Shown here: positions 1 to 43,817 of the stretch, piece after piece | Layout: the number at the start of each line of letters is the position of its first letter | Position numbering within the stretch: the first letter of the stretch is position 1 | Origin: a virus | Strand: one strand, 5' to 3' | Virus record (IMG/VR): IMGVR_UViG_3300045988_058353 | DNA length: 43,817 nucleotides | Notes under the pieces: model-generated | The model's input: only the letters and a program-made list of their open reading frames with translations | Told to the model about the DNA's origin: nothing | The model's database searches: none | Made by a program: the position numbers and the translations under genes

Positions 1-55
1 TAAATAAAAAGTGCTTGACAAAGCCATGACAATGATGTAAGATTATATCAACAAA
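1..55. repeat. Window-end redundancy: identical to 43763-43817. Indicates a circular or permuted assembly with a 43762-bp unit.
   Basis: TAAATAAAAAGTGCTTGACAAAGCCATGACAATGATGTAAGATTATATCAACAAA is present at both ends. Confidence 0.9.
15..43 (+). promoter_or_regulatory. Host sigma70-type early promoter P_B (same copy as 43777-43805)
   Basis: TTGACA (15-20), 17-nt spacer AAGCCATGACAATGATG, then TAAGAT (38-43). An A-rich tract lies upstream. The spacer contains a CATGACA operator-like half-site. Confidence 0.7.
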
Positions 56-76
56 ACACAAAGGGAGGAAAACATA

Positions 77-568
77 ATGGAATTTAGAGTATTTATCACA
101 AACTTAGGCAAGTATAACGAGGGTGAACTCGTAGGCAAGTGGCTTGACCTGCCGTGTGCAGACCTTGAAGCTGAACTCGCTGAAATCGGCGTTGCTCCTG
201 GTACTCAGTACGAGGAATACTTCATCACTGACTATGAAAATGAAGTAGGCTACGAGGTAGGCGAATATGAGAACGTGTGGGAACTGAATGAGCTGGCAGA
301 ACGCCTTGATGGTGTACGTGATGTTGACTGGCTGCTTGCTTACATGGATGTTACCGGTGAAGAACTTGACACAGCTATTGACAACTACGAGGAACGCAGC
401 AGCTTTTATCCTGGGCAGACCTTAGAAGATGTTGCCTATGATTTGGTAAATGATTGCTATAATCTGCCCGAAATCGCATTACGCTACTTTGACTATGAAG
501 CGTTCGCACGTGACCTGGGATATGATGGCTACACTGAAACAGATGACGGCGTAATTTGTGTTTGCTAG
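77..568 (+). CDS. ardA: ArdA-family antirestriction protein; occupies the position of T7 gene 0.3
   Basis: GGGAGG lies 8 nt upstream of the ATG. The N-terminus FITNLGKYNEGELVGKW matches the remembered ArdA N-terminal signature (Tn916 Orf18-type YIANLGKYNEGELVG). The protein is very acidic and is the first gene after the early promoters. Confidence 0.85.
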   Translation: MEFRVFITNLGKYNEGELVGKWLDLPCADLEAELAEIGVAPGTQYEEYFITDYENEVGYEVGEYENVWELNELAERLDGVRDVDWLLAYMDVTGEELDTAIDNYEERSSFYPGQTLEDVAYDLVNDCYNLPEIALRYFDYEAFARDLGYDGYTETDDGVICVC

Positions 569-578
569 TTTGTGTAAA

Positions 579-610
579 CTTGCAGGGCATGAAATATCGT
601 GCCTTGCAGG
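579..610 (+). promoter_or_regulatory. Conserved early-leader RNA hairpin, copy 1
   Basis: CTTGCAGGGCATG / loop AAATAT / CGTGCCTTGCAGG gives a 13-bp stem including G-U pairs, so it folds only as + strand RNA. It is paralogous to 1432-1465. Confidence 0.55.
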
Positions 611-657
611 AGCTACACAAAAAGCTCAGACCAACAAAAGAACTAGGAGGAATCAAC

Positions 658-1416
658 ATGACCAACAACTACAATTTGAAACCACAAAGCGAAATCAAGG
701 ACTTCTCAGACCGCATTATTGAACTTGAAGATTTGTACCGCCGTACCAATGACAAAATTTTCGCCGTACACGCAAAGAAAATCGAGTTGCCTGCATTTGT
801 TACTATCCAATCTAAAGACAAGCGCCGTGCGTATGGCTGGTGCTACATCGTACCGAACTGGGTAGCTAGTGACGGCGAAACACGCATGGCGTATGAAATC
901 AACATCGCTGCTGAAACCCTGGGTAGACCTCTTGAAGAAACCTACGTTACCTTAGTGCATGAAATGGTACACCTCTATAATTGTCAAGAGGGTATCAAGG
1001 ACACGGCAGCACGCTCAGACCGCCACAATAAAAAATTCGGTGCTAGGTGTGACCTTATCGGTCTTGCAAACAAAGCTGATGATTATTTGGGCTGGACTAC
1101 ACATTGCCCATGGTCTGAATCAAGTGAAGAACTTCATGAACTTCTTGAAACCTACAAGCAAGAGGGTAGACCGGAACTGTTGCAAGTGAACCGCATGGAC
1201 GAAAAAGGTGTCATCTGGAAACCTGGCAAGGGTGAAAATGGTGGCAATGGTGAAGAGGGTGCAGGTGGTGAAACTAAACCGAAAAAGAAAAAGTCTAATC
1301 AAATCAAGTATGTATGCCCTCATTGTGGTGCGTCAGTCAGAGCTACAAGAAAAGTCAATGTAATGTGTGCTGACTGTGTGGAAATGATGCTGCCAGAGAA
1401 CCAGGACGAAGATTAA
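658..1416 (+). CDS. SprT-like zinc metallopeptidase domain protein with C-terminal zinc ribbon
   Basis: The ATG is preceded by TAGGAGGAATCAAC. It has an HExxH motif (TLVHEMVHLYN), a Gly/Lys-rich linker, and a C-terminal CPHCG...CADC ribbon. The track start at 556 was rejected because it runs through the intergenic hairpin and has no SD. Confidence 0.55.
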   Translation: MTNNYNLKPQSEIKDFSDRIIELEDLYRRTNDKIFAVHAKKIELPAFVTIQSKDKRRAYGWCYIVPNWVASDGETRMAYEINIAAETLGRPLEETYVTLVHEMVHLYNCQEGIKDTAARSDRHNKKFGARCDLIGLANKADDYLGWTTHCPWSESSEELHELLETYKQEGRPELLQVNRMDEKGVIWKPGKGENGGNGEEGAGGETKPKKKKSNQIKYVCPHCGASVRATRKVNVMCADCVEMMLPENQDED

Positions 1417-1431
1417 TAAACATTGTGTTAG

Positions 1432-1465
1432 CTTGCAGGGTACTACAAAGCTAGTGCCTTGCAGG
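1432..1465 (+). promoter_or_regulatory. Conserved early-leader RNA hairpin, copy 2
   Basis: CTTGCAGGGTACTA / loop CAAAGC / TAGTGCCTTGCAGG. The stem base is the same as copy 1, and the stem top shows compensatory changes. Confidence 0.55.
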
Positions 1466-1489
1466 GTGGACACAATAGGACACTAAAAG

Positions 1490-1507
1490 TTGAGTATTAA
1501 TACTCAA
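1490..1507. repeat. 18-bp palindrome TTGAGTATTAATACTCAA, copy 1 of 8
   Basis: Perfect palindrome, intergenic. Confidence 0.9.
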
Positions 1508-1531
1508 TAAGATAACAAGGAGGAATAAAAG

Positions 1532-1903
1532 GTGTTGTTTGAAATGTACGAAACATACCACGAAAAGGTTAGTCCCGATACTTACAAAGGTTCTTTAATT
1601 ACAAATTGTGATGACCTTATCCATGCTATCGAGGATGCAGCAGGTTATGAAATGGCTGATTTGGTGGTGAAGTATCTGAACAAGGTGGAACGCCAGGCAC
1701 AAGAAAAGATTGATGCAAAAATGGAAGAAGCAGAGCATGATGCAACAGAGGCAGAAGAAGCTAAATATGCTTTACATGAAATGGAACGTGCTTTATATGA
1801 TGTAGCGTGTGATTTTGGTGACATTCTTGCAAGAGAGCGCCTTAATCGTGACAAGTTGCACAAAGTCTTTAGAAAATTAATGGATATTTACTGGAAGCGT
1901 TAA
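1532..1903 (+). CDS. Hypothetical acidic early protein
   Basis: GTG start 8 nt after AAGGAGG. No family recognised. Confidence 0.55.
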   Translation: MLFEMYETYHEKVSPDTYKGSLITNCDDLIHAIEDAAGYEMADLVVKYLNKVERQAQEKIDAKMEEAEHDATEAEEAKYALHEMERALYDVACDFGDILARERLNRDKLHKVFRKLMDIYWKR

Positions 1904-1909
1904 ATGTAA

Positions 1910-1927
1910 TTGAGTATTAATACTCGA
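1910..1927. repeat. 18-bp palindrome, copy 2 (TTGAGTATTAATACTCGA, one mismatch)
   Basis: Lies immediately after the stop of the 1532-1903 ORF and is followed by TTTTC. Confidence 0.85.
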
Positions 1928-1932
1928 TTTTC

Positions 1933-1956
1933 TAACTGACACACGTATAGGAGAAC
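1933..1956 (+). promoter_or_regulatory. Phage-RNAP promoter, variant copy, upstream of the antirepressor and RNAP genes
   Basis: TAACTGACACACGTATAGGAGAAC. It shares ACTGACACACG-ATAG with the other copies, and its 3' half resembles T7 CACTATAGGGAGA. It is embedded in a 7-bp inverted repeat, ACACACG (1939-1945) / CGTGTGT (1961-1967). Confidence 0.6.
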
Positions 1957-2029
1957 AAAGCGTGTGTGATACATAAATAAAGTTGCACACGTTGAGTTCT
2001 CTAAATAAAAATCCTTAGGAGGAAACAAA

Positions 2030-2764
2030 ATGGAAAACAAGCAAGTACAAGTATTTAACAATGTGGAGTTCGGTGACGTTCGTGTCATCATGCAGGGTGA
2101 ACAGCCGTGGTTCGTGGGCAAGGATGTGGCTAGTGCGCTGGGTTATGGTGACACAGCGCAAGCTATCAGAAAGCGTGTTGAGAATGAAGATAAAGAGGTT
2201 GTCGAATTGACCACCCCCGGAGGAAAACAGAGAGCTATTATCATCAACGAATCTGGTTTGTATTCTTTCATTCTGTCCAGCAAGCTCCCTAGTGCTAAAC
2301 AGTTCAAACATTGGGTAACATCTGAAATTCTCCCGACGATTCGCCAACATGGTGCATATTTAACGCCGGAGAAAGTCGAAGAAGTGTTGATGAATCCAGA
2401 TACAATCATCAAGCTGGCTACTCAATTAAAGGCAGAACGTGAAGGACGTATCAAGGCAGAAACAGCATTAAAAGCAGCTACACCGAAAGTAGAATACTAT
2501 GATGAATATATGAATCGTGAAGAAACCTTTACTGTGACTTTCGTGGCGAACACATTGGCAATGGGACAACATCAGCTCTATAAGAAACTTAGAGAAATCG
2601 GATGGCTGTGCAAGCCTTATGGATGTTCACACCAAGTAACAGAAGATGCTCCCGAGGATGTGTTTAAAATCGTGCCTGTATTACATACTGGTGGCGGTAA
2701 AGGCTCTCAAATCCGTGTGACTGCCAAAGGTATGAAGAAGATTCAATCCTTGTTTGACAAATAG
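2030..2764 (+). CDS. Bro-N / KilAC-type phage antirepressor
   Basis: AGGAGG SD. The N-terminal region is Bro-N-like (VFNNVEFGDVRVI...PWFVGKDVASALGY...ESGLYSFILSSKLPSAKQFKHWVTSEILPTIRQHGAY). The C-terminal half is KilAC/antirepressor-like. Confidence 0.75.
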   Translation: MENKQVQVFNNVEFGDVRVIMQGEQPWFVGKDVASALGYGDTAQAIRKRVENEDKEVVELTTPGGKQRAIIINESGLYSFILSSKLPSAKQFKHWVTSEILPTIRQHGAYLTPEKVEEVLMNPDTIIKLATQLKAEREGRIKAETALKAATPKVEYYDEYMNREETFTVTFVANTLAMGQHQLYKKLREIGWLCKPYGCSHQVTEDAPEDVFKIVPVLHTGGGKGSQIRVTAKGMKKIQSLFDK

Positions 2765-2782
2765 CGAACAGTAGTTTATACT
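2754..2782 (+). promoter_or_regulatory. Near-consensus sigma70 promoter directly upstream of the RNAP gene
   Basis: TTGACA (2754-2759), 17-nt spacer, TATACT (2777-2782). The -35 element lies in the last codons of the antirepressor gene. Confidence 0.6.
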
Positions 2783-2800
2783 AATGTTCACAATAACAAA

Positions 2801-2849
2801 CAGCCTTTTGCTTTAAAAATCCCTTTAGCAAGGGGCTGTATTTCTTATA
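2801..2849 (+). terminator. Terminator/attenuator-like hairpin in the RNAP leader
   Basis: CAGCCTTTTGCT (2801-2812) pairs with AGCAAGGGGCTG (2827-2838): 12 bp including two G-U pairs, with a 14-nt loop, followed by TATTTCTTATA. It sits between the sigma70 promoter and the RNAP SD. Confidence 0.45.
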
Positions 2850-2873
2850 CCCAAAATCAAGGAGGAAACACAA

Positions 2874-5432
2874 ATGTACAACCTGGAAGAATATGAAAAC
2901 CAATATGGCAAAATGTTTGTTCGTCAGCTTGAAATCGAAGAAGGTTACAAGCAGCTTGCAGCAGAAGCAACTAGCAAGACATATGAGAACGTAGAAAATT
3001 CTACGATGCAAGATGACGTTGCAAGCCAGACCAAGGCAGGACAGAAGTTCATTGCTGCTCAATGGGCACACGTCAACAACGCTATGACGCTGTTTGTGAA
3101 TAGCTGCTTGCAACCTAAAAAGGGTTCTAAAGCAAGCTATGTGCTGTTGGTGCAGGAAATTGAAAAGGTTTGTGGTAAAGAAAACATGGTTAACCTGTTC
3201 ACTCTGACCACGTTTACAACGCTGCTGAATGGTGTGTTGAAGAAAAAGACATCTCGTAGCACATTTGCCAAGAATATCAGTGATGAACTCTATTATGAAA
3301 TTAGCTTGCAAGCCTTTTTGAGTCAATCTGACTTTGCAGAAGTCATCAAAGAGGGTATCAAAAAGCGTGTGGGTATCTCCTATAAACGTGCCTATGTACG
3401 TGCTTGCATGGAACAAGGACAATATACCTACCATGAGTGGGACAAGGAACAACGCTTGACGCTGGCTACATCCTTAATGGAAGTTGTGTTAGCAGCAAGT
3501 AACTACTTTGAAACCACATCTGTGAACGGACTTACCGAGATTATCCCTAGTCAATTCCTTATTGACCAATGGCAGACCAAAACACAATGGCTCATTGATA
3601 ACAGCTACAAGTTCTGCCCCTGTGTGATTCCACCAAGAGAGTGGCAGAGTGTAACCGAGGGTGGATATTATGGCGAACTTGCCAATCAGACCAAGTTGCT
3701 GCGCTTGCGTGATAATCGTGATGTGTTCGCTAAACACTACTTTGCAAAGCTGGCTCAATTAGAACTTACTGATGTTCGCAAGGCTGTGAACGCTGTGCAG
3801 AACACACCCTGGAAGATAAACACAAGAGTCCTGGACGTTCTGAAACACGTGGTTGATATGGGTGGCGATATGGCAGGTATTCCGGCTGTGTATGAAGCAA
3901 CTAAACCCGAGGTGTTACCAGAGAACCCCACGGAAGAACAATTAAAAGTCTATAAAAAGCGTATGGTAGGCTTTTATAAACTTGAAACACGTAGAAAGTC
4001 TATCCTGCTGCGTATCTTATCACACCTCAGAACCGCTGAGAAGTTCGCTAAATACCCAAGAATATATTTTCCTTGTAACATGGATTTTCGTGGCAGAATT
4101 TATCCTGTTCCTGTGTTCTCGTTTCAAGGTGATGATGTCAACAAGTCGCTGATTGAGTTCGCAGATGCTCCAGCTTGTCAAGATGAAAACTGTTGGGACT
4201 GGTTGTTAATCGAAGGTGCAAACCTCGCAGGAGTTGACAAGGTGAGCTACGATGACCGCAAGGCGTGGGTAGCAGAGAACGAAGCACAAATCATGGCTGT
4301 TGTCAATAATCCTAAAGGTGAATTATGGTGGGCAAACCAAGATTCCCCATGTCAATTCTTAGCGTGGTGCTTTGAATATGCACGTGCGAAAGAGTGGAAG
4401 AACACACATAATGATTCCATAGTAGGTTTTGTGTGTGGCTTGAATATCGCTTTTGACGGAACGTGCTCTGGCTTGCAGCATTTTTCAGCGATACTGCGTG
4501 ACCCTGTAGGTGGTCAAGCTGTTAACCTTATTCCTGGTGATAAACCTAGCGATATTTATGGTATCGTAGCTGAAAAGGTTAACAAGGTGCTTGAAAAAGA
4601 TATGCTGAGCGGAACACAAGATGAAGAAGCTACCGACAAGCAAGGCAGAACGTACACCAAGCACGGAACACGTAGCTTGTCAAGCATTTGGTTAGCTTTT
4701 GGCGTGACTCGTAAAGTAACCAAGCGTAGCGTAATGACTCTTGCATATGGCTCTAAAGAGTACGGATTCCGTGACCAGATTTTAGAGGACACAATCAAAC
4801 CCGATGTAAACTTGAATGGTGAGAAGTCTGTGTTTGCAGGATGTGACTTTCAAGCAGCAGGTTATCTTGCTAAGCTCATTTGGGAAGCGGTAGGAACTAC
4901 TGTAATTGCTGCTGTTGAGGGCATGAAGTGGTTACAGACCTGTGCAAGAAAAGTAACCAAACATGACCAGGTTGTGTCCTGGACTACACCTATGGGACTG
5001 CCTGTGCAGCAAGCCTACATGAAGCAGGAAGTGCAAACCATCTTCACTCGCTGTGCAGGTAAGCAGATTCGCTTGTATAGTGCAGAGAATACCGGAGTAA
5101 TCGACAACAGAAGTCAAGCGTCTGGTATTGCTCCTAACTTTATTCATAGCATGGATGCAGCACATTTACAGTTGACAATTTGTAATTGTTATGATATGGG
5201 GATTCGTCATTATGCTATGATTCACGATTCCTATGGTGCGCCATTAGCACAAGCACAACTCATGTATGATACAGTACGTGAGAGCTTTATTCAGATGTAT
5301 ACTGATAACGATGTATTTCAGAATTTTCTGGATGATATGGAACTTCTTGCTGACGAGAAATTACCGAAGATTCCGAAAAAAGGAACACTTGATATTAATG
5401 TTGTTAGAGATTCGAAGTACATTTTCTGTTAA
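2874..5432 (+). CDS. T7-like single-subunit DNA-dependent RNA polymerase
   Basis: 852 aa with GGAGG SD. Motifs DFRGRIYP, FDGTCSGLQHFSAILRD, MTLAYGS, IAPNFIHSMDAAH and MIHDSYG are co-linear with T7 gp1. Confidence 0.95.
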   Translation: MYNLEEYENQYGKMFVRQLEIEEGYKQLAAEATSKTYENVENSTMQDDVASQTKAGQKFIAAQWAHVNNAMTLFVNSCLQPKKGSKASYVLLVQEIEKVCGKENMVNLFTLTTFTTLLNGVLKKKTSRSTFAKNISDELYYEISLQAFLSQSDFAEVIKEGIKKRVGISYKRAYVRACMEQGQYTYHEWDKEQRLTLATSLMEVVLAASNYFETTSVNGLTEIIPSQFLIDQWQTKTQWLIDNSYKFCPCVIPPREWQSVTEGGYYGELANQTKLLRLRDNRDVFAKHYFAKLAQLELTDVRKAVNAVQNTPWKINTRVLDVLKHVVDMGGDMAGIPAVYEATKPEVLPENPTEEQLKVYKKRMVGFYKLETRRKSILLRILSHLRTAEKFAKYPRIYFPCNMDFRGRIYPVPVFSFQGDDVNKSLIEFADAPACQDENCWDWLLIEGANLAGVDKVSYDDRKAWVAENEAQIMAVVNNPKGELWWANQDSPCQFLAWCFEYARAKEWKNTHNDSIVGFVCGLNIAFDGTCSGLQHFSAILRDPVGGQAVNLIPGDKPSDIYGIVAEKVNKVLEKDMLSGTQDEEATDKQGRTYTKHGTRSLSSIWLAFGVTRKVTKRSVMTLAYGSKEYGFRDQILEDTIKPDVNLNGEKSVFAGCDFQAAGYLAKLIWEAVGTTVIAAVEGMKWLQTCARKVTKHDQVVSWTTPMGLPVQQAYMKQEVQTIFTRCAGKQIRLYSAENTGVIDNRSQASGIAPNFIHSMDAAHLQLTICNCYDMGIRHYAMIHDSYGAPLAQAQLMYDTVRESFIQMYTDNDVFQNFLDDMELLADEKLPKIPKKGTLDINVVRDSKYIFC

Positions 5433-5449
5433 CAAATGTCCACTGTATG

Positions 5450-5475
5450 TAACTGACACACGGATAGAAGAAAGA
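5450..5475 (+). promoter_or_regulatory. Phage-RNAP promoter, consensus copy
   Basis: TAACTGACACACGGATAGAAGAAAGA, 18 nt after the RNAP stop. Confidence 0.75.
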
Positions 5476-5576
5476 GAACAATATGTTAACCATAAGATAC
5501 CTATAAGTTAATCTTTTATTGTGTTAATAAAGATAATAACTATAAGTAATCTATAAGTTATCATATTGTTCTCTTT
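5471..5576. repeat. AT-rich element: 15-bp perfect inverted repeat flanking CTATAAGT(T/A)A direct repeats. Candidate origin or RNA-processing hairpin.
   Basis: AAAGAGAACAATATG (5471-5485) pairs with CATATTGTTCTCTTT (5562-5576). Inside are CCATAAGATA, CTATAAGTTA, CTATAAGTAA, CTATAAGTTA and the core TTATTGTGTTAAT. It is paralogous to 19114-19184. Confidence 0.7.
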
Positions 5577-5612
5577 ATGTATTAATCAAAAAGAACTTAG
5601 GAGGATGACAAA

Positions 5613-6599
5613 ATGGATTTAAAAGTCGGTGAAACTTACGTAATGAAAAAAGCAGAAACTAGCTCTGATGGTGGTATCACTTATCTGAAAAAGGGTACTC
5701 ATGTACGCCTGGTGTCTATTGGCAGCAGCCGTGTACTTGTCCAAGACCTTTCTGACGATGCTTTGACGGATGGTATCTGGTCGACGTATGTTGACAACCT
5801 GGTATCACAGGAAGAATATGATGCTCTTGAAGCTGCCGGTGGCGAACCAGAACCTATTCAACTCGAAGAAGGTTCTATCTACGTTATGAAGTATGACGAA
5901 ATTAGTGGGGACGGCAGACGTGTATACCTCAAAAGGGGTGCTCGTGTACGTGTAGAATCTTTTGGTACTTTGAGTGTACTTGTACAAGACCTTTCAGAGG
6001 ATATGGTTGATGATGGTATCTGGATGACCTCTGTGGGTGCTCTGATGCCCTTAGAGGACGCTTTAGAGGTTGGTGCGACTTATTATATGGGCAAGCCAGA
6101 AACTAACACCAGAGGCGACGTTACGTTCCTTAGAAAGGGTGCTATTGTACGTCTGGAAGTATGGGGTAAAGACAGAGTAGTTGTCAAAGATTTGACTGAT
6201 ACAAAAACAGGTGATGGTGTATGGTACACTAATCCGGAATATCTGGTGCCTATTGACAAGCCGGAAGGTAGCATTTCTCGTGAAGAAGCAGAAGCCTCTG
6301 ATAAAAACAGATGCTGTGTCAAAGAAGAAGAGAACAAGTCTATTGCGCCTATCGTACCTCTGGAAGATGTGGTTGTAGTCAAGAATAAACATTATGTATC
6401 TGACCATCAACCGATTGAAACGATGCAAGCAAACATGACCAATGAAGAATTTATCGGATTCCTTAAAGGTAACATTATTAAATATGCGTGCCGTTGCGGT
6501 AAAAAAGATGAGCCGTTGAAGGAAGCTGAGAAGATTAAACAGTACGCTGAGTGGCTTTGTGTTGTCCTCTCTGGTGGCACGATTGACCCTCGTAGCTAA
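5613..6599 (+). CDS. Three tandem ~70-aa repeats fused to a DUF3310-like C-terminal domain
   Basis: AGGAGG SD. Repeats are VGETYVMKK...GTHVRLV...VLVQDLSDD..DGIW, then EGSIYVMKY...GARVRVE...VLVQDLSED..DGIW, then VGATYYMGK...GAIVRLE...VVVKDLTDT..DGVW. The C-terminus FIGFLKGNIIKYACRCGKKD...AEKIKQYAEWL resembles DUF3310. Confidence 0.6.
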   Translation: MDLKVGETYVMKKAETSSDGGITYLKKGTHVRLVSIGSSRVLVQDLSDDALTDGIWSTYVDNLVSQEEYDALEAAGGEPEPIQLEEGSIYVMKYDEISGDGRRVYLKRGARVRVESFGTLSVLVQDLSEDMVDDGIWMTSVGALMPLEDALEVGATYYMGKPETNTRGDVTFLRKGAIVRLEVWGKDRVVVKDLTDTKTGDGVWYTNPEYLVPIDKPEGSISREEAEASDKNRCCVKEEENKSIAPIVPLEDVVVVKNKHYVSDHQPIETMQANMTNEEFIGFLKGNIIKYACRCGKKDEPLKEAEKIKQYAEWLCVVLSGGTIDPRS

Positions 6600-6622
6600 C
6601 TGACACACGGATAGAAGAAAGG
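6597..6622 (+). promoter_or_regulatory. Phage-RNAP promoter, consensus copy
   Basis: TAACTGACACACGGATAGAAGAAAGG. Its TAA is the stop of the upstream gene, and its 3' AAAGGAG serves as the SD for dut. Confidence 0.75.
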
Positions 6623-6635
6623 AGTGCATTAAGAT

Positions 6636-7091
6636 ATGCCAAGAAAAACAACAAGTACAACTTTGAAAATGGGTGTTAAGCTCGTAAATGATTTTGCGAA
6701 GCTCCCACAGAAGGCAAGCGAAGCTGCTGCCTGCTATGACATTGTGTTACCAGATGATGTGTACATTGCTCCACACACAACTAAACTTGTAGGTACAGGT
6801 TTGGTGTTTGATATTCCACAAGGTTATCGTGTGGATGTGTTCCTGCGTAGCTCTGTTGCTGCGAAAACTATGGTACGCCTGGCGAACGCTGTTGGCAAGA
6901 TTGACTGTGACTACACAGGTGAAATCAAGCTGTTGTTGGAGAACACAGGTGGCGTTCCTGTAAGATTCTACCAGGGTGAGCGTGTTGCACAATTTGAAAT
7001 CAATAAGGTTACTGATGTTTCCTTAGAAGAAGTTGATGATGTAAAAGTTACTGAACGTGCTGACGGAGGTTTCGGAAGCACAGGTAAATAA
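6636..7091 (+). CDS. dut: dUTP pyrophosphatase (trimeric dUTPase)
   Basis: Motifs GKIDCDYTGE and C-terminal RADGGFGSTGK. The start could alternatively be the ATG encoding MGVKL 10 codons downstream. Confidence 0.9.
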   Translation: MPRKTTSTTLKMGVKLVNDFAKLPQKASEAAACYDIVLPDDVYIAPHTTKLVGTGLVFDIPQGYRVDVFLRSSVAAKTMVRLANAVGKIDCDYTGEIKLLLENTGGVPVRFYQGERVAQFEINKVTDVSLEEVDDVKVTERADGGFGSTGK

Positions 7092-7109
7092 TCGAGTATT
7101 AATACTCAA
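7092..7109. repeat. 18-bp palindrome, copy 3 (TCGAGTATTAATACTCAA)
   Basis: Lies directly after the dut stop and is followed by TTTG. Confidence 0.85.
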
Positions 7110-7129
7110 TTTGAAATGGAGGAAAACAA

Positions 7130-7564
7130 ATGACAAAATTTAAGTATGGCGATAGAGTTCGCTGCGTGAAGGATGACACCAACGATAGGGTTGTGGGTAA
7201 AGTAGGAACAGTCATTGATTTTCATAGCAAAGAAGTTGTTGGCGTGACTTTTGATGAAGATGTTAATGGACACAGTATGAGTGGTAGAACTTATATAGGT
7301 CATGGCTGGTATCTTAAAGAAAGCGAATTAGAGCTTGTAGATGCAAGTGATACAAAAGTTATCATCACCATTAAAGATAAGACCACTACGGCTAAAATGA
7401 TGGTAGGCAAACACTGTGTTGTAAAAGCGGTTGCTAAATGTTCCCCTAACGATACACTTGACCCTCTGGTTGGCGCACAGATTGCCTTGCAACGCCTTGT
7501 TGAGCAACGTGGCTCTAAATTTGTAGTTAACTCTAAGATGTTTAATGATGTTGAAGTGATTTAA
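7130..7564 (+). CDS. Hypothetical protein
   Basis: GGAGG SD. No confident family assignment. Confidence 0.55.
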   Translation: MTKFKYGDRVRCVKDDTNDRVVGKVGTVIDFHSKEVVGVTFDEDVNGHSMSGRTYIGHGWYLKESELELVDASDTKVIITIKDKTTTAKMMVGKHCVVKAVAKCSPNDTLDPLVGAQIALQRLVEQRGSKFVVNSKMFNDVEVI

Positions 7565-7585
7565 GAAAAGGAGAATGAAACAATA

Positions 7586-8194
7586 ATGGCTATTCAAAAT
7601 TATGTAACTTGTAAAGGTAAAGCAATTTATCCCCACCTGCGTACCCCGGATATGTTTGAAGGTAATGACTTAGGCTTTACCATCCGTCTGATGCCCTCTG
7701 TTGAGGATGCACAGAAATTTGAGGAGTTCCTGCTGCGTGAACTGGACAAAGCTGCTGCATTGCCGGAGTTTGCTGGTAAGCGTCTGAACGCTCCTAATGC
7801 TCTGATTGGTATGGGTGAAACCAAAGAGGGCGATACTGTGTTTAAATTCAAGACCAAATCCTCTTATCGTACTAAGAGTGGGGACATTATGAATCGTGTT
7901 GTTCCCATCTATGATTCCCAGGGTAAACCCTTGCCGAAAAATGTCGATATTGGTCATGGGTCTATTGTAAAGGTTGCTTTCTCTATTCAGCCTTACTACA
8001 AGACCAAAACTATCAGAGGTCTGACTTTGTATCTCAATGCTGTTCAAGTCCTGGAACTTGTTGAGCGTGGTGATGCTGATGCTGCGTCCTTTGGTTTTGG
8101 TGCTGAGGAAGGTGGCTATGTTGCCCCGGCTGTTCCGAATGAGGATGAAGATGAGATTCCGTTCCTTAATAACACGGAAGGAGCTGACTTCTAA
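7586..8194 (+). CDS. T7 gp2.5-like single-stranded DNA-binding protein
   Basis: Co-linear with remembered T7 gp2.5 (GDTVFKFKTK..., VPIYDSQGKP, GSIVKVAFSIQPY, LNAVQVLELV). Has an acidic C-terminal tail ending ...EDEDEIPF...GADF. Confidence 0.85.
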   Translation: MAIQNYVTCKGKAIYPHLRTPDMFEGNDLGFTIRLMPSVEDAQKFEEFLLRELDKAAALPEFAGKRLNAPNALIGMGETKEGDTVFKFKTKSSYRTKSGDIMNRVVPIYDSQGKPLPKNVDIGHGSIVKVAFSIQPYYKTKTIRGLTLYLNAVQVLELVERGDADAASFGFGAEEGGYVAPAVPNEDEDEIPFLNNTEGADF

Positions 8195-8646
8195 TAGCTA
8201 CCTCTAAGGCAGCTTTTAGTAGACGTGGTGGTTACCACACGATTCACTCCACGTATCGCAGCGGTTTAGAAGATAACATTGCTGAACAATTAAAAAGTGC
8301 AGGAGTAAAGGCAGCGTATGAAAACTATATGCTGCCTTATATTATTCCTGCGACTAAACACAATTATACCCCAGACTTTGTGTTACCGAATGGTATCATC
8401 GTGGAAGCAAAGGGTATCTTTGATGTGGCAGATAGGCAGAAACACATCCTCGTGAAGAAGCAATACCCACACTTAGAGATTAGATTTGTGTTTAGCAACC
8501 CGAAAACAAAACTCTATAAGGGTAGTAAAACAACTTATGCTATGTGGTGCGAAAAGCATGGCTATAAGTACGCAAAAGGCTACATCCCCGATAGCTGGTT
8601 ACACGATAAACATCACTACTCCCTGGAAGGTTTAGAGAGAAAATGA
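8194..8646 (+). CDS. T7 endonuclease I (gp3)-like Holliday-junction resolvase; start probably non-canonical (ATA 8194 or ATT 8242)
   Basis: YRSGLEDNIAEQLKSAGVKAAYENYMLPYIIPATKHNYTPDFVLPNGIIVEAKG...RFVFSNPKTKLYKGSKTTY matches T7 gp3. Homology begins about 24 codons upstream of the first ATG (8329). No ATG, GTG or TTG occurs in frame after the stop at 8185. Confidence 0.8.
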   Translation: MATSKAAFSRRGGYHTIHSTYRSGLEDNIAEQLKSAGVKAAYENYMLPYIIPATKHNYTPDFVLPNGIIVEAKGIFDVADRQKHILVKKQYPHLEIRFVFSNPKTKLYKGSKTTYAMWCEKHGYKYAKGYIPDSWLHDKHHYSLEGLERK

Positions 8647-8987
8647 GTGTGATTGAGTTCCGTAAAAGGGAAGTTACTGAACATATTGTGATTCTTATTA
8701 AAGACACCTGCTGTGTGTCTTATGAATCCTTTTATAAGTTCCGTAGACGTATGGGTGAGCTTGATGCAGGTGTCCATTATTTTGTGGATGCTGATGGTAC
8801 TTTACACGTAGCACGCAAAGATGACTGTGTTGCAGGTTGGGAACACAACGATAATACTTCTGTGTACATCCTAGCTCAAAGTAACACAAAGAAACTAACA
8901 AGTAGTCAGCGATATGCTTTATCGCCTTTACTTACTGATTTAACTAAAAGATACCCTAATGCAAAGATAACTGAAAGGACTGAATAA
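8643..8987 (+). CDS. Truncated, probably amidase-inactive homolog of T7 lysozyme (gp3.5)
   Basis: Aligns with T7 gp3.5 (V.F..RE.T..I; LD.G.HYF.D.DGT; T..Q...L..LL..L...Y). It lacks the positions remembered as zinc ligands and ends before the AHHEVAPKACP-type C-terminus. Confidence 0.55.
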   Translation: MSVIEFRKREVTEHIVILIKDTCCVSYESFYKFRRRMGELDAGVHYFVDADGTLHVARKDDCVAGWEHNDNTSVYILAQSNTKKLTSSQRYALSPLLTDLTKRYPNAKITERTE

Positions 8988-8989
8988 TC

Positions 8990-10636
8990 ATGGATAACGC
9001 CAGTGAAATTGTTGCAGCACACCAACCTTGTCCAGATTGCGGAAGCCACGATGCGCTGGCTGTGTATTCTGATGGTAGTACCTATTGTTTTTCGTGTGAA
9101 ACAGCACATCAAAATGTAACTGACACACGGATAGAAGAAAGAAAAGTTGTCGGTCATAACTTAATTCCTCCCTCTGATATGACCTTTGAACCTCTTAGAA
9201 CGAGATGTATCGAAGAAGCAACGTGCCGTAGATATGGTTACTATGTAACTAACTACAATGACCAACCCTGTCAAGTCGCTTGCTACTATGATGACAACGG
9301 AAACATGGTGGGTCAGAAGTTGCGCTTCAAGGATAAGCATTTTGCTATCCTCGGTAAAATCTCTAAGAGGTTCTTTGGTCAACATCTTTTCAATAGTGGT
9401 AAAAGATTGGTAGTCACAGAAGGTGAGATTGACTGTCTGACTGTTTCTCAAATTGGTGGTAATCGTTACCCTGTTGTATCTATACCGAATGGTTGCGCAT
9501 CCGCTAAGAAAATCTTCAATGAGAACCTTGAATGGCTCAGTAACTTTGAAGAAGTGATTGTGATGTTTGATATGGATGAACCAGGAAGAAAAGCTGTTGA
9601 GGATGTGTGTCGCATTTTGCCCTATGGCAAACTCAAAATAGCTAACCTACCACTGAAAGACCCTAATGAGTGCTTGCAGGAACATCGTGCAGGAGCTGTT
9701 CTTGATGCAATTTTCCAGGCAAAATCATACAAACCAGATGGAATTATCAATGGTGATGAGCTGTGGGAAGTGTTGCGTGATGAACCGGACACAGAGCAAG
9801 GTTTTTCTTTGCCCTGGGATATTCCGTTGCAAGAGAAAACACAAGGCTTACGCAAAGGTGAGCTTATTGTAATAACGGCTGGTACAGGTGTAGGTAAGAC
9901 CACATTTGTACGTCAGATTGCCTATCATTTAGGTGTCAACTTGAACCTAAAAGTTGGTATGTTGATGCTCGAAGAAAACATTAAGAGAACTGCTAAAGGA
10001 CTGATGGCTGTCCATGCAGGTAAAAGGTTGGCACTGAACCGCCACCTCGTTACCGACGAAGAATACGAACAAATCTACAAGGAAACACTTGGTAATGGTA
10101 ATTACGTGTTCTTTCAACATTTCGGAAGTCTTGAAGCAGACAATTTGATGAGTAAAATCCGCTACCTTGCTGTTGCTGAACAGTGTGACTTCATTGTGTT
10201 AGACCACATCACTATTGCTATTAGTGGTTTGGATATTGACAATGAGCGCAAAGCGACTGACGTTCTGATGACCCAACTGCGTTCTCTCGCTGAGGAAACA
10301 GGTGTGGGAATGTTGATTATCAGTCACTTGAAGCGTGTTGAAGGCACACCAGCCGAAGAAGGTGGCGCAATATCTCTTAGTCACCTGCGTGGTTCACAAG
10401 GTCTTGCACAGCTCTCTGATGGTGTGTGGGCGTTGGAGCGTAACCAACAGGATGATGATGAAAACAAGAAAAATACTGTAAGGATTCGTGTGTTAAAGAG
10501 TCGACACACAGGAGAAACTGGTATCGCAGGTTATCTGAGGTATGATAAAGATACTGACCGCCTTGAATCAACTAATGCACCCAGGAATATCAATCCTTTT
10601 GAAAGTGGTGGTGACGATGAAGAAGGTGACTTCTAA
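8990..10636 (+). CDS. T7 gp4-like bifunctional primase-helicase
   Basis: Has a Cys4 zinc ribbon (CPDCGS...CFSC), TOPRIM (VVTEGEIDCL, MFDMDEPG), Walker A (GTGVGKT), and an acidic tail ...GGDDEEGDF. Confidence 0.95.
   Translation: MDNASEIVAAHQPCPDCGSHDALAVYSDGSTYCFSCETAHQNVTDTRIEERKVVGHNLIPPSDMTFEPLRTRCIEEATCRRYGYYVTNYNDQPCQVACYYDDNGNMVGQKLRFKDKHFAILGKISKRFFGQHLFNSGKRLVVTEGEIDCLTVSQIGGNRYPVVSIPNGCASAKKIFNENLEWLSNFEEVIVMFDMDEPGRKAVEDVCRILPYGKLKIANLPLKDPNECLQEHRAGAVLDAIFQAKSYKPDGIINGDELWEVLRDEPDTEQGFSLPWDIPLQEKTQGLRKGELIVITAGTGVGKTTFVRQIAYHLGVNLNLKVGMLMLEENIKRTAKGLMAVHAGKRLALNRHLVTDEEYEQIYKETLGNGNYVFFQHFGSLEADNLMSKIRYLAVAEQCDFIVLDHITIAISGLDIDNERKATDVLMTQLRSLAEETGVGMLIISHLKRVEGTPAEEGGAISLSHLRGSQGLAQLSDGVWALERNQQDDDENKKNTVRIRVLKSRHTGETGIAGYLRYDKDTDRLESTNAPRNINPFESGGDDEEGDF
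9117..9142 (+). promoter_or_regulatory. Phage-RNAP promoter, consensus copy, inside the primase-helicase gene
   Basis: TAACTGACACACGGATAGAAGAAAGA, translated as VTDTRIEER. It lies just after the zinc ribbon and upstream of in-frame Met64 (ATG 9179). Confidence 0.7.
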
Positions 10637-10808
10637 AAACACAAGTAAAAGAAAACAACATTATCGTAAGAACACATTCAAATTAGCTGAGTGTGTTTCA
10701 ATGATGGATTTATTAGAAGCTGACGTTGACCACGTTGGCTTATTTTTCTATGTAGCTGATAAAGTCATGGAGGTTAGAGAACATGAAATTGCCCGTTGTC
10801 AACATTAG
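10617..10808 (+). CDS. Hypothetical small basic protein (63 aa)
   Basis: In-frame ATG within track ORF 10542-10808, with a weak GGTGG SD. It overlaps the helicase end and the nrdG start. Confidence 0.3.
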   Translation: MKKVTSKNTSKRKQHYRKNTFKLAECVSMMDLLEADVDHVGLFFYVADKVMEVREHEIARCQH

Positions 10809-11283
10809 CGTGAGCTTAAATGAGATTCCGAACCATATCGCTGTTGCTGTTGAACTTGGTAACTGTAAACAGAAGTGTCACGGCTGTCATAGCGAATGGC
10901 TTTCTATTCCGCTACCTAAGAAAAGTTGGATGGAATTGGAAACTCTGATGTATCAAATCAATAAGCAAGTGAAACAAGGTGCAGATGCTATTGTGCTGAT
11001 GGGTGGTACACATAATGGTGTATCAACTGCTGAACTTATTGAAGCTATTAACATCTTGTCACACTATGCTCCTATTGGTCTGTACAGTGGACTGCCAGAG
11101 AAAGCTGAGGTACACAAGCGACTGATGAGTGCTGATGTAAAACTATCTTGGCTTAAAGTAGGCAACTACGATGCTAAATGTGGCGATTTAACTTCTCCTA
11201 ACACCAATCAACACTTCTACCAGAAGAATGGGGAAGGTACATGGGAAGATATTACATTCCTGTTTTGGGATGAACAACATTGA
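10783..11283 (+). CDS. nrdG: Anaerobic ribonucleotide reductase activating protein (radical SAM)
   Basis: GGAGG SD. Contains the CX3CX2C cluster motif CKQKCHGC. It is adjacent to nrdD. Confidence 0.8.
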   Translation: MKLPVVNISVSLNEIPNHIAVAVELGNCKQKCHGCHSEWLSIPLPKKSWMELETLMYQINKQVKQGADAIVLMGGTHNGVSTAELIEAINILSHYAPIGLYSGLPEKAEVHKRLMSADVKLSWLKVGNYDAKCGDLTSPNTNQHFYQKNGEGTWEDITFLFWDEQH

Positions 11284-11297
11284 GTATTAATACTCAA
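11280..11297. repeat. 18-bp palindrome, copy 4 (perfect)
   Basis: Its TGA is the nrdG stop codon. Confidence 0.9.
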
Positions 11298-11318
11298 CTA
11301 TATGAAAGAGGATTGATA

Positions 11319-13082
11319 ATGGATATTAATAAGAAAATTGATTTCATTCACAATTTTATTAGAGCGTCCAATCCTGCTACTGGTAGTGAAGTTGATAGTA
11401 ACGCTAATGTTACTGTCAAGTCACTGGCGGTAATGGAAGCGGAACTCTTTAAGCGTGAATTTATTAACGTAAACCGAGCTATGGTGATGCGAAAGCTGGA
11501 AGCTATGTATGGTTATGAGATGGCTAAGCAATACTATAAAGATATTGAAGAACACCTAATCTACATCCATGATGAAACCAGCTTGCGTCCTTACTGTGTT
11601 TCTGTGTCGCTCTATCCGTTCCTGCTTGAAGGCACGAAGAATCTCGGTGGTACTTCTAAAGCTCCTACGAATCTCCAAAGTTTCTGTGGTAGCTTTGTGA
11701 ACCTAATCTACCAAATTGCTAGTGACTTTGCCGGAGCTGTTGCGACTGTTGAGTTCTTGATGTATTTCGATTACTTTGCGCGCAAGCAATATGGCTATGG
11801 TTATCTTGCACATCACTACAAAGAGATTGCACAAGAGTTTCAAGGTGTTGTATATGCCATGAACCAACCTGCTGCTGCTCGTGGTAGTCAGTCTGTGTTC
11901 TGGAACATTTCTGTGTTTGACGAAAAATACTTTGAATCACTGTTTGGCAACTTCTATTTTCCAGATGGTACTAAACCCGATTACAACAGTGTACGTCAAT
12001 TACAAGAGATGTTTTTATATTGGTTCACCCAAGAGCGCACTAAAGAGCTGCTAACATTCCCGGTGCTGACTGCTGCATATCTCGTGGATAAAGATAAACG
12101 CAAGCCGATTGACACAGGTTTTGAATACGTTCTTGCTAAAGCTATGAGTGACGGACTGAGCTTTTTCCACTATGAATCTGATAGTGCTGATAGCTTAGCT
12201 TCTTGCTGCCGACTGCGTAACGAATTGGCAGACAATACATTCTCTTATACCCTTGGTGCAGGTGGTGTATCTACTGGCAGCTACCAAGTAATCACCATCA
12301 ACTTTAATAGGATGTATCAACGTGGTTATGAATTAAGTCATGTGGTAGAGCGAGTACACAAGTATCTGATGGCTTTCCGGGCAATTATCTCTGAGTACAT
12401 TGAAGCTGGCTTGCTGCCGACATACAGTGCAGGATACATCAGCTTGGATAAACAATTCGGTACTATTGGTATCAATGGTGCTCTGGAAGCCTATGAGTAT
12501 ATGCGTGCTAACGGCTACCAAAACACTTTTAAAGAGCATTTGCAGATGGACTTGTCTATCATCAAAACTCTCAATAAAGAAGCACTCGTTCAGTATGGTG
12601 TACGCTTTAATACTGAGTTTGTACCTGCTGAAAACCTTGGTGTCAAGAACGCTAAATGGGACAGAGAAGATGGCTTGTACGTTCCTCGTGATTGTTACAA
12701 TAGCTACTTCTATCCTGTGGAAGATACAAACTTGACTATTCTGGATAGACTTGATGCACACGCTTGGGATGTATCTCAATACCTCGATGGCGGTGCAGCT
12801 TGCCACCTTAATTTGGAGCAACTGCCCACCCCGACACAAGCTGTTAAACTTATTGAGCTTGCTGCTAGGATGGGTGTACCTTATTGGACTACCAATGTAC
12901 TGTGTACGATTTGTAAAGACTGTGAACGAATTGACCCTGTAACACGCCAGACCTGCAAATACTGCGGTTCTAAGAATCTCGATTATGGCACACGTGTTAT
13001 TGGTTACTTGAAGCCTATTTCAAGTTTTTCTGAGGGTCGACAAAAGGAAGCTGCTATGCGTTCCTATATGAAAGGAGTTTAA
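11319..13082 (+). CDS. nrdD: Class III (anaerobic) ribonucleoside-triphosphate reductase
   Basis: Has a C-terminal Cys4 (CTICKDC...CKYCGS) followed by the glycyl-radical motif TRVIGYL. The start was moved to ATG 11319 (AGAGGA SD), because the track TTG start at 11280 lies inside the palindrome. Confidence 0.9.
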   Translation: MDINKKIDFIHNFIRASNPATGSEVDSNANVTVKSLAVMEAELFKREFINVNRAMVMRKLEAMYGYEMAKQYYKDIEEHLIYIHDETSLRPYCVSVSLYPFLLEGTKNLGGTSKAPTNLQSFCGSFVNLIYQIASDFAGAVATVEFLMYFDYFARKQYGYGYLAHHYKEIAQEFQGVVYAMNQPAAARGSQSVFWNISVFDEKYFESLFGNFYFPDGTKPDYNSVRQLQEMFLYWFTQERTKELLTFPVLTAAYLVDKDKRKPIDTGFEYVLAKAMSDGLSFFHYESDSADSLASCCRLRNELADNTFSYTLGAGGVSTGSYQVITINFNRMYQRGYELSHVVERVHKYLMAFRAIISEYIEAGLLPTYSAGYISLDKQFGTIGINGALEAYEYMRANGYQNTFKEHLQMDLSIIKTLNKEALVQYGVRFNTEFVPAENLGVKNAKWDREDGLYVPRDCYNSYFYPVEDTNLTILDRLDAHAWDVSQYLDGGAACHLNLEQLPTPTQAVKLIELAARMGVPYWTTNVLCTICKDCERIDPVTRQTCKYCGSKNLDYGTRVIGYLKPISSFSEGRQKEAAMRSYMKGV

Positions 13083-13085
13083 ATA

Positions 13086-13280
13086 ATGTTTGAAATTTTA
13101 TCTTATCTTGTGAAAGTTCTTACTGACCTGCTGTTCTGGATGCAGAACAAAGAGCAGGATGCAGCGGTTCGCCGTATCGCAACTATCAACAAAGTCATCA
13201 ACGCTTATGCAAAGAGCATTGAGCGTTTGGAGAAAGAAAGAGAAAACGTAGAAAAGAAATATTTTTCTGAGGGTGAATAA
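13086..13280 (+). CDS. Hypothetical small protein
   Basis: 64 aa, tightly packed between nrdD and the DNA polymerase gene. Confidence 0.5.
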   Translation: MFEILSYLVKVLTDLLFWMQNKEQDAAVRRIATINKVINAYAKSIERLEKERENVEKKYFSEGE

Positions 13281-13282
13281 TC

Positions 13283-15007
13283 ATGCTTGCCTTTTTCGAT
13301 ATAGAAACCAATGGGTTGTACTATGACGTAACAAAGGCACATTGCATGGTAATCATCTTTGATGACAATGGAAAACTGACCACTAAGAAATACCGCCCTA
13401 ATGAAGTGGAGCAAGGTGCAAAAGACCTGCTTTCTGTGCTTCAAAAGGGTGGTTTTATTATTGGTCACAATGTTATTAACTACGATATTCCTGTTCTTGA
13501 AAAACTGTTCCCAACATCTTTCGTGTTACCTCGTGAACTTAGACCGCAGGTGATTGACACCCTTGTGCTATCACATTTGATGTTCAGTGACATTGCCGAT
13601 AAGGATTATGGACTTGTCCGTTCCAACAAGCTACCTGCTAAACTGATTGGTTCACATAGCTTGAAGGCTTGGGGTTACCGCTTAGGTGAACTCAAAGGCA
13701 CTTATAGTGAGGAAACGGAAGATGCTTGGGCAGACTTCAATGAGGATATGTTGTCCTACAATGAGCAGGACGTTGTTGTAACACGTGCTCTGTACAACTA
13801 TTTCAACACAATAAATTACCCTCCTGCAGCTATCACTCTGGAACATGAAGCTCAGTGGCTGATGGCGCAACAGGAGCGCAATGGCTTTACTTTTGATGTG
13901 TTCAAAGCACAAGAATTAGAGCTTAAATTACGTGGTCGACACGCTGACTTGAAAGCAATGTTGGTTCAGAAGTTACCACGTATTCCAGATAAAATCTTTA
14001 TTCCGAAGCGTGATAACAAACGTCTTGGTTACAAGGCTGGTGTTCCGATTCAACGATATAAAGATTTGAACCCTAATAGTCGCCAACAGATAGAGTGGAT
14101 AATCACACAGCATTTTGGTTACAAACCGAACAATGCTGAACTCTTTGAAGATGAGCGATTGAAGATTGATGATATTACCTTTGCATACATCAAAGCTGAC
14201 TTAGATGCACCTGCTGAACTGCGTGAGATTGCAGGAGTCATGGAAGAATACTTGATGCTCTCTAAGCGTCTTGGGCAACTCATTGACGGCAAGTGGGGTT
14301 GGCTTAAATGTGTTCGTGAAGATGGACGTATTCATGGTTGTGTTAACCCCTGTGGAGCTGTCACAGGTAGAGCAACGCATAGTAGTCCTAATGTAGCACA
14401 AGTTCCTGCTGTCGGTAGTCCTTATGGTCACGAGTGCAGAGAACTGTTCACTGTGCCTACCGGGTGGTATCAAGCTGGCGTGGATGCTAGTGGTTTGGAG
14501 CTGCGTTGTTTGGCGCACTTTATGTACCCATATGATAACGGAGCGTATGCTCACGAGATTCTTAATGGTGACATACACACCGCCAACCAGAAAGCAGCAG
14601 GTCTACCAGAAAGAAACCAGGCTAAGACGTTTATCTACGCCTTTTTGTATGGAGCTGGTGACGAGAAGATAGGCAAGATTGTTCATGGTGATGCAAAGGA
14701 TGGCAAGCGTTTGAAGAAAGAGTTCTTAAACAAAACACCAGCTATCGCAGAACTTAGAGCTGCCATTGAGAATACTTTGGTTGCACAACGAGGTTTCAAA
14801 GGTGAAATCAAAAAGTGGAAGCGGAAGTATCTTAAAGGTTTGGATGGCAGACCTTTGCACGTGCGTTCTTTACACAGTGCATTAAATCTGCTGTTACAAT
14901 CCGCAGGTGCATTAGTATGCAAAAAGTGGATGTGCTTATGGGAAGAAAATTTAATAAAAGCAGGTTATGAACATGGGAAAGATTTTCAGTTCATGGCTTG
15001 GGTGCAT
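13283..15007 (+). CDS. T7 gp5-like family A DNA polymerase, exon 1 (through ...FMAWVH of motif C)
   Basis: Co-linear with T7 gp5: exo motif FDIETNG, KAWGYRLGELKG, NGAVTGRATHS, GLELRCLAHF, AHEILNGDIHT, KTFIYAFLYGAGDEKIG. Homology breaks after WVH; the track tail KLPRCAPKIV is intron-encoded. Confidence 0.9.
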
Positions 15008-15638
15008 AAACTCCCTCGTTGTGCACCTAAAATTGTGTGAAATCAGAGAAAGCCTTATAGGTCAATTCTGAGCTAAGCTAGGAGGTAATTTATGCGTGGG
15101 AAACCACTTGTATTAAAACAACTTGACAATGGTTGCATAATTCCTCTCTCACATAAATTGAATAAGGACGGGTATTTCAGAACACATGACCCTCGGTATA
15201 AGGGCAAAGGACGTTCACCACTAATTATGTATCACAGATACGTATGGGAAGAAAATCATGGTGCGATTCCTGTTGGTTATGAAATTGACCATTTATGTCA
15301 CAACAGAGCGTGTTGTAATATTGAGCATTTACAATGTATTCCTATTGTTGCTCATAAAGTTAAACATAATACCACACGTTATGCTGACAGAAAACAAGCT
15401 GCTAAGGAATACTGGCTATCTCATGTTGAGATTACTGGTACTGCCTTAGCTTCCTTATTTAATGTGAGTTTCGGTTCTGCTTGTAAGTGGATTCGAGAAT
15501 GGAAAGTGCAGAGACTATCCGAAACGGAGTAGGTGTAGAGGGTGAGATTCCCTCTATTGCCGAAGCGCACAACAATGTGACCCACATACACATTGATGAT
15601 ATAGTCCGACACTTCTAGTAATAGAAGAATACAGTAAG
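15008..15638 (+). mobile_element. Group I-like intron carrying an HNH homing endonuclease, inserted in DNA polymerase motif C
   Basis: The 631-nt insert separates WVH from DEGQLACRT. The last exon-1 base is T (15007) and the last insert base is G (15638), fitting group I splice rules. Structured elements include CTTCTA-GTAA-TAGAAG (15612-15627) and AGAGGG-TGAGATT-CCCTCT (15537-15555). Confidence 0.7.
15092..15532 (+). CDS. HNH homing endonuclease (intron ORF)
   Basis: AGGAGG SD. HNH motif YEIDHLCHNRACCNIEHLQ...AHKVKHN, with a C-terminal HTH-like segment. Confidence 0.85.
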   Translation: MRGKPLVLKQLDNGCIIPLSHKLNKDGYFRTHDPRYKGKGRSPLIMYHRYVWEENHGAIPVGYEIDHLCHNRACCNIEHLQCIPIVAHKVKHNTTRYADRKQAAKEYWLSHVEITGTALASLFNVSFGSACKWIREWKVQRLSETE

Positions 15639-15794
15639 GATGAGGGTCAGTTAGCTTGTAGAACACATGAGATTGCTGAGGATGCAGTCCGTATTGCCCA
15701 AGAATCTATGCGAGAAGCACAACACTATTTTCATTTCAGAGTGCAGCTTGATACAGAAGGAAAGATTGGTAAGAACTGGTCTGATTGTCATTGA
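15639..15794 (+). CDS. DNA polymerase exon 2
   Basis: DEGQLACRTHEIAEDAVRIAQESMREAQHYFHFRVQLDTEGKIGKNWSDCH* aligns with the T7 gp5 C-terminus DEIQVGCRTEEIAQ...LLDTEGKMGPNWAICH*. Confidence 0.85.
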   Translation, partial: DEGQLACRTHEIAEDAVRIAQESMREAQHYFHFRVQLDTEGKIGKNWSDCH

Positions 15795-15808
15795 GGATTA
15801 ATACTCAA
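15791..15808. repeat. 18-bp palindrome, copy 5 (TTGAGGATTAATACTCAA, one mismatch)
   Basis: Its TGA is the DNA polymerase stop. It is followed by TTTTGG. Confidence 0.85.
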
Positions 15809-15825
15809 TTTTGGAGGTGTAGTAA

Positions 15826-15978
15826 ATGCCTAAGAAACTTAAAGGTATCTTCTGTCCTAAATGTCGGAAGAAGCTCATTAAGGAAGCATATGTTGACATA
15901 GTAATCACTTGTTCCTGTGGTCATCAACTGAAAGTGAGAGGTACACAATGTTTAGTTTCCCAACAATCCTGTTTGTAA
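15826..15978 (+). CDS. Small zinc-ribbon protein (50 aa, not in the ORF track)
   Basis: GGAGG lies 8 nt upstream. Motif CPKC...CSCGH. Confidence 0.4.
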   Translation: MPKKLKGIFCPKCRKKLIKEAYVDIVITCSCGHQLKVRGTQCLVSQQSCL

Positions 15979-16316
15979 TTTGCACCGCCTACACAGCAGC
16001 CTTTGATGAATGTGGGAAAACCGATGGTATAACAGCCAGCGGTCATCCTGCTATTCAAGGTGTCACTGTGGCGTGTGATGGTTTACCACTTGGCACTGAG
16101 GTGGTCATTGATGGTAACACATATATTGTTCAAGACCGCTTTGGTGCTGGTCATGGTAAGCACCGCATGGATATTTACATGGAACAAAAAGCTGATGCCT
16201 TTAAATTTGGCAGACAAGTAAAAATTGTGGAGGTTAAAAGTGATAAAACAAAAACACAGCAACAACGAAGTCTATTTGATTCGCAAGGGAGCAAAAGTTA
16301 CTTTCCCTATTGTTAA
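15948..16316 (+). CDS. 3D-domain (MltA/RlpA-like fold) cell-wall-binding or hydrolase protein
   Basis: CTAYTAAFDECGKTDGITASGHPAIQGVTVACDGLPLGTEVVIDGNTYIVQDRFGAGHGKHRMDIYM fits the remembered 3D-domain pattern. The N-terminus is hydrophobic. Confidence 0.65.
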   Translation: MFSFPTILFVICTAYTAAFDECGKTDGITASGHPAIQGVTVACDGLPLGTEVVIDGNTYIVQDRFGAGHGKHRMDIYMEQKADAFKFGRQVKIVEVKSDKTKTQQQRSLFDSQGSKSYFPYC

Positions 16317-16482
16317 GCTGAGTCCGATTCGCTTGCAAGGCAAAATCAATCGTATTCGTGTTGAGATTGAGGGAACTGATAAGAAGATGTATCTGGTAGA
16401 CCCCTCTGATATTTTAATTGTAGATGAAGAAGGAGGACTGACGTTCAATGTCAACAGCAACACTTGTATCAGTAACGCCTAA
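16240..16482 (+). CDS. Hypothetical protein
   Basis: GTG start 6 nt after GTGGAGG. No family recognised. Confidence 0.45.
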   Translation: MIKQKHSNNEVYLIRKGAKVTFPIVKLSPIRLQGKINRIRVEIEGTDKKMYLVDPSDILIVDEEGGLTFNVNSNTCISNA

Positions 16483-17044
16483 TTACATGGAGCTTTTGAA
16501 GCTGGCTTGTAGTAAACCTTATGGAAACGATGTGTCCGACAAAGGTATTCAACACATCATTGATAGTGGTCACTTGTCTGTATTGGAACACTGCTACGCT
16601 TCCTTTGAGGTTGAGTGTTCCGTGCGTGTATTAGGTCAGCTTACACGTCACCGCCACTTGTCCTTTACCTGTAAGAGTGCAAGAGGCAGTAAATTTGATG
16701 TAGTGGAACAACCGCATTTTGAATTTGCGACTGATGCTTCTACGTTTGAATATTTAAGTAGAATTGCTCTCGTTCCATACAACCTCGCACTTGAAGAAGG
16801 TATAGCGGAGCAGGATGCAGCCTATTTGTTACCGCAAGGTGCTAGTACATCTATTGTGGTCACTGGTAACTTCCGTGCTTGGTTTGAATACCTGCCGAAA
16901 CGCCTGTGCAAACGTGCAATGCCGGAGCACAGGGAATTAGCTGGGCAGATTCACAAAGAGTTAGCAAAAGCTGTTCCAGAAGTGTTCGATAGAGGTTTTA
17001 TGAATTGTCTTAACTGTAATGAAAGGAGCTGTGAGTTTAAATGA
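16448..17044 (+). CDS. thyX: Flavin-dependent thymidylate synthase
   Basis: ThyX signature RHRHLSF, plus the SVLEH context. Confidence 0.9.
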   Translation: MSTATLVSVTPNYMELLKLACSKPYGNDVSDKGIQHIIDSGHLSVLEHCYASFEVECSVRVLGQLTRHRHLSFTCKSARGSKFDVVEQPHFEFATDASTFEYLSRIALVPYNLALEEGIAEQDAAYLLPQGASTSIVVTGNFRAWFEYLPKRLCKRAMPEHRELAGQIHKELAKAVPEVFDRGFMNCLNCNERSCEFK

Positions 17045-17157
17045 AACTTGCTTTGAAGATTGGTTTGGGTGTTATCGCTGCTATTCTTTTTGTTTACGCT
17101 ATGTACGCTGCTGTTATCCTCGGTGGTCTGTACTTCTTGATGAAACTCTTTTTCTAA
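17041..17157 (+). CDS. Small hydrophobic membrane peptide (38 aa, not in the ORF track)
   Basis: ATGA overlap with the thyX stop. Sequence MKLALKIGLGVIAAILFVYAMYAAVILGGLYFLMKLFF. Confidence 0.4.
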   Translation: MKLALKIGLGVIAAILFVYAMYAAVILGGLYFLMKLFF

Positions 17158-17175
17158 GATTGTGAGGTAATAACT

Positions 17176-17403
17176 GTGAAAGTAAAAGAACATTTAACTA
17201 ACACAGCCGATAAGTTTGGCTATGAAATCAACAAAGACCGCTTACCGCTGCTTACTGAAAAGTTCCGTAAGCAAGTGGAGAAGTATGGTGATATGTACTG
17301 CCCCTGTCAGAACACACAGACTCGTGATACTGTGTGTCCCTGTAAGTATATGCGTAAGTATGGTGCTTGCCGTTGCGGACTGTACAAGGAGATTAAAGAG
17401 TGA
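17176..17403 (+). CDS. Ferredoxin-thioredoxin reductase catalytic-subunit-like Fe-S protein
   Basis: Cysteine pattern YGDMYCPC-x9-CPC-x8-CRC. The FTR catalytic chain has CPC...CPC-x8-CHC preceded by a YG..CPC context. Confidence 0.6.
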   Translation: MKVKEHLTNTADKFGYEINKDRLPLLTEKFRKQVEKYGDMYCPCQNTQTRDTVCPCKYMRKYGACRCGLYKEIKE

Positions 17404-18302
17404 GTTTAGATGTGTGTAAACTCGTAGGCAGAGATAAGCGTCATTTGGTGCAACTCTGCCTACCTTATGAAAAACTGAAAGGTACATTGAAGTTCCCTGT
17501 GTTGGCAAGTGAGAAACTTGATGGTGTCTTTGCATTTGCTATCTCTTTGGATAACGAGTGTCACATTTTTAGTCGCACAGGTGAGGAATATGTTTCCCTT
17601 AGCCATCTAAAAGAACCTCTTCTTGCTCTCTCAAATGAGCTTCAATGTGAGGTCATTATCTTTGAAGCATACGCTGAGGGTGTACCACAACCTACTATTA
17701 GTGGCTGGTGTAGAGATACCAAGAAGCAACACTTAGAGGTTGAAGCATACATCCATGATGCAATGACTTTAGATGAATTTGCTGGTAATCGTTTAGCTGA
17801 AACTTATTATGTACGTGCGGAATACCTGCGGTTACACATGACACAAAATCCTTATCTTCACCTTATAGAACAGCGACACGTCACCAACGAAAAAGCACTG
17901 TTTGCTATGGCTGAATCCATTTGGACAGCAGGTGGCGAAGGGGTTGTAGCACGCCCAGAGTTCGCTGGTTACTACCCCGGCAAGCGTAATCAATACATGG
18001 TTAAGCTCAAAAAGGGTGTATCTTTTGACCTTAAAGTAGTTGGTGTTGAGGAAGGTACAGGGAAGTACAAGGGAAGCACAGGTAAGCTCGTTTGTCAAGA
18101 CCGAAAAGGAAAAACTATTAAGGTTGGCTCTGGTCTGACTGATGAACAACGTGCTACATGGTGGTCACCTTATGGCTACGATGAGATTGTTGGTAAGGTG
18201 GTTCAGATTGATGCTATGGCTGTGAGTACCAAAGGTGTCCTGCGTGAGCCACGCTTTAAGGGTATTCGCTACGATAAGAAAGAGGTAGATGTTATTGTTT
18301 GA
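17400..18302 (+). CDS. ATP-dependent DNA ligase
   Basis: GTG start 8 nt after AAGGAG. Adenylation motif SEKLDG, with a C-terminal OB-like region (LREPRFKGIR). Confidence 0.85.
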   Translation: MSLDVCKLVGRDKRHLVQLCLPYEKLKGTLKFPVLASEKLDGVFAFAISLDNECHIFSRTGEEYVSLSHLKEPLLALSNELQCEVIIFEAYAEGVPQPTISGWCRDTKKQHLEVEAYIHDAMTLDEFAGNRLAETYYVRAEYLRLHMTQNPYLHLIEQRHVTNEKALFAMAESIWTAGGEGVVARPEFAGYYPGKRNQYMVKLKKGVSFDLKVVGVEEGTGKYKGSTGKLVCQDRKGKTIKVGSGLTDEQRATWWSPYGYDEIVGKVVQIDAMAVSTKGVLREPRFKGIRYDKKEVDVIV

Positions 18303-19065
18303 TACAGATAAAAACCTAAAGATTCTGATTGATGCAGATATGATTGTGTTCCGTTCCTGTGCTGCCTGTGAAACACCGATTGACTGGGATTGTGACTTAA
18401 CCACACTTCACTGTGAACACGCAGAAGCAGAGAAACTTGTAGATGACACAGTGATTTCCATTGTTGACAAGGTGCTTGACCACTACAAATATGCAGGTGA
18501 GTATGAGATTCTGATGTGTTTTAGCGATAAGGAAAATTTCCGTAAACACATCCTCCCATCCTACAAAGCGAATCGTGTGGGCAAGAGGAAGCCTTTAGGT
18601 TACTCAAAGGTAGTCGAGTGGGTGAAAGATAACTTCACGTGTTATCAGAAGCCTACCCTGGAAGCTGATGACTGCATTGGTATCCTTGCAACGCTAAATC
18701 CTAACAGCTCTATTATTGTGAGTGATGATAAGGACTTCAAGAGTATTCCAGGATGCTTCTATAACTTTCTCAGTGATACCTATTATGAAATCAGTGAAGA
18801 AGAAGCAGATTATAATCATTTGTTCCAAACACTCATTGGTGATACTGCTGACAACTACAAAGGTTGCCCTGGTATTGGTGCTGTGACTGCTAAGAAAATT
18901 CTTGATGCTGACCCTACCTGGGAAGCACTTGTTGCTCAATTTGTCAAGAAGAAATTGACTGAATCTGATGCGCTTTTGCAGGCACGTGTTGCCAGGATTC
19001 TGCGTAAAAGTGATTACGATTTCAAAACACACAAGCCTATTCTGTGGTCACCGAAGTCTAACTGA
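18289..19065 (+). CDS. T7 gp6-like 5'-3' exonuclease (FEN family)
   Basis: Acidic clusters LIDADMIVFR, EADDCIG, SDDKDF and GDTADNYKG, plus synteny. Confidence 0.85.
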   Translation: MLLFDTDKNLKILIDADMIVFRSCAACETPIDWDCDLTTLHCEHAEAEKLVDDTVISIVDKVLDHYKYAGEYEILMCFSDKENFRKHILPSYKANRVGKRKPLGYSKVVEWVKDNFTCYQKPTLEADDCIGILATLNPNSSIIVSDDKDFKSIPGCFYNFLSDTYYEISEEEADYNHLFQTLIGDTADNYKGCPGIGAVTAKKILDADPTWEALVAQFVKKKLTESDALLQARVARILRKSDYDFKTHKPILWSPKSN

Positions 19066-19082
19066 CACACATATAACCAAAG
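19059..19082 (+). promoter_or_regulatory. Degenerate phage-promoter copy
   Basis: TAACTGACACACATATAACCAAAG. The upstream half is conserved and the initiation half diverges. Confidence 0.4.
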
Positions 19083-19086
19083 TGTC

Positions 19087-19112
19087 TTACTGACACACGG
19101 ATAGAAGAAAGG
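19087..19112 (+). promoter_or_regulatory. Phage-RNAP promoter, consensus copy (head of the structural operon)
   Basis: TTACTGACACACGGATAGAAGAAAGG. Confidence 0.75.
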
Positions 19113-19113
19113 A

Positions 19114-19184
19114 AACCATAAGTAACTTATAGTTATCGTTATTGTGTTAATTATAAATAACTATCTATAAGTTACCTAATGGTT
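19114..19184. repeat. AT-rich inverted-repeat element paralogous to 5471-5576
   Basis: AACCATAAGTAACTTATAG (19114-19132) faces CTATAAGTTACCTAATGGTT (19165-19184). The central core is TTATTGTGTTAAT...ATAACTAT. Confidence 0.7.
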
Positions 19185-19198
19185 AAGGTTATGGAACA

Positions 19199-19396
19199 AT
19201 GAGTAAACTTGATGATGACTTAAAAGTCCCTTATATCTCTGCTGAACTTGTTGAGTATTTAAAGATTGTGTTTAATCCTAACAGTTTGCTTGACCACCAA
19301 GCAAGTAGCGCAGAAGCTCTTGTGGGTTATATGCAAGGATGTAGGGATATTATTACACACTTGCAAATGTTGCGAGAAGCTAAGGAGGATGATTAA
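19199..19396 (+). CDS. Hypothetical protein (gp6.5 position)
   Basis: 65-aa ORF, first gene after the late promoter. Confidence 0.5.
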   Translation: MSKLDDDLKVPYISAELVEYLKIVFNPNSLLDHQASSAEALVGYMQGCRDIITHLQMLREAKEDD

Positions 19397-19402
19397 ACAA
19401 CG

Positions 19403-19588
19403 ATGTGTTGGAAAATGCCTAAAGTACAGACCCCATCTATCCAGGGTAGTCAACTTGTACCACAGACGGATGCAAAAGAACCAGATAGTCCGCTTGCAGG
19501 TGGCTCAGATGATACCTTTAATCAGAAGAAAGGTCGACAACAACTGACTATTCAACGTAATAGTACATACAATCCGACAAACTATTAA
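19403..19588 (+). CDS. T7 gp6.7-like small virion protein
   Basis: The N-terminus MCWKMPKVQTPS resembles remembered T7 gp6.7 MCFSPKIKTPK. Position is syntenic. Confidence 0.45.
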   Translation: MCWKMPKVQTPSIQGSQLVPQTDAKEPDSPLAGGSDDTFNQKKGRQQLTIQRNSTYNPTNY

Positions 19589-19602
19589 GGAGGTTATGAC
19601 GA

Positions 19603-19776
19603 ATGTGTGGTAAGAAACCGAAGGTGCAAGCTGCGACACCTGCTGCCCCAGTTAGTGCACCGATTGAACAACAGCTTACTAGCATTGACACCGAAGGTAC
19701 TAAGCGCAAGAAAACTAAAGGCAAGAAAAGTCTTGTGGTTGGTACTGCTGCTAAAGGTACTGGTGTGAATATCTAA
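19603..19776 (+). CDS. T7 gp7.3-like small virion protein (57 aa, not in the ORF track)
   Basis: AAGGAGG lies 8 nt upstream. The N-terminus MCGKKPKVQ resembles that of the preceding gene. The C-terminus KGKKSLVVGTAAKGTGVNI resembles the remembered gp7.3 end GGKKSLSVARSSGGGINI. Has a TAATG overlap with the portal gene. Confidence 0.5.
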   Translation: MCGKKPKVQAATPAAPVSAPIEQQLTSIDTEGTKRKKTKGKKSLVVGTAAKGTGVNI

Positions 19777-21353
19777 TGGCTGACAAAAGTAAATCTAAGT
19801 TTCCTGTAATGGACTTATCAGACCCTCAACGTGAAACAGCAAAGGCTGTGTATGACCGCTTGAAATCAGAGCGTGACCAATACACAGACAGAGCTGAGAA
19901 AAATGCAGCAATGACAATTCCTGCGCTGTTCCCGAAAGAATCTGATAACGAATCTACAAGTTATCTAACACCTAACCAATCCATTGGTGCAAGAGGTGTT
20001 AACAACTTAGCCAGCAAATTGATGTTGGCTCTCCTGCCACCGAACAGCACGTTCTTCCGTTTGACACCTACTGATGCCATCACAGCACAGTTAGCTGAAC
20101 AACCAGAACAGTTGCAGGAGATTGAAAAGGCACTCGAAAAATTGGAGCGACGTGTTGTTCGTTATATTGAAACCGAACAGATTCGAGTGACTGTGAAAGA
20201 AGCACTGAATCAACTGCTGGTAGCTGGCAATGCTTTGTTGTTCCTCCCTCCGTTGGAAGGTGGCGCAAAGTTATACCGCTTGTCCAACTATGTGCTTCAA
20301 AGAGATGCCTTAGGCAAAGTGATTCAACTTGTAACTGTTGATACCTTAGCCTTTGCAACTCTCCCAGACGAAATCCAAACCCTTGTTGCGTCTGATGGTG
20401 CAACACATGAACCTACTGAAAGTGTGAATGTATACACACATGTATATCTTGACACAGACCAATACCTTTCTTACCAAGAGGTCAATGGTGAGATTATTGA
20501 TGGTAGTGAGCAATCATTCCCTGTAAATAAATCTCCGTGGATTGCCTTGCGTATGGTGAAGGTTGATGGTGAGAGTTATGGACGTAGCTATGTTGAGGAA
20601 TATCTCGGTGACTTAGAGAGCCTTGATGTTCACACAGAAGCTCTGCGTAACCTTGCTGCTATCACTGGTCACATTCTGTACCTTGTGAATCCCACAGGTA
20701 TCACACAAGTCCGTAGGTTAACCAAAGCTAAGTCTGGTGCTTTTGTGCCCGGTAGGGTTGAGGATGTACAAGCCTTGCAGACTAATAAAAGTAATGACCT
20801 GCAAGTATCACTTCAATACGTACAGTCTTTGGAACAACGTCTTGGTTATGTGTTTATGCTCCAATCTGCGGTTCAACGTGATGCAGAGCGTGTTACCGCA
20901 GAAGAAATCCGCTACCTTGCTGGGGAACTGGAAGATACCTTAGGTGGTACTTACAGTATTCTCAGTCAAGAATTACAGTTACCTCTGGTAAGGCGCATAA
21001 TGGCTCAATTAGAAAGTATGGGTGAGATTCCTACATTACCAGAAGAAACTGTTGAACCCACGATTACCACTGGCTTAGAAGCTATTGGGCGTGGTCACGA
21101 TTTGAACAAATTACTGACTCTCAAAGATATTATTGCTTCCACACCCGGAAGTGAGAGTTGTTTGAGAACTAACACGTTCATTGCTATGTGCGCTACCGCT
21201 CTTGGTATTGATACTGAGGGTCTGTTGAAAACTGATGAGGAAATTATGCAGGAACAACAGCAAGCAATGATGATGCAGATGGCGCAACAGGCAACATCTC
21301 CGTTGGCACAAGGTTTTGTTAACGCCAACATGGAGCAGCCACAACAACAATAA
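19776..21353 (+). CDS. Portal (head-tail connector, gp8-like)
   Basis: 525 aa, in the syntenic position upstream of scaffold and capsid, with a Gln-rich C-terminus. Confidence 0.85.
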   Translation: MADKSKSKFPVMDLSDPQRETAKAVYDRLKSERDQYTDRAEKNAAMTIPALFPKESDNESTSYLTPNQSIGARGVNNLASKLMLALLPPNSTFFRLTPTDAITAQLAEQPEQLQEIEKALEKLERRVVRYIETEQIRVTVKEALNQLLVAGNALLFLPPLEGGAKLYRLSNYVLQRDALGKVIQLVTVDTLAFATLPDEIQTLVASDGATHEPTESVNVYTHVYLDTDQYLSYQEVNGEIIDGSEQSFPVNKSPWIALRMVKVDGESYGRSYVEEYLGDLESLDVHTEALRNLAAITGHILYLVNPTGITQVRRLTKAKSGAFVPGRVEDVQALQTNKSNDLQVSLQYVQSLEQRLGYVFMLQSAVQRDAERVTAEEIRYLAGELEDTLGGTYSILSQELQLPLVRRIMAQLESMGEIPTLPEETVEPTITTGLEAIGRGHDLNKLLTLKDIIASTPGSESCLRTNTFIAMCATALGIDTEGLLKTDEEIMQEQQQAMMMQMAQQATSPLAQGFVNANMEQPQQQ

Positions 21354-21366
21354 CTAGGAGGTACTA

Positions 21367-22143
21367 ATGGCTACTATTGAAGTACAAGAACCTGCTGAAC
21401 AAACCGAAGAACAACAGCAGGAAACAATTACTGAAACCGATACCAACGAGGTAGAGGAAGGCGCAGAACAATCAGAAGAAAAGACTGATGATTCTGAACA
21501 AGAGGAAGGTGTTTCTGATGAGGATGCTAAAGAACCAGCACCACAAGAAGAAGAACAGGCTGATGAATCAAAGGCACTCGAAGAAACACTGAAATCTACT
21601 AAAGAATCCGTTGATGAAGCGTCTAAAACTCTTGCCGAGAAAGGTATTGATTATAGCGCACTCACACAAGAGTACGAAAGCAATGGTGAACTCTCTGAGG
21701 ACACCTATAAGAAACTTGCGGAAGCAGGTTATCCGAAGGCTGTGGTTGACACCTATATTCGTGGTGTTGCAGCAGCTAACGAAGCATTTACTAACGCTGT
21801 GTACAACGCTGCTGGTGGCAAAGCCGAATACAGTAAGTTATCTAAGTACATTGAGAGCAAAGGACAAGACGCTGTTGATGGTTTCAATGACGCTTTGTTG
21901 AATGGCTCTTTGTCTACTGTAAAGATGCTTATTAATGGCTTTAAAGCTGAGATGACGTTACGTAATGGTACACAGAAAGCTAGTGTTCTTGGTGGTGGTT
22001 CTCCTGCAAGCACTAGCGGTTTCGCAAATGAAGCTGCTATGGAAAAAGCTATGGATGACCCTCGCTATGGTGTTGATGAAGAATACACCAAAAATGTAAC
22101 TAAACGTCTGAGCAAATCTAAATTCTTCTCGTTTGGACGTTGA
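21367..22143 (+). CDS. Capsid assembly (scaffolding) protein, gp9-like
   Basis: Extremely acidic, helical N-terminal half. Lies between portal and capsid. Confidence 0.7.
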   Translation: MATIEVQEPAEQTEEQQQETITETDTNEVEEGAEQSEEKTDDSEQEEGVSDEDAKEPAPQEEEQADESKALEETLKSTKESVDEASKTLAEKGIDYSALTQEYESNGELSEDTYKKLAEAGYPKAVVDTYIRGVAAANEAFTNAVYNAAGGKAEYSKLSKYIESKGQDAVDGFNDALLNGSLSTVKMLINGFKAEMTLRNGTQKASVLGGGSPASTSGFANEAAMEKAMDDPRYGVDEEYTKNVTKRLSKSKFFSFGR

Positions 22144-22157
22144 GTATTAATACTCAA
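22140..22157. repeat. 18-bp palindrome, copy 6 (perfect)
   Basis: Its TGA is the scaffold stop. It is followed by TTTTT. Confidence 0.9.
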
Positions 22158-22192
22158 TTTTTAAGAAAAGAAAGGAAGTATGTATAACTTTT

Positions 22193-23206
22193 ATGGCAAC
22201 TAATATTGTAATTTCTTCTCCCGGTCTTGATTCTAATGATGCGTCCGCTGGTCGCATTAAGATGTTCTTAACTCAATTTGCAGGTGAGGTTCTGAAAGCC
22301 TACCGCCGTTCTCGTAAAACTCTTGGTCGACACGTAGAGCGTACTATTGCAAATGGTAAAGCTGCTGAGTTCCCTGTAATGGGTCGCAAGGTAGCTAATT
22401 ATCTTGCTCCGGGTGAAAACCTCGATGACAAGCGTAAGGCAGAACAACAGACCTCTGTTAAGATTCTGATTGACGGCTTGCTGACCTCTGACTGTCTGAT
22501 TACTGACCTTGATGACGCTATGAACCACTATGATGTGCGTTCTGAATACTCCTATCAGATTGGCGAAGCTCTGGCTATGGCTGCTGATGGTGGTGTGTTG
22601 GCTGAGATTGCTAAGATGGCAACCTCTAACAAAGAGCTGCTGACTGGTCTGGGTAAAGGTAAAGTTGTAACTCGCAAAGTTGCAGGTGGTCTGACCTCTG
22701 AATCCGAAGCACTGGGCAAAGCTATTATCTCTGAACTGTTGGAGATTAAGACCGCTATGTCCAACAACTATGTACCGAATGAAGGTCGAGTATGCTATAT
22801 GCTGCCTGTTGCTGTGAACGCTCTGGTAGCTTCCAAAGACGCTATCAACAAAGACTTTGGTGCTGTGGCAACCATTACCGACGCTACTGTAACTCGTATC
22901 GCTGGTATTGATATTGTCGAAGTTCCGCATCTGACTGTTGGTGGTATCACTAAAACTGACAACGGCACTCCCGAAGGTCTGATTCAAGGTACTGGTCATA
23001 TCTTCCCGGCTGCATACAAAGATAAGTGTGCTTTCTTGGTAGCTCATCGCTCCACTGTTGGCACTCTGACTCTGAAATCTTTCCAACTGGAACATGGTCG
23101 CCGTATTGAATACCAAGCTGACCAAATTGTTGGCAAGTATGCTATGGGTCATGGTGGCTTGCGCCCCGAAGCTGCGTTTATGGGTGTTATTGAACCCTCT
23201 GCGTAA
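22193..23206 (+). CDS. Major capsid protein, gp10-like
   Basis: FLTQFAGEVLKAYRRS...RHVERTIANGKAAEFPVMGR parallels T7 gp10 FLKVFGGEVLTAFART...RHMVRSISSGKSAQFPVLGR. Confidence 0.9.
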   Translation: MATNIVISSPGLDSNDASAGRIKMFLTQFAGEVLKAYRRSRKTLGRHVERTIANGKAAEFPVMGRKVANYLAPGENLDDKRKAEQQTSVKILIDGLLTSDCLITDLDDAMNHYDVRSEYSYQIGEALAMAADGGVLAEIAKMATSNKELLTGLGKGKVVTRKVAGGLTSESEALGKAIISELLEIKTAMSNNYVPNEGRVCYMLPVAVNALVASKDAINKDFGAVATITDATVTRIAGIDIVEVPHLTVGGITKTDNGTPEGLIQGTGHIFPAAYKDKCAFLVAHRSTVGTLTLKSFQLEHGRRIEYQADQIVGKYAMGHGGLRPEAAFMGVIEPSA

Positions 23207-23229
23207 CTGAATAATACACACTAAATAAT

Positions 23230-23265
23230 GGGGAGTATCTTCGTGGTACTCCCTATTTTTTTTTC
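23230..23265 (+). terminator. Intrinsic terminator after the capsid gene (T-phi position)
   Basis: GGGAGTA (23231-23237), 9-nt loop, TACTCCC (23247-23253), followed by TATTTTTTTTT. Confidence 0.75.
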
Positions 23266-23284
23266 TATACGGAGGTAAATACAA

Positions 23285-23857
23285 ATGGAATTAACAGCTT
23301 TAACAGAGCTTGATGCGGTCAATGAAATAATTAGCATTATAGGTGAGTCGCCCGTTAACACCCTCGAAGATTTAAAGAATGTTGATGCTATTAGTGCGTT
23401 GCGCATTTTGAGGAACGTGTCCAGACAGGAACAATCTCGTGGTTGGTCTTTTAACATCATCTCGGAACACACCTTGACACCAGATGCTTACACTGGTCGA
23501 ATTAGATGGCAGGAAAATTACTTGTTCTTGAAGGGTTCTGGTGGTGAGAAACTTGTCCATAGTGGTGATTATGTCAAAGACCTTTCCACTGGTGATGTTA
23601 CCTTTAAACAACCTCTTTCCTGTGAAGCGGTTCTGCTTGTTCCCTTTGAGGAACTACCAGATGCTATGCGTAACTATATTATCACTAAGGCTGCCTTTAA
23701 GTTCCAAAGTCGATACTTTGGTGATGATAGTATTACACAGATTACTACACAGGAAATTCAAGAAGCATGGATGCACTTGCAGGAATACGAGATGGACAAC
23801 AACGATTACAACATCTTAAACAACATGAGTGTAACCGACTTGAAACAGAGAGGTTGA
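23285..23857 (+). CDS. Tail tubular protein A, gp11-like
   Basis: LDAVNEIISIIGESPVNTLE...RNVSRQEQSRGWSFNI parallels T7 gp11 [20 protein letters not shown]...INRQIQSRGWTFNI. Confidence 0.85.
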   Translation: MELTALTELDAVNEIISIIGESPVNTLEDLKNVDAISALRILRNVSRQEQSRGWSFNIISEHTLTPDAYTGRIRWQENYLFLKGSGGEKLVHSGDYVKDLSTGDVTFKQPLSCEAVLLVPFEELPDAMRNYIITKAAFKFQSRYFGDDSITQITTQEIQEAWMHLQEYEMDNNDYNILNNMSVTDLKQRG

Positions 23858-23860
23858 TAA

Positions 23861-26620
23861 ATGCTAATCAATCAAGATATTAAAAACTTTGTGCAAGGTA
23901 TTAGTCAACAACCGCCTACCTTGCGTGACCCAGAGCAACTTGATGAGCAACTTAATGGTTACTCATCTGAAGCAGGTGGTTTACAGAAAAGACCACCGAC
24001 AATGCTTGTGTCATCGTTGGCGAGAAAGTTAACCAAGAACACAAAGCCTTTAGTGCATTTTATAGACCGAGATGCTAATGAGAAGTACATTGTGCTTTTC
24101 ACAGGTGAGGATATAAAGGTGTATGACCTTAAAGGTAATGAGCAAAAGGTTACTTTTAACGAAGGCACAAGACCTTATATCTACACTGAGAAACCTCGGT
24201 ATAACCTAAAGGTAACTACGATTGCTGACTATACTTTTGTGTGTAATACAATGCAGCATACTAAAATGTCTGATGTTGTCGATGATAATTCATGGAACAC
24301 CCAGGGTCTACTTGTCAACATTAAGAATGGTCAATATGGCAGAACCTATAAGATTGTGGTTAACGGCGAAACTGTTGCAAGTTATGAAACACCGGATGGT
24401 AGTGACAAGTCCCACACAAAGATGATTAACACTGACGCTATCGTAGAACAGTTAGCTACACAGGCTACCGACAAAGGCTTTGTGGTGACAAAAGGTTCTT
24501 CTTGGCTCTACTTGAAGAAAAGTGCTTTCGTTACTGAACAAGGTGAAACTATTTATATTCAACCTACTACCACACCTCAGCAGCAAGAGGATAGATTCAG
24601 TGGTTTAAAGTATAATTATAAGGCAACTAAACGTGTCTTGTTTGGAATGTTTTGGTGCTACCCATCAACAGTTACACGTAATGATAATACGATTACTGTT
24701 ACAATTCCTAAAAAAGAAGAATTGACTGTTGATACTGACCTTGCTGCATATCAAAAGGTTAAGGATGAACTTGAAAGATGTAGAAAAGATAATTGGACGA
24801 TTACTACATCACAAGGTATTCTTGAAGAGCGTTTAGGTGGGAGCAATGGCGACCCCACTGGTAAAACGATAGAAGCAGAAGTTTACACTTTGGAGTTCAC
24901 TGAGAATATACAAACTCCGTCTTACAGTATCGCTAAGTCTGTAATTAATACTGCTGTTGTGTATGATGGCTACAATAACCAGGCTGCTTTCGGTATCATC
25001 AAGTCTACCCAAAAATTCACTAACTTACCTGCTAGTGCGCCAGATGGTTTCATTGTGAAAATCACAGGTGAAAAGGGTAGTAACACAGATGACTATTATG
25101 TTCGCTATGATGCAGAAGCACAGGTATGGCGTGAATGTGTCAGACCACTGTTGAAGAATCATATTGATAACAAAACGATGCCCCACGTGCTCGTGCGTGA
25201 AGCAGATGGCACATTTAACTTTAGAGTTGCCGAATGGGATTCTCGTGAGTCCGGTGATGAAGATAGTAACCCATTGCCGTCTTTTATTGATAACACAATC
25301 AATGATGTGTTCTACCACAGAAATCGCTTAGGATTCCTTAGTGGGGAAAATGTTATCCTTACTCGTAGTGCTGACTTCTTTAACTTTTGGATGGCGAGTG
25401 CTATGGAAGTACAGGACACAGACCCTATTGACCTTGCTGTGTCTGACAACAAAATTGCAACACTCTATCATGCTGTTCCTTTTGATGCAGAACTTATTCT
25501 GTTCTCTAAGGATGCTCAGTTTGCTTTGCGCTCTGATAGCGTGTTGACTCCTAAAGATGCCTACTTGACACCACCTGTTACTCATTTTGGTTGTTCCTTA
25601 AAGGCAACACCAGTCAATGCAGGACGTAACATCTACTTCCTTGCAGAACGCTCTGAGTATTCCACAGTACGAGAGTTCTTCGTTGCTGCTGATAACACAG
25701 ACAGTAAAGATGCACAGGATATTACTTCTCACGTTCCCTCTTATTTACCGAATGGTACTTATAAGATTGTACCGAGTAGTGTTGAGAACATCTTAATGTT
25801 TCTCACTGAGGGTGATGAGGATTGTATGTATGTGTATAAGTACCTGTTCATTGACAGTGTGCGTCAACAGGCTTCCTGGTCACGTTGGTCTTTAGGTGGC
25901 ACTATCTATGGTGCTTCCTTTATTGAGGATTCTTTATATATCGTTGTTGAACGTAATGACTATTTGTGTTTAGAACGTGTTTCCTTTACGTTTAACACAG
26001 AAGATTTACCGAGTGAACCTTATCGTGTCCTCTTGGACTGCAAGCAGGAAGTAACTGTTCCACAAGGTTGCTTCAATGAACTGCAAGGTGAAACCCTTAT
26101 CAACATTAAGTCTTTCTATAATGAGATTTATGAACCAGATAGAAAGTATGGCATTGTTACTGCTGATGGTACTTTCAAAGAGGTTGATGCTGACGGCACT
26201 GTGACTCTTAATGGTAACTATGAAGGTAAGCATATTATTTGTGGTTTAATCTACAAATTTAGAATTGCTCTTTCTACTATTTATGTTAAGAGTGAGAGCG
26301 AAAGAGGAACACAAGCCTTGTTAGAAGGCAGGTTACAACTCAGACAGCTTTGGATAAACTATGCTGACAGTGGTTACTTCGTGGTTAAGGTTGATGTGTT
26401 TGATAAAGACACTTACGAGTATATCAACACAGGGAGAACCTTAGGTACTACGGACAGCACACTTGGTAAGCTGATGTTCTCAACAGGTAAATTTATAGTG
26501 CCTATTCAAAGCCTTAACACAAACTGCAAGATTAGTGTTGAATCGGATGCTCCTGCTCCGGTGGCTTTGATTGGCGCAGGTTGGATTGGTAATTATGTAA
26601 GGAGGACAAAACAATTTTAA
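23861..26620 (+). CDS. Tail tubular protein B, gp12-like
   Basis: The N-terminus QDIKNFVQGISQQPPTLRDPEQ...NGYSSEAGGLQKRPP parallels T7 gp12 QSIKNLKGGISQQPDILRYPDQ...NGWSSETEGLQKRPP. Confidence 0.9.
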   Translation: MLINQDIKNFVQGISQQPPTLRDPEQLDEQLNGYSSEAGGLQKRPPTMLVSSLARKLTKNTKPLVHFIDRDANEKYIVLFTGEDIKVYDLKGNEQKVTFNEGTRPYIYTEKPRYNLKVTTIADYTFVCNTMQHTKMSDVVDDNSWNTQGLLVNIKNGQYGRTYKIVVNGETVASYETPDGSDKSHTKMINTDAIVEQLATQATDKGFVVTKGSSWLYLKKSAFVTEQGETIYIQPTTTPQQQEDRFSGLKYNYKATKRVLFGMFWCYPSTVTRNDNTITVTIPKKEELTVDTDLAAYQKVKDELERCRKDNWTITTSQGILEERLGGSNGDPTGKTIEAEVYTLEFTENIQTPSYSIAKSVINTAVVYDGYNNQAAFGIIKSTQKFTNLPASAPDGFIVKITGEKGSNTDDYYVRYDAEAQVWRECVRPLLKNHIDNKTMPHVLVREADGTFNFRVAEWDSRESGDEDSNPLPSFIDNTINDVFYHRNRLGFLSGENVILTRSADFFNFWMASAMEVQDTDPIDLAVSDNKIATLYHAVPFDAELILFSKDAQFALRSDSVLTPKDAYLTPPVTHFGCSLKATPVNAGRNIYFLAERSEYSTVREFFVAADNTDSKDAQDITSHVPSYLPNGTYKIVPSSVENILMFLTEGDEDCMYVYKYLFIDSVRQQASWSRWSLGGTIYGASFIEDSLYIVVERNDYLCLERVSFTFNTEDLPSEPYRVLLDCKQEVTVPQGCFNELQGETLINIKSFYNEIYEPDRKYGIVTADGTFKEVDADGTVTLNGNYEGKHIICGLIYKFRIALSTIYVKSESERGTQALLEGRLQLRQLWINYADSGYFVVKVDVFDKDTYEYINTGRTLGTTDSTLGKLMFSTGKFIVPIQSLNTNCKISVESDAPAPVALIGAGWIGNYVRRTKQF

Positions 26621-26631
26621 GATTAGAGAAA

Positions 26632-27105
26632 ATGACAATTAAGCACTTTATGAACTTCATGGAGTCTAAGCGTCCTGTGGATGTGCGAGAGGTTGAGCTT
26701 ATGAATGGCTGTGACTTCTACGATGTTCCTGTTGTTGACTATGCAGACGCAACTGTGCTTGTTGATGATAATGATGAAGTCTACGCTATTGGTGGTGTAC
26801 AACAAATTGTTGAAGAAGGCGTTATTCTGAACTTTGTGTGGATGCTTTGTACAGATAAAGTAGAAAAACACCAAATCGCTTTTCTACGTGCTGCCAAAGA
26901 TTTGCTTAACAGGTATCTTGAAAAATACATCCATTTAGAGAATTGGGTGTGGTTAGGTAATGAGCAACACGTAAAATGGTTAAAGTGGATGGGAGCTGAC
27001 TTCTTTGATGTTCGACAAGTCAACGGCGAGGACTTCCAGTGCTTTGTGTTTGCTACGGACGAAGCAAAAGCAGAAGCAAAAGAAGCAAGAGAAGGCATTG
27101 AATAA
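26632..27105 (+). CDS. Internal virion protein A, gp13-like (by position)
   Basis: Assigned mainly by size and synteny. Confidence 0.45.
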   Translation: MTIKHFMNFMESKRPVDVREVELMNGCDFYDVPVVDYADATVLVDDNDEVYAIGGVQQIVEEGVILNFVWMLCTDKVEKHQIAFLRAAKDLLNRYLEKYIHLENWVWLGNEQHVKWLKWMGADFFDVRQVNGEDFQCFVFATDEAKAEAKEAREGIE

Positions 27106-27695
27106 TGTGTGATGTACTCGCTGCTGCTAGTACCGCCTTACAGATTGGCGGTGAATACCTCGGTCAAAGAGCACAGTACAAACAAGCAAAGGCTCTGATT
27201 GATTCGCAAGCGAAAGCTGCTATCACGCAGATGAACTACGCCTATCAAAACTACGAACAGGAACGTACAGATGCCTTTGACGCTGCTGTGTCTGAAATCA
27301 CAAAGACACGTCATAATTCCTTGCAGCTCAATTCTGCTGTTAAGGCTGCCGTCAATGAGAACGCAAGTGGTAGAACCGCAAGGATGCTCGTGCGCTCCGT
27401 TGAAGGTGATACTGCTCGTGCGGTAGCTTCTGTTAAAGATAACTATTCTCGCAAGTCTAATGAAATCGACTTGAACGAAGATGCTACTTTTAAGTCTACC
27501 GCTAGTTACATTGATAACCTTAATGCGTCTGCGCCCAAGATGCCCGGACGCTTTGCTAATTTCTTGACTTCTGCTAACACCATCTTGCAAAACACTACTA
27601 CTGTGTTGAATCAGAAGGCTGCTGTTGAAGCAAGTGGTCAGAAGTGGGACTGGTGGAAAGGTGGAGCTAAGAAGGTTTCCGCTAAAACGTGGTAG
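27105..27695 (+). CDS. Internal virion protein B, gp14-like
   Basis: 196 aa, starts MC, Ala/Gln-rich helical N-terminus like T7 gp14. Position is syntenic. Confidence 0.65.
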   Translation: MCDVLAAASTALQIGGEYLGQRAQYKQAKALIDSQAKAAITQMNYAYQNYEQERTDAFDAAVSEITKTRHNSLQLNSAVKAAVNENASGRTARMLVRSVEGDTARAVASVKDNYSRKSNEIDLNEDATFKSTASYIDNLNASAPKMPGRFANFLTSANTILQNTTTVLNQKAAVEASGQKWDWWKGGAKKVSAKTW

Positions 27696-27781
27696 GCACT
27701 ACACCTCGCTCTGTACATGAAAAGACAGGTGCAGGTACAGGTGTTTACAAAAAGAAATAACATATAAAGGATGGTAAATAA

Positions 27782-30064
27782 ATGTCTAATCCAATAGCAA
27801 GTGCTTTAGGCACACAGCGACAATTTACCAAACAACCAGAAGCACCCTATCAAAAGAGATTAATCACACCCTCTTTTGGTAGTGGTATTTCTGCCCAACT
27901 TGATGGCAATGCAGCAGCACTTTCACGTGCTCTGGGTTTACTTGGTGCTGGTTTGATTGGTGAAAGTATCGCTGCTGATAAACGTGCAGAAATGATTGGT
28001 AAAGCAGAAGCTGATAGAATCTTTTCTGTAACCAATGAGAAAGACCGAGAGAAACTTTCTACATTAGATATTCTTGGTCAATCTGGAAAATTTGATATTG
28101 CTGATAACCCCTATGCGGTAGCACGTATTGATGAACTGCGTGGTCAGCACTTAAATACACTGTTCAAGCAGGAGTACGAAAATGAAGTAGTTCCTAACCA
28201 AGAATTGCCCGATAACTCCCAGCAGAACATCTTGAACTTTGAAACCTTTATGGACAAAAAGCTACAAGATTCTGGTATTAAGGCGTATAACAGAACCGCT
28301 TTTGAAAAAGGTTTTTATGGCTCTCGTCCGTTGGATGTGTTACAACAGGATGCTAGTTATCGTAAACGTAGACAAGCTGACCTTGAAGCTGATAGAGATG
28401 CTGCTATTGCTGCCAAAGGTGACGATTTAATCCTGCGTAGTCTTAGTGGGATGACACCAGAAGATTTCGCAAATGGTGCACAGGAATGGCAAACAGACCC
28501 TATGTTAACAGGTATGAGCCGTGCTGACAGAATTAAACTTGTTGATGAGTTTGCAAGACGCACAGCACCTCATGGTAGTGTTGAGAACCTAAAGGCTTGG
28601 GGTGATACTATTGTTTATCACAAAGATGATGGCACACCTGTCAGAGTTAAAGAAGTTATTCCTTTAGGTATCTACTTGGGGATGGCTGAGAAGGCGAGTG
28701 TGCATCTTAATTCTCAAAAAACTAGGGATTTCTTACAAAGTTTAGAAGGAGTACCCTCCGCTTCCATATGGGATAAATATGAAGAAATTAAAAAGAAAGA
28801 CCCGCTGTTCTTTGAAGCGATTGCGCCTACATATGAAGGTGTTAAGAATCGTGCAATAAAAGCAGAAGAAAAAGCTGCTAAGAAAGCTGCTGCTGCGCAG
28901 GAGAGTGTATTTAGACAACAGCTTGTTACATCTACTCTTGATGATAGATGGTTAAGCATGACCCAAGGTAAAGATGTAGATTCCTTCGGTTCTCCTGTGT
29001 ATGATGATACAATCTCTGTTAATGGTAAAAGAATTAAAATCACTGATGAAGAAAAGATTGAGTGGGCGAATACAAAGATGGCTCAGTTCTTTAATAGCCT
29101 TCCACTTGATGAAGCTGGTAAAGAAACCATGAACCTCTTGAAGTTCCCTCAGATGGGCTGCTTAGTGAAAGCAATGAAGGGCAATGTTGGTAATGTATTA
29201 AGTTCTCTGAGCACTCAGTCCTTAACCCATGATGAAGCAGGTGCTTTACAACTTCCTGCTGCCCTCAACAAGTTTGTTGCTATGTACAAGACTGACAAGG
29301 AAACATTCCGTTATCTCTTTGGTAAACAAGGTGATGAAATCTCTGTACTTAGTGACCTTATTGATGCTAATGGTCTTGAAGAGGGTGTGTCTAAGTTCGC
29401 TATGGCAAGAGAGAATATGAGTAATCCCGACTTCAAGAAAGCTGTTGAAAAGAGTGCTGACTTACAGGTTGGTTTTGATTCTACTCTTTCTGTACCTCTG
29501 TTAGGCGGTAATGGTTCTACCGAAGATATTCAGTTCTACGCCAACAGTGCTGTTCAGCTTATGCTTAGTCAAAGTTTTAAGACCAACATGTACTGTGGAC
29601 AAACAGAGGAAGATGCACTCAACAATGCTCGCAAGCGCACAAGTGAATACTTTGTGAGCTATAATGGTTGTGCGTTCCCTAAAGCGTTCTTATACAAGAT
29701 TCCTAGTGAAAATCAGCAGAAAACTGTTATGATGTTCTTGGATGAGAAGATGCAGCAAGAGCAAGGCACAAGACTTATGTATTCTAATGGTACTCTGCAA
29801 ATTTGGCGTAATGGTGTAGCAACTGCTTCTAAATGGAATAATACAACCATTGCAACAGAGGTAGCTAAATGGTTACAAGAATTACCACCAGAAAAGAGAG
29901 TGCTGGTAGATGATGTTTATTATAATCCGTCATTTGATAATAGTGATTACTATGCGTCTAACCCGGATGCCAGCAAGATTGAAGCTGCTGAAAAAGAAAC
30001 AGGTGTTGATATGAGTAGTCCTGCGGGTGCTCTTATTGATGCGATTGGAGGTATATTTAAATGA
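27782..30064 (+). CDS. Internal virion (ejection) protein C, gp15-like
   Basis: 760 aa, syntenic. Confidence 0.65.
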   Translation: MSNPIASALGTQRQFTKQPEAPYQKRLITPSFGSGISAQLDGNAAALSRALGLLGAGLIGESIAADKRAEMIGKAEADRIFSVTNEKDREKLSTLDILGQSGKFDIADNPYAVARIDELRGQHLNTLFKQEYENEVVPNQELPDNSQQNILNFETFMDKKLQDSGIKAYNRTAFEKGFYGSRPLDVLQQDASYRKRRQADLEADRDAAIAAKGDDLILRSLSGMTPEDFANGAQEWQTDPMLTGMSRADRIKLVDEFARRTAPHGSVENLKAWGDTIVYHKDDGTPVRVKEVIPLGIYLGMAEKASVHLNSQKTRDFLQSLEGVPSASIWDKYEEIKKKDPLFFEAIAPTYEGVKNRAIKAEEKAAKKAAAAQESVFRQQLVTSTLDDRWLSMTQGKDVDSFGSPVYDDTISVNGKRIKITDEEKIEWANTKMAQFFNSLPLDEAGKETMNLLKFPQMGCLVKAMKGNVGNVLSSLSTQSLTHDEAGALQLPAALNKFVAMYKTDKETFRYLFGKQGDEISVLSDLIDANGLEEGVSKFAMARENMSNPDFKKAVEKSADLQVGFDSTLSVPLLGGNGSTEDIQFYANSAVQLMLSQSFKTNMYCGQTEEDALNNARKRTSEYFVSYNGCAFPKAFLYKIPSENQQKTVMMFLDEKMQQEQGTRLMYSNGTLQIWRNGVATASKWNNTTIATEVAKWLQELPPEKRVLVDDVYYNPSFDNSDYYASNPDASKIEAAEKETGVDMSSPAGALIDAIGGIFK

Positions 30065-33000
30065 ATGGGTACGAGATAGCTAATGGTATCTCACAACGAT
30101 TAAAAGATATGTATGGTGAAAATCTTGCACCTTCCTTAATATACGCTCAATTATCACACGAAACAGGTGGGTTCACAAGTGAGCTTGCCACAAAACATCA
30201 TAACTATGGTGGTGTGACACAAACTACTCCTAATGGTTTAGCTCAACCAGATGGTTCTAACTACTACATGAACTTTGATTCTGATGAATCTTTTATGGAT
30301 TACATGGCTGGTTATCTTTACAAGTATAAAGAGGATGGTTTGTTTGATGCCTATGATGCACGTAGTTATGCAACTGCCTTGAAACATGGTGGTTACTTTG
30401 GTGATGATGTTGAGAACTACACAGCAGGTATGGAGAACGCTATTGGTACTGCTAGTTTAGGTGAGTTCATCCAGGGAGCATATGAGGGTTCTAATCCTAC
30501 TGCTCCTGTGGTGGAACAGGAAGAACCAGAAGAAGCAGACTTCTTTGACAAGATGCAGGACACTATGTTCGATTCTGCTCTTTGGGGTTCTTTCCGTACT
30601 GCTGCTGCAAAGAAAGACCTGCCGGACGAAGAAGGTTATAAACTAACACAAGAAGATATTGATAGGGTACAGAAGGAACTTGGTGACTACACAGCTACCT
30701 TATGGGTGTGTCAGAACGCTAACAGTCCTGCGCAACTTGAACGCCTTATCAGAATGAAGAAGGAAGATTTAGAGCGTAGAAAGCGTGTTGAAGAATCCAG
30801 TATGGGTCTGTCAACCGCTGGTACTCTACTAGGTCTTTTCCTTGACCCTCTGAACTATGTACCTATACTTGGTGCAACAGGTAAACTTGGTAGTGCAGCA
30901 CGATATGCAAAGTTAGCTGCTGGTGCTTCTGTTGGTAACTTAGTTGACAGAGGTTTAGCGCAGGCTGCTACTGGTTACCGCCAAGACTATCCTATGGCTG
31001 CCTTAATGGGTGCTGTGGGTGGTGCAGGTATTCCTATGGCTCTTGACCTGCTTGGTAAAGGTTTCTCTAAGGCAACTAAAGCTGTTGGTGAACAACTTTA
31101 TGGCGAAGCAACTAACATAATAATTGATGCTGAAAGATTAGCCAAAGGTGAGAAATTGTCAGTCGAAAGAACCAGCTCCAAGGAATTTATTGATTCTTTG
31201 ACACAGGTGCATGATAAAGATTTTGTTAAGTCTATTAAAGATGCAGGTGTTGCTGGTCAGATTCGTCCTAAACACAATGTTTTTGTGGTTTCCAAAGAGA
31301 ACGCTAAGAAGATTGTTGAAGGACGTGGATGGGAATTTGATGATAATGCTAAAGGTTTCTTTGATGATGAAACAGGTGTGACTGTGCTTATCAAAGAGAA
31401 TCTTAGTGGTAGCGAAGATATTCGTAAAACCCTGTTGCATGAACGTGGCGCACATGGTTTGAAGTACGTGTTGAGTCCGAATGATTACGCTAAGGTTCTG
31501 GCAGAGTTAAGATTCCGTATTAATAACAATCCATCACCTGCTATTGAGCGTGCTATTAAACGTGCAGGTGGTAATGCTGACGCTGAGGAAGTCCTTGGTT
31601 ATCTCGCTGAGGAAATGAAACCATCTAACCCTCTAATGCGAAACATCCGTAAAGCAATGGATAAAGGTCTTAATGCTTTAGGTGTTAAAGGCAGGCTTAG
31701 TGATGATGACTTTATTGACATTCTGACTAAGGGTGCTAAACACTATGCTGATGGACAGAATGGTTACAGGGTTCTGAAAGATGGCTCTTGTGAGTACAAA
31801 GGTATTCACTACTCTACGAAGAACTTGTTTAACCCAGCGAATCTCACAAGGGCAGCTTGGTTTGAACATGCTAAAAAGAAGGTAAAAGAAACTGCTGAAA
31901 CCCTTTCAAAACGTACTGCTCTTTATGCAACGCCTTATTCTGTGTGTAGCACATCAAAGTCAAAGACTCTAAAAGAATTAGCAGGTAAACTTGTTACTTC
32001 TCCTTATATGGAGCGTTTGAATGGTGGTATTCCTGCTGAGGTCTATAAGGACAATATGCGCTTCCATGCTGAACATATGATAAATAATTATATGAAGGTA
32101 CGTGATGAAGCCTTAGTACGCTTACAGACGCTCTCTGCTGATGCTAAGTATGATTATAACGAAGCTGTTATTCGTGCTTATAATGCTAAAAATGCAGGTA
32201 ACACAGCAGCAACAGTCGGTCATAATTTCCCACCAGAAGTAATGAAGGGTGTTGCTGAAATAGAGAAGCTGCGTGAATATCTCAAAGAGCTTCTTACAGA
32301 CCCCTCGAAATATCTCGGTGAGGGTTATGGTTTGTTACCGCATGATTGGTACAACCATTCTGATGAGTTCTTTAGATGGATTGATGAAGGTAAACACGCA
32401 AAGCTCTTAGTTGATTTTCAAAACAAAGAAGATATGGCTAAGTTTCTTTATAAATACTGCTATAAATTCGGTAAGAAAGATGTTGTGCGCAAACAGATTG
32501 AGGACGAGATGACTGCTGCATGGCGCAAAGAGTGTGAGAAAGCTAAGGCAAAAGGTAAACCATTGCCGGAAGCACCTAAACTTTCTGAGGATGAGTTCTT
32601 ACAAGAATATGATAAAAGAGCTAGGGAATGTGCTATGGGTTGGACAGACTTGGGTGCATCTGAAACTGAGAAAACAGCGAACTTCAATATGACTAAAATC
32701 GGTTCTTTGGATTGTTTGAATTACAGGTTTCCTTTAGATACCTCTGGTCAAATGGAGATAAAGGGTAATATGTTTAGTTTTGATGATAACTTACGCTCTT
32801 ATGATATTGACTCTTTTCTCAATCCTCTTGTGAACCGCTTGACAGGTGAAGTATCTTTGACTACTGTATTTCCTAAAGATGCACAGACTATCTTTGCGAA
32901 TCCTTTAGGTTTCGTGAAGAATGTTGATTATAACTTACAAGGGATGCGTTCTGTTATTGATGCTGAGTTAGATGATTTAGTGCAACGCAGACAGATTACT

Positions 33001-34410
33001 AAAGACCAGAAAACAAATGACCTTAGAGCCTTTGATTTCATGTGTGATAAATTACGTAGTATGCCTGTTGCTGAGCACCCTCATACTCTCTTAGATGCAG
33101 CAGCACGTACCTTGAATAGCTATGCTTATGCTCGTAATAGTGGTAACATGGTATTTAATCAGTTAGGTGAAATAAGTGGTACACTTGCTTACGCTGGTTA
33201 TAATGCATTATTCGATGTGATGCCAGGTTTAGGTAAGATTGTGACAGAAGCACGTATGGGTAAGGGAAGTGTTGAAATGCTTGAAGATGCACGTTTAGCT
33301 ACTTTTGGTGACGAAGGGTATCGCTATATCTTTGGTAACGCAGGTGATTCATCTTCAAGAATTTATCGTGATATTCTTAATGATACACGAACTGCAAAGG
33401 CTTTAGATAAAGTCGCTGGTTTTGCTAATTTAACGTCTAACCTCATATCTAAGGTAACAGGTTTCCAAAAGTTAACCGAAACGATGATTCAAAGCGCACA
33501 GAAGCAGACTATGATTGATTTAGCTAAATGGGTAAATGGTAAGGAATTTCCATCTTATCGAAACCCTTTTTCTAAAAATAAGTTAGAAGCTATTGGCTTG
33601 AAATATAAGAATTCTGCTGCTGATTTTCGTGAAGCACTCAAACCTTATATTGTGCTAGATAAAGAGGGCAACCTAGTTGATTTTAATATAAAAGCACTAC
33701 GTCAAAATGACCCGGAATTGTATATGCAGTATTATATGCTTATGACGAACCAAGTAAAGCGTTGTATTACTATGCCCTCTATTGGGAGCACTAATATGCT
33801 CAAAGAAGCTAATCCGTTTTGGAGAGTGTTCTTCATGTTCAAGGATTTTACAATGAGAGCAACACATACACAGACTTTACGTGTTGCACACAATCGAGAA
33901 ACTGATGATTTGCTTGCAACTATGTTCTCTATGGCTACTAACTTAGCAGTTGTTACTGGTTTAGCTTATGCACGCTCTAAATTTGTATATAATAGAAAGA
34001 ATGAAGCAGAGCACGAACGTTATATGAAAGAATATATGAGTCCTAAGAGTTTAATATATATAGCGGGTTTACGTGGTAGTGTAACTGGTTCTTCTTTTTC
34101 TCATTATGCGGATATTGCAGAAGCAGCAGGTCTTTCACCTGTTCCATCTATCAGAACAACTACCAATAGATATAAACGTGATAAAAATAGTAATGAAATA
34201 GTAGGTGAATATCTAACACAACTTCCTGCTATAAAAACAGGAACAGATTTGTTGAAAGCACCTATGCAATTAACAAAAGTATTACCCGGTGAGAGATACA
34301 CACGTAAGGATTTTGATGACTTATTACAGTTATTACCCGGTCAGAATTTTATTCTTATGTTGCGATTACGTGATGAGCTTGCAGATGCAGCAAACTTGCC
34401 AAAAAGATAA
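30061..34410 (+). CDS. Internal virion (ejection) protein D, gp16-like, with an N-terminal glucosaminidase/FlgJ-type muralytic domain
   Basis: 1449 aa, syntenic. The N-terminal IYAQLSHETGGFTSELATKHHNYGGV fits the glucosaminidase-family catalytic region. Confidence 0.75.
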   Translation: MNGYEIANGISQRLKDMYGENLAPSLIYAQLSHETGGFTSELATKHHNYGGVTQTTPNGLAQPDGSNYYMNFDSDESFMDYMAGYLYKYKEDGLFDAYDARSYATALKHGGYFGDDVENYTAGMENAIGTASLGEFIQGAYEGSNPTAPVVEQEEPEEADFFDKMQDTMFDSALWGSFRTAAAKKDLPDEEGYKLTQEDIDRVQKELGDYTATLWVCQNANSPAQLERLIRMKKEDLERRKRVEESSMGLSTAGTLLGLFLDPLNYVPILGATGKLGSAARYAKLAAGASVGNLVDRGLAQAATGYRQDYPMAALMGAVGGAGIPMALDLLGKGFSKATKAVGEQLYGEATNIIIDAERLAKGEKLSVERTSSKEFIDSLTQVHDKDFVKSIKDAGVAGQIRPKHNVFVVSKENAKKIVEGRGWEFDDNAKGFFDDETGVTVLIKENLSGSEDIRKTLLHERGAHGLKYVLSPNDYAKVLAELRFRINNNPSPAIERAIKRAGGNADAEEVLGYLAEEMKPSNPLMRNIRKAMDKGLNALGVKGRLSDDDFIDILTKGAKHYADGQNGYRVLKDGSCEYKGIHYSTKNLFNPANLTRAAWFEHAKKKVKETAETLSKRTALYATPYSVCSTSKSKTLKELAGKLVTSPYMERLNGGIPAEVYKDNMRFHAEHMINNYMKVRDEALVRLQTLSADAKYDYNEAVIRAYNAKNAGNTAATVGHNFPPEVMKGVAEIEKLREYLKELLTDPSKYLGEGYGLLPHDWYNHSDEFFRWIDEGKHAKLLVDFQNKEDMAKFLYKYCYKFGKKDVVRKQIEDEMTAAWRKECEKAKAKGKPLPEAPKLSEDEFLQEYDKRARECAMGWTDLGASETEKTANFNMTKIGSLDCLNYRFPLDTSGQMEIKGNMFSFDDNLRSYDIDSFLNPLVNRLTGEVSLTTVFPKDAQTIFANPLGFVKNVDYNLQGMRSVIDAELDDLVQRRQITKDQKTNDLRAFDFMCDKLRSMPVAEHPHTLLDAAARTLNSYAYARNSGNMVFNQLGEISGTLAYAGYNALFDVMPGLGKIVTEARMGKGSVEMLEDARLATFGDEGYRYIFGNAGDSSSRIYRDILNDTRTAKALDKVAGFANLTSNLISKVTGFQKLTETMIQSAQKQTMIDLAKWVNGKEFPSYRNPFSKNKLEAIGLKYKNSAADFREALKPYIVLDKEGNLVDFNIKALRQNDPELYMQYYMLMTNQVKRCITMPSIGSTNMLKEANPFWRVFFMFKDFTMRATHTQTLRVAHNRETDDLLATMFSMATNLAVVTGLAYARSKFVYNRKNEAEHERYMKEYMSPKSLIYIAGLRGSVTGSSFSHYADIAEAAGLSPVPSIRTTTNRYKRDKNSNEIVGEYLTQLPAIKTGTDLLKAPMQLTKVLPGERYTRKDFDDLLQLLPGQNFILMLRLRDELADAANLPKR

Positions 34411-34456
34411 TAATATTATATAATTAAAGAAAAGAAATTTATAAGGAGGTATAACT

Positions 34457-34627
34457 ATGTTGTTGAATATTGCGTGGCTTATTATTGGTTTTATATTCCC
34501 TTTTATTATAGGCTGGATTGTAATGGATTACAACCATTATAGTTATGTAGGTATACTGATGGGAATTATTATGATAGCTGCTGGATTGCTTGTACCTCTG
34601 AGCTGCATAGGTAAAACAAAAGAATAA
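34457..34627 (+). CDS. Small two-TMD membrane protein (56 aa, not in the ORF track)
   Basis: AAGGAGG lies 7 nt upstream. Sequence MLLNIAWLIIGFIFPFIIGWIV...GILMGIIMIAAGLLVPL. Confidence 0.5.
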   Translation: MLLNIAWLIIGFIFPFIIGWIVMDYNHYSYVGILMGIIMIAAGLLVPLSCIGKTKE

Positions 34628-34645
34628 CTTTCAAACAAACTTTAT

Positions 34646-34685
34646 GACACTACTTAGTTCAACTAGGTAGTGTCTTTTCTTTTAT
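34646..34685 (+). terminator. Intrinsic terminator (+ strand)
   Basis: GACACTACTTAG / TTCAA / CTAGGTAGTGTC gives a 12-bp stem with one mismatch, followed by TTTTCTTTT. Confidence 0.75.
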
Positions 34686-34689
34686 CTAA

Positions 34690-34737
34690 ACAAAAAAGTA
34701 CGGCGCAACGCTAATAGGGAAATAACGCACCGTACTT
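34690..34737 (-). terminator. Intrinsic terminator for the minus-strand peptide gene
   Basis: In minus-strand RNA, AGUACGGUGCG pairs with UGCGCCGUACU (11 bp including two G-U pairs, which would be C-A mismatches on the + strand), followed by UUUUUU. Confidence 0.65.
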
Positions 34738-34746
34738 GTAGTTCAT

Positions 34747-34845
34747 TTACTTGTTAAAGTAACGTGAAATGATTACATGAGCAATAACATTCACGGCAAT
34801 GGGTAGAACTACTTGACCCATCACAAAGGAAATAACTTCCTTCAA
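34747..34845 (-). CDS. Fst/Ldr-like type I toxin candidate (32 aa from TTG; alternative starts GTG 34824 or ATG 34821). Not in the ORF track.
   Basis: (M)KEVISFVMGQVVLPIAVNVIAHVIISRYFNK compares with remembered pAD1 Fst MKDLMSLVIAPIFVGLVLEMISRVL.... It has its own promoter and terminator and runs opposite to all neighbours. Confidence 0.5.
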   Translation of the reverse strand: MKEVISFVMGQVVLPIAVNVIAHVIISRYFNK

Positions 34846-34907
34846 AATTTAGCATCAACCTTTCTTAGTTATTTCCGAGCCGTTTAAGAAATCGGATGCT
34901 ATTACTT

Positions 34908-34936
34908 ATTGTATCATTTTGCTTGCTTATTATCAA
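34908..34936 (-). promoter_or_regulatory. sigma70 promoter for the minus-strand peptide transcript
   Basis: On the minus strand: TTGATA (34936-34931), 17 nt, TACAAT (34913-34908). Confidence 0.6.
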
Positions 34937-34957
34937 ATATATTAAGGAGTGATAAAC

Positions 34958-36634
34958 ATAGAAAAAGCATTGAAAACTTCCGTTACCTACAACGGAACAG
35001 GCTCTCAGACTCGCTTTGATTTTCCGTTTGATTACCTGCGGAAATCCTTTGTGCGTGTTTCTGTTAACAATGAGCCAATGGATAACACAGCCGACTACAC
35101 CATTGATAGTCGCACTGTGGTGTTCCATGATGCTCCACCGAGTAACAGTATCATTCGCATTTATCGTGAAACTGATACTTCCAGATTGGTAGTGTGGGCA
35201 GACGCAAGTGTTCTGAAAGCTTCCGATATGACCATCCAACAGGTGCAGCAACTTCACATCTTAGAGGAAGCAAATGATTGGACTAAAACCAACTCTATTG
35301 TTCTCAATGACGAAGGTAACGCATGGCAAGGACGCAACTATCGTGTGTCTAATGTGTCTGACCCGACAGAAGCACAGGATGTTGTAACCAAGAATTACTT
35401 AGAGAACACCGAGGATTCCTTTGTTCAGCGCATGAACGCTATCAAGACACAGACTGAACAATTTGCTAACACAGCAGGTAACAGTAAAGATAGTGCTTAT
35501 AAGAGTGCACAGACTGCTAGTACGTCTGCTGCAAGTGCTGCGGAAAGCGCAAGGTTAGCCGAAGGTTACAAGAATGTAGCTGAAACCGCTAAGAGTGATG
35601 CATCCCTTTATGCTGCCAACGCTAAGACCTCTGCTGATAATGCAGGTGCTAGTAAAGAAGCAGCTCAATCTGCTGCTACTACTGCTAGTAACTTTGCGTC
35701 TGATGCAAGAAACAGCGCAGGTGAAGCAAAGACCTACAAGGACAATGCAAAAACCTACATGGACAATGCTAAGAATTATAGTGAAAATGTCAATGTATTC
35801 ATTCCTAGTGTGTCCTCTGAGGGTGTTTTAAGTTGGACAAATAAAGCTGGATTGACTAACCCCAAAAATGTGAATATCAAGGGTGCAAAAGGTGATACAG
35901 GTACTGCTGCGTCTATCACGATTGGCACTGTGAAAACAGGTGCAGCAGGTAGTAATGCAAGTGTTACCAATAGCGGTACTGCTAGTAATGTTGTGCTGAA
36001 CTTTACGTTGCCTAGAGGTAGAGATGGTGCTGATGGTGGTATCACTGTTGATGCTGAATTAAGTGATACAAGCACGAATCCAGTGCAAAATAAAGTCATT
36101 CATGAAACTTTTACTAGTTTTAATGAAAGGCTGCGTAACGGCTTGCTCACTGTAAAAGGGTCTATTCCTACTAAAGTATCTGCTTTGGAGAACGATGTTG
36201 GCTATCTGACACAGCACCAATCGCTTGATGGGTATGCCCAAAAGTCAACAGCTAACACATGGGGAGAACAACAAGCCTTTAAGTATGCGAAGTTGGGATA
36301 CGAAAAATACACTTCTCCTAAGGTAAGTGGTACAGGTGCTGCACCTTCACTATCCGTAGCACATTATATAGCAACAGGGGCATTTACGCTCAACCTTAAT
36401 AAACTTTCGACTAACTTAGAAATTAAGGAAACCTCTGTGTTTACGGCTTACATTGAGTCCTCTGCTGACTACCCTCTGACCATAACTAATGCAGGAACAC
36501 TTAAATACATTGGCAGTGCTAGTGATGTAGCTATTACAAGTGCAGGTCTGTTGTTAAACATTTTGATAATGAAGGATGCTGAGGGAAATGTGACTAGTAT
36601 CGTACAAGCATCTAAGTTAGAAGGTGGTGCATAA
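34958..36634 (+). CDS. Tail fiber, gp17-like N-terminal adaptor with divergent distal part; start probably ATA 34958
   Basis: ALKTSVTYNGTGSQTRFDFPFDYLRKSFVRV...SRLVVWADASVLKASDMTIQQVQQLHILEEAND parallels T7 gp17 VIKTVLTYQLDGSNRDFNIPFEYLARKFVVV...AQIQTMHVAEEARD. Also has Ala/Ser-rich coiled repeats and a GAKGDTG segment. Confidence 0.85.
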   Translation: MEKALKTSVTYNGTGSQTRFDFPFDYLRKSFVRVSVNNEPMDNTADYTIDSRTVVFHDAPPSNSIIRIYRETDTSRLVVWADASVLKASDMTIQQVQQLHILEEANDWTKTNSIVLNDEGNAWQGRNYRVSNVSDPTEAQDVVTKNYLENTEDSFVQRMNAIKTQTEQFANTAGNSKDSAYKSAQTASTSAASAAESARLAEGYKNVAETAKSDASLYAANAKTSADNAGASKEAAQSAATTASNFASDARNSAGEAKTYKDNAKTYMDNAKNYSENVNVFIPSVSSEGVLSWTNKAGLTNPKNVNIKGAKGDTGTAASITIGTVKTGAAGSNASVTNSGTASNVVLNFTLPRGRDGADGGITVDAELSDTSTNPVQNKVIHETFTSFNERLRNGLLTVKGSIPTKVSALENDVGYLTQHQSLDGYAQKSTANTWGEQQAFKYAKLGYEKYTSPKVSGTGAAPSLSVAHYIATGAFTLNLNKLSTNLEIKETSVFTAYIESSADYPLTITNAGTLKYIGSASDVAITSAGLLLNILIMKDAEGNVTSIVQASKLEGGA

Positions 36635-37035
36635 TGGGACTTAATAGAATGATGATGAAAAATGGTGTAAAGGTTGAAGATGGTAGCAAGAATTGGAGTT
36701 ATAATGAAGCAAATAATAAAACAATAGCTTTTACTGTTCCACCGGGGATTAAAAGAATCAAAGTAACATCATCTATTGATGGGGGTAGGGGTGACCCCGA
36801 TTTATCCAACTATGCTAACATAAAGAATACATCAACCAATAAAGTTTGGGGTGAGGGTTGGTTTTATACTACCTCTGAGGGTGAAGTCGACGATGCCGCA
36901 GATATTGATTCCATTGTAGGCGTAACACCCAATAAAACTTATAGATTGCTGTTTAATTGCTATTATACAAGTGGTGTAACTTTTTCATGGGGTAAAGCAA
37001 TAAATGCGATGACACCCACAGTTGAAGATTATTAA
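36634..37035 (+). CDS. Hypothetical protein downstream of the tail fiber
   Basis: ATAATG overlap with the fiber stop. No family recognised. Confidence 0.5.
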   Translation: MGLNRMMMKNGVKVEDGSKNWSYNEANNKTIAFTVPPGIKRIKVTSSIDGGRGDPDLSNYANIKNTSTNKVWGEGWFYTTSEGEVDDAADIDSIVGVTPNKTYRLLFNCYYTSGVTFSWGKAINAMTPTVEDY

Positions 37036-37051
37036 GTAAAGGAGAAACAAA

Positions 37052-37552
37052 ATGCAAACAAAATATAAATACAAAGACAAAACATATACTCACATCTACC
37101 CTTTGTCAGAAGCCTTAGGGCAGGAAGGTATCTTTATCCCTCTCTCCATCTCCGAAGAAACCCTTTCCAAGTTGGGGGTCGAAGTGACGCACGAGGAAGA
37201 GCCGATTGAGTATTTTAAAAATCGCAGAATCGAAATTTTAAAGATGCAACGTGATAAAGCAGAGGTTGAGCCTATTGAATACAAGGGTAATCTCTATGAT
37301 TACGATGAGAAAGCAAGAGATAGAATCAATGCAGCTATCATTGCTTTAAGTCTGCAAGAAACCACGGCAACAATCGGTTGGACTACGGCTGACAACAAGG
37401 ACGTAGCAGTAACCGCTGATGACCTGCGTATGATTATCGCTAGTGTAGCGATGAGAAGCGATAAGTTACATAGTGCTTATCGTGCTGCCAAGGAAAAGGT
37501 TCTGAAAGCTACCACTGTTGCAGAAGTTGAATCGGTGAACTTAAATGAATAA
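37052..37552 (+). CDS. DUF4376-like tail-fiber assembly/chaperone-type protein
   Basis: IEYKGNLYDYDEKARDRINAAI...IGWTTADNKDVAVTADDLRMI...AEVESV fits the remembered DUF4376 pattern. Confidence 0.45.
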   Translation: MQTKYKYKDKTYTHIYPLSEALGQEGIFIPLSISEETLSKLGVEVTHEEEPIEYFKNRRIEILKMQRDKAEVEPIEYKGNLYDYDEKARDRINAAIIALSLQETTATIGWTTADNKDVAVTADDLRMIIASVAMRSDKLHSAYRAAKEKVLKATTVAEVESVNLNE

Positions 37553-37733
37553 CAACACTGAAATACATGATGAAATCTTACGGAACACCCCACCGATAGG
37601 CGTATCAACCCTAACAGTGCTGGGTGTTCCTCTGTCTGATATGGTCTACGTGATGACCATTATTTATATCTTAGTGCAGATTTTCTGTACTATTTATAGA
37701 ACCTATAAGTCGACAAAGGAGAGTGATGTTTAA
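37545..37733 (+). CDS. Holin candidate (gp17.5 position)
   Basis: 62 aa with a hydrophobic core (GVSTLTVLGVPLSDMVYVMTIIYILVQIFCTIY) and a charged C-terminus. It lies immediately upstream of the endolysin. Confidence 0.55.
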   Translation: MNNNTEIHDEILRNTPPIGVSTLTVLGVPLSDMVYVMTIIYILVQIFCTIYRTYKSTKESDV

Positions 37734-37736
37734 CAC

Positions 37737-38093
37737 ATGAAATTATCAGAACACTTTGATTCCACCGAGTTCGCCTGTAAGTGTGGCTGTGGTGGTATGA
37801 ATGATGGCGCAGGAGTTGACCCACGCTTAGTAGAGGTGTTAGAAGGTATGCGAAAGATTCTGGGTGTACCTTTGGAGCTGTCCTGTGCTTACCGCTGTCC
37901 TACCCATAATGCAGAAGTGGGTGGCGTGTGGAACTCTCAGCACGTATATGGTAAAGCTGCTGATGTTCAGAAACCTGCTGGCGTATCTTTACAGCGTCTT
38001 TATGATGCTGCCGAAGCTGCCGGAGCCGATGGTATTGGTATTTACGATTGGGGAGTACACGTTGACGTAAGGGGGTATGCAGCAAGATGGTAA
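37737..38093 (+). CDS. Peptidase M15-family endolysin (zinc D-Ala-D-Ala / L-Ala-D-Glu peptidase type)
   Basis: Motifs SQHVYGKAADV (SxHxxGxAxD) and GVHVDVR. Confidence 0.8.
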   Translation: MKLSEHFDSTEFACKCGCGGMNDGAGVDPRLVEVLEGMRKILGVPLELSCAYRCPTHNAEVGGVWNSQHVYGKAADVQKPAGVSLQRLYDAAEAAGADGIGIYDWGVHVDVRGYAARW

Positions 38094-38332
38094 AGGTTAA
38101 GGAAGAACTTATTGATAAGATTGCAGAGCTTGAAGTCCAGGCTCTGCTGACTGCCTTGCAAGACCCAACACTAAAGACTGACCCTTCTATTCTTGCTCGT
38201 GCCAGGAGTTTTCTGAAAGATAACAAACTGGTTACCACCCCGGAAACCCCAGGTGTCAAACAGATTCAGAAAGCTACTACCATTGATATTCCGGACTTTA
38301 CGGAAGAAAGTGACAGTGTTGTCTTACAGTGA
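38087..38332 (+). CDS. Small terminase subunit, gp18-like
   Basis: 81 aa, helical, directly upstream of and overlapping the large terminase gene. Confidence 0.55.
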   Translation: MVKVKEELIDKIAELEVQALLTALQDPTLKTDPSILARARSFLKDNKLVTTPETPGVKQIQKATTIDIPDFTEESDSVVLQ

Positions 38333-40086
38333 TACACTGGGCAGATGAACAAGTACAACGTGCGAAGGACGATTTCAGAGTATTCCTGTTCATGGTATGG
38401 AAAGAGATAGGCTTGCCTAATCCTACACCTATCCAAATTGATATAGCGAATACCTTGCAGCACCCACCGAATGACCGCTTCATTTTGGAGGGTTTCCGTG
38501 GTGTTGCAAAGTCCTTCATCACCTGTGCTTTTGCGGTATGGGTTCTTTGGAATGACCCTCAGAAGAAAGTACTGATTGTGTCCGCTGGTAAAGACAGAGC
38601 GGATGCGAACGCTATCTTCATTAAAAGAATTATTTTTACACTATCTTTCCTGGCTCATTTGAAACCTAAAAAAGAACAGAGAGATACACAGAATATCTTT
38701 GACGTAGCACCTGCTTCTCCAGATATTTCCCCGTCTGTAAAATCCGTAGGTATCTATGGTCAGATTACTGGTTCTCGTGCTGATGTGTTGATTGCGGATG
38801 ACGTTGAGATTCCTACCAATAGTGGCACACAGGTTCAACGTGATAAGCTGAGTGAAGCAGTACGTGAATTTGATTCTATCATTAAACCTAAAGGTCTTAT
38901 CATTTACTTGGGTACACCTCAGAATGAAATGTCCTTGTATAATGAATTACAGAATCGTGGTTATGATTGTATAATTTACCCTGTGCAATACCCCGAAGAT
39001 GATGCTATCCGTAACTTCTATGGTGACAGACTAGCTAAGGTTATCGCTGATAGGTATGACACAAACCCAACAGCATACGCTGGTTATCCTACTGACCCTC
39101 AACGCTTCAATGAGGAAGAAATTGATAAGCGTAGGCTATCATATGGTAAAGCTGGCTTTGCTCTGCAATTCTTGCTTAACACAAACCTTAGTGATGCTGA
39201 AAAATATCCGTTGAAGGTGGCTGACTTGATTGTCACGAACCTGGACATTAAGGAAAGCTCTCTCACGTGGTCTTGGGCAAATGGTAACGGACAGCGACAT
39301 GGTGATTTGCCTTGTGTGGCTCTTAAAGGTGACTACTTCTATGCACCTCTTGGACGCTCTGAGGAAACCGCTAAGTATCAGACTGTCATTATGTTCATTG
39401 ACCCCTCTGGACGTGGTAAGGACGAAACCGCATATGCTATTGTAGCTTTTCTTAATGGCTATTTGTTCCTGCTGGATGTGGATGGTTTTAGGGAAGGTTA
39501 TGCGGAAACAGTACTGCGTACCATTGCGACACGTGCGAAAGCCTTTGGTGTTAACAAGATTGTTGTTGAACCTAACTTTGGCGGTGGTATGTTTGCACAG
39601 TTGCTTAAACCCTTTGTAAGCACGATATATCCTGGTTGTGCTATTGAAGATGGCAAAGCTGCTACTATTCAAAAGGAAGCACGTATTATAGATACTCTTG
39701 AACCTGTGATGATGCGACACAAGCTAATTGTGAATCAGCAGGTGATTGAGAATGACTACAAGGTGTATGAAAAAGACCCTCAGTACAGTCTGTTCTATCA
39801 GATGACACGCCTTTCTCGTGAGCGTGGTGCATTGGCGCATGATGATAGACTGGATGCTGTTGAGGGTGCTGTTGCATATTTCCTTGATATGCTCAGTATG
39901 TCAGAGCAACAAGGGTTTGATGAATTGTTGGAAGAGCAGTTAGAAAAATGGTTAGACCCGGATTATGGAGTTTTGTATAAGGATGAATCATGCATACAAG
40001 ATAAGTTTATAGCTAACAAAAAGAAGGACAATTCCTTCAAAAATTGCAATATACTAAACAAATACTATGCAGTTAGAGAAGGCTAA
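38329..40086 (+). CDS. Large terminase subunit, gp19-like
   Basis: DDFRVFLFMVWKEIGLPNPTPIQIDIA...FILEGFRGVAKSFITCAFAVWVLWNDPQKKVLIVSAGKDRADANAIFIK...SPSVKSVGIYGQITGSRADVLIADDVEIP is closely co-linear with T7 gp19. GTG start is coupled to the gp18 stop (GTGA). Confidence 0.95.
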   Translation: MIHWADEQVQRAKDDFRVFLFMVWKEIGLPNPTPIQIDIANTLQHPPNDRFILEGFRGVAKSFITCAFAVWVLWNDPQKKVLIVSAGKDRADANAIFIKRIIFTLSFLAHLKPKKEQRDTQNIFDVAPASPDISPSVKSVGIYGQITGSRADVLIADDVEIPTNSGTQVQRDKLSEAVREFDSIIKPKGLIIYLGTPQNEMSLYNELQNRGYDCIIYPVQYPEDDAIRNFYGDRLAKVIADRYDTNPTAYAGYPTDPQRFNEEEIDKRRLSYGKAGFALQFLLNTNLSDAEKYPLKVADLIVTNLDIKESSLTWSWANGNGQRHGDLPCVALKGDYFYAPLGRSEETAKYQTVIMFIDPSGRGKDETAYAIVAFLNGYLFLLDVDGFREGYAETVLRTIATRAKAFGVNKIVVEPNFGGGMFAQLLKPFVSTIYPGCAIEDGKAATIQKEARIIDTLEPVMMRHKLIVNQQVIENDYKVYEKDPQYSLFYQMTRLSRERGALAHDDRLDAVEGAVAYFLDMLSMSEQQGFDELLEEQLEKWLDPDYGVLYKDESCIQDKFIANKKKDNSFKNCNILNKYYAVREG

Positions 40087-40103
40087 CTCAAATTCTGAAA
40101 GCC

Positions 40104-40127
40104 TTACTGACACACAAATATACAATC
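40104..40127 (+). promoter_or_regulatory. Degenerate phage-promoter copy
   Basis: TTACTGACACACAAATATACAATC. Confidence 0.35.
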
Positions 40128-40130
40128 TCC

Positions 40131-40156
40131 TTACTGACACACGTATAGAAGAAAGC
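40131..40156 (+). promoter_or_regulatory. Phage-RNAP promoter (phi-OR-like position after the terminase gene)
   Basis: TTACTGACACACGTATAGAAGAAAGC. Confidence 0.7.
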
Positions 40157-40341
40157 TCCAGAAGGTTATATAATGTTACTTCATGTTCCCTCGGAGAGAT
40201 GATTCATGAACGTAGTTATTATTATCACTTTCATGTTACCTCTGAAATCTTATATTTAATTATAATTATTATAACCATAGATACATTCAGAAAGACATAC
40301 AGAAAGCTTATTCTTCTTATGATTATTACTTAGACCTCGGT

Positions 40342-40383
40342 AAGATGTATACCCTAGTTCCTCCCTCCTAAGGTATACTTCTT
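40342..40383 (+). other. Hairpin in an AT-rich non-coding stretch
   Basis: AAGATGTATACC pairs with GGTATACTTCTT (one mismatch). The 18-nt loop is CTAGTTCCTCCCTCCTAA. There is no clean U-tract. Confidence 0.35.
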
Positions 40384-40431
40384 ACTGTTATTTATAAATA
40401 GAATTATTAAAGAAAGAGAAGGTGATTAATA

Positions 40432-40617
40432 ATGGAAGATGCGAAGGTAAAGTTACGAACCTTCTATCTCACTTACCAGAAGTACATCAGCCTTACCTTT
40501 AGTTTAATCACTGTGGCTTTCTTTTATGCCCTTCACCGAGGGGACTTAAAGTACCTCGTTGAAATACTAAAGGTAGCACAAACCCTAATCCAAATCCTGT
40601 GTGGTACTGCTGCATGA
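40432..40617 (+). CDS. Small membrane protein
   Basis: AGAAGGTG SD. One TMD (ISLTFSLITVAFFYAL). Confidence 0.4.
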   Translation: MEDAKVKLRTFYLTYQKYISLTFSLITVAFFYALHRGDLKYLVEILKVAQTLIQILCGTAA

Positions 40618-41099
40618 TAAACAAAAAGATAACAGTGAGTCTACTAGCCGGTGTGTTGATTGGCTGTGTTTTAGCCAACACATACATCTCGGTCAGACGT
40701 GCAGGGAACACAGAAGTCCACACGCAGGAAACATCTAAAATCACCACCGAATCCACTCTCAAAGTGACCACTAAGACCACCAAGAGTGACCCGGATTTGG
40801 TTGTGTCTAATAGGTACGTGGCGAAGATTGATGGTAAGTATGTGGAAGCTCCCTTAAAGACCACAAAAGACACATCCACTGCTGTTGTGTCTACCACTAT
40901 CGACGTGACACCACTTGTTAAACAGATGACCCCTAAATGGGAAGCAGGTATTGGTGTAGGATGTGTTGATAAAAAATTACTGCCCTGTGTTAGCTTGCAG
41001 AGAAACTACAAGCAAGACAAGGCAGTCGAAGCAGTAATACAGATGGATACACAAGGACACTTCAAAGGTGCTAGTGTCATCCATAAGTGGCGATTTTAA
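40614..41099 (+). CDS. Putative lipoprotein
   Basis: ATGA overlap with the previous gene. Signal-like MINKKITVSLLAGVLIGC with a lipobox-like LIGC. The mature part is Thr/Lys-rich and ends ...HKWRF. Confidence 0.45.
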   Translation: MINKKITVSLLAGVLIGCVLANTYISVRRAGNTEVHTQETSKITTESTLKVTTKTTKSDPDLVVSNRYVAKIDGKYVEAPLKTTKDTSTAVVSTTIDVTPLVKQMTPKWEAGIGVGCVDKKLLPCVSLQRNYKQDKAVEAVIQMDTQGHFKGASVIHKWRF

Positions 41100-41140
41100 A
41101 TCGTTGTGTGATTTTAATTTGTAAGGATGTGTGATAAAAT

Positions 41141-41332
41141 ATGAAGGAAAATGATTGTGTTCCTTCTTTCTACACACCGAAGGAAGTGGCTGCCATTCTG
41201 AGATTCAAGAAGGTAGACCAGGTGTATGCCCTGTGTCACAGCAGGGTCATACCCTCTTTCCAACTCGGTAGGAACTGGCTGATACCTAAAGACAGATTCC
41301 ATGTGTGGTTAGAAGAACAGATAAATGGTTAA
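41141..41332 (+). CDS. xis: Excisionase-family (MerR-like HTH) DNA-binding protein
   Basis: YTPKEVAAILRFKKVDQVYALCHSRVIPSFQLGRNWLIPKDRFHVWL fits the excisionase/HTH_17 pattern. It is adjacent to int. Confidence 0.65.
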   Translation: MKENDCVPSFYTPKEVAAILRFKKVDQVYALCHSRVIPSFQLGRNWLIPKDRFHVWLEEQING

Positions 41333-41593
41333 CCCTTTGTCACTTGATAATACCCCTTCTATTGTGACAAAGATTGTGACACGATTTGCGGAAACCGCAT
41401 ATTAACGCTATTGTAGGAATATTAAATATAACAAACCGTTATAATGGTGTGTTTACCTGTTGTTACCTGTAATTCCCTCTAAACCCTTGATTTCAAGCCT
41501 TTTGTACCACTTTTTAAGGCTTGTGTTTACACATCTTTATCCTTCCTTTACTGTTACTTTGTGACTACATAGTGACAGCTTTTGTGACACTTT
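41333..41593. other. attP candidate: repeat-rich non-coding region between xis and int
   Basis: Six (T/A)GTGAC sites are present: 41336-41343 (inverted), 41361-41372, 41373-41383, 41558-41565, 41568-41577 and 41581-41590. There is also a tandem (T/G)TTACCTGT at 41451-41470. Confidence 0.5.
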
Positions 41594-42775
41594 TTACTTG
41601 GTGCAGTCCATGAGATTAGCAGCTAATTGGTGTTGTTTCTTGATGGTGTGTGCATACACATCAAAGGTGATAGACACACTTGAATGACCTAAGCGTTCAC
41701 TAACAGTTTTGTAATCGTTACCGGATAGTTCAATAAGTTTCGTTGCATTTGTGTGCCTTAGGGAGTGAAACGTGAAGTGCCTGGTAATACCTGCTTTTAA
41801 TAAATATCTTTGAAAACACGCTCGAAGCGTACCTCCTGCTAAAATTTTAGTGCCATTGAAATCCTTAGAGAATACATAATCATCCTTGTCTGAGAACTGG
41901 AAGGATGCTTTGTGTTTTGTAAGAATTTCAATCAGACCCTCTGAGATAACTATAAGGCGATTAGAAGATGCTGTTTTTGGTGTTGAATCCACAATACCTT
42001 TCGACAGGGTGACACGTTGATTATCTACATGAATAGTGTGATTCTTAAAATCAACACGTGACCACCTTAACCCTAAGATTTCACCGATACGCATTCCTGT
42101 TTCATATGCTATCATAAAGGCAACATAGAGTAGAGATGCAGCATCTGGTTTGTGTTGTGGTTTTTCTTCTAATCTCGTATCATAAGCAGCTTTCAGAACC
42201 CCTCTGAGAGCTTCAAATTCGCCTTCTGAGAGGACTTCTATGTCACTCTTAGGGAACTTAGTAGCCACCCATAAACAGCCTTCTGTGGGACTTGTAGAAA
42301 TGATTTTGAGCACTCTGATAGCATAGTTGAATACAATACGTATCAGAGTTAGATAGGCTCTTATAGAGCGTTCTGCTTTGTGTTGTTTACGCATTGCTGT
42401 GATGAACTCATCAATATCCTTTGTGGTAATCTTTGAGATGGTCTTTGTGGCAAGATAAGGAGCAATTACCTTTAGGTGATTTTGGTAGTGGTAGAGTGTT
42501 GTTTCCTTGACATTGGAGCGTGACTGCTTGTACTCAATGTAGTTCTTAGCAAGTGCTTCAAAGGTCATGTTCATACTTACTGCTACATCTGCTTCATCAC
42601 GGAGCTTCATGAAACCACGAAGTAACACACGTGCTTCTGTAAGGCTATCTGCTGTTCCAGAGAGCTGCTTGCGTTTACCATTGACGTAGCCACAGTCGAG
42701 CCTTATGCGATACTTATTGTTATCCAGTTTGGTTATAGAACCTTCACCTTTTGTTCTTCTACGTTTTGTTGACAT
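41594..42775 (-). CDS. int: Tyrosine recombinase / phage integrase
   Basis: AGGAGG SD. C-terminal catalytic region ...GMRIGEILGLRW...HSLRHTNATKLI...LGHSSVSITFDVYAH. Confidence 0.95.
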   Translation of the reverse strand: MSTKRRRTKGEGSITKLDNNKYRIRLDCGYVNGKRKQLSGTADSLTEARVLLRGFMKLRDEADVAVSMNMTFEALAKNYIEYKQSRSNVKETTLYHYQNHLKVIAPYLATKTISKITTKDIDEFITAMRKQHKAERSIRAYLTLIRIVFNYAIRVLKIISTSPTEGCLWVATKFPKSDIEVLSEGEFEALRGVLKAAYDTRLEEKPQHKPDAASLLYVAFMIAYETGMRIGEILGLRWSRVDFKNHTIHVDNQRVTLSKGIVDSTPKTASSNRLIVISEGLIEILTKHKASFQFSDKDDYVFSKDFNGTKILAGGTLRACFQRYLLKAGITRHFTFHSLRHTNATKLIELSGNDYKTVSERLGHSSVSITFDVYAHTIKKQHQLAANLMDCTK

Positions 42776-43020
42776 TGTTGTGTACCTCCTAAATTGAAAA
42801 ATTGTAGAAAATTTTGTGAAGGGGTATTTAAATAGATTTTCGTGCTATTTTCCCCCATTAGTGTGTCATTTTGCCATCATCAGTCACCATCAGCTAACAT
42901 CAACAAAAGTTAGCAGTGTGAAATACATCAGCAAGGCAAGCGGAAACACTAGGGAAAACAACTGTTACAATGTGTTATAATGTGTTATTATCTTCATTAT
43001 AGCCGGGAAACTAGCTGCTG

Positions 43021-43063
43021 CATAGTGATTGACTGTTTGATGTCACTATGTAAGACACTATGA
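43021..43063. repeat. CATAGTGA inverted and direct repeats upstream of int
   Basis: CATAGTGA (43021-43028), TCACTATG (43043-43050) and CACTATGA (43056-43063). The same word, CATAGTGACA, occurs at 41568. Confidence 0.6.
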
Positions 43064-43128
43064 TAACACGTTCGGTCATAATAAAAGTTCACAAATTGTT
43101 TACATTCTGTTACCTGGTTGCTTACTTA

Positions 43129-43146
43129 TTGAGTATTAATACTCGA
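43129..43146. repeat. 18-bp palindrome, copy 7 (TTGAGTATTAATACTCGA)
   Basis: Followed by TAGC and then a run of 10 T. Confidence 0.85.
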
Positions 43147-43158
43147 TAGCTTTTTTTT

Positions 43159-43187
43159 TTGCAAAAATTAGTACCAGGTGCTAAACT
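43159..43187 (+). promoter_or_regulatory. sigma70 promoter for a short + strand transcript
   Basis: TTGCAA (43159-43164), 17 nt, TAAACT (43182-43187), with a T-run upstream. Confidence 0.5.
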
Positions 43188-43193
43188 TTCTGA

Positions 43194-43358
43194 TAACTTA
43201 GTGGGACAAAATGCGTCCCTATGAAAATATAACTGTAATTTTTATCTGTTTGTTTATCATTTAGAATACATTTAGACCACATCTGGAATACATCCAGCCA
43301 CACAAAAAAGCCGTCACATAATGTTACATAATGTAGCAATGTGACGGCTTTTTTTTTA
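43194..43358 (+). ncRNA. Candidate ~165-nt small RNA, or carrier of a 17-codon ORF, in the immunity region
   Basis: Bounded by the promoter above and the strong terminator at 43304-43358. It contains only a 17-codon ORF (MRPYENITVIFICLFII) with a weak SD, and tandem GAATACAT(T/C)(T/C)AG.CCACA repeats. Confidence 0.3.
43304..43358. terminator. Bidirectional intrinsic terminator
   Basis: AAAAAA, then GCCGTCACA (43310-43318), a 21-nt loop, TGTGACGGC (43340-43348), then TTTTTTTTT. It serves the RHH gene on the minus strand and the short + transcript. Confidence 0.8.
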
Positions 43359-43369
43359 CTTTTTGGCTA

Positions 43370-43537
43370 TTAAAAATCTATAGTTTTTCTTGTTAACCAC
43401 TTTTCAATCATTTGTCTTAATAATTCACTTGAATTTATAGAACGCTCTTTACACGCTCTTTGAAACTCTTCTTTTAGTTCCTTATCTAATCTTATTTGAA
43501 TTACTACTCTTTTATTATTTTCATCTGTAAAAGTCAT
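43370..43537 (-). CDS. Ribbon-helix-helix (CopG/Arc-type) DNA-binding protein; candidate immunity repressor (55 aa, not in the ORF track)
   Basis: AGGAGGTG SD. In MTFTDENNKRVVIQIRLDKELKEEFQRACKERSINSSELLRQMIEKWLTRKTIDF, a beta strand (VVIQIRL) is followed by two helices, as in RHH proteins. Confidence 0.6.
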   Translation of the reverse strand: MTFTDENNKRVVIQIRLDKELKEEFQRACKERSINSSELLRQMIEKWLTRKTIDF

Positions 43538-43557
43538 CTTTTTCACCTCCTAAAAAT

Positions 43558-43586
43558 AGTATAGCATATTGTCATGACAAAAGCAA
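43558..43586 (-). promoter_or_regulatory. Promoter of the RHH gene with an embedded 12-bp palindromic operator
   Basis: On the minus strand: TTGCTT (43586-43581), 17 nt, TATACT (43563-43558). The spacer contains the perfect palindrome TTGTCATGACAA (43569-43580). Confidence 0.6.
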
Positions 43587-43626
43587 TCCATTTATTTTCT
43601 AATTGCCATTATATGAAGAAAAGCGA

Positions 43627-43644
43627 TTGAGTATTAATACTCAA
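43627..43644. repeat. 18-bp palindrome, copy 8 (perfect)
   Basis: Lies between the divergent RHH and early promoters and is followed by AAATTTTTT. Confidence 0.9.
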
Positions 43645-43663
43645 AAATTTTTTCAAAAAGTGC

Positions 43664-43692
43664 TTGACATCGTCATGACACTAGTGTATTAT
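43664..43692 (+). promoter_or_regulatory. Host sigma70-type early promoter P_A
   Basis: TTGACA (43664-43669), 17-nt spacer TCGTCATGACACTAGTG, TATTAT (43687-43692). It has the same AAAAAGTGCTTGACA upstream context as P_B. GTCATGAC lies in the spacer. Confidence 0.7.
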
Positions 43693-43706
43693 AATAACCA
43701 ACAGAG

Positions 43707-43724
43707 GTCATGACGCAACATGAC
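43707..43724. promoter_or_regulatory. Operator-like sites downstream of P_A
   Basis: GTCATGAC (43707-43714) and CATGAC (43719-43724). Confidence 0.5.
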
Positions 43725-43762
43725 GCGAAAGAGGGAAACAAAATGAGTAAATGAAAAAAAAA

Positions 43763-43817
43763 TAAATAAAAAGTGCTTGACAAAGCCATGACAATGATGT
43801 AAGATTATATCAACAAA
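43763..43817. repeat. Second copy of the window-end redundancy (equals 1-55, includes P_B)
   Basis: Identical to bases 1-55. Confidence 0.9.

Follow-up and report, generated by a model that had tools for sequence, protein, structure and literature searches.

A temperate T7-like podophage of Phascolarctobacterium succinatutens and a possible double block on its RNA polymerase in lysogeny

The window, that is, the whole stretch of 43,817 nucleotides that was analysed, shares the RNAP-to-terminase gene order of coliphage T7 (Autographiviridae) and carries, at 40.1–43.8 kb, a segment with an excisionase-type gene, an attachment site, a minus-strand integrase gene and a small RHH gene (Table 1). 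Repeat analysis of the window demonstrated that its terminal 55 bases are duplicated at 100% identity, so that the true genome length is 43,762 bp. Two further public records (loci L011 and L014) match the window ends exactly across the junction, and independent assemblies of 43,680–43,748 bp have the identical order; a chimeric segment is thereby ruled out. The T7 chassis closed into a circle by this segment, as described in the sequence-only reading, was thus recovered, all the listed parts being found in place, with the gp6.7/7.3 assignments putative. The circular assembly would be compatible equally with an excised circle, concatemers or terminal repeats.

Table 1. Features of the window, with positions, strand and supporting evidence.
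Feature	Position	Strand	Evidence or remark
Terminal overlap of assembly	1..55	.	identical to 43763-43817; includes P2
ArdA anti-restriction protein	77..568	+	family and PHROG search; first early gene past P2
Phage promoter	1935..1955	+	upstream of ant and RNAP gene
Bro-N/KilAC antirepressor-type protein (Ant)	2030..2764	+	family and PHROG search
Sigma70 promoter immediately upstream of RNAP gene	2754..2782	+	TTGACA, 17 nt, TATACT; 11/12
LexA-box-like element CGAACAGTAGTTTA	2765-2778		within RNAP promoter, over -10 hexamer
Conserved leader hairpin	2800..2839	+	13-bp stem; -21.5 kcal/mol, z -3.55; invariant in relatives
Single-subunit T7-type RNAP, 852 aa	2874..5432	+	PF00940 5.7e-106; phrog_414 3.6e-231
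Phage promoter, four copies	5452..19109	+	starts 5452, 6599, 9119, 19089; within replication and nucleotide-metabolism block
gp2.5-like SSB	7586-8194		family search
Endonuclease I	8329-8646		family search
Amidase-like	8643-8987		family search
Primase/helicase	8990-10636		family search
DNAP	13283-15040		family search
Exonuclease	18289-19065		family search
Morphogenesis, lysis and packaging block, portal to TerL	19776..40086	+	T7 order
Portal	19776-21353		family search
Scaffold	21367-22143		family search
Capsid	22193-23206		family search
Tail tubular A and B	23285-26620		family search
Internal virion proteins	26632-34410		family search
Fst-like 32-aa ORF, candidate	34747-34845	-	
Fibre	34949-36634		family search
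Endolysin	37737-38093		family search
TerL	38329-40086		family search
Phage promoter	40133..40153	+	downstream of TerL, pointing into small genes and xis
61-aa hydrophobic protein and 166-aa protein	40432..41099	+	between TerL and xis; 166-aa protein with signal peptide and lipobox-like LIGC
Excisionase-family HTH (Xis), 63 aa	41141..41332	+	TIGR01764 34.7 bits (cut-off 28.8); PF12728 3.9e-11
attP, non-coding	41333..41593	.	arm-type repeats on both sides of core
Common core (crossover region), 30 bp	41415..41444	.	AGGAATATTAAATATAACAAA[C/T]CGTTATAA; common to attP, attB, attL, attR
Tyrosine integrase, 393 aa	41594..42775	-	PF00589 5.5e-29
Strong hairpin terminator past RHH gene	43304..43354	.	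-25.2 kcal/mol, z -6.5; A and T runs on both sides
RHH protein, 55 aa, putative lysogeny/immunity repressor	43370..43537	-	PF01402 2.9e-9; Arc-like and transcriptional-repressor PHROGs
Putative RHH operator cluster	43571..43714	.	genome's only three exact GTCATGAC palindromes
Early sigma70 promoter P1	43664..43692	+	TTGACA, 17 nt, TATTAT; 11/12; GTCATGAC in spacer
Early sigma70 promoter P2	43777..43805 (= 15-43)	+	TTGACA, 17 nt, TAAGAT; 10/12; GCCATGAC in spacer

As in T7, strong host promoters at the left end would drive the early genes including that of RNAP, which is 35–41% identical to the RNAPs of cultured T7-like phages. In contrast to T7, the window is temperate in its gene content (int, xis, attP and a putative repressor), has ArdA in place of Ocr, possesses the additional nucleotide-metabolism genes NrdD, ThyX and dUTPase, and has its ligase gene after the DNAP gene. 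The class III RNR and ArdA already noted from the bare sequence both gave family matches (TIGR02827, 790 bits, for the former), and ThyX was likewise confirmed. The pair of 61-aa and 166-aa proteins between TerL and xis, candidates for a spanin or an exclusion lipoprotein, found no match in family searches; it is also kept in locus L007.

A genome-wide motif search revealed six exact copies of a 21-nt phage promoter, ACTGACACACGGATAGAAGAA, against 0.01 expected. The T7 promoter contains the motif TATAG, which the ATAG of the window resembles; both phages have a conserved promoter of 21–23 nt with its last copy downstream of the terminase gene, the difference from T7 being that only six consensus copies were found. 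The promoter at 1935 is retained in locus L009, which lacks ant, and there immediately precedes the RNAP control region; a copy of that at 40133 is conserved at the equivalent position in L017–L024.

The integrase has its complete catalytic set (R229, K267, H337, R340, H364 and Y374). Its nearest phage relatives, at no more than 31% identity, are those of Gram-positive siphoviruses and not of T7-like phages, so the integration module has another origin than the remainder of the genome. For int, promoter searches gave no candidate. The attP region harbours four of the eight genome copies of TTGTGAC, and its TTGTGAC/GTGACA arm-type repeats lie at 41338 (inverted), 41362 and 41374 on one side and at 41559, 41571 and 41582 on the other. 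An identical integrase adjoins host DNA in L009 and L010, as does an identical Xis in L018–L020 and L023. Similarity to the window stops at 41444 at the Xis-side junction and begins at 41415 at the integrase-side junction; the integrated copies predicted with junctions somewhere in 41333–41593 thus exist, with their junctions at the 30-bp core. Empty attB sites, joining exactly the two host flanks of the prophage, account for 45 of the 47 metagenome loci, one contig contains two core copies 42.9 kb apart, and full-length prophages were found in host contigs of 75 kb and 301 kb. As read from these junctions, the integrase recombines the attP core with an identical attB core, yielding a prophage of ~43 kb flanked by core repeats, and the suspected temperate module of integrase, excisionase and attP is supported by its full catalytic set, the single core in all four att sites and the prophages themselves. 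The attB site is intergenic, with a sodium-dependent transporter gene on one side and a hydantoinase operon on the other. The layout with a minus-strand integrase 2–5 kb upstream of RNAP recurs in prophages of Phascolarctobacterium, Dialister, Pectinatus and Megasphaera.

The host proteins flanking the prophages carry the name Phascolarctobacterium succinatutens (Bacillota, Negativicutes), and the host is this Negativicute of the human gut. The window is accordingly the complete, circularly closing, attP-bearing form of a temperate T7-like podophage of P. succinatutens. In a genome scan, the Negativicutes were the only Bacillota with substantial matches. Negativicutes are Bacillota with two membranes, and a T7-type podovirus in them is therefore less odd than a Firmicutes host would imply; the sequence-only reading was right as to the phylogeny of the host, but overstated how unusual it is.

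The RHH gene is divergent from the early operon and faces the two near-consensus sigma70 promoters P1 and P2, in agreement with the small RHH gene facing early promoters that had been proposed. All three exact genome copies of GTCATGAC (43571, 43672 and 43707) fall within 144 bp of this control region; the candidate promoter of the RHH gene itself contains one in its spacer, and P1 likewise. In L025 and L027 the integrase has an RHH homologue as its neighbour. Where relatives encode a different repressor, the palindrome at the corresponding promoter position differs too: locus L009, with the same integrase and a different RHH, has TCAGAACTTCTGA in its promoter, and the sister lineage L001 has a 68-aa protein, HTH-regulator-like by eye, with CCTGTTGACAA inverted repeats.

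The RNAP control region of ~125 bp is nearly invariant across relatives of different immunity type, while the neighbouring genes differ. LexA-like boxes were found upstream of RNAP in seven of nine Negativicutes prophage loci, against 0.02–0.12 expected per locus, including a perfect CGAACACATGTTCG in the Megasphaera locus, and in most IMG/VR lineages, one with a 10/10 match (CGAACAAGCGTTCG); in Proteobacterial controls they occurred at chance level. The box is absent from the Pectinatus locus L029 and from one lineage with an RNAP 44–45% identical (about a dozen IMG/VR contigs and the Dialister genome locus L028). That of the window is weak, matching at 8/10 positions with one half-site GTTTA and the central 4 nt off the RNRY pattern, by a LexA consensus presumed for Phascolarctobacterium, for which no paper on the motif was found in the literature. 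Neither lexA nor recA was present within the loci examined. Since repressor and operator vary together at P1/P2 and the LexA-like box recurs, both elements look functional. The leader hairpin may act in attenuation or as a site of RNA processing.

From these regions we infer every regulatory step of the following control of lysogeny. The phage RNAP would be made only by host RNAP, and lysogeny may be stable because this route is blocked at two points. At the first, the RHH protein would bind the GTCATGAC-type palindromes in the spacers of P1, P2 and its own promoter and silence the early operon (ardA to ant); at the second, the RNAP promoter would be kept silent by host LexA or another invariant factor, with the leader hairpin attenuating transcription into the RNAP gene. 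DNA damage, or entry into a naive cell, would allow some RNAP to be made; this would amplify itself from the phage promoter at 1935 by positive feedback and switch on the remaining phage promoters. Transcription of xis from the promoter at 40133 would let excision follow RNAP activity. The control region thus suggests a testable way for a T7-like phage to keep its own RNAP silent in lysogeny. Taken as a whole, integration via the 30-bp core together with an RNAP route blocked twice is the best explanation and is considered quite probable.

A single lock is unlikely, though it is the strongest of the alternatives. Either RHH alone would suffice, the LexA-like box and hairpin being unrelated, as the degenerate box of the window and the RNase III site that T7 has shortly before gene 1 might suggest (in which case the hairpin would serve RNase III-type processing), or host LexA by itself would maintain the prophage, as in GIL01, with RHH giving only immunity or fine tuning, which would suit an RNAP control region that is invariant while immunity genes vary. 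However, the recurrence of the box across several diverged lineages and the co-variation of repressor and operator at P1/P2 argue for both elements, and an 11/12 promoter directly before RNAP, devoid of an RHH operator, must be restrained in a lysogen by something else. RHH itself could be a Cro-like or Arc-like modulator instead of the maintenance repressor.

It is considerably less probable that the element is a defective or satellite-like prophage that integrates, excises and is assembled as attP circles but forms no infectious T7-like virions. The evidence is all at sequence level, contig coverage is low (~5x, per the record name) and some relatives have split NrdD and DNAP genes (L005); against this, all T7 core genes of the window are full-length ORFs with strong family matches, the promoter set is intact, and near-identical 43.7 kb genomes recur across many independent samples. 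An essentially lytic phage with a recent non-functional integrase cassette, or an assembly chimera with a mobile-element fragment, is hardly credible despite the siphovirus kinship of the integrase, being already refuted by the full-length integrated copies with exact core duplication, and also contradicted by the order shared among independent assemblies and the integrase layout common to four Negativicute genera.

Comparable control by LexA is known from the Bacillus thuringiensis tectivirus GIL01 (LexA with gp7), coliphage 186 Tum and the Gifsy antirepressors. The logic proposed here would match theirs, in that a key lytic promoter bearing a host LexA box allows SOS-dependent induction without a cleavable phage repressor; the gated gene would, however, be that of the phage RNA polymerase, and LexA binding to the degenerate box of the window is putative.

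The view that T7-group phages are obligately lytic is out of date, since temperate T7-like phages or prophages have been described, namely Pelagibacter HTVC019P, Agrobacterium Pasto, Pseudomonas LUZ100 and that of P. putida KT2440 (PMC10134795; Boeckman et al. 2022; Zhao et al. 2019); they are reported to be widespread in Gram-negative bacteria and, "to a lesser extent", in Gram-positive ones (PMC10134795, citing Boeckman et al. 2022). Temperate T7-like phages are therefore known already; new are the host clade and the regulatory wiring, and no paper describing this Phascolarctobacterium phage clade was found in the literature. With the Proteobacterial representatives the window shares the T7 chassis, the single-subunit RNAP, a tyrosine integrase between the right end and the early region, and prophage copies in host genomes. 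With LUZ100 it also shares a phage-specific promoter ahead of the RNAP gene, interpreted for LUZ100 as repressor-controlled positive feedback (PMC10134795); in both phages this promoter implies a self-amplification that must be checked. Unlike them, it has no MarR-like regulator but the 55-aa RHH protein (in L001 the 68-aa HTH-like one), an integrase closest to those of Gram-positive siphoviruses and on the strand opposite RNAP, with no co-transcription towards it, a separate excisionase gene across attP downstream of a phage promoter, an intergenic attB instead of a tRNA gene, an RNAP gene with its own sigma70 promoter and LexA-like box, and a human-gut Negativicute as host, the RNAP identity being only 34–41%.

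The arrangement of a small RHH gene divergent from an operon with a Bro-N/KilAC-type antirepressor resembles immI of phage P22, in which the RHH repressors Mnt and Arc control ant, as do the operators inside the promoter, putative in the window. It differs from immI in having no evident primary repressor of the C2/CI type, and in that the operon presumably controlled by RHH leads into the RNAP gene.

Profile searches of the window confirmed a T7-type genome on the plus strand, with early genes followed by DNA metabolism and then structural and packaging genes in the T7 order, and with only the integrase gene and the gene for a ribbon-helix-helix (RHH) protein on the minus strand. The G+C content is ~41-42% over the 43,817 bp. 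The single-subunit RNA polymerase (RNAP) matched PF00940 (5.7e-106) and phrog_414 (3.6e-231) and is 34-41% identical to the RNAPs of cultured T7-like phages. When both halves of the window were compared by megablast with 50,697 phage records, a single 192-bp match in the DNA polymerase gene (~75% identity) was obtained and nothing in 25-43.8 kb; a cultured close relative is absent from this collection. Rfam searches at gathering thresholds returned zero matches in the window. The sequence-only reading of a T7-like genome carrying an integrase/excisionase/attP module is borne out by the profile matches, the T7 gene order and the attachment-site junctions. Within the DUF3310/kinase-like gene (328 aa), a 78-nt internal duplication (5682-5759 and 5925-6002; 73% identity) indicates that a segment of the protein is tandemly repeated.

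Features assigned in the window, with position, strand and gene block or supporting match
Feature	Position	Strand	Remark
ArdA	77-568	+	early block
SprT-like	556-1416	+	early block
ORF without assigned function	1532-1903	+	early block
Bro-N/KilAC antirepressor (Ant)	2030-2764	+	early block
RNAP	2874-5432	+	early block
DUF3310/kinase-like	5613-6599	+	DNA metabolism block
dUTPase	6636-7091	+	DNA metabolism block
gp2.5-like SSB	7586-8194	+	DNA metabolism block
Endonuclease I	8329-8646	+	DNA metabolism block
Amidase-like	8643-8987	+	DNA metabolism block
Primase/helicase	8990-10636	+	DNA metabolism block
Class III RNR	11280-13082	+	TIGR02827, 790 bits
DNAP	13283-15040	+	DNA metabolism block
HNH	15092-15532	+	DNA metabolism block
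ThyX	16448-17044	+	DNA metabolism block
Ligase	17400-18302	+	DNA metabolism block
Exonuclease	18289-19065	+	DNA metabolism block
Portal	19776-21353	+	structure/lysis/packaging block
Scaffold	21367-22143	+	structure/lysis/packaging block
Capsid	22193-23206	+	structure/lysis/packaging block
Tail tubular A and B	23285-26620	+	structure/lysis/packaging block
Internal virion proteins	26632-34410	+	structure/lysis/packaging block
Fibre	34949-36634	+	structure/lysis/packaging block
Endolysin	37737-38093	+	structure/lysis/packaging block
TerL	38329-40086	+	structure/lysis/packaging block
Excisionase-family HTH (xis)	41141-41332	+	PF12728; TIGR01764 34.7 bits, cut-off 28.8; adjoins attP
Tyrosine integrase, 393 aa	41594-42775	-	PF00589 5.5e-29
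RHH protein, 55 aa	43370-43537	-	PF01402 2.9e-9; Arc-like repressor PHROGs; strong terminator after gene

The first 55 bases of the window (1-55) recur unchanged at 43763-43817; the overlap has the size of an assembler k-mer, and the real genome is therefore 43,762 bp. Virion DNA of T7-like phages is linear and bears direct terminal repeats, whereas the form available here is an assembly that closes into a circle. The circularised window was matched exactly across its ends by ENA ERZ1755031 NODE_180 (L011; L numbers denote fetched loci of relatives or host contigs), which is the window rotated and reverse-complemented and runs unbroken over the window ends, and by a contig from another sample (L014); two more assemblies match nearly exactly across the ends. 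The order TerL, small genes, xis, attP, int, RHH gene and early genes was also found in independent contigs of 43,680-43,748 bp. Two ways in which the first proposal could have failed were an assembly chimera and a catalytically dead integrase. The end-crossing records and the same order in independent assemblies show that the genome is not chimeric, and alignment to solved integrases placed the complete catalytic set R-K-H-R-H-Y at R229, K267, H337, R340, H364 and Y374.

The product of xis is a putative excisionase, assigned by its domain and by its place next to attP. The 261 bp separating xis and int are non-coding, and TTGTGAC/GTGACA repeats flank the core to either side. The genome has eight TTGTGAC copies, and four of them lie in the 268-bp attP region; these repeats are putative binding sites of the arm type and are present on both arms. 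No int promoter was found on the minus strand in 42776-43300. The closest integrases (≤31% identity) are those of temperate siphoviruses of Gram-positive bacteria, so that the phage looks like a T7 chassis with a Firmicutes-style lysogeny module.

In L009 and L010, contigs of 75 kb and 301 kb, an identical integrase adjoins a host sodium-dependent transporter gene and arg operon, and an identical Xis adjoins a hydantoinase operon in L018-L020 and L023. Similarity to the window starts at 41415 on the integrase side and stops at 41444 on the Xis side, the common core being AGGAATATTAAATATAACAAA[C/T]CGTTATAA. A scan of metagenome contigs for the core with the right-hand host flank yielded 47 loci, 45 of which represent empty attB since their left-hand flank is the transporter-side host flank; the remaining two are occupied and contain Xis-side junctions. 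Both prophage ends are present in Logan contig SRR25482736_3095, with core copies 42,930 bp apart (L009, L187), and in ENA contig k141_93522 (L010, L191). At the level of sequence, site-specific integration is demonstrated, and integrated copies with junctions between 41333 and 41593, which had been suggested as a check, exist with junctions at 41415-41444. The attB site is intergenic and flanked by divergent genes; there are no tRNA genes in the window, and attB is therefore not a tRNA gene.

Nearly identical phages that share TerS, and often Xis as well, occupy at least six chromosomal sites, the alternative flanks being pstS (L017, L021, L024), TrmK (L022, L183, L186), MutS2 (L188, L189), LepA (L192) and a ZIP transporter gene (L001). 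Four of these loci (L186, L188, L189 and L024) part from the window at one point, 41396, which suggests exchange of a cassette of core, P' arm and integrase at a fixed boundary. In L007 (NCBI GCA_027494495.1, positions 2425913-2448432 of a 2.45-Mb P. faecium contig), TerL, xis and int are contiguous as in the attP configuration, and the sister contigs L005, L006 and L008 hold the integrated form adjoining nadD; the arrangement in L007 suggests that the copy is in tandem or excised, or that the assembly was joined at the end of the contig.

By name, the proteins of the host flanks belong to Phascolarctobacterium succinatutens or Phascolarctobacterium sp., of the lineage Bacillota, Negativicutes, Acidaminococcales. 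The expectation of a Firmicutes-type host thus stands as regards the phylum, but only for its two-membrane class. Negativicutes possess two membranes, and a T7-type podovirus fits such a host. P. faecium genomes have annotated RNAP relatives of ~53% identity, integrated beside nadD. One genome per GTDB species was scanned with two peptide patterns; in this non-exhaustive scan the clade was present in three species of Phascolarctobacterium and in Dialister, Pectinatus and Megasphaera; the next matches were to Proteobacteria only, bar one 333-bp contig of Alkalicoccobacillus (Bacillota). A minus-strand integrase lies 2-5 kb upstream of RNAP in every Negativicutes locus, RHH homologues are also present in L025 and L027, and IMG/VR holds more than 300 relatives, many as contigs of 41-45 kb. 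No description of T7-like prophages in Phascolarctobacterium or Negativicutes was found in the literature. In P. faecium relatives an Endonuclease_7 gene interrupts the DNAP gene, and in L005 NrdD is split into two ORFs as well. Either insertions of the homing-endonuclease or intein type or decay may lie behind these interruptions (L005 17243-19057 and 19215-21791).

The 21-nt motif ACTGACACACG[G/T]ATAG[A/G]AGAA is present in six exact copies, on the plus strand every time (starts at 1935, 5452, 6599, 9119, 19089 and 40133), against 0.01 expected. The copies are read as putative phage-RNAP promoters; their ATAG followed by purines is similar to TATAG-GGAGA at the end of the T7 promoter. The copy at 1935-1955 lies upstream of the RNAP gene and is retained in L009 even though that locus is without ant, and the putative promoter at 40133 is kept in L017-L024. 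Between this last phage promoter and xis, at the right end of the prophage, a 166-aa protein without any family match is encoded (40599-41099). It bears a signal peptide and a lipobox-like LIGC, and a homologue of 32% identity is found in L007, the P. faecium prophage. Its role may be that of a spanin, in keeping with a host that has two membranes, or of a superinfection-excluding lipoprotein.

The best two sigma70 matches of the control region are the early promoters P1 (43664-43692; 11/12) and P2 (43777-43805, equal to 15-43; 10/12), each of which has a CATGAC palindrome inside its 17-nt spacer. A candidate promoter of the RHH gene on the minus strand (TTGCTT, 17 nt, TATACT) has TGTCATGACA in its spacer, and all three genome-wide copies of the exact GTCATGAC lie inside 43571-43714. 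In L009, the integrase is the same and the RHH-like 55-aa protein is unrelated, with TCAGAACTTCTGA repeats in and around the early promoter; L001 encodes a 68-aa protein that by eye looks like an HTH regulator, and CCTGTTGACAA inverted repeats surround the promoter. That repressor and palindrome vary together in these loci supports a putative repressor-operator pair. Elsewhere in the early region, GC-rich hairpin-capable repeats (…CTTGCAGGG…GTGCCTTGCAGG…) occur between genes at window 1425-1475 and at L001 6963-7040, 7582-7642 and 8406-8481, and recall the sites of RNase III processing in the T7 early region.

The promoter of the RNAP gene (2754-2782; TTGACA, 17 nt, TATACT; 11/12) is followed by a leader hairpin (2800-2839) with a 13-bp stem, -21.5 kcal/mol and a z score of -3.55. 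This control stretch of ~125 bp is near-identical in L001, L009, L010 and L016, where the upstream gene is different or missing, and it holds no RHH operator. Over the -10 hexamer, CGAACAGTAGTTTA matches 8/10 positions of CGAAC-N4-GTTCG, a Firmicutes consensus that may not be the host's; 8/10 is also the best match in the window, and the genome-wide count is below chance. Support for a putative LexA site comes from the position of the box and from the relatives, the window alone being insufficient. Of nine Negativicutes prophage loci, seven carry LexA-like boxes no more than 250 nt upstream of RNAP (0.02-0.12 expected per locus), including a perfect box, CGAACACATGTTCG, in the Megasphaera locus, and most IMG/VR lineages carry the box too, with matches of 9/10 and 10/10 among relatives (for example CGAACAAGCGTTCG, 10/10). 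In Proteobacterial T7-like prophages, used as controls, the box is at chance level. It is absent from one lineage with RNAP of 44-45% identity (~12 IMG/VR contigs and Dialister L028) and from upstream of RNAP in the Pectinatus locus L029. No host lexA or recA gene was found among the 2.5 Mb of fetched loci, and no LexA motif for Negativicutes in the literature.

Judged from these sequence elements, lysogeny is probably maintained by RHH, which would block the early operon, and by LexA or another invariant factor, which together with the hairpin would block the RNAP gene's own promoter. With RNAP present, the promoter at 1935 would amplify ant and RNAP, and that at 40133 would direct transcription of the small genes and xis. 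For the Negativicutes clade we consider it possible rather than probable that host LexA gates the RNAP promoter, that RHH and HTH proteins are interchangeable and act on the upstream early promoters only, and that the RNAP gene is the master element. With such a LexA gate, SOS induction would bypass the phage repressor, and trace RNAP would commit the cell through self-amplification and expression of xis from the second phage promoter. If true, this would be a lysogeny switch centred on the RNAP gene itself.

Among lytic phages T7 is the textbook case, and the expression system in widest use derives from it. The earlier view of the T7 group as obligately lytic does not hold, as HTVC019P, Pasto, LUZ100 and the KT2440 prophage are established as temperate, and the repressor proposed for this group is a MarR-like regulator beside the integrase, according to the passages of PMC10134795 that cite Boeckman et al. 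2022 and Zhao et al. 2019. A temperate T7-like phage as such is no longer surprising. Unlike in Pasto, LUZ100 and HTVC019P, the ORFs from int to RNAP are here the RHH gene, ArdA, SprT-like, orf123 and Ant, with no MarR; the integrase is on the minus strand whereas theirs is co-transcribed with the MarR-like gene and directed towards RNAP, attB is intergenic in contrast to their tRNA association, and xis is a separate gene. A phage-specific promoter upstream of the RNAP gene is shared with LUZ100 (here 1935-1955), and the positive-feedback idea put forward for that phage resembles the present model, with different regulators (PMC10134795). Stable lysogens of LUZ100 are hard to obtain (PMC10134795), and how a chromosomal T7-like phage is silenced is a question that is only starting to be studied. 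The present lineage extends the range of temperate T7-like phages to Bacillota, in its two-membrane class only, joins a Gram-positive-style lysogeny module to a T7 chassis, and provides a new pair of RNAP and promoter from an anaerobe. It offers abundant natural lysogens in a culturable human-gut bacterium, cleanly defined attP, attB, attL and attR, and natural immunity-type variants. Its explicit, testable predictions on RNAP silencing are sharpened by the compact control region: the RHH operators, the LexA-like box with the hairpin at the promoter of the RNAP gene, and the control of xis by a phage promoter.

An 18-bp perfect palindrome, TTGAGTATTAATACTCAA, occurs in eight copies against 0.05 expected (1490, 1910, 7092, 11280, 15791, 22140, 43129 and 43627); six coincide with or closely follow the 3' ends of plus-strand genes (≤260 nt from the stop) and the other two flank the RHH gene. 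L001 keeps variants, including the symmetric double change GAGGATTAATCCTC, and the RNA fold is weak, about -9 kcal/mol. The palindrome may act as a terminator or processing hairpin, or be bound by a protein; it does not change with repressor type, and a role as repressor operator was rejected, as L009 retains it despite a different RHH protein. A moron-like cassette of low GC (0.35; 34396-34860) separates the gp16-like gene from the fibre gene. It has a sigma70 promoter (11/12), encodes a 56-aa protein for which two membrane helices are predicted (34457-34627), and holds a terminator-like hairpin followed by a T run. On the opposite strand, a 32-aa hydrophobic Fst-like ORF (34747-34845) is possibly a type I toxin.

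Follow-up and report, generated by a model that had tools for sequence, protein, structure and literature searches.

T7-like phages were long considered strictly lytic, and how the phage RNA polymerase (RNAP) is silenced in the temperate ones is an open question. In T7 a weak phage promoter, phiOL, is located near the left end of the genome and upstream of gene 1 on the T7 map. A gene 1 directly preceded by a T7 promoter is not known outside engineered constructs, for which tight extra control was required; such a T7 autogene was reportedly engineered by Dubendorff and Studier in 1991. LexA-controlled antirepressors are found in the Gifsy phages and in coliphage 186 (Tum), and in GIL01, a phage of Bacillus thuringiensis, a CGAAC(n)4GTTCG box makes a phage promoter directly repressible by the LexA of the host. 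In the Pseudomonas phage LUZ100 the promoter phi1, mapped by transcript sequencing, is located directly upstream of the RNAP gene, and a MarR-like regulator has proposed sites flanking this RNAP-proximal promoter (PMC10134795). According to the LUZ100 model, the first phage RNAP results from read-through of host RNAP past a terminator and from then on drives its own amplification (Putzeys et al. 2023, PMC10134795).

The window, that is, the whole stretch of DNA analysed (43,817 nt), was found to be the complete genome of a temperate T7-like phage, with an integrase, an Xis-like HTH protein and a ribbon-helix-helix (RHH) protein among its lysogeny genes (Pfam), and with a single-subunit (T7-type) RNA polymerase gene at 2874–5432 on the + strand (Pfam RNA_pol, 5.7e-106, and RPOL_N, over 2874–5429). 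Because of these three lysogeny genes, and because the relative L057 is embedded in a 467-kb Phascolarctobacterium contig, the clade is regarded as temperate. Prophages of Phascolarctobacterium are among the relatives of the window, the host of which is probably a gut Negativicutes bacterium. A search for a tRNA at a possible attachment site found none. Megablast of positions 1400–5600 against GenBank phages gave zero matches, and tblastn with the RNAP matched Autographiviridae RNAPs with 34–42% identity, the nearest cultured RNAPs not exceeding 42%. The early intergenic regions all bear long G-U-containing hairpins (569–620 and 1422–1476) that resemble T7 RNase III sites.

Six members of a phage promoter family were found in the window, all on the + strand (starting at 1933, 5450, 6597, 9117, 19087 and 40131), with none on the − strand and 0 matches expected in shuffled sequence. 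Compared with the consensus, for which the copy directly 3' of the RNAP gene (5450–5473) served as reference, the promoter P1933 (TAACTGACACACGTATAGGAGAAC, 1933–1956) is conserved from −17 to −5 and deviates at −4 (T), +2 (G) and +7 (C). Its transcription start is predicted at G1950 by analogy with T7 (TATA/G), and the RNAP gene lies 941 nt downstream on the same strand. The family consists of conserved repeats of about 20–23 bp, mostly at intergenic sites and all on the coding strand, in a genome that also encodes the cognate single-subunit RNAP, as is typical of T7-group promoters, and P1933 very probably functions as a promoter for the RNAP that the phage encodes. A promoter variant upstream of the antirepressor and RNAP genes, on their strand, had been reported in a preliminary description of this DNA, and this and every other element described there were recovered. 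A palindrome, AATTGAGTATTAATACTCGATT (1908–1929, with the core GAGTATTAATACTC at 1912–1925), one of eight copies in the genome, ends 4 nt 5' of P1933; the adjacency is kept in all close variants and also in L049, the RNAP of which is 72% identical.

The transcript predicted from P1933 would carry a 5'-terminal leader stem-loop (1950–2002, + strand; −24.3 kcal/mol, z = −6.5) which begins at the predicted +1 and has 19 pairs, with GGAGAAC/GUUCUCU as the outer and AGCGUGUGUGAU/GUUGCACACGUU as the inner stem. No strong promoter-proximal hairpin was found 3' of any of the other five promoters of the genome; six lineages, by contrast, have such a hairpin 3' of the promoter nearest RNAP, with z values between −4.7 and −6.9. 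Among metagenome variants of the stem-loop, which are highly similar sequences, two pair-improving and two pair-breaking changes were observed and no compensatory ones. Since an Rfam search gave no hits at gathering thresholds, the single match (E = 0.016) being at chance level, the hairpins of this locus do not belong to known RNA families.

The gene following the leader (2030–2764, + strand) encodes a putative phage antirepressor with Bro-N and KilAC (ANT) domains (Pfam, over 2030–2761), which exceed the curated cut-offs with 92.8 and 51.2 bits, respectively; it matched PHROG 130, anti-repressor Ant, with 3.6e-69, and contains a hypervariable patch at about 2125–2260. In the window, L011, L048 and L057 a Bro-N/ANT gene (Pfam) is the immediate 5' neighbour of RNAP, and the L006, L013 and L015 types have at the same place a gene with matching N-terminal sequence, assigned by eye without a Pfam scan. 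An antirepressor gene directly precedes the RNAP gene in at least seven lineages, three of them by eye only.

A near-consensus sigma70 promoter had also been proposed between the two genes, and it was indeed found at 2754–2782 on the + strand (TTGACA-17-TATACT), overlapping the 3' end of the antirepressor gene; with 11 of 12 matching positions it is the best in 1–7200. Both hexamers and their spacing are identical in L011 (64% RNAP identity), where the flanks have diverged, and the promoter is kept in L082, a variant without the antirepressor gene. The spacer contains a motif resembling a LexA (Cheo) box, CGAACAGTAGTTTA (2765–2778), which overlaps the −10 hexamer and has two mismatches (GTTTA) to CGAAC-N4-GTTCG, a Gram-positive-type consensus that may not be that of a Negativicutes host. 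Beside it, at 2785–2790, lies a half-site TGTTCA, which is TGTTCG in L082. Enrichment of such boxes over the whole window was rejected (3 matches versus 8.6 expected). In the 200 nt preceding the RNAP gene, boxes with at most two mismatches, counted per cluster of upstream sequences, were present in 9 of 25 clusters versus 3.7% of background windows (P = 1.6e-7), mostly in promoter spacers adjoining the −10 hexamer; the box is perfect in L014/L018 and has one mismatch in L006-type loci and in L048. The support for these boxes is confined to position and comparison. Their enrichment upstream of RNAP across the clade suggests an SOS-gated ignition of the RNAP gene.

In agreement with the preliminary description, a G-U-containing hairpin followed by a U-rich tract precedes the RNAP gene. 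This candidate attenuator (2800–2850, + strand, with the U-rich AUUUCUUAUAC) is formed by pairing of 2800–2812 with 2827–2839 and has 13 pairs, two of them G-U, a 14-nt loop, a predicted energy of −19.3 kcal/mol and a z of −5.05; the tail UAUUUCUUAU is interrupted, and a terminator scanner flagged only an inner hairpin of six pairs. Comparison of the window lineage with L011 revealed no compensatory pairs, the changes being one-sided with two pairs broken, and a pattern scan of IMG/VR for the RNAP leader hairpin gave no copies beyond the contigs of the comparison set. On these sequence features, the 2800–2839 hairpin is probably a partial attenuator.

Since close relatives are 98–99% identical, conservation within the lineage says little. 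Despite differences in promoter sequence, a promoter of the phage's own type is located upstream of RNAP in nearly all related lineages having a recognisable promoter, with no such hits on the − strand in these lineages. The distance to RNAP is 126 nt in L029 and L037, 148 nt in L033, 130 nt in L055, 145 nt in L053, 77–86 nt in L030, L031, L032, L034, L035 and L051, 931 nt in L048 and 2202 nt in L057; L049 has two copies, about 60 and about 31 nt before RNAP, and in L011 the promoter lies 78 nt before the antirepressor gene. No upstream promoter was found in group H (L038, L041, L042, L056) or in some members of group G, and in groups M and N the sole upstream promoter-like sites are 2.7–4.1 kb before RNAP. 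Natural variants of the same phage (98–99% RNAP identity where the RNAP gene is present) lack parts of the locus, with the reservation that L005 and L082 are short metagenomic contigs in which misassembly is possible in principle. In L005/L080 the palindrome, promoter and leader directly precede RNAP, at 100 nt from its start codon and with no intervening hairpin; in L082 the promoter and leader are followed by the sigma70 promoter, the hairpin and RNAP, and the antirepressor gene is absent. Since variants without the antirepressor keep the promoter before RNAP, the RNAP gene is the constant downstream partner of the promoter. The recurrence of own-type promoters together with these variants makes a self-transcribed RNAP gene well supported as an architecture of these genomes, and the position of P1933 before the RNAP gene, pointed out in the preliminary description, proves to be a conserved and selected feature of the clade.

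At the early end of the genome, the + strand (43570–43805) carries sigma70-type promoters at 43664–43692 and 43777–43805 (= 15–43), accompanied by palindromes of the type TGTCATGACA. A 58-aa RHH (Arc/CopG-like) protein, a candidate immunity repressor, is encoded divergently from them on the − strand (43373–43546). As a gate of P1933 or of the promoter at 2754 the palindrome TGTCATGACA was rejected, because it is confined to 43570–43793.

We consider it rather probable that P1933 drives the antirepressor gene and a self-amplification of RNAP that is ignited by host-type promoters and attenuated by the hairpin. The transcript would begin at about G1950 with the stable 5' stem-loop and would encode the antirepressor and then, by read-through of the 2800–2839 hairpin, RNAP. 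With such read-through, the polymerase would amplify its own synthesis together with that of the antirepressor. The first RNAP molecules would be provided by host RNAP, either by read-through from the early promoters at 43664 and 43777, which bear operators, or from the conserved sigma70-type promoter at 2754–2782, the LexA-box-like spacer of which may establish a link to the SOS response. As a partial attenuator, the U-tailed hairpin would keep the gain of the loop low in lysogens. The positive feedback suggested in the preliminary description agrees with the published LUZ100 model.

A reading without feedback, in which P1933, as the first of the middle-class promoters, drives only the antirepressor, the hairpin efficiently terminates its transcripts and RNAP is made from the host-type promoters, appears unlikely. 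A hairpin of the stability found here, followed by UAUUUCUUAU, could stop most P1933 transcripts, U-tailed hairpins are also located 3' of the antirepressor gene in L048 and L057, and a conserved sigma70-type promoter lies right at the RNAP gene. However, with its interrupted U-tract and 14-nt loop the hairpin is much weaker than the clear terminators elsewhere in the genome (after the capsid gene, with U9, and at about 34650), and since the sigma70 promoter is also 5' of it, complete termination there would shut off this promoter as well. The comparison likewise speaks against termination: in about ten other lineages an own-type promoter directly precedes RNAP, in L005/L080 promoter and leader abut RNAP without the hairpin, and L082 keeps the arrangement without an antirepressor gene. 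Still less probable, indeed very unlikely, is that P1933 is a weak promoter like T7 phiOL, serving genome entry, replication or processing, with the hairpins as RNase III-type sites like T7 R1. This would be in line with the left-end position of phiOL in T7, where it is thought to aid RNAP-driven genome entry, with the likeness of the early G-U-containing hairpins to T7 RNase III sites, and with the distant promoter-like sites of groups M and N; but P1933 is located after three early genes and not at an end of the genome, in many lineages the promoter is tightly coupled to the start codon of RNAP or antirepressor (30–150 nt), and the stem of the leader begins precisely with the predicted +1, as fits an mRNA 5' end.

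The preliminary description had also regarded the inverted repeat ACACACG-N15-CGTGTGT, in which P1933 is embedded, as a DNA-level operator, where a bound repressor would shut the phage promoter in lysogens. The repeat is exact (1939–1967, with arms at 1939–1945 and 1961–1967) and unique to P1933 among the six promoters, the other five reaching just 4–5 nt; a copy of the promoter core and its inverse also occurs in the L037 leader, and for LUZ100-type phages it has been proposed that the promoter next to RNAP is flanked by MarR sites. Yet the left arm is part of the core common to all six promoters. When 90-nt segments were drawn at random from the window, 4.2% contained 7 nt or more matching the promoter core in inverted orientation; this is the chance level per promoter, and by itself the repeat does not exceed it significantly. 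Because the right arm is one strand of the strong 5' RNA stem-loop, which fully explains it, a DNA operator is not supported. A comparable repeat was absent from the seven other lineages checked, no second copy of such an operator was found, and no repressor-type operator motif is located near the repeat. The RHH-associated palindromes occur only at 43570–43793 and none near 1933, and the RHH gene was found instead of a MarR gene, none being present among the scanned proteins or the unassigned ORFs of the lysogeny and early regions. An operator is accordingly highly improbable, and within the feedback proposal the 7-bp repeat arises secondarily from the leader stem-loop. As a general feature, the promoter-core copy in the leader hairpin was rejected, since among the lineages checked it is limited to that of the window and L037.

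The gates named in the preliminary description are thus probably not the real ones. Better candidates for the off-switch are the LexA-box-like motif in the 2754 promoter and, next to the RHH gene, the CATGACA palindromes of the early promoters; to such control of host-type promoters the 2800–2839 hairpin would add attenuation.

The feedback of a phage RNAP through its own promoter is not new, as LUZ100 has a mapped promoter and the same model. The two phages share a temperate-type T7-like genome with integrase and a phage-type promoter before RNAP. Their RNAPs are about 34% identical and their hosts differ (Pseudomonas versus probably gut Negativicutes), as does the regulator: in place of the MarR-like protein, the window, in which no MarR gene was found among the scanned proteins and the unassigned early and lysogeny ORFs, has the RHH candidate with palindromes only at the early promoters. 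The antirepressor, the host promoter with LexA-like box and the hairpin between promoter and RNAP are present only here, and whereas the LUZ100 promoter was mapped on transcripts, that of the window phage is known from its sequence. With T7 the phage has in common the single-subunit RNAP, promoters of about 23 bp, early genes that host RNAP transcribes from strong sigma70 promoters, hairpins between early genes, a promoter immediately after the RNAP gene and 5' stem-loops on phage-promoter transcripts (T7 phi10). T7, however, is strictly lytic and has before gene 1 no phage promoter other than the weak and distant phiOL; the earlier claim that gene 1 of T7 lacks any preceding phage promoter was too strong, and with phiOL and the mapped phi1 of LUZ100 as precedents the novelty claimed relative to T7 is not supported. 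The likeness to GIL01 consists in a Gram-positive-type SOS box at a lytic-decision promoter, with weak half-sites beside a stronger box, and an antirepressor within the induction circuit is shared with GIL01, Gifsy and 186; but LexA would here guard the gene of the phage RNAP, in place of a lytic operon or antirepressor, and the box of the window is degenerate, the LexA site being a sequence match only.

The locus and its relatives present a compact layout, in which a self-promoter, distinguished by its 5' stem-loop, is combined with an antirepressor, with a host-type promoter that contains a LexA-like box, and with a hairpin resembling an attenuator; the natural variants without one or two of these parts serve as ready deletion mutants. 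More tentatively, and as a possibility that we hold with considerable doubt, a LexA-held RNAP promoter and a phage self-promoter may together form an SOS-triggered all-or-none induction switch in this clade of temperate T7-like phages of gut Firmicutes/Negativicutes. Lysogeny would then be kept mainly by silencing a single gene, that of the phage RNAP, with host LexA sitting on its host-type promoter until released by DNA damage; a few RNAP molecules would fire the dedicated variant phage promoter, giving antirepressor and more RNAP, the leader hairpin would set the threshold, and an autocleavable phage repressor would be unnecessary. If true, such loci would offer orthogonal RNAP–promoter pairs with built-in gain control for synthetic circuits, the LUZ100 feedback model would extend to a large uncultured clade of gut phages, and the induction of T7-type prophages would be linked directly to the SOS response.

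The window is a complete, circularly assembled T7-like phage genome (43,817 nt, the first 55 nt recurring at the end), whose + strand carries all long genes, among them a single-subunit RNA polymerase (RNAP) gene assigned by Pfam (2874-5432, +). The early genes encode ArdA (77-568) and a SprT-like protein (658-1416), followed by an unknown ORF (1532-1903). The lysogeny module comprises a tyrosine integrase (41594-42775, −), an HTH_17 Xis-like protein (41141-41332) and a 58-aa ribbon-helix-helix (RHH) protein (43370-43546, −), the RHH gene being divergently oriented with respect to two strong sigma70-type early promoters (43664-43692 and 43777-43805, the latter equal to 15-43) with TGTCATGACA-type palindromes. 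No close cultured phage was found by megablast, and the best RNAP identity among cultured phages was 34-42%; IMG/VR contains 56 related contigs, and two relatives with 55-56% RNAP identity lie in contigs of Phascolarctobacterium genomes, one of 467 kb. The lysogeny module and these host-genome relatives indicate that the clade is temperate and that its hosts are probably gut Negativicutes.

The preliminary description had placed a variant of the phage promoter upstream of the antirepressor and RNAP genes, and this sequence, TAACTGACACACGTATAGGAGAAC, is present at 1933-1956 (P1933). It belongs to a family of six + strand members, TAACTGACACACG[G/T]ATAG[A/G]AGAA, starting at 1933, 5450, 6597, 9117, 19087 and 40131; no − strand copy was found in the window, where none is expected by chance either. 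From −17 to −5, P1933 matches the consensus exactly; it differs at −4, +2 and +7. Degenerate tandem copies with an intact binding region and an altered initiation region were observed at 19059-19082 (TAACTGACACACATATAACC) and 40104-40127 (TTACTGACACACAAATATAC), 27-28 nt upstream of the promoters at 19087 and 40131, respectively; tandem copies are also present in the related locus L049. Such copies may act as decoys or recruiting sites, or may be A-start promoters. Downstream of the promoters at 5450 and 19087 lie AT-rich regions (5470-5575 and 19110-19185) with ATAAGT/CTATAAG repeats, each flanked by the arms of a long inverted repeat (AGAGAACAATATG...CATATTGTTCTCT for 5470-5575), which by analogy with T7 phi1.1A/B are possible replication origins. 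The promoter at 40131 (P40131) precedes two small ORFs and the Xis-like gene (40131-41332), and therefore excision may be driven by the phage RNAP.

Among close relatives (98-99% RNAP identity) the P1933 site is unchanged, which is little informative at such identity. Relatives with quite different promoter sequences also carry a copy of their own promoter type upstream of the RNAP gene: at −126 in L029, −148 in L033, −130 in L055, −126 in L037, −145 in L053, −77 to −86 in six loci of the D/E promoter-type group (L030, L031, L032, L034, L035, L051), as two tandem copies within 60 nt in L049, and at −931 in L048 and −2202 in L057; in L011 it lies 78 nt before the antirepressor gene. Among the lineages compared, the only exceptions were group H (L038, L041, L042, L056) and some members of group G. 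Compared with the local consensus, the RNAP-upstream copies usually differ in the initiation region, and the transcript start is often GGNGAAC. In two short metagenomic contigs from variants of the window phage (L005, L080), palindrome, promoter and leader abut the RNAP start codon, with the promoter 100 nt upstream, and, compared with window 2017-2873, the antirepressor cassette is absent between two AGGAGGAAACA ribosome-binding-site repeats; a third short metagenomic contig (L082) lacks the antirepressor ORF and runs from promoter and leader through the sigma70 promoter and hairpin to RNAP. From these layouts, the constant partner of the predicted promoter is the RNAP gene, and P1933 is very probably a real promoter. 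Gain or loss of gene cassettes between short repeats was also observed in L001 and L002, where, compared with window 1490-1930, ORF 1532-1903 is absent between two palindrome copies.

The inverted repeat ACACACG-N15-CGTGTGT at P1933, earlier read as a DNA operator, is exact. Its left arm is the promoter core common to all six promoters, and in 4.2% of random segments this core finds an inverted match of 7 nt or more within 90 nt, so that the repeat alone is not significant. Its right arm is part of a strong RNA structure: RNA starting at the predicted +1 (G1950) folds as a 19-pair stem-loop (1950-2002; −24.3 kcal/mol, z = −6.5, equalled by no shuffle), in which GGAGAAC pairs with GUUCUCU and AGCGUGUGUGAU with GUUGCACACGUU. 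A DNA operator at the inverted repeat is therefore not supported. No comparable 5′ hairpin was found at the other five promoters of the window (z −0.95 to +0.33), and RNAP-proximal promoters of five other lineages have one (z = −6.9 in L057, −6.5 in L037, −6.0 in L029, −4.9 in L033 and −4.7 in L031). A U-run follows the hairpin in L031, L033 and L037, resembling a promoter-proximal terminator; in the window the following sequence is A-rich, and the stem-loop more likely stabilises the mRNA 5′ end, by analogy with T7 phi10, or is a processing site. Direct and inverted promoter-core copies lie within the leader hairpin in two lineages (9 + 7 nt in L037, 7 + 7 nt in the window; sites in the L037/L053 leaders and at window 1985-1991) and in none of seven others, which hints that core-containing hairpins arose from promoter duplications.

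A site adjoining P1933 that could be regulatory is a copy of the 14-bp palindrome GAGTATTAATACTC, which extends to about 20 bp and occurs eight times (1492, 1912, 7094, 11282, 15793, 22142, 43131 and 43629) versus 0.2 expected. Every copy is at a gene boundary, some overlapping the preceding stop codon; where a copy precedes a gene, which it does in early, middle and late regions, 15-30 nt separate it from the downstream ribosome-binding site, and one copy is just upstream of an early promoter. The L049 counterpart, TTGATTATTAATAATCAA, carries a change that preserves symmetry. Variation at the outer positions occurs in either orientation, and this favours a DNA site over an RNA element of the + strand. 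The early-promoter palindromes, in or beside the promoters, differ among near-identical phages (window 43570-43805 compared with the immunity regions of L002, L003 and L005, and L010, L013 and L052): TGTCATGACA in the window and L004, TCAGAACTTCTGA in L001, L002, L003 and L005, and TGACGAAAACGTCA in the L010 type, which suggests one backbone with different immunity types. Long intergenic hairpins at 569-620 and 1422-1476, with CTTGCAGGG...GCCTTGCAGG enclosed in an outer TTTGTGTA/TACACAAA-type stem, contain several G-U pairs, which makes them specific to RNA of the + strand, and are similar to the RNase III processing sites located between early genes of T7; the same element is found in L049.

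The near-consensus sigma70 promoter reported between the antirepressor and RNAP genes was confirmed (TTGACA-17-TATACT, 2754-2782; 11 of 12 positions match, the best score within the first 7.2 kb), and L011 (64% RNAP identity) has the same hexamers and 17-nt spacing with different adjoining bases. When the RNAP-upstream regions of all lineages were read side by side, a CGAACA/TGTTCG motif recurred in or beside a sigma70-type promoter; CGAAC(n)4GTTCG is the Gram-positive LexA box, with a precedent in Bacillus thuringiensis phage GIL01. Scored against this consensus, which may differ from the motif of the host, 9 of 25 independent sequence clusters have a LexA-like box with at most two mismatches in the 200 nt before RNAP, against 3.7% of background windows (binomial P 1.6e-7); the box is perfect in L014/L018 and has a single mismatch in the L006 type and in L048. 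The box of the window (CGAACAGTAGTTTA, 2765-2778) occupies the promoter spacer and extends into the −10 hexamer, with a further half-site TGTTCA at 2785-2790 (TGTTCG in L082). Since this box is degenerate and such boxes are not enriched across the window as a whole, the odds that LexA controls the 2754 promoter are about even; for the clade, LexA control of the RNAP promoter is rated higher.

The leader hairpin and U-rich tract described before RNAP are present, with 13 pairs (two G-U) rather than 12 bp: 2800-2812 pairs with 2827-2839 (z = −5.05 folded alone), followed by UAUUUCUUAU. L011 keeps 11 of the 13 pairs, with one-sided changes only. The interrupted U-tract and large loop of this element (2800-2850) would make it much weaker than the clear terminators of the genome. 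The assignment of the intervening gene as an antirepressor held (Bro-N and KilAC; Pfam, PHROG); Pfam places a Bro-N/ANT gene immediately before RNAP in the window, L011, L048 and L057, and in the L006, L013 and L015 types the gene at this position has a matching N-terminal sequence, judged by eye rather than by Pfam scan. The lineages separate cleanly: antirepressor-bearing lineages also have a LexA-like box before RNAP, and in lineages lacking the gene RNAP is immediately preceded by the self-promoter and a terminator-like hairpin. A hypervariable patch in the Bro-N domain (2125-2260, residues about 33-77) is distinct in the window and in each of L001, L003 and L004 (about 50-65% nucleotide identity, versus about 96% in the rest of the gene); it does not follow RHH type, because L004 has the RHH protein of the window and not its patch.

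In the most likely mechanism, the first RNAP mRNA would be made by the host RNAP, either by read-through from the early promoters once the RHH repressor is absent or inactivated, or from the 2754 promoter once its repressor, probably LexA, is removed, and the 2800-2850 hairpin would pass only a fraction of transcripts. The phage RNAP would then fire P1933, and the stabilised transcript would supply the antirepressor and, through read-through, additional RNAP; the other five promoters, P40131 upstream of the Xis-like gene among them, would be fired as well.

The earlier statement that no phage promoter precedes gene 1 in T7 was too strong, as T7 has phiOL near the left end of its genome. A search of a restricted literature collection found no paper joining LexA, SOS box and T7-like prophages. 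In Pseudomonas phage LUZ100, experiments mapped promoter phi1 in front of the RNAP gene, and the same feedback model was proposed (Putzeys et al. 2023, PMC10134795). The model for the window phage is essentially the same, although repressor type, co-transcribed antirepressor, LexA-like box and leader structures differ. LUZ100 is thus a direct precedent and the feedback architecture is already known; what may be new is the pattern that emerges from comparison across the clade, together with the dedicated leader hairpins and the LexA-like gate. With promoter use predicted from sequence, we take self-transcription of the RNAP gene to be a trait under selection in this clade.

What the first reader, a model, noticed from the sequence alone, without database searches (positions are those of the whole stretch)
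34690..34936. Hidden minus-strand moron: Fst-like type I toxin peptide with its own promoter, structured leader and strand-specific terminator
Seen: between gp16 and the tail fiber lies the only minus-strand unit inside the structural operon, and it is not in the ORF track. Its parts are a promoter (TTGATA-17-TACAAT, 34936-34908), a ~55-nt leader, a 32-codon ORF (34845-34747) and a terminator. The ORF encodes (M)KEVISFVMGQVVLPIAVNVIAHVIISRYFNK. The terminator stem needs G-U pairs, so it works only on the minus-strand RNA. The leader word GGAAAUAAC is complementary to GUUAUUUCC at codons 4-6 and again in the terminator loop. The 5' AGCAUC can pair with GAUGCU next to the purine-rich GAAAGG. Established: Fst/Ldr-type toxins are ~30-aa hydrophobic peptides with a conserved Pro-Ile. 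Their mRNAs sequester the translation start through 5' structures. The peptide resembles remembered pAD1 Fst (MKDLMSLVIAPIFVGLVLEMISRVL). Inference: this is a type I toxin-antitoxin or abortive-infection moron carried by the prophage. Late phage transcripts reading through on the + strand would be fully antisense to it.
Basis: partly seen in the sequence, partly recalled or inferred. Interest (0 to 1): 0.75.

Follow-up and report, generated by a model that had tools for sequence, protein, structure and literature searches.

The report
Toxin-like membrane peptide moron in prophage
A temperate T7-like phage of the gut bacterium Phascolarctobacterium carries, backwards inside its tail genes, a small self-contained gene for a 32-residue membrane peptide whose RNA is built like a type I toxin message, but no antitoxin RNA gene was found and membership of the Fst family is not shown.

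Summary
At 34936-34688 (minus strand) there is a host-type promoter with an extended -10, a 55-nt leader, a 32-codon TTG ORF and an intrinsic terminator. The unit is a conserved, mobile cassette. I found six sequence types (A-F), all in T7-like prophages of Phascolarctobacterium type, at two different genome positions. It always lies antisense to its neighbours and is absent from near-identical phages. The hydrophobic frame is open in all types. Three hairpins inside the ORF keep 96% of their pairs, with five compensatory pairs. The 9-mer GGAAATAAC occurs three times in the 43.8-kb window, all inside the cassette. The Fst assignment is not established. The Pfam and PDB searches gave no hit, and NCBIfam gave one sub-threshold hit (E = 0.015). 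hhalign against real Fst peptides gave 43-46% probability. The Trp/charged-tail signature is absent. No convergent RNA II-type promoter, bidirectional terminator or flanking repeats were found, although the same tools detect all of these in a real par locus. The computed cost of opening the start region is ordinary. Best reading: a lysogen-expressed, toxin-like membrane peptide moron without a dedicated antitoxin gene, damped by its own RNA folding and by convergent phage transcription. Function is untested.

The parts
34908..34936 (-). Host sigma-70-type promoter: -35 TTGATA (34936-34931), 17-nt spacer, TG (34916-34915), -10 TACAAT (34913-34908)
   Evidence: 10/12 matches, TG present. Types C, D, E and F have an equivalent -10 seven nt upstream of AGCATCC; in D it is TTGACT-17-TATAAT, 11/12. 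The -35 side is also present in cassette-less L002.
34846..34900 (-). About 55-nt leader. It contains 5' AGCAUCC (34900-34894), the stem UCCGA/UCGGA, the element GGAAAUAAC (34876-34868), the purine-rich SD AAGAAAGG (34866-34859) and GAUGCU (34856-34851, which includes the out-of-frame ATG at 34855).
   Evidence: AGCAUCC and GAUGCU are invariant in all leader-bearing types. UCCGA/UCGGA becomes UCCAC/GUGGA in type C, two compensatory pairs.
34747..34845 (-). ORF of 32 codons plus stop (TTG start), encoding the single-pass membrane peptide MKEVISFVMGQVVLPIAVNVIAHVIISRYFNK
   Evidence: The frame is open in six variants while the other two frames carry stops, and dN/dS is 0.22-0.8. Invariant residues are K2 E3 I5 S6 F7 V12 V13 L14 P15 I16 V18 V20 I21 R28.
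34825..34843 (-). Hairpin H3: GAAGGAA (34843-34837), loop GUUAU, UUCCUUU (34831-34825). It covers the G of the start codon and codons 2-7, and contains GUUAUUUCC (34836-34828), which is complementary to the leader element.
   Evidence: the stem is invariant; all variation is in the loop. (repeat I5, 10 nt, 100% complementary).
34796..34824 (-). Hairpin H4: GUGAUGGGU (34824-34816) pairs with ACCCAUUGC (34804-34796)
   Evidence: nine pairs, three of them with compensatory changes on both sides, 96% of cells paired.
34763..34795 (-). Hairpin H5: outer stem CGUG/CACG and inner stem AUUGC/GUAAU
   Evidence: two pairs with compensatory changes, 95-96% of cells paired.
34688..34737 (-). Intrinsic terminator: stem-loop 34737-34696 with GUUAUUUCC (34726-34718) in its apical part, then a U-tract at 34695-34688
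   Evidence: -17.8 kcal/mol, z = -4.3; plus strand -13.1 and no U-tract. The loop 9-mer is kept in types A, D and E, is degenerate in B and absent in C and F.
34396..34674 (+). Context, not part of the cassette: a convergent plus-strand unit with promoter TTGCCA-17-TATAAT (34396-34424), a 56-aa membrane ORF (34457-34627) and a terminator (34646-34674)
   Evidence: The unit is present without the cassette in L001 and L002.

Best explanation
This is a self-contained, horizontally shuffled moron cassette of about 235 bp, carried by temperate T7-like phages of Phascolarctobacterium (Negativicutes).

Shown by the sequence and comparisons:
- A host-type promoter sits upstream of a roughly 212-nt RNA that ends at a terminator active only in the minus direction.
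- The RNA encodes a conserved 29-35-aa peptide with a polar head (MKE), one transmembrane helix with an invariant central Leu-Pro-Ile, and a short basic tail.
- The RNA carries three conserved hairpins inside the ORF and a conserved 5' helix next to the ribosome-binding site.

Inferred:
- Host RNA polymerase transcribes the cassette in lysogens.
- Translation is kept low by a UUG start about 10 nt (effective spacing) from a weak SD, and by the RNA folding.
- The leader element GGAAAUAAC can pair alternatively with the upstream AUUUC(C/U), with codons 4-6, or with the terminator loop.
- The product is a membrane-active, toxin-like peptide. Polar or small residues recur every fourth position (Q11-P15-N19-H23-S27), which would give one polar face.
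- The cassette contains no dedicated antitoxin gene. The only antisense RNA available is convergent phage transcription, which would silence the cassette during lytic growth.
- The likely benefit is to the lysogen or prophage: exclusion or abortive infection, or prophage retention.
For: Anatomy.

Cassette nature and mobility:
- It is absent from L001 (gp16 C-terminus 100% identical) and from L002, and present in the more distant L004 and L005.
- The same cassette sits between an excisionase-like gene and a 175-aa gene in other T7-like prophages, again antisense to both neighbours.
- A sixth type, F, was found in L255.

Host and lysogeny: the same integrase lies next to host SNF/arg genes whose ArgG is 100% identical to that of a Phascolarctobacterium MAG.

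Coding:
- The frame is open in all types, and substitutions are conservative.
- Types A, C and F keep UUG 10 nt after an ATG that lies too close to the SD to be used. Types D and E have a 1-nt deletion that puts that ATG in frame, with the SD shifted upstream.

RNA structure:
- 96.3% of cells are paired, five pairs show compensatory change, and 0 of 500 shuffles reach the observed covariation score. Slid controls pair at 40-59%.
- The leader stem has two compensatory pairs.
- The 9-mer occurs three times, only inside the cassette.

Resemblance to Fst: hhalign score 19.4 against 9.2 +/- 2.4 for column shuffles (0 of 300 reach it), and 5 of 250 for shuffles of the transmembrane core only.

No antisense promoter: with a positive control on a real par locus.
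Against: - There is no expression or toxicity data.
- The opening energy of the start region is ordinary, so RNA-level repression is not demonstrated.
- No HMM places the peptide in a toxin family.
- A constitutively made toxin without an antitoxin in lysogens is awkward, so the peptide may simply be non-toxic.
- Only six variants exist, forming about three lineages, so covariation statistics are thin.
- Type B lacks a promoter, a leader and the UUG start. It may be a decaying copy, which shows the cassette is dispensable.
- Leader-ORF and leader-terminator-loop pairings are each missing or imperfect in some types.
Confidence: 0.42

Rival explanations
1. The cassette is a non-toxic small membrane protein moron. 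The peptide would be a lysogen-expressed accessory factor, for example a superinfection-exclusion factor that blocks DNA entry of related T7-like phages, or a modulator of a host membrane protein. On this view the RNA structure only stabilises the message.
For: - The moron features are all met.
- There is no antitoxin gene.
- Start-region accessibility is ordinary.
- There is no toxin-family HMM hit.
- An adjacent 56-aa membrane-protein unit with its own promoter shows that this gap collects such genes.
Against: - The weak UUG start behind a strong promoter, a 5'-end helix abutting the SD and a thrice-repeated pairing element are unusual for a plain accessory gene.
- The order-dependent resemblance to Fst exceeds shuffled controls.
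Confidence: 0.3
2. The cassette is a true Fst/par-family type I toxin-antitoxin module. Its antisense sRNA would have escaped detection because of a non-consensus promoter or because it is processed from the convergent transcript. It would carry the plus-strand terminator hairpin, whose loop GGAAAUAAC pairs with codons 4-6.
For: - The peptide architecture and the LPI.V(N/G)V motif resemble the APIFVG motif of Fst. hhalign gives 43-46% probability, and NCBIfam NF033608 gives E = 0.015 for type C.
- A direct repeat of GGAAATAAC lies at the ORF 5' end and in the terminator loop (repeat D4). This loosely recalls DRa/DRb plus a shared terminator.
- The host belongs to Bacillota.
Against: - All HMM thresholds are missed, and a PDB profile search found nothing at E <= 10.
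- The peptide has no conserved Trp and no charged cluster after the helix, which is the signature given in PMC2887945.
- There is no convergent promoter, no bidirectional terminator and no repeat beyond the terminator, in either genomic context. The same scans find these in the pTEF1 par locus (against 5, 69-71, 86).
- The loop repeat is absent in types C and F.
Confidence: 0.15
3. The ORF is incidental. On this view the functional product is the structured RNA itself, acting as a regulatory sRNA or as a transcription roadblock or antisense against late-operon read-through. Alternatively, the unit is a decaying remnant.
For: - There is strong, covarying RNA structure across the whole transcript.
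- dN/dS is as high as 0.7-0.8 in some pairs.
- Type B is truncated and promoterless.
Against: - The hydrophobic frame is open in 6 of 6 variants although both other frames have several stops. Substitutions are conservative, and start-codon and SD arrangements are repaired in two different ways.
- Because the cassette sits at two unrelated positions, it cannot be antisense to one particular phage gene.
Confidence: 0.08

Closest known systems
par (Fst / RNA I - RNA II) of Enterococcus faecalis pAD1/pTEF1, and the Fst/Ldr type I toxin superfamily
   Same: - The peptide is about 30 aa, with a polar N-terminus (MKE against MKD), one transmembrane helix and a central Pro-Ile followed by V-G/N.
- The toxin-type mRNA is about 210 nt, with a strong promoter, a 5' helix, structure around the start and an intrinsic terminator.
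- A short repeat links the ORF 5' end with the terminator region.
- The host belongs to Bacillota, and the unit sits on a mobile element.
   Different: - It scores below every HMM threshold.
- The helix start carries four extra residues.
- There is no Trp and no acidic or charged cluster; the tail is short and basic.
- There is no RNA II gene, no convergent promoter, no bidirectional terminator and no DRa/DRb beyond the terminator.
- The start codon is UUG.
Prophage-borne type I toxins (B. subtilis SPbeta bsrG/SR4 and yonT/SR6; C. difficile phiCD630 modules; E. coli hok and ralR in cryptic prophages)
   Same: A small hydrophobic peptide gene with its own promoter sits inside a prophage. A role in prophage maintenance or phage exclusion is plausible. 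This comparison rests on my knowledge of the literature and on the abstracts listed.
   Different: Those systems all have an identified antisense RNA with its own promoter overlapping the toxin gene. None was found here, and there is no sequence similarity to them.
hok and aapA1 mRNAs (translation locked by 5'-3' long-distance pairing and activated by 3' processing)
   Same: A leader element that is complementary both to the start-proximal codons and to the 3' terminal hairpin would allow a similar fold-back switch.
   Different: The 5'-3' complementarity exists only in types A, D and E (degenerate in B). No processing is known, there is no Sok- or IsoA-type RNA, and the peptide family is unrelated. 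The resemblance is one of logic only and is inferred.
Phage morons encoding small inner-membrane exclusion proteins (for example HK97 gp15)
   Same: The unit has an independent promoter and terminator, is inserted between late genes, varies in presence among close relatives, and is expected to be expressed from the prophage.
   Different: The peptide is much smaller, the mRNA has toxin-like features, and there is no sequence relation.

Membership tests
Fst family type I toxin (Pfam PF13955 / NCBIfam NF033608) | Scores above the curated threshold of the family HMM | tested here: not met
   Pfam gave no hit at E <= 10 for any variant. NCBIfam NF033608 hit only type C, at 15.1 bits and E = 0.015 against a cut-off of 26. 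Types A, B, D, E and F gave no hit.
Fst family type I toxin | Profile-level similarity to authentic Fst peptides | tested here: inconclusive
   I compared the candidate alignment with seven PGAP-annotated Fst toxins retrieved from plasmids. hhalign gave 43-46% probability, P = 2e-4, over 21 columns with a 4-residue gap. The score exceeds column shuffles (0 of 300), but 5 of 250 shuffles of the transmembrane core reach it.
Fst/Ldr superfamily | [quoted passage not shown] 2010, PMC2887945) | tested here: not met
   The tails are SRYFNK, TKRL, TRFFKN, KRLFKS and TTRL. None has a Trp, and each carries only 1-3 charged residues, all basic (signature quoted).
Fst/Ldr superfamily | A peptide of about 30 aa with one transmembrane helix and a conserved central Pro | tested here: met
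   V12 V13 L14 P15 I16 V18 V20 I21 are invariant in six variants. The corresponding Fst motif is V-I-A-P-I-F-V-G.
par-type locus organisation | A convergent RNA II gene with its own promoter, a shared bidirectional terminator, and direct repeats (DRa/DRb) at the toxin start and beyond the terminator | tested here: not met
   Positive control on pTEF1 par: a convergent promoter at 10/12 with TG, a terminator with an A-run and a T-run, and a 28-nt direct repeat. In the cassette there is no antisense promoter at 9/12 or better in types A, B, C or D, and only non-conserved 8/12 candidates. A U-tract exists on one strand only. The flanks beyond the terminator differ between the two genomic contexts.
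Type I toxin-antitoxin system (general) | An antisense RNA that represses the toxin mRNA | tested here: inconclusive
   No dedicated gene was found (see the par-type organisation row), and there is no complementary site elsewhere in the phage. Convergent phage or neighbour transcripts would be antisense in both contexts. RNA data are needed.
Type I toxin-antitoxin system (general) | The peptide is toxic when over-expressed | not testable with these tools
   This needs an induction experiment.
Type I toxin-antitoxin system (general) | A structured, stable toxin mRNA with an occluded ribosome-binding region | tested here: inconclusive
   The structure is strong and covaries. However, the opening energy around UUG is 5.5-7.1 kcal/mol, within the range of ordinary genes of this phage.
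Phage moron | Its own promoter and terminator, embedded in but independent of a phage operon | tested here: met
   The unit is opposite in orientation to all neighbours in both contexts.
Phage moron | Presence/absence polymorphism among close relatives, and occurrence at different sites | tested here: met
   It is absent from L001 and L002 with clean junctions. It occurs in the gp16/tail-fibre gap in types A, B, C and F, and in the xis/175-aa gap in types D and E.

The most novel reading that the evidence does not exclude
This would be an antitoxin-less type I-like toxin cassette. The mRNA's own leader (GGAAAUAAC) would toggle between a decoy in the terminator loop and the start-proximal codons, as a fold-back lock. 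The only trans-acting 'antitoxin' would be the phage's convergent late transcription. The membrane toxin would then be licensed in lysogens and extinguished when the prophage itself goes lytic. That would make it a lysogeny-coupled exclusion or abortive-infection device of temperate T7-like phages in Negativicutes.
Probability: 0.15. Interest if true: 0.7.

Novelty: new variant of a known kind. Interest (0 to 1): 0.5.

Why it matters
A search of 1.84 billion protein representatives found only one relative. The cassette has clear signs of selection on both the protein and the RNA fold, and it moves between positions in an unusual phage group: temperate T7-like phages of a diderm Bacillota gut commensal.

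If the peptide is a toxin, it would extend type I-like toxins to Negativicutes prophages. It would also give a compact case in which control comes from cis RNA folding and convergent phage transcription rather than from a dedicated sRNA.

If the peptide is harmless, it is a candidate exclusion factor against T7-like DNA entry.

Either way it is a tractable 235-bp unit that can be tested directly.

Tried and rejected
Searches that found nothing useful:
- DNA searches of the region and of 20 kb against INPHARED phages found no match. tblastn of the peptide against plasmids found no match.
- Rfam at E <= 10 over 34300-35300 gave only chance hits, the best being SpF11 on the plus-strand terminator at half its threshold.
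- PADLOC and PHROGs gave nothing meaningful.
An exact-sequence look-up of the window peptide found no called gene.
- Two pattern scans of genome contigs returned only chance matches inside unrelated ORFs. No chromosomal copy exists among the species representatives.
- The gp16 C-terminus and the integrase were not found in genome contigs.

Ideas considered and rejected:
- A phage-RNAP promoter in the gap: the consensus TAACTGACACACGGATAGAAGAA has six copies, none of them here.
- The out-of-frame ATG ORF (34858-34754) as the real product: its length and sequence are not conserved (13 aa in C and F), and in D and E that ATG is in frame with the hydrophobic ORF.
- An internal GTG/ATG start at codons 8-9: this is GCG in F and GTA or ATA at codon 9 in D and E, and it is buried in H4 with an opening energy of 11.8-16.2 kcal/mol.
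- Programmed frameshifting from the ATG: there is no conserved slippery site (by inspection).
- Covariation in the leader-ORF duplex: type C looked compensatory, but type F (7 bp) and types D and E (one mismatch) do not sustain it.
- The RNAalifold long-range pairing of the SD with the U-tract was discarded as an artefact of a misaligned terminator.

Full report
**What the window is.**
- The 43,817-nt window is a circularly assembled, complete genome. Positions 1-55 repeat at 43763-43817, and the record is ENA ERZ1755031 NODE_180.
- It is a T7-like phage. It has a single-subunit RNA polymerase (2874-5432), a tail tubular protein, a gp16-like internal virion protein (30061-34410), a tail fibre (34949-36634), a T7-type terminase and a tyrosine integrase (41594-42775, minus strand).
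- The same integrase and early region are found integrated next to a host SNF symporter and an arg operon. The ArgG of that operon is 100% identical to that of a Phascolarctobacterium MAG.
- The host is therefore a Negativicute (a diderm member of Bacillota), and the phage is temperate. It has no close relative among 50,697 GenBank phage records.

**Checking the observation.**
- Promoter: the scan reports TTGATA-17-TACAAT with an upstream TG at 34936-34908 on the minus strand.
- ORF: 34845-34747 is a TTG-initiated 32-codon ORF.
- Terminator: the 3' hairpin (34737-34696) plus U-tract folds at -17.8 kcal/mol on the minus strand. On the plus strand it folds at -13.1 kcal/mol, and no U-tract follows it.
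- Whole transcript: the 214-nt RNA folds at -59.4 kcal/mol (z = -4.0). The 5' AGCAUC pairs with GAUGCU, and there are three successive hairpins over the ORF.
- Repeated 9-mer: the leader GGAAAUAAC is perfectly complementary to codons 4-6 and to the terminator loop. These are the only three occurrences of that 9-mer in the whole window, against 0.39 expected.
- Two corrections. The G-U pairs are not essential, because L007 has A-U at one of them. The opening energy of the start region is ordinary, at 5.5-7.1 kcal/mol against 7.6 +/- 3.9 for 35 phage genes.

**The unit is a conserved, mobile cassette.**
- Relatives were recovered through the gp16 C-terminus, DNA patterns, a profile of the peptide, a search of 1.84 billion protein representatives and exact-protein look-ups. 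Together they give six sequence types.
- Type A (the window and near-identical copies from several metagenomes, one on a 98-kb contig) lies in the same gap between gp16 plus a small membrane ORF and the tail fibre. So do types B (L004), C (L005) and F (L255).
- Types D (L114-L117) and E (L126, L127) lie elsewhere in other T7-like prophages: between an excisionase-like HTH_17 gene and a 175-aa gene, next to the attachment end.
- In both places the cassette is antisense to both neighbours.
- L001, whose gp16 C-terminus is 100% identical to the window, and L002 lack the cassette, with clean junctions. L002 still keeps the -35 side of the promoter.
- No copy was found in 185,579 species-representative genomes. 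This is the behaviour of a moron.

**The ORF is probably translated.**
- The hydrophobic frame is open in all six types, whereas both other frames carry two to five stops.
- Substitutions are conservative, and dN/dS is 0.22-0.41 in the more divergent comparisons.
- Fourteen positions are invariant: K2 E3 I5 S6 F7 V12 V13 L14 P15 I16 V18 V20 I21 R28.
- The start arrangement is maintained in two ways. In types A, C and F a UUG lies 10 nt after an ATG that abuts the purine-rich SD. That ATG is too close to the SD to be used, and it is out of frame. In types D and E a 1-nt deletion puts the ATG in frame and the SD sits 5-7 nt upstream of it, which adds Met-Leu-Ile.
- Type B has lost the promoter, the leader and the UUG. 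It is probably a decaying copy.
- Polar or small residues recur every fourth position (Q11, P15, N19, H23, S27, with equivalents in the other types). This would give one polar face to the helix. That is an inference from the alignment, not a test.

**RNA structure is under selection.**
- I counted pairs on a gap-free alignment of the six ORF 5' regions, covering hairpins H3 (start codon to codon 7), H4 (codons 8-17) and H5 (codons 17-28).
- 96.3% of cells are paired and five pairs show changes on both sides. None of 500 shuffles reaches the observed covariation score or the percentage paired. Slid controls pair at only 40-59% (five-sequence version).
- Several compensations use synonymous sites, for example GGU/CUA changing to GGC/UUG.
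- In the leader, UCCGA/UCGGA becomes UCCAC/GUGGA in type C, which is two compensatory pairs.
- The 5' AGCAUC(C) and the GAUGCU next to the SD are invariant. This fits pairing but gives no covariation.
- The leader-to-codon 4-6 duplex is 10 bp in A, 9 bp in C, 7 bp in F and interrupted in D and E. The terminator-loop copy is present in A, D and E, degenerate in B and absent in C and F. These long-range pairings therefore remain a hypothesis.

**Is it Fst?** Taken together the tests below give a real but weak, order-dependent resemblance in the peptide. The defining locus features were tested and are not met, so I do not file the cassette as an Fst/par member.
- NCBIfam's Fst model gives a single sub-threshold hit for type C (15.1 bits against a cut-off of 26, E = 0.015) and nothing for the other five types.
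- A profile search of PDB chain sequences finds nothing at E <= 10.
- I retrieved authentic, PGAP-annotated Fst toxins from enterococcal, Vagococcus, Ligilactobacillus and Lactococcus plasmids and compared the two profiles. The result was 43-46% probability, P = 2e-4, over 21 columns with a 4-residue gap.
- That score exceeds column-shuffled controls (0 of 300). It is less clear-cut when only the transmembrane core is shuffled (5 of 250).
- The superfamily signature described by Fozo et al. is a conserved Trp after the helix followed by a charged cluster (PMC2887945). It is absent here.
- At the locus level, the same tools applied to the pTEF1 par locus find the convergent RNA II promoter, the bidirectional terminator and the 28-nt direct repeats.
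- In the cassette they find no antisense promoter at 9/12 or better in any scanned type. A relaxed scan finds only weak candidates that are not conserved in position.
- The DNA beyond the terminator is unrelated in the two genomic contexts.

**Most likely mechanism.**
- Shown: the cassette is a host-promoter-driven, strand-specifically terminated, highly structured mRNA for a conserved single-pass membrane peptide. It is carried as a moron by temperate phages.
- Inferred: it is expressed in lysogens, and possibly early in infection, because the promoter resembles the phage's own host-type early promoters at the genome ends.
- Inferred: its translation is throttled by the UUG start, the weak SD and the folding. 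During lytic growth it is overrun by convergent phage transcription. No phage promoter lies between 19089 and 40133, so tail-fibre expression requires read-through of the cassette.
- Inferred: shutting off a membrane-active peptide would protect holin timing.
- Whether the peptide is toxic (an exclusion, abortive-infection or retention device) or a benign exclusion or regulatory factor cannot be decided here. I give 0.42 to the toxin-like reading, 0.30 to the benign one, 0.15 to a classical Fst-type TA with an undetected sRNA, and 0.08 to an RNA-only or remnant reading.

**Novelty and verdict.**
- The peptide family is absent from Pfam, NCBIfam, PHROGs and PADLOC, and it has essentially one relative cluster among 1.84 billion representatives.
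- The kind of thing, a prophage moron with a type I toxin-like small ORF, is known.
- The lack of a dedicated antitoxin gene, the triple 9-mer and the setting in T7-like prophages of Negativicutes make it a new variant rather than a new category.
Interest is moderate (0.5).

Noticed in passing
window 1490, 1910, 7092, 11280, 15791, 22140, 43129, 43627: There are eight copies of an 18-nt perfect palindrome, TTGAGTATTAATACTCAA. Most lie between or at the ends of predicted genes, and one abuts the phage-RNAP promoter at 1935. It could be a repressor operator or an RNA-processing hairpin of this temperate T7-like phage.
   Followed up: no
window 1935, 5452, 6599, 9119, 19089, 40133: The phage RNA-polymerase promoter consensus TAACTGACACACGGATAGAAGAA has six copies. 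None lies between 19089 and 40133, so genes from the capsid to the terminase depend on read-through of the hairpin at 34646-34674 and of the cassette.
   Followed up: partly
window 34396-34674 (+): A near-consensus host-type promoter (TTGCCA-17-TATAAT, 11/12) lies inside the last codons of gp16. It is followed by a 56-aa membrane ORF (34457-34627) and a strong terminator (34646-34674, -18.1 kcal/mol). This forms a second moron-like unit convergent with the cassette. The promoter is conserved in L001, L002 and L004.
   Followed up: partly
window 34943-34975 (+): The only canonical start of the tail-fibre ORF, GTG at 34949, lies inside its own SD (AAGGAGTG). An ATA codon 8 nt after GGAG is conserved in the window, L001, L002, L003 and L005, and would give an N-terminus of the same length as T7 gp17 (the gp17 comparison is from memory). 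This may be a non-canonical ATA start.
   Followed up: no
L002 5165-5200; window 34918-34948: Cassette-less L002 retains the -35 side of the cassette promoter (TGCTTATTATCAA) directly after the plus-strand terminator. This is either a deletion scar or the recombination joint through which the cassette is gained and lost.
   Followed up: partly
L004 5330-5350 vs window 34859-34869: The 11-mer ACTAAGAAAGG, which includes the SD of the cassette, lies on the minus strand in the window. In L004 it appears on the plus strand as the tail-fibre SD, exactly where the type B cassette is truncated. This may be chance or may trace an inversion or deletion event.
   Followed up: no
window 1-55 and 43650-43817: Strong host-type early promoters lie at the genome ends (TTGACA-17-TAAGAT, and TTGACA-17-TATTAT with TG), and the terminal 55 nt are duplicated by the circular assembly. 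The prophage integrates beside an SNF symporter and arg operon in Phascolarctobacterium. No tRNA gene is present in the phage.
   Followed up: partly

Follow-up and report, generated by a model that had tools for sequence, protein, structure and literature searches.

A candidate RHH immunity repressor and its putative operator boxes in a temperate T7-like phage of Phascolarctobacterium succinatutens

T7-like phages were long regarded as strictly lytic, and a member of this group that carries an integrase raises the question of how its early genes, and with them its own RNA polymerase, could be kept silent in a prophage. The window considered here, which comprises the whole analysed stretch of 43,817 nucleotides, represents the genome, assembled as a circle, of a temperate T7-like phage whose host is the gut bacterium Phascolarctobacterium succinatutens. 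Close to the end of this stretch, a small gene for an RHH protein faces two tandem sigma-70-type promoters, P_A and P_B, that lead into the early genes, and short palindromic boxes are placed within these promoters.

Phage identity and integration

The T7-like character of the phage is apparent from a single-subunit RNA polymerase (RNAP), a cognate promoter that is repeated on one strand and the T7 gene order; homologues of the T7-type SSB, endonuclease I, gp13/gp14 and the primase-helicase are present as well. Its RNAP is at most 39% identical to that of any deposited phage, with Ralstonia phages being the nearest (35–39%), and the DNA spanning the integrase gene, the RHH gene and the switch has no match among deposited phages. 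Bases 1–55 are identical to 43763–43817, representing an overlap of the circular assembly. P_B at 43777–43805 and the promoter at 15–43 are therefore one physical promoter, just as the initial annotation had equated them.

A tyrosine integrase is encoded at 41594–42775 on the minus strand (Pfam Phage_integrase, E 5.5e-29). The 29-bp attP core GGAATATTAAATATAACAAACCGTTATAA, at 41416–41444, is also found in the empty attB site of P. succinatutens YIT 12067 (L017), upstream of an SNF-family transporter gene, and in a host-phage junction contig (L001), and related prophages reside inside large Phascolarctobacterium MAG contigs. The junction contigs derive from the samples SRR22034790-92. Site-specific integration into P. 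succinatutens is real, which provides an uncultured gut phage family with both a host and an integration site. For T7-like cyanophages, however, integration without stable lysogeny has been reported (PMC8776855), and junction contigs therefore do not prove that lysogeny is maintained.

The repressor gene, its promoters and the boxes

The candidate repressor gene occupies positions 43370–43537 on the minus strand. Its 55-aa product (MTFTDENNKRVVIQIRLDKEL...) begins with MTFTDENN, the start that is also used by its homologues, and residues 16–53 match the Pfam family RHH_1 (PF01402) with 37 bits (E 2.9e-9), above the curated cut-off of 20.5 bits. The homologues P0001–P0004 carry a precomputed PF01402 assignment too, while PHROG profiles return weak matches of the repressor or Arc-like type and the nearest solved RHH proteins also match weakly. 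Homologues are 67–89% identical and share the same start methionine (alignment A2). In all five aligned proteins, comprising that of the window and P0001–P0004, the stretches TDENNKRVVxQIRLDKE and INSSELLR, which cover the N-terminal arm, the beta-strand and the start of helix 2, are invariant; the RHH protein of locus L107, 70.8% identical to the window's over 48 aa, departs from these residues at three positions. An AF2 model of the monomer, built from five sequences, was of low confidence (pLDDT 65) and had a helix in place of the strand.

The Shine-Dalgarno sequence AGGAGGTG (43544–43551, minus strand) precedes the ATG by 6 nt, in a layout that is the same in groups B and C of the related lineages, and the predicted transcript start lies at or adjoining it. 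On the distal side, a bidirectional intrinsic terminator at 43304–43357 separates the RHH and integrase genes. It consists of an A-run, a hairpin GCCGTCACAT...ATGTGACGGC with a 10-bp GC-rich stem and a structured loop, and a T-run, and its folding energy of −26.7 kcal/mol (z −6.4) is equalled by none of 200 shuffles; a simple terminator scan overlooked it because the loop is long. The ORF, its strong Shine-Dalgarno sequence and the terminator, all described in the initial annotation, could thus be located as reported. Apart from the terminator, some 530 bp lie between the RHH gene and int. This 594-bp spacer (42776–43369) yielded short matches in mixed frames only and is therefore considered non-coding. 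We found no conserved ORF in it, be it for Xis or a second repressor, and a scan of about 30 further ORFs brought up no gene resembling an HTH, MarR or other repressor.

The RHH promoter, P_rhh (43558–43586, minus strand), combines the −35 element TTGCTT (43586–43581) with the extended −10 element TGcTATACT (43566–43558) over a 17-nt spacer. It is absent from a simple promoter scan because its −35 element matches at only 3/6 positions; the pattern TTGC[TA]T-17-TGnTATA[CA]T is kept in groups A, B and C (alignment A1). The palindrome that had been noticed in this spacer is TTGTCATGACAA at 43569–43580 (O_R), a putative autoregulatory site centred at about −23.5, which is kept as GTCATGACA in groups A–D. 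The first early promoter, P_A (TTGACA-17-TATTAT, 43664–43692, plus strand), is an 11/12 sigma-70-type match with hexamers that are invariant in alignment A1. Box O_A1, GTCATGAC at 43672–43679, lies in its 17-nt spacer with its centre at about −23.5, and two further boxes, O_A2 (GTCATGAC, 43707–43714) and O_A3 (AACATGAC, 43717–43724), follow downstream of the start. The centres of the latter two are 10 bp apart; the pair spans approximately +9 to +26 of P_A and is kept as GGTCATGACAAAnCATGAC in groups A–D. P_B (TTGACA-17-TAAGAT, plus strand) is a 10/12 match that carries the mismatched box GCCATGAC in its spacer (43785–43792), so that the earlier description of boxes inside both early promoters and past the P_A start holds throughout. 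Compared with L002, L100, L097 and L098, the P_B of the window is without the downstream boxes that relatives keep, and no exact copy of this P_B variant was found in IMG/VR. After P_A, a mini-ORF of three codons (ATG AGT AAA TGA, 43743–43754, plus strand) stands where relatives have a gene for 78–81 aa.

With respect to box frequency, the 8-mer GTCATGAC occurs three times in the 43.8-kb window, each time within the same 145 bp at the switch. By chance, 0.68 copies would be expected, and a count of three was attained in 3 of 100 shuffles; three sites placed at random on a 43.8-kb circle would all fall within 145 bp with a probability of 3.2e-5. The exact count bears out the impression, originally gained by eye, that the 8-mer is confined to this region. 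When the 10-mer TGTCATGACA was counted in the window with one mismatch allowed, however, it was not above chance. The box signal is carried by the 8-mer, by the way its copies cluster and by their conservation, rather than by the count of the 10-mer.

Joint exchange of protein and boxes among relatives

In four diverged lineages, groups A–D, the box is found at the same promoter positions. Lineages with an RHH protein 67–71% identical to that of the window, and with switch DNA of about 72–77% identity, have the box at the same three places within changed flanks, in which an 18-bp palindrome is lost and the first early genes are different. Among 72 related loci, 15 combine the RHH1 signature with at least two GTCATGAC boxes and 56 have neither; no locus has at least two boxes without the signature, and a single one (L004) has the signature with fewer than two, its protein being of the same type and accompanied by two variant GTCGTGAC boxes. 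The background among related loci is 16 single GTCATGAC boxes in 716 kb.

L098, L099 and L101 have integrases and RNAPs 98–99% identical to those of the window, yet they encode a different 55-aa protein, here called type 2, which matches phrog_4738, a transcriptional repressor. In these phages, the spacers of the repressor promoter, of P_A and of P_B all contain the palindrome GTTCAGAAnTTCTGAAC, which recurs downstream of the starts. Since the type-2 protein has no Pfam match and its profile shows no similarity to that of the window's RHH family, we do not call it an RHH protein. In a DNA comparison with L099, the window is 94% identical up to 43289, followed by a complete loss of similarity across the terminator and the repressor gene; an island of 80% identity covers 43592–43669, the operators show no similarity, and 93% identity is restored from 566 onward. 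The same layout recurs with an RHH protein of 50% identity and GTTCCCACAA boxes in L144, with an RHH protein of 34% identity and the boxes ATGGAATGCCAT and GGAATGCaaaGGCATTCC in L015, and, in other relatives, with HTH-looking proteins and GTAACGAAAACGTGAC or GTGACGAAAACGTCAC. Judging from these alignments, near-isogenic phages have swapped the repressor protein and all boxes together, a co-variation between otherwise similar phages of the kind that marks heteroimmunity cassettes. Such natural variants, in genomes that are otherwise 93–99% identical, lend themselves to a simple comparison of cognate and non-cognate pairs, and they would offer orthogonal repressor/operator pairs beside an orthogonal RNAP/promoter pair.

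The co-variation also bears on the identity of the binding protein. It is conceivable that a host factor or another phage protein binds the GTCATGAC boxes, and that the RHH protein is an antitoxin, an excision directionality factor or a plasmid-type copy regulator; antitoxins and plasmid regulators are common in RHH_1, and the window's protein itself gives weak RelB, CopG-antitoxin and ParG matches. However, the box type and the small protein change only together, even between phages of the same host with 98–99% identical int and RNAP, which makes a host factor an unlikely binder. Taken as a whole, we regard this reading as highly improbable. The toxin-antitoxin variant was rejected, as no toxin gene is adjacent or cotranscribed, a terminator comes right after the RHH stop codon and the 594-bp spacer has no conserved ORF; so was the excision-factor variant, as the surroundings of attP, 2 kb away, are devoid of boxes.

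Another palindrome, the 18-bp sequence TTGAGTATTAATACTCAA, could in principle be the true operator and mediate a genome-wide, stoperator-like block. It has eight copies in the window, all intergenic; two of them flank the RHH gene, one copy precedes the P_A −35 element by 20 bp, and another immediately precedes the phage promoter at 1935. Yet groups B and C, with the same RHH type, lack TTGAGTATTAATACTCAA at their switch, and the palindrome is unchanged in the type-2 immunity phages with their different protein. We give this possibility next to no credence, and TTGAGTATTAATACTCAA was rejected as RHH operator for its lack of co-variation with the repressor.

We therefore return to the RHH protein and GTCATGAC. 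That the 55-aa protein is the immunity repressor of this temperate T7-like phage, acting via the 8-bp boxes, appears likely to us. Its gene has the layout of an immunity repressor, lying in the lysogeny module opposite divergent early promoters, with repeated sites that overlap these promoters as well as its own. The initial annotation had proposed that the protein autoregulates and shuts the divergent early promoters through GTCATGAC, and this proposal is supported by the box positions in four lineages, the association across 72 loci and the joint exchange of protein and boxes.

From these sequence patterns we infer how the protein would bind and repress, with what stoichiometry and differential occupancy, and how a feedback loop would arise. 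One RHH dimer would occupy each 8-bp palindrome GTCATGAC. In the P_A and P_B spacers, a bound box with its centre near −23.5 should exclude the host RNA polymerase, while the pair of P_A boxes that spans about +9 to +26, with a spacing of 10 bp, might serve as a cooperative second lock. The single box at −23.5 of the extended −10 promoter P_rhh would lead to negative autoregulation. Given three boxes at P_A and one at P_rhh, an amount of repressor sufficient to silence the early operon should still permit the repressor itself to be made. With one tiny candidate repressor and four or five boxes at defined promoter positions, the switch is readable almost base by base.

Possible control of the RNA polymerase gene

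The operon to be repressed would comprise ardA, a sprT-like gene, ant and, by read-through, the RNAP gene. Its first gene, at 77–568 on the plus strand, encodes the antirestriction protein ArdA (Pfam ArdA, E 3.8e-34). The ant gene (2030–2764, plus strand) is a Bro-N/KilAC antirepressor-like gene with Pfam Bro-N and ANT matches and a match to phrog_130, anti-repressor Ant (E 3.6e-69), and the single-subunit RNAP is encoded at 2874–5432 on the plus strand (Pfam RNA_pol, E 5.7e-106). One copy of the phage-RNAP promoter (1935–1955, plus strand) is situated upstream of ant and the RNAP gene; there are six copies in the window, 6/6 on the plus strand, where 0 are expected by chance. The first phage RNAP to be made would transcribe ant and its own gene from the promoter at 1935, and then the rest of the genome from the five further phage promoters, which are free of boxes. 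From this point on, the lytic choice would be self-reinforcing and beyond the reach of the repressor.

According to the initial annotation, the shutting of P_A and P_B by one small repressor would satisfy the minimal requirement for lysogeny. Both promoters are indeed boxed, but the RNAP gene could be reached by other routes, namely from the phage promoter at 1935–1955 and from P_RNAP, a third host-type promoter (TTGACA-17-TATACT, 2754–2782, plus strand) that lies directly before the RNAP gene and contains no GTCATGAC. As this box-free promoter is conserved in groups A–D, the RHH protein cannot be the only lock, and it probably does not lock the polymerase alone. At P_RNAP, we find the LexA (Cheo)-box-like sequence CGAACAGTAGTTTA (2765–2778), which agrees at 8/10 strict positions with the Firmicute Cheo consensus CGAAC-N4-GTTCG, a consensus that may differ from that of Phascolarctobacterium LexA. 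CGAACAGTAGTTTA is the sole match in the window to the relaxed pattern CGAACNNNNGTTYG with at most one mismatch, while the strict pattern GAAC-N4-GTTC has no match in the window; related lineages have Cheo boxes of 9–10/10 at the P_RNAP position. The RNAP leader that follows contains a hairpin with a U-rich tract (2800–2849, plus strand; −21.5 kcal/mol, z −3.3), a possible attenuator that is conserved, though weak in group C. An Rfam scan of the window returned no match. With less confidence than for the RHH protein, we suggest that P_RNAP may be held off by host LexA together with this leader hairpin; with LexA in this role, DNA damage would be the inducing signal, and LexA control of the RNAP gene a possible induction route.

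These features could also be read in a different way. The RHH protein might bind the boxes but turn the early operon off during the lytic phase, or regulate its dosage, like Arc of P22 at P_ant, rather than act as a maintenance repressor, in which case the prophage would be silenced mainly through control of the RNAP gene, by the LexA-like box of P_RNAP and the leader hairpin, or through some other factor. In keeping with this, the early operon includes an Ant-like gene, as does the operon controlled by Arc and Mnt in P22, a conserved, box-free promoter with a Cheo-like box precedes the RNAP gene, and T7-like phages normally switch off transcription by the host RNAP after the early phase. On the other hand, the RHH gene lies in the lysogeny module beside int and on the same strand, has its own, putatively autoregulated promoter and is insulated by a terminator. 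Moreover, it appears to be exchanged between near-identical phages as an immunity-type cassette, a pattern that selection for heteroimmunity produces, and no other repressor gene was found among the scanned ORFs. We consider a mere shut-off function unlikely and retain the RHH protein as candidate immunity repressor.

Combining both levels of control, we tentatively suggest a two-lock circuit, as a possibility rather than as the expected outcome. The first lock would be an exchangeable small-repressor cassette, RHH or HTH, with operators in fixed slots of the early promoters and of its own promoter; the second would be a LexA-gated P_RNAP, complemented in some lineages by the leader attenuator. 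Upon DNA damage, a trickle of RNAP would then be released, amplify itself from a phage promoter and elude the repressor. Should this prove correct, it would be the first case of a T7-like phage with a fully specified switch between lysis and lysogeny, and one with natural heteroimmune variants at hand.

Relation to known switches

Temperate T7-like phages have already been proposed to use MarR-like regulators, namely Pasto of Agrobacterium, HTVC019P of Pelagibacter and LUZ100 of Pseudomonas; the evidence on entry into and upkeep of lysogeny in such phages was described as still ambiguous in the LUZ100 paper (PMC10134795). Common to these phages and the window are a T7-like genome, an integrase with a small regulator beside it that is proposed to hold the RNAP off, and a phage promoter before the RNAP gene that allows positive feedback (PMC10134795). 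In the MarR-type phages, however, a winged-helix regulator shares a transcript with the integrase and is proposed to act at sites on either side of the phage promoter that precedes the RNAP gene, whereas the window has an RHH protein (HTH in some relatives) on a transcript of its own, boxes inside the host-type early promoters and its own promoter, and a Negativicute host; its scanned ORFs gave no MarR or HTH match. A functional parallel comes from an archaeal virus, in which an RHH protein, likewise of 55 aa, maintains the carrier or lysogenic state by binding short sites that recur in early promoters and in the promoter of its own gene, although these are archaeal promoters with 11-nt direct sites instead of an 8-bp palindrome, and release involves RadA (PMC9608457).

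As in the O_R region of lambda with CI and Cro, the repressor gene of the window is divergent from the early promoters, the putative operators overlap the promoters on both sides, autoregulation is predicted and immunity cassettes are exchanged. Unlike in lambda, there is no self-cleaving domain and no evident Cro counterpart, because the first early gene is absent or variable, and the autocatalysis of RNAP, not a second repressor, would be expected to commit the phage to lysis. The immI region of P22 encodes two small RHH repressors, Arc and Mnt, with the promoters P_ant and P_mnt; the operon under their control contains an antirepressor gene, and the circuit includes negative autoregulation. 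The window resembles it in having a small RHH protein, divergent promoters, operators within or over a promoter, an antirepressor gene and putative autoregulation. However, the two P22 proteins form an accessory circuit beside the HTH repressor C2, whereas the single RHH protein of the window is the sole repressor candidate and its operon leads to the RNAP; at the sequence level, the likeness is limited to weak 'Arc-like' PHROG matches.

At the level of the operator, MetJ, CopG and omega recognise short palindromic or repeated boxes, each bound by one dimer, with cooperativity between neighbours, and the met-box of MetJ, AGACGTCT, is also an 8-bp palindrome. Measured from centre to centre, boxes are 10 bp apart in the window, compared with 8 bp for MetJ and 7 bp for omega, and nothing in the window implies a corepressor. 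As a side observation, the invariant strand residues of the RHH protein are R10, V12, Q14 and R16, and the operator stretch GGTCATGACAAAACATGACA has a CATG core.

The RHH gene and its candidate operators

The genome carries T7-type replication and virion genes, a single-subunit RNA polymerase (RNAP) gene (2874-5432; Pfam RNA_pol, E 5.7e-106) whose product is at most 39% identical to the RNAPs of deposited phages, and six plus-strand copies of the promoter-like sequence ACTGACACACGnATAGnAGAA (21-23 nt). Since bases 1-55 exactly repeat 43763-43817 (repeat family D4), the window is a genome assembled as a circle of 43,762 bp. Both the tyrosine integrase gene int (41594-42775) and a small ORF at 43370-43537 lie on the minus strand; the latter encodes a 55-aa ribbon-helix-helix (RHH) protein with a Pfam RHH_1 match (E 2.9e-9) exceeding the curated cut-off. 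The elements that the initial annotation had listed for this region were all recovered: the ORF, its Shine-Dalgarno sequence AGGAGGTG 6 nt 5' of the ATG, a terminator hairpin flanked by an A-run and a T-run (43304-43357; -26.7 kcal/mol, z -6.4), the promoters and their palindromes. The gene's own minus-strand promoter, P_rhh (TTGCTT-17-TGcTATACT), combines an extended -10 with a weak -35 and was not listed by a simple promoter scan; divergent from it are the tandem early host-type promoters P_A (43664-43692) and P_B (43777-43805, the same DNA as 15-43), which match the sigma-70 consensus at 11/12 and 10/12 positions, respectively. A longer, GTG-started ORF was ruled out as the RHH gene, because homologues share the start methionine of the 55-aa form. 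Among about 30 further ORFs scanned against Pfam and PHROG, none matched an HTH, MarR or other repressor-like protein, and the 594-bp spacer between int and the RHH gene holds no conserved reading frame.

The palindromes reported in the promoter spacers held up when the 8-bp box GTCATGAC was counted across the window: all three copies (43571, 43672 and 43707) fall within 145 bp, a clustering with a probability of 3.2e-5 for three random sites. Counted from the sequence, P_rhh, P_A and P_B all have their box centred at about -23.5, the P_B box of the window being GCCATGAC. Downstream of P_A, a full box is followed by the half-conserved AACATGAC; together they cover about +9 to +26, and 10 bp separate their centres. 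From this geometry, and from the known RHH repressors Arc, Mnt, MetJ, CopG and omega, we infer that RHH dimers on the spacer boxes would block host RNA polymerase at P_A and P_B and, more weakly, at P_rhh, and that the tandem downstream boxes of P_A would supply cooperativity, so that the early operon could be off at repressor levels still permitting repressor synthesis. A phage promoter at 1935 lies upstream of the antirepressor-like Bro-N/KilAC gene ant and of the RNAP gene, so that any RNAP made would amplify itself; LUZ100 has the same arrangement, with a phage promoter before its RNAP gene (PMC10134795).

The window is altered in one stretch of the P_A/P_B region (43743-43754 and 43763-43817/1-76). 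After P_A, relatives have a first early gene of 78-81 aa (phrog_17101), the window only a 3-codon ORF (43743-43754); the downstream box pair that precedes ardA in the related loci L002 and L100 is precisely absent (ATCAACAAA[...]ACACAAAGGGAGG). Given the variant box and the missing pair, P_B may be less tightly controlled in the window than in these relatives. A search of IMG/VR for the exact P_B variant did not find it.

Conservation and exchange of protein and boxes

Homologues of the RHH protein form four clusters (P0001-P0004), 67-89% identical in an alignment (A2) with the window protein, in which all variation falls outside the N-terminal arm, the strand and the helix-2 start. Their contigs keep the gene order int, RHH and then, divergently, ArdA, SprT-like, Bro-N/ANT and RNAP. 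A fifth lineage from IMG/VR, L107, is 71% identical to the window in RHH, 47% in integrase and 64% in RNAP, and its RHH protein differs at three of the positions invariant in A2. Although the switch DNA of these lineages, L107 included, is only about 72-77% identical, with insertions and deletions, GTCATGAC(A) is kept at three places: in the P_rhh spacer, right after the P_A -35 and, as GGTCATGACAAAnCATGAC, downstream of the -10. Outside the switch, the box is essentially missing from the homologue loci. Of 72 related loci, those with the RHH signature are those with at least two boxes, and vice versa, the single outlier being L004 (3543-3772). There, the RHH protein is identical to P0001, the autoregulatory and first downstream sites read GTCGTGAC, the second downstream site reads CATGGCA, and only the P_A spacer has an intact box; these changes could be tolerated variants or operator mutations loosening repression.

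The strongest comparative evidence that the small protein reads the boxes comes from phages in which both have apparently been exchanged. Three of them (L098, L099 and L101) match the window at 98-99% identity in both integrase and RNAP, and their RHH slot holds a different 55-aa protein, MGTDKPKFTVIVDEEVLEMIEAYRY... (L098 1429-1596; L099 2143-2310; L101 2211-2378), which has no Pfam match and matches phrog_4738, 'transcriptional repressor'. In their promoters, GTTCAGAAnTTCTGAAC replaces GTCATGAC and occupies the spacers of the small-gene promoter, P_A and P_B as well as sites just downstream of both starts. At the DNA level, window and L099 are 94% identical over 41415-43289, unrelated in the terminator and small gene, 80% identical in an island at 43592-43669, unrelated again in the operator region, and 93% identical from 566 onward. 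An immunity region would be expected to show such joint exchange of a protein and its operators. More distant loci repeat the layout: L144 (gene at about 796-915) has a 50% identical RHH protein and GTTCCCACAA sites; the prophage L015, on a Phascolarctobacterium MAG contig of 467 kb, has a 34% identical one with ATGGAATGCCAT and GGAATGCaaaGGCATTCC; and L016, L106, L108 and L113 have HTH-looking proteins of 65-69 aa with GTAACGAAAACGTGAC or GTGACGAAAACGTCAC.

Across the phage family, the int-adjacent slot holds at least eight different small proteins. Four are RHH-type by Pfam (the window type, L015, L123 2343-2525 and, below threshold, L137/L138/L152), one has only the PHROG repressor match, one is an untyped RHH relative (L144) and two are HTH-looking; the loci also include L102/L111/L122. 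In the cases inspected, each protein is accompanied by a distinct repeated motif, located in the spacer of the early promoter and again a short way downstream.

A second repeated element, the perfect 18-bp palindrome TTGAGTATTAATACTCAA, was rejected as the RHH operator, because phages of either immunity type retain it in group A, the lineage that includes the window. Its eight copies (0-1 mismatch; 1490, 1910, 7092, 11280, 15791, 22140, 43129 and 43627) are all intergenic; the RHH gene is bracketed by two of them, which form part of a 32-nt inverted repeat. The P_A -35 follows one copy at a distance of 20 bp, and another copy closely precedes the phage promoter at 1935. Among the diverged lineages sharing the RHH type, it is placed elsewhere in group B and carries symmetric changes in group C (TTGATTATTAATAATCAA). 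As RNA, it would form a weak hairpin (-6 to -7 kcal/mol). Upstream of P_rhh, a minus-strand TTAATA-18-TATAAT site (43608-43637; 10/12) has its -35 within this palindrome and its -10 in a block, TTATATGAAGAAAA, kept across groups A-C; the repressor gene may be transcribed from this site as well.

A third promoter before the RNAP gene

Shutting P_A and P_B had been proposed as the minimal requirement for lysogeny; the box-bearing promoters stand, and the proposal falls short because a conserved host-type promoter, P_RNAP (TTGACA-17-TATACT, 2754-2782; 11/12), lies directly 5' of the RNAP gene and has no GTCATGAC. Conservation across groups A-D starts exactly at its -35. Its spacer contains CGAACAGTAGTTTA (2765-2778), the sole window match to a relaxed Firmicute LexA-box pattern, which may not be that of the host and whose count is not significant alone. 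In other lineages, the same place is occupied by boxes that agree with CGAAC-N4-GTTCG in 9-10 of its 10 positions, better Cheo (Firmicute LexA) boxes occurring in several of them (L102-108, L110, L114, L122 and L144); of 23 such boxes in related loci totalling about 0.7 Mb, 14 lie between -82 and +47 relative to the RNAP start. In the RNAP leader (2800-2849), a conserved hairpin of 12-13 bp precedes a U-rich tract; group C has only a weak form of the hairpin, and covariation is sparse. Because of the box-free promoter, the LexA-like boxes and the leader hairpin, we think that the RNAP gene is locked separately, possibly, as a hypothesis, by host LexA. If so, this would give a route to induction, which a 55-aa RHH protein without a cleavage domain does not.

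Integration and comparison with known switches

Homology of the window to contigs L001, L003 and L005 ends at 41415, beyond which these continue into a bacterial SNF-family transporter gene, argH, argG and OTCase. The transporter is 100% identical to that of Phascolarctobacterium succinatutens YIT 12067, in which the site is empty. Phage, empty site and junction have in common a 29-bp core, TTATAACG[A/G]TTTGTTATATTTAATATTCC (window 41416-41444; L017 about 2840-2870; L001 about 2607-2635), which places integration upstream of the transporter gene in P. succinatutens. In groups B and C, both the integrase and the host genes alongside differ, Ppx-GppA being an example in L010 and L012. Judged from these sequences, we consider lysogeny of the window phage to be real, with the caveat that T7-like cyanophages are reported to integrate without stable lysogeny (PMC8776855); here, however, related prophages sit within large MAG contigs.

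A DNA-level search of deposited phages with the int-RHH-switch region gave no match. Temperate T7-like phages are known, and the regulator proposed for them is MarR-like, adjoining and cotranscribed with int (PMC10134795). The window module lacks this defining feature: unlike MarR-like modules, it has an RHH protein (HTH in relatives) on its own transcript, with predicted operators inside host-type promoters. In function, it resembles SSV1, whose RHH protein F55 binds early promoters and its own promoter (PMC9608457). The arrangement is like that of lambda O_R, although lambda has Cro and the window switch has no evident counterpart of it. The Arc/Mnt circuit of P22 is a further functional likeness. 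What makes the switch interesting is that it is open to so complete a reading and so direct a test.

The last phage promoter (40133-40153) points through ORF 40599-41099 (166 aa, no family match) and attP and then antisense into int; its transcripts would end at the bidirectional terminator (43304-43357), before the switch. Auxiliary genes of the type found in phages of anaerobes (10783-13082, 16448-17044 and 15092-15532) comprise anaerobic ribonucleotide reductase NrdD, assigned via synteny with L006, with a radical-SAM-like partner, ThyX and an HNH endonuclease. After early genes, long and stable hairpins without a U-run (566-630 and 1418-1482; about -30 kcal/mol, z about -6.3) are built on CTTGCAGGG...CCTTGCAGG; such hairpins also occur 3' of the first early gene in L001, L002 and L098-L100. 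The RNase III processing sites found between the early genes of T7 are similar.
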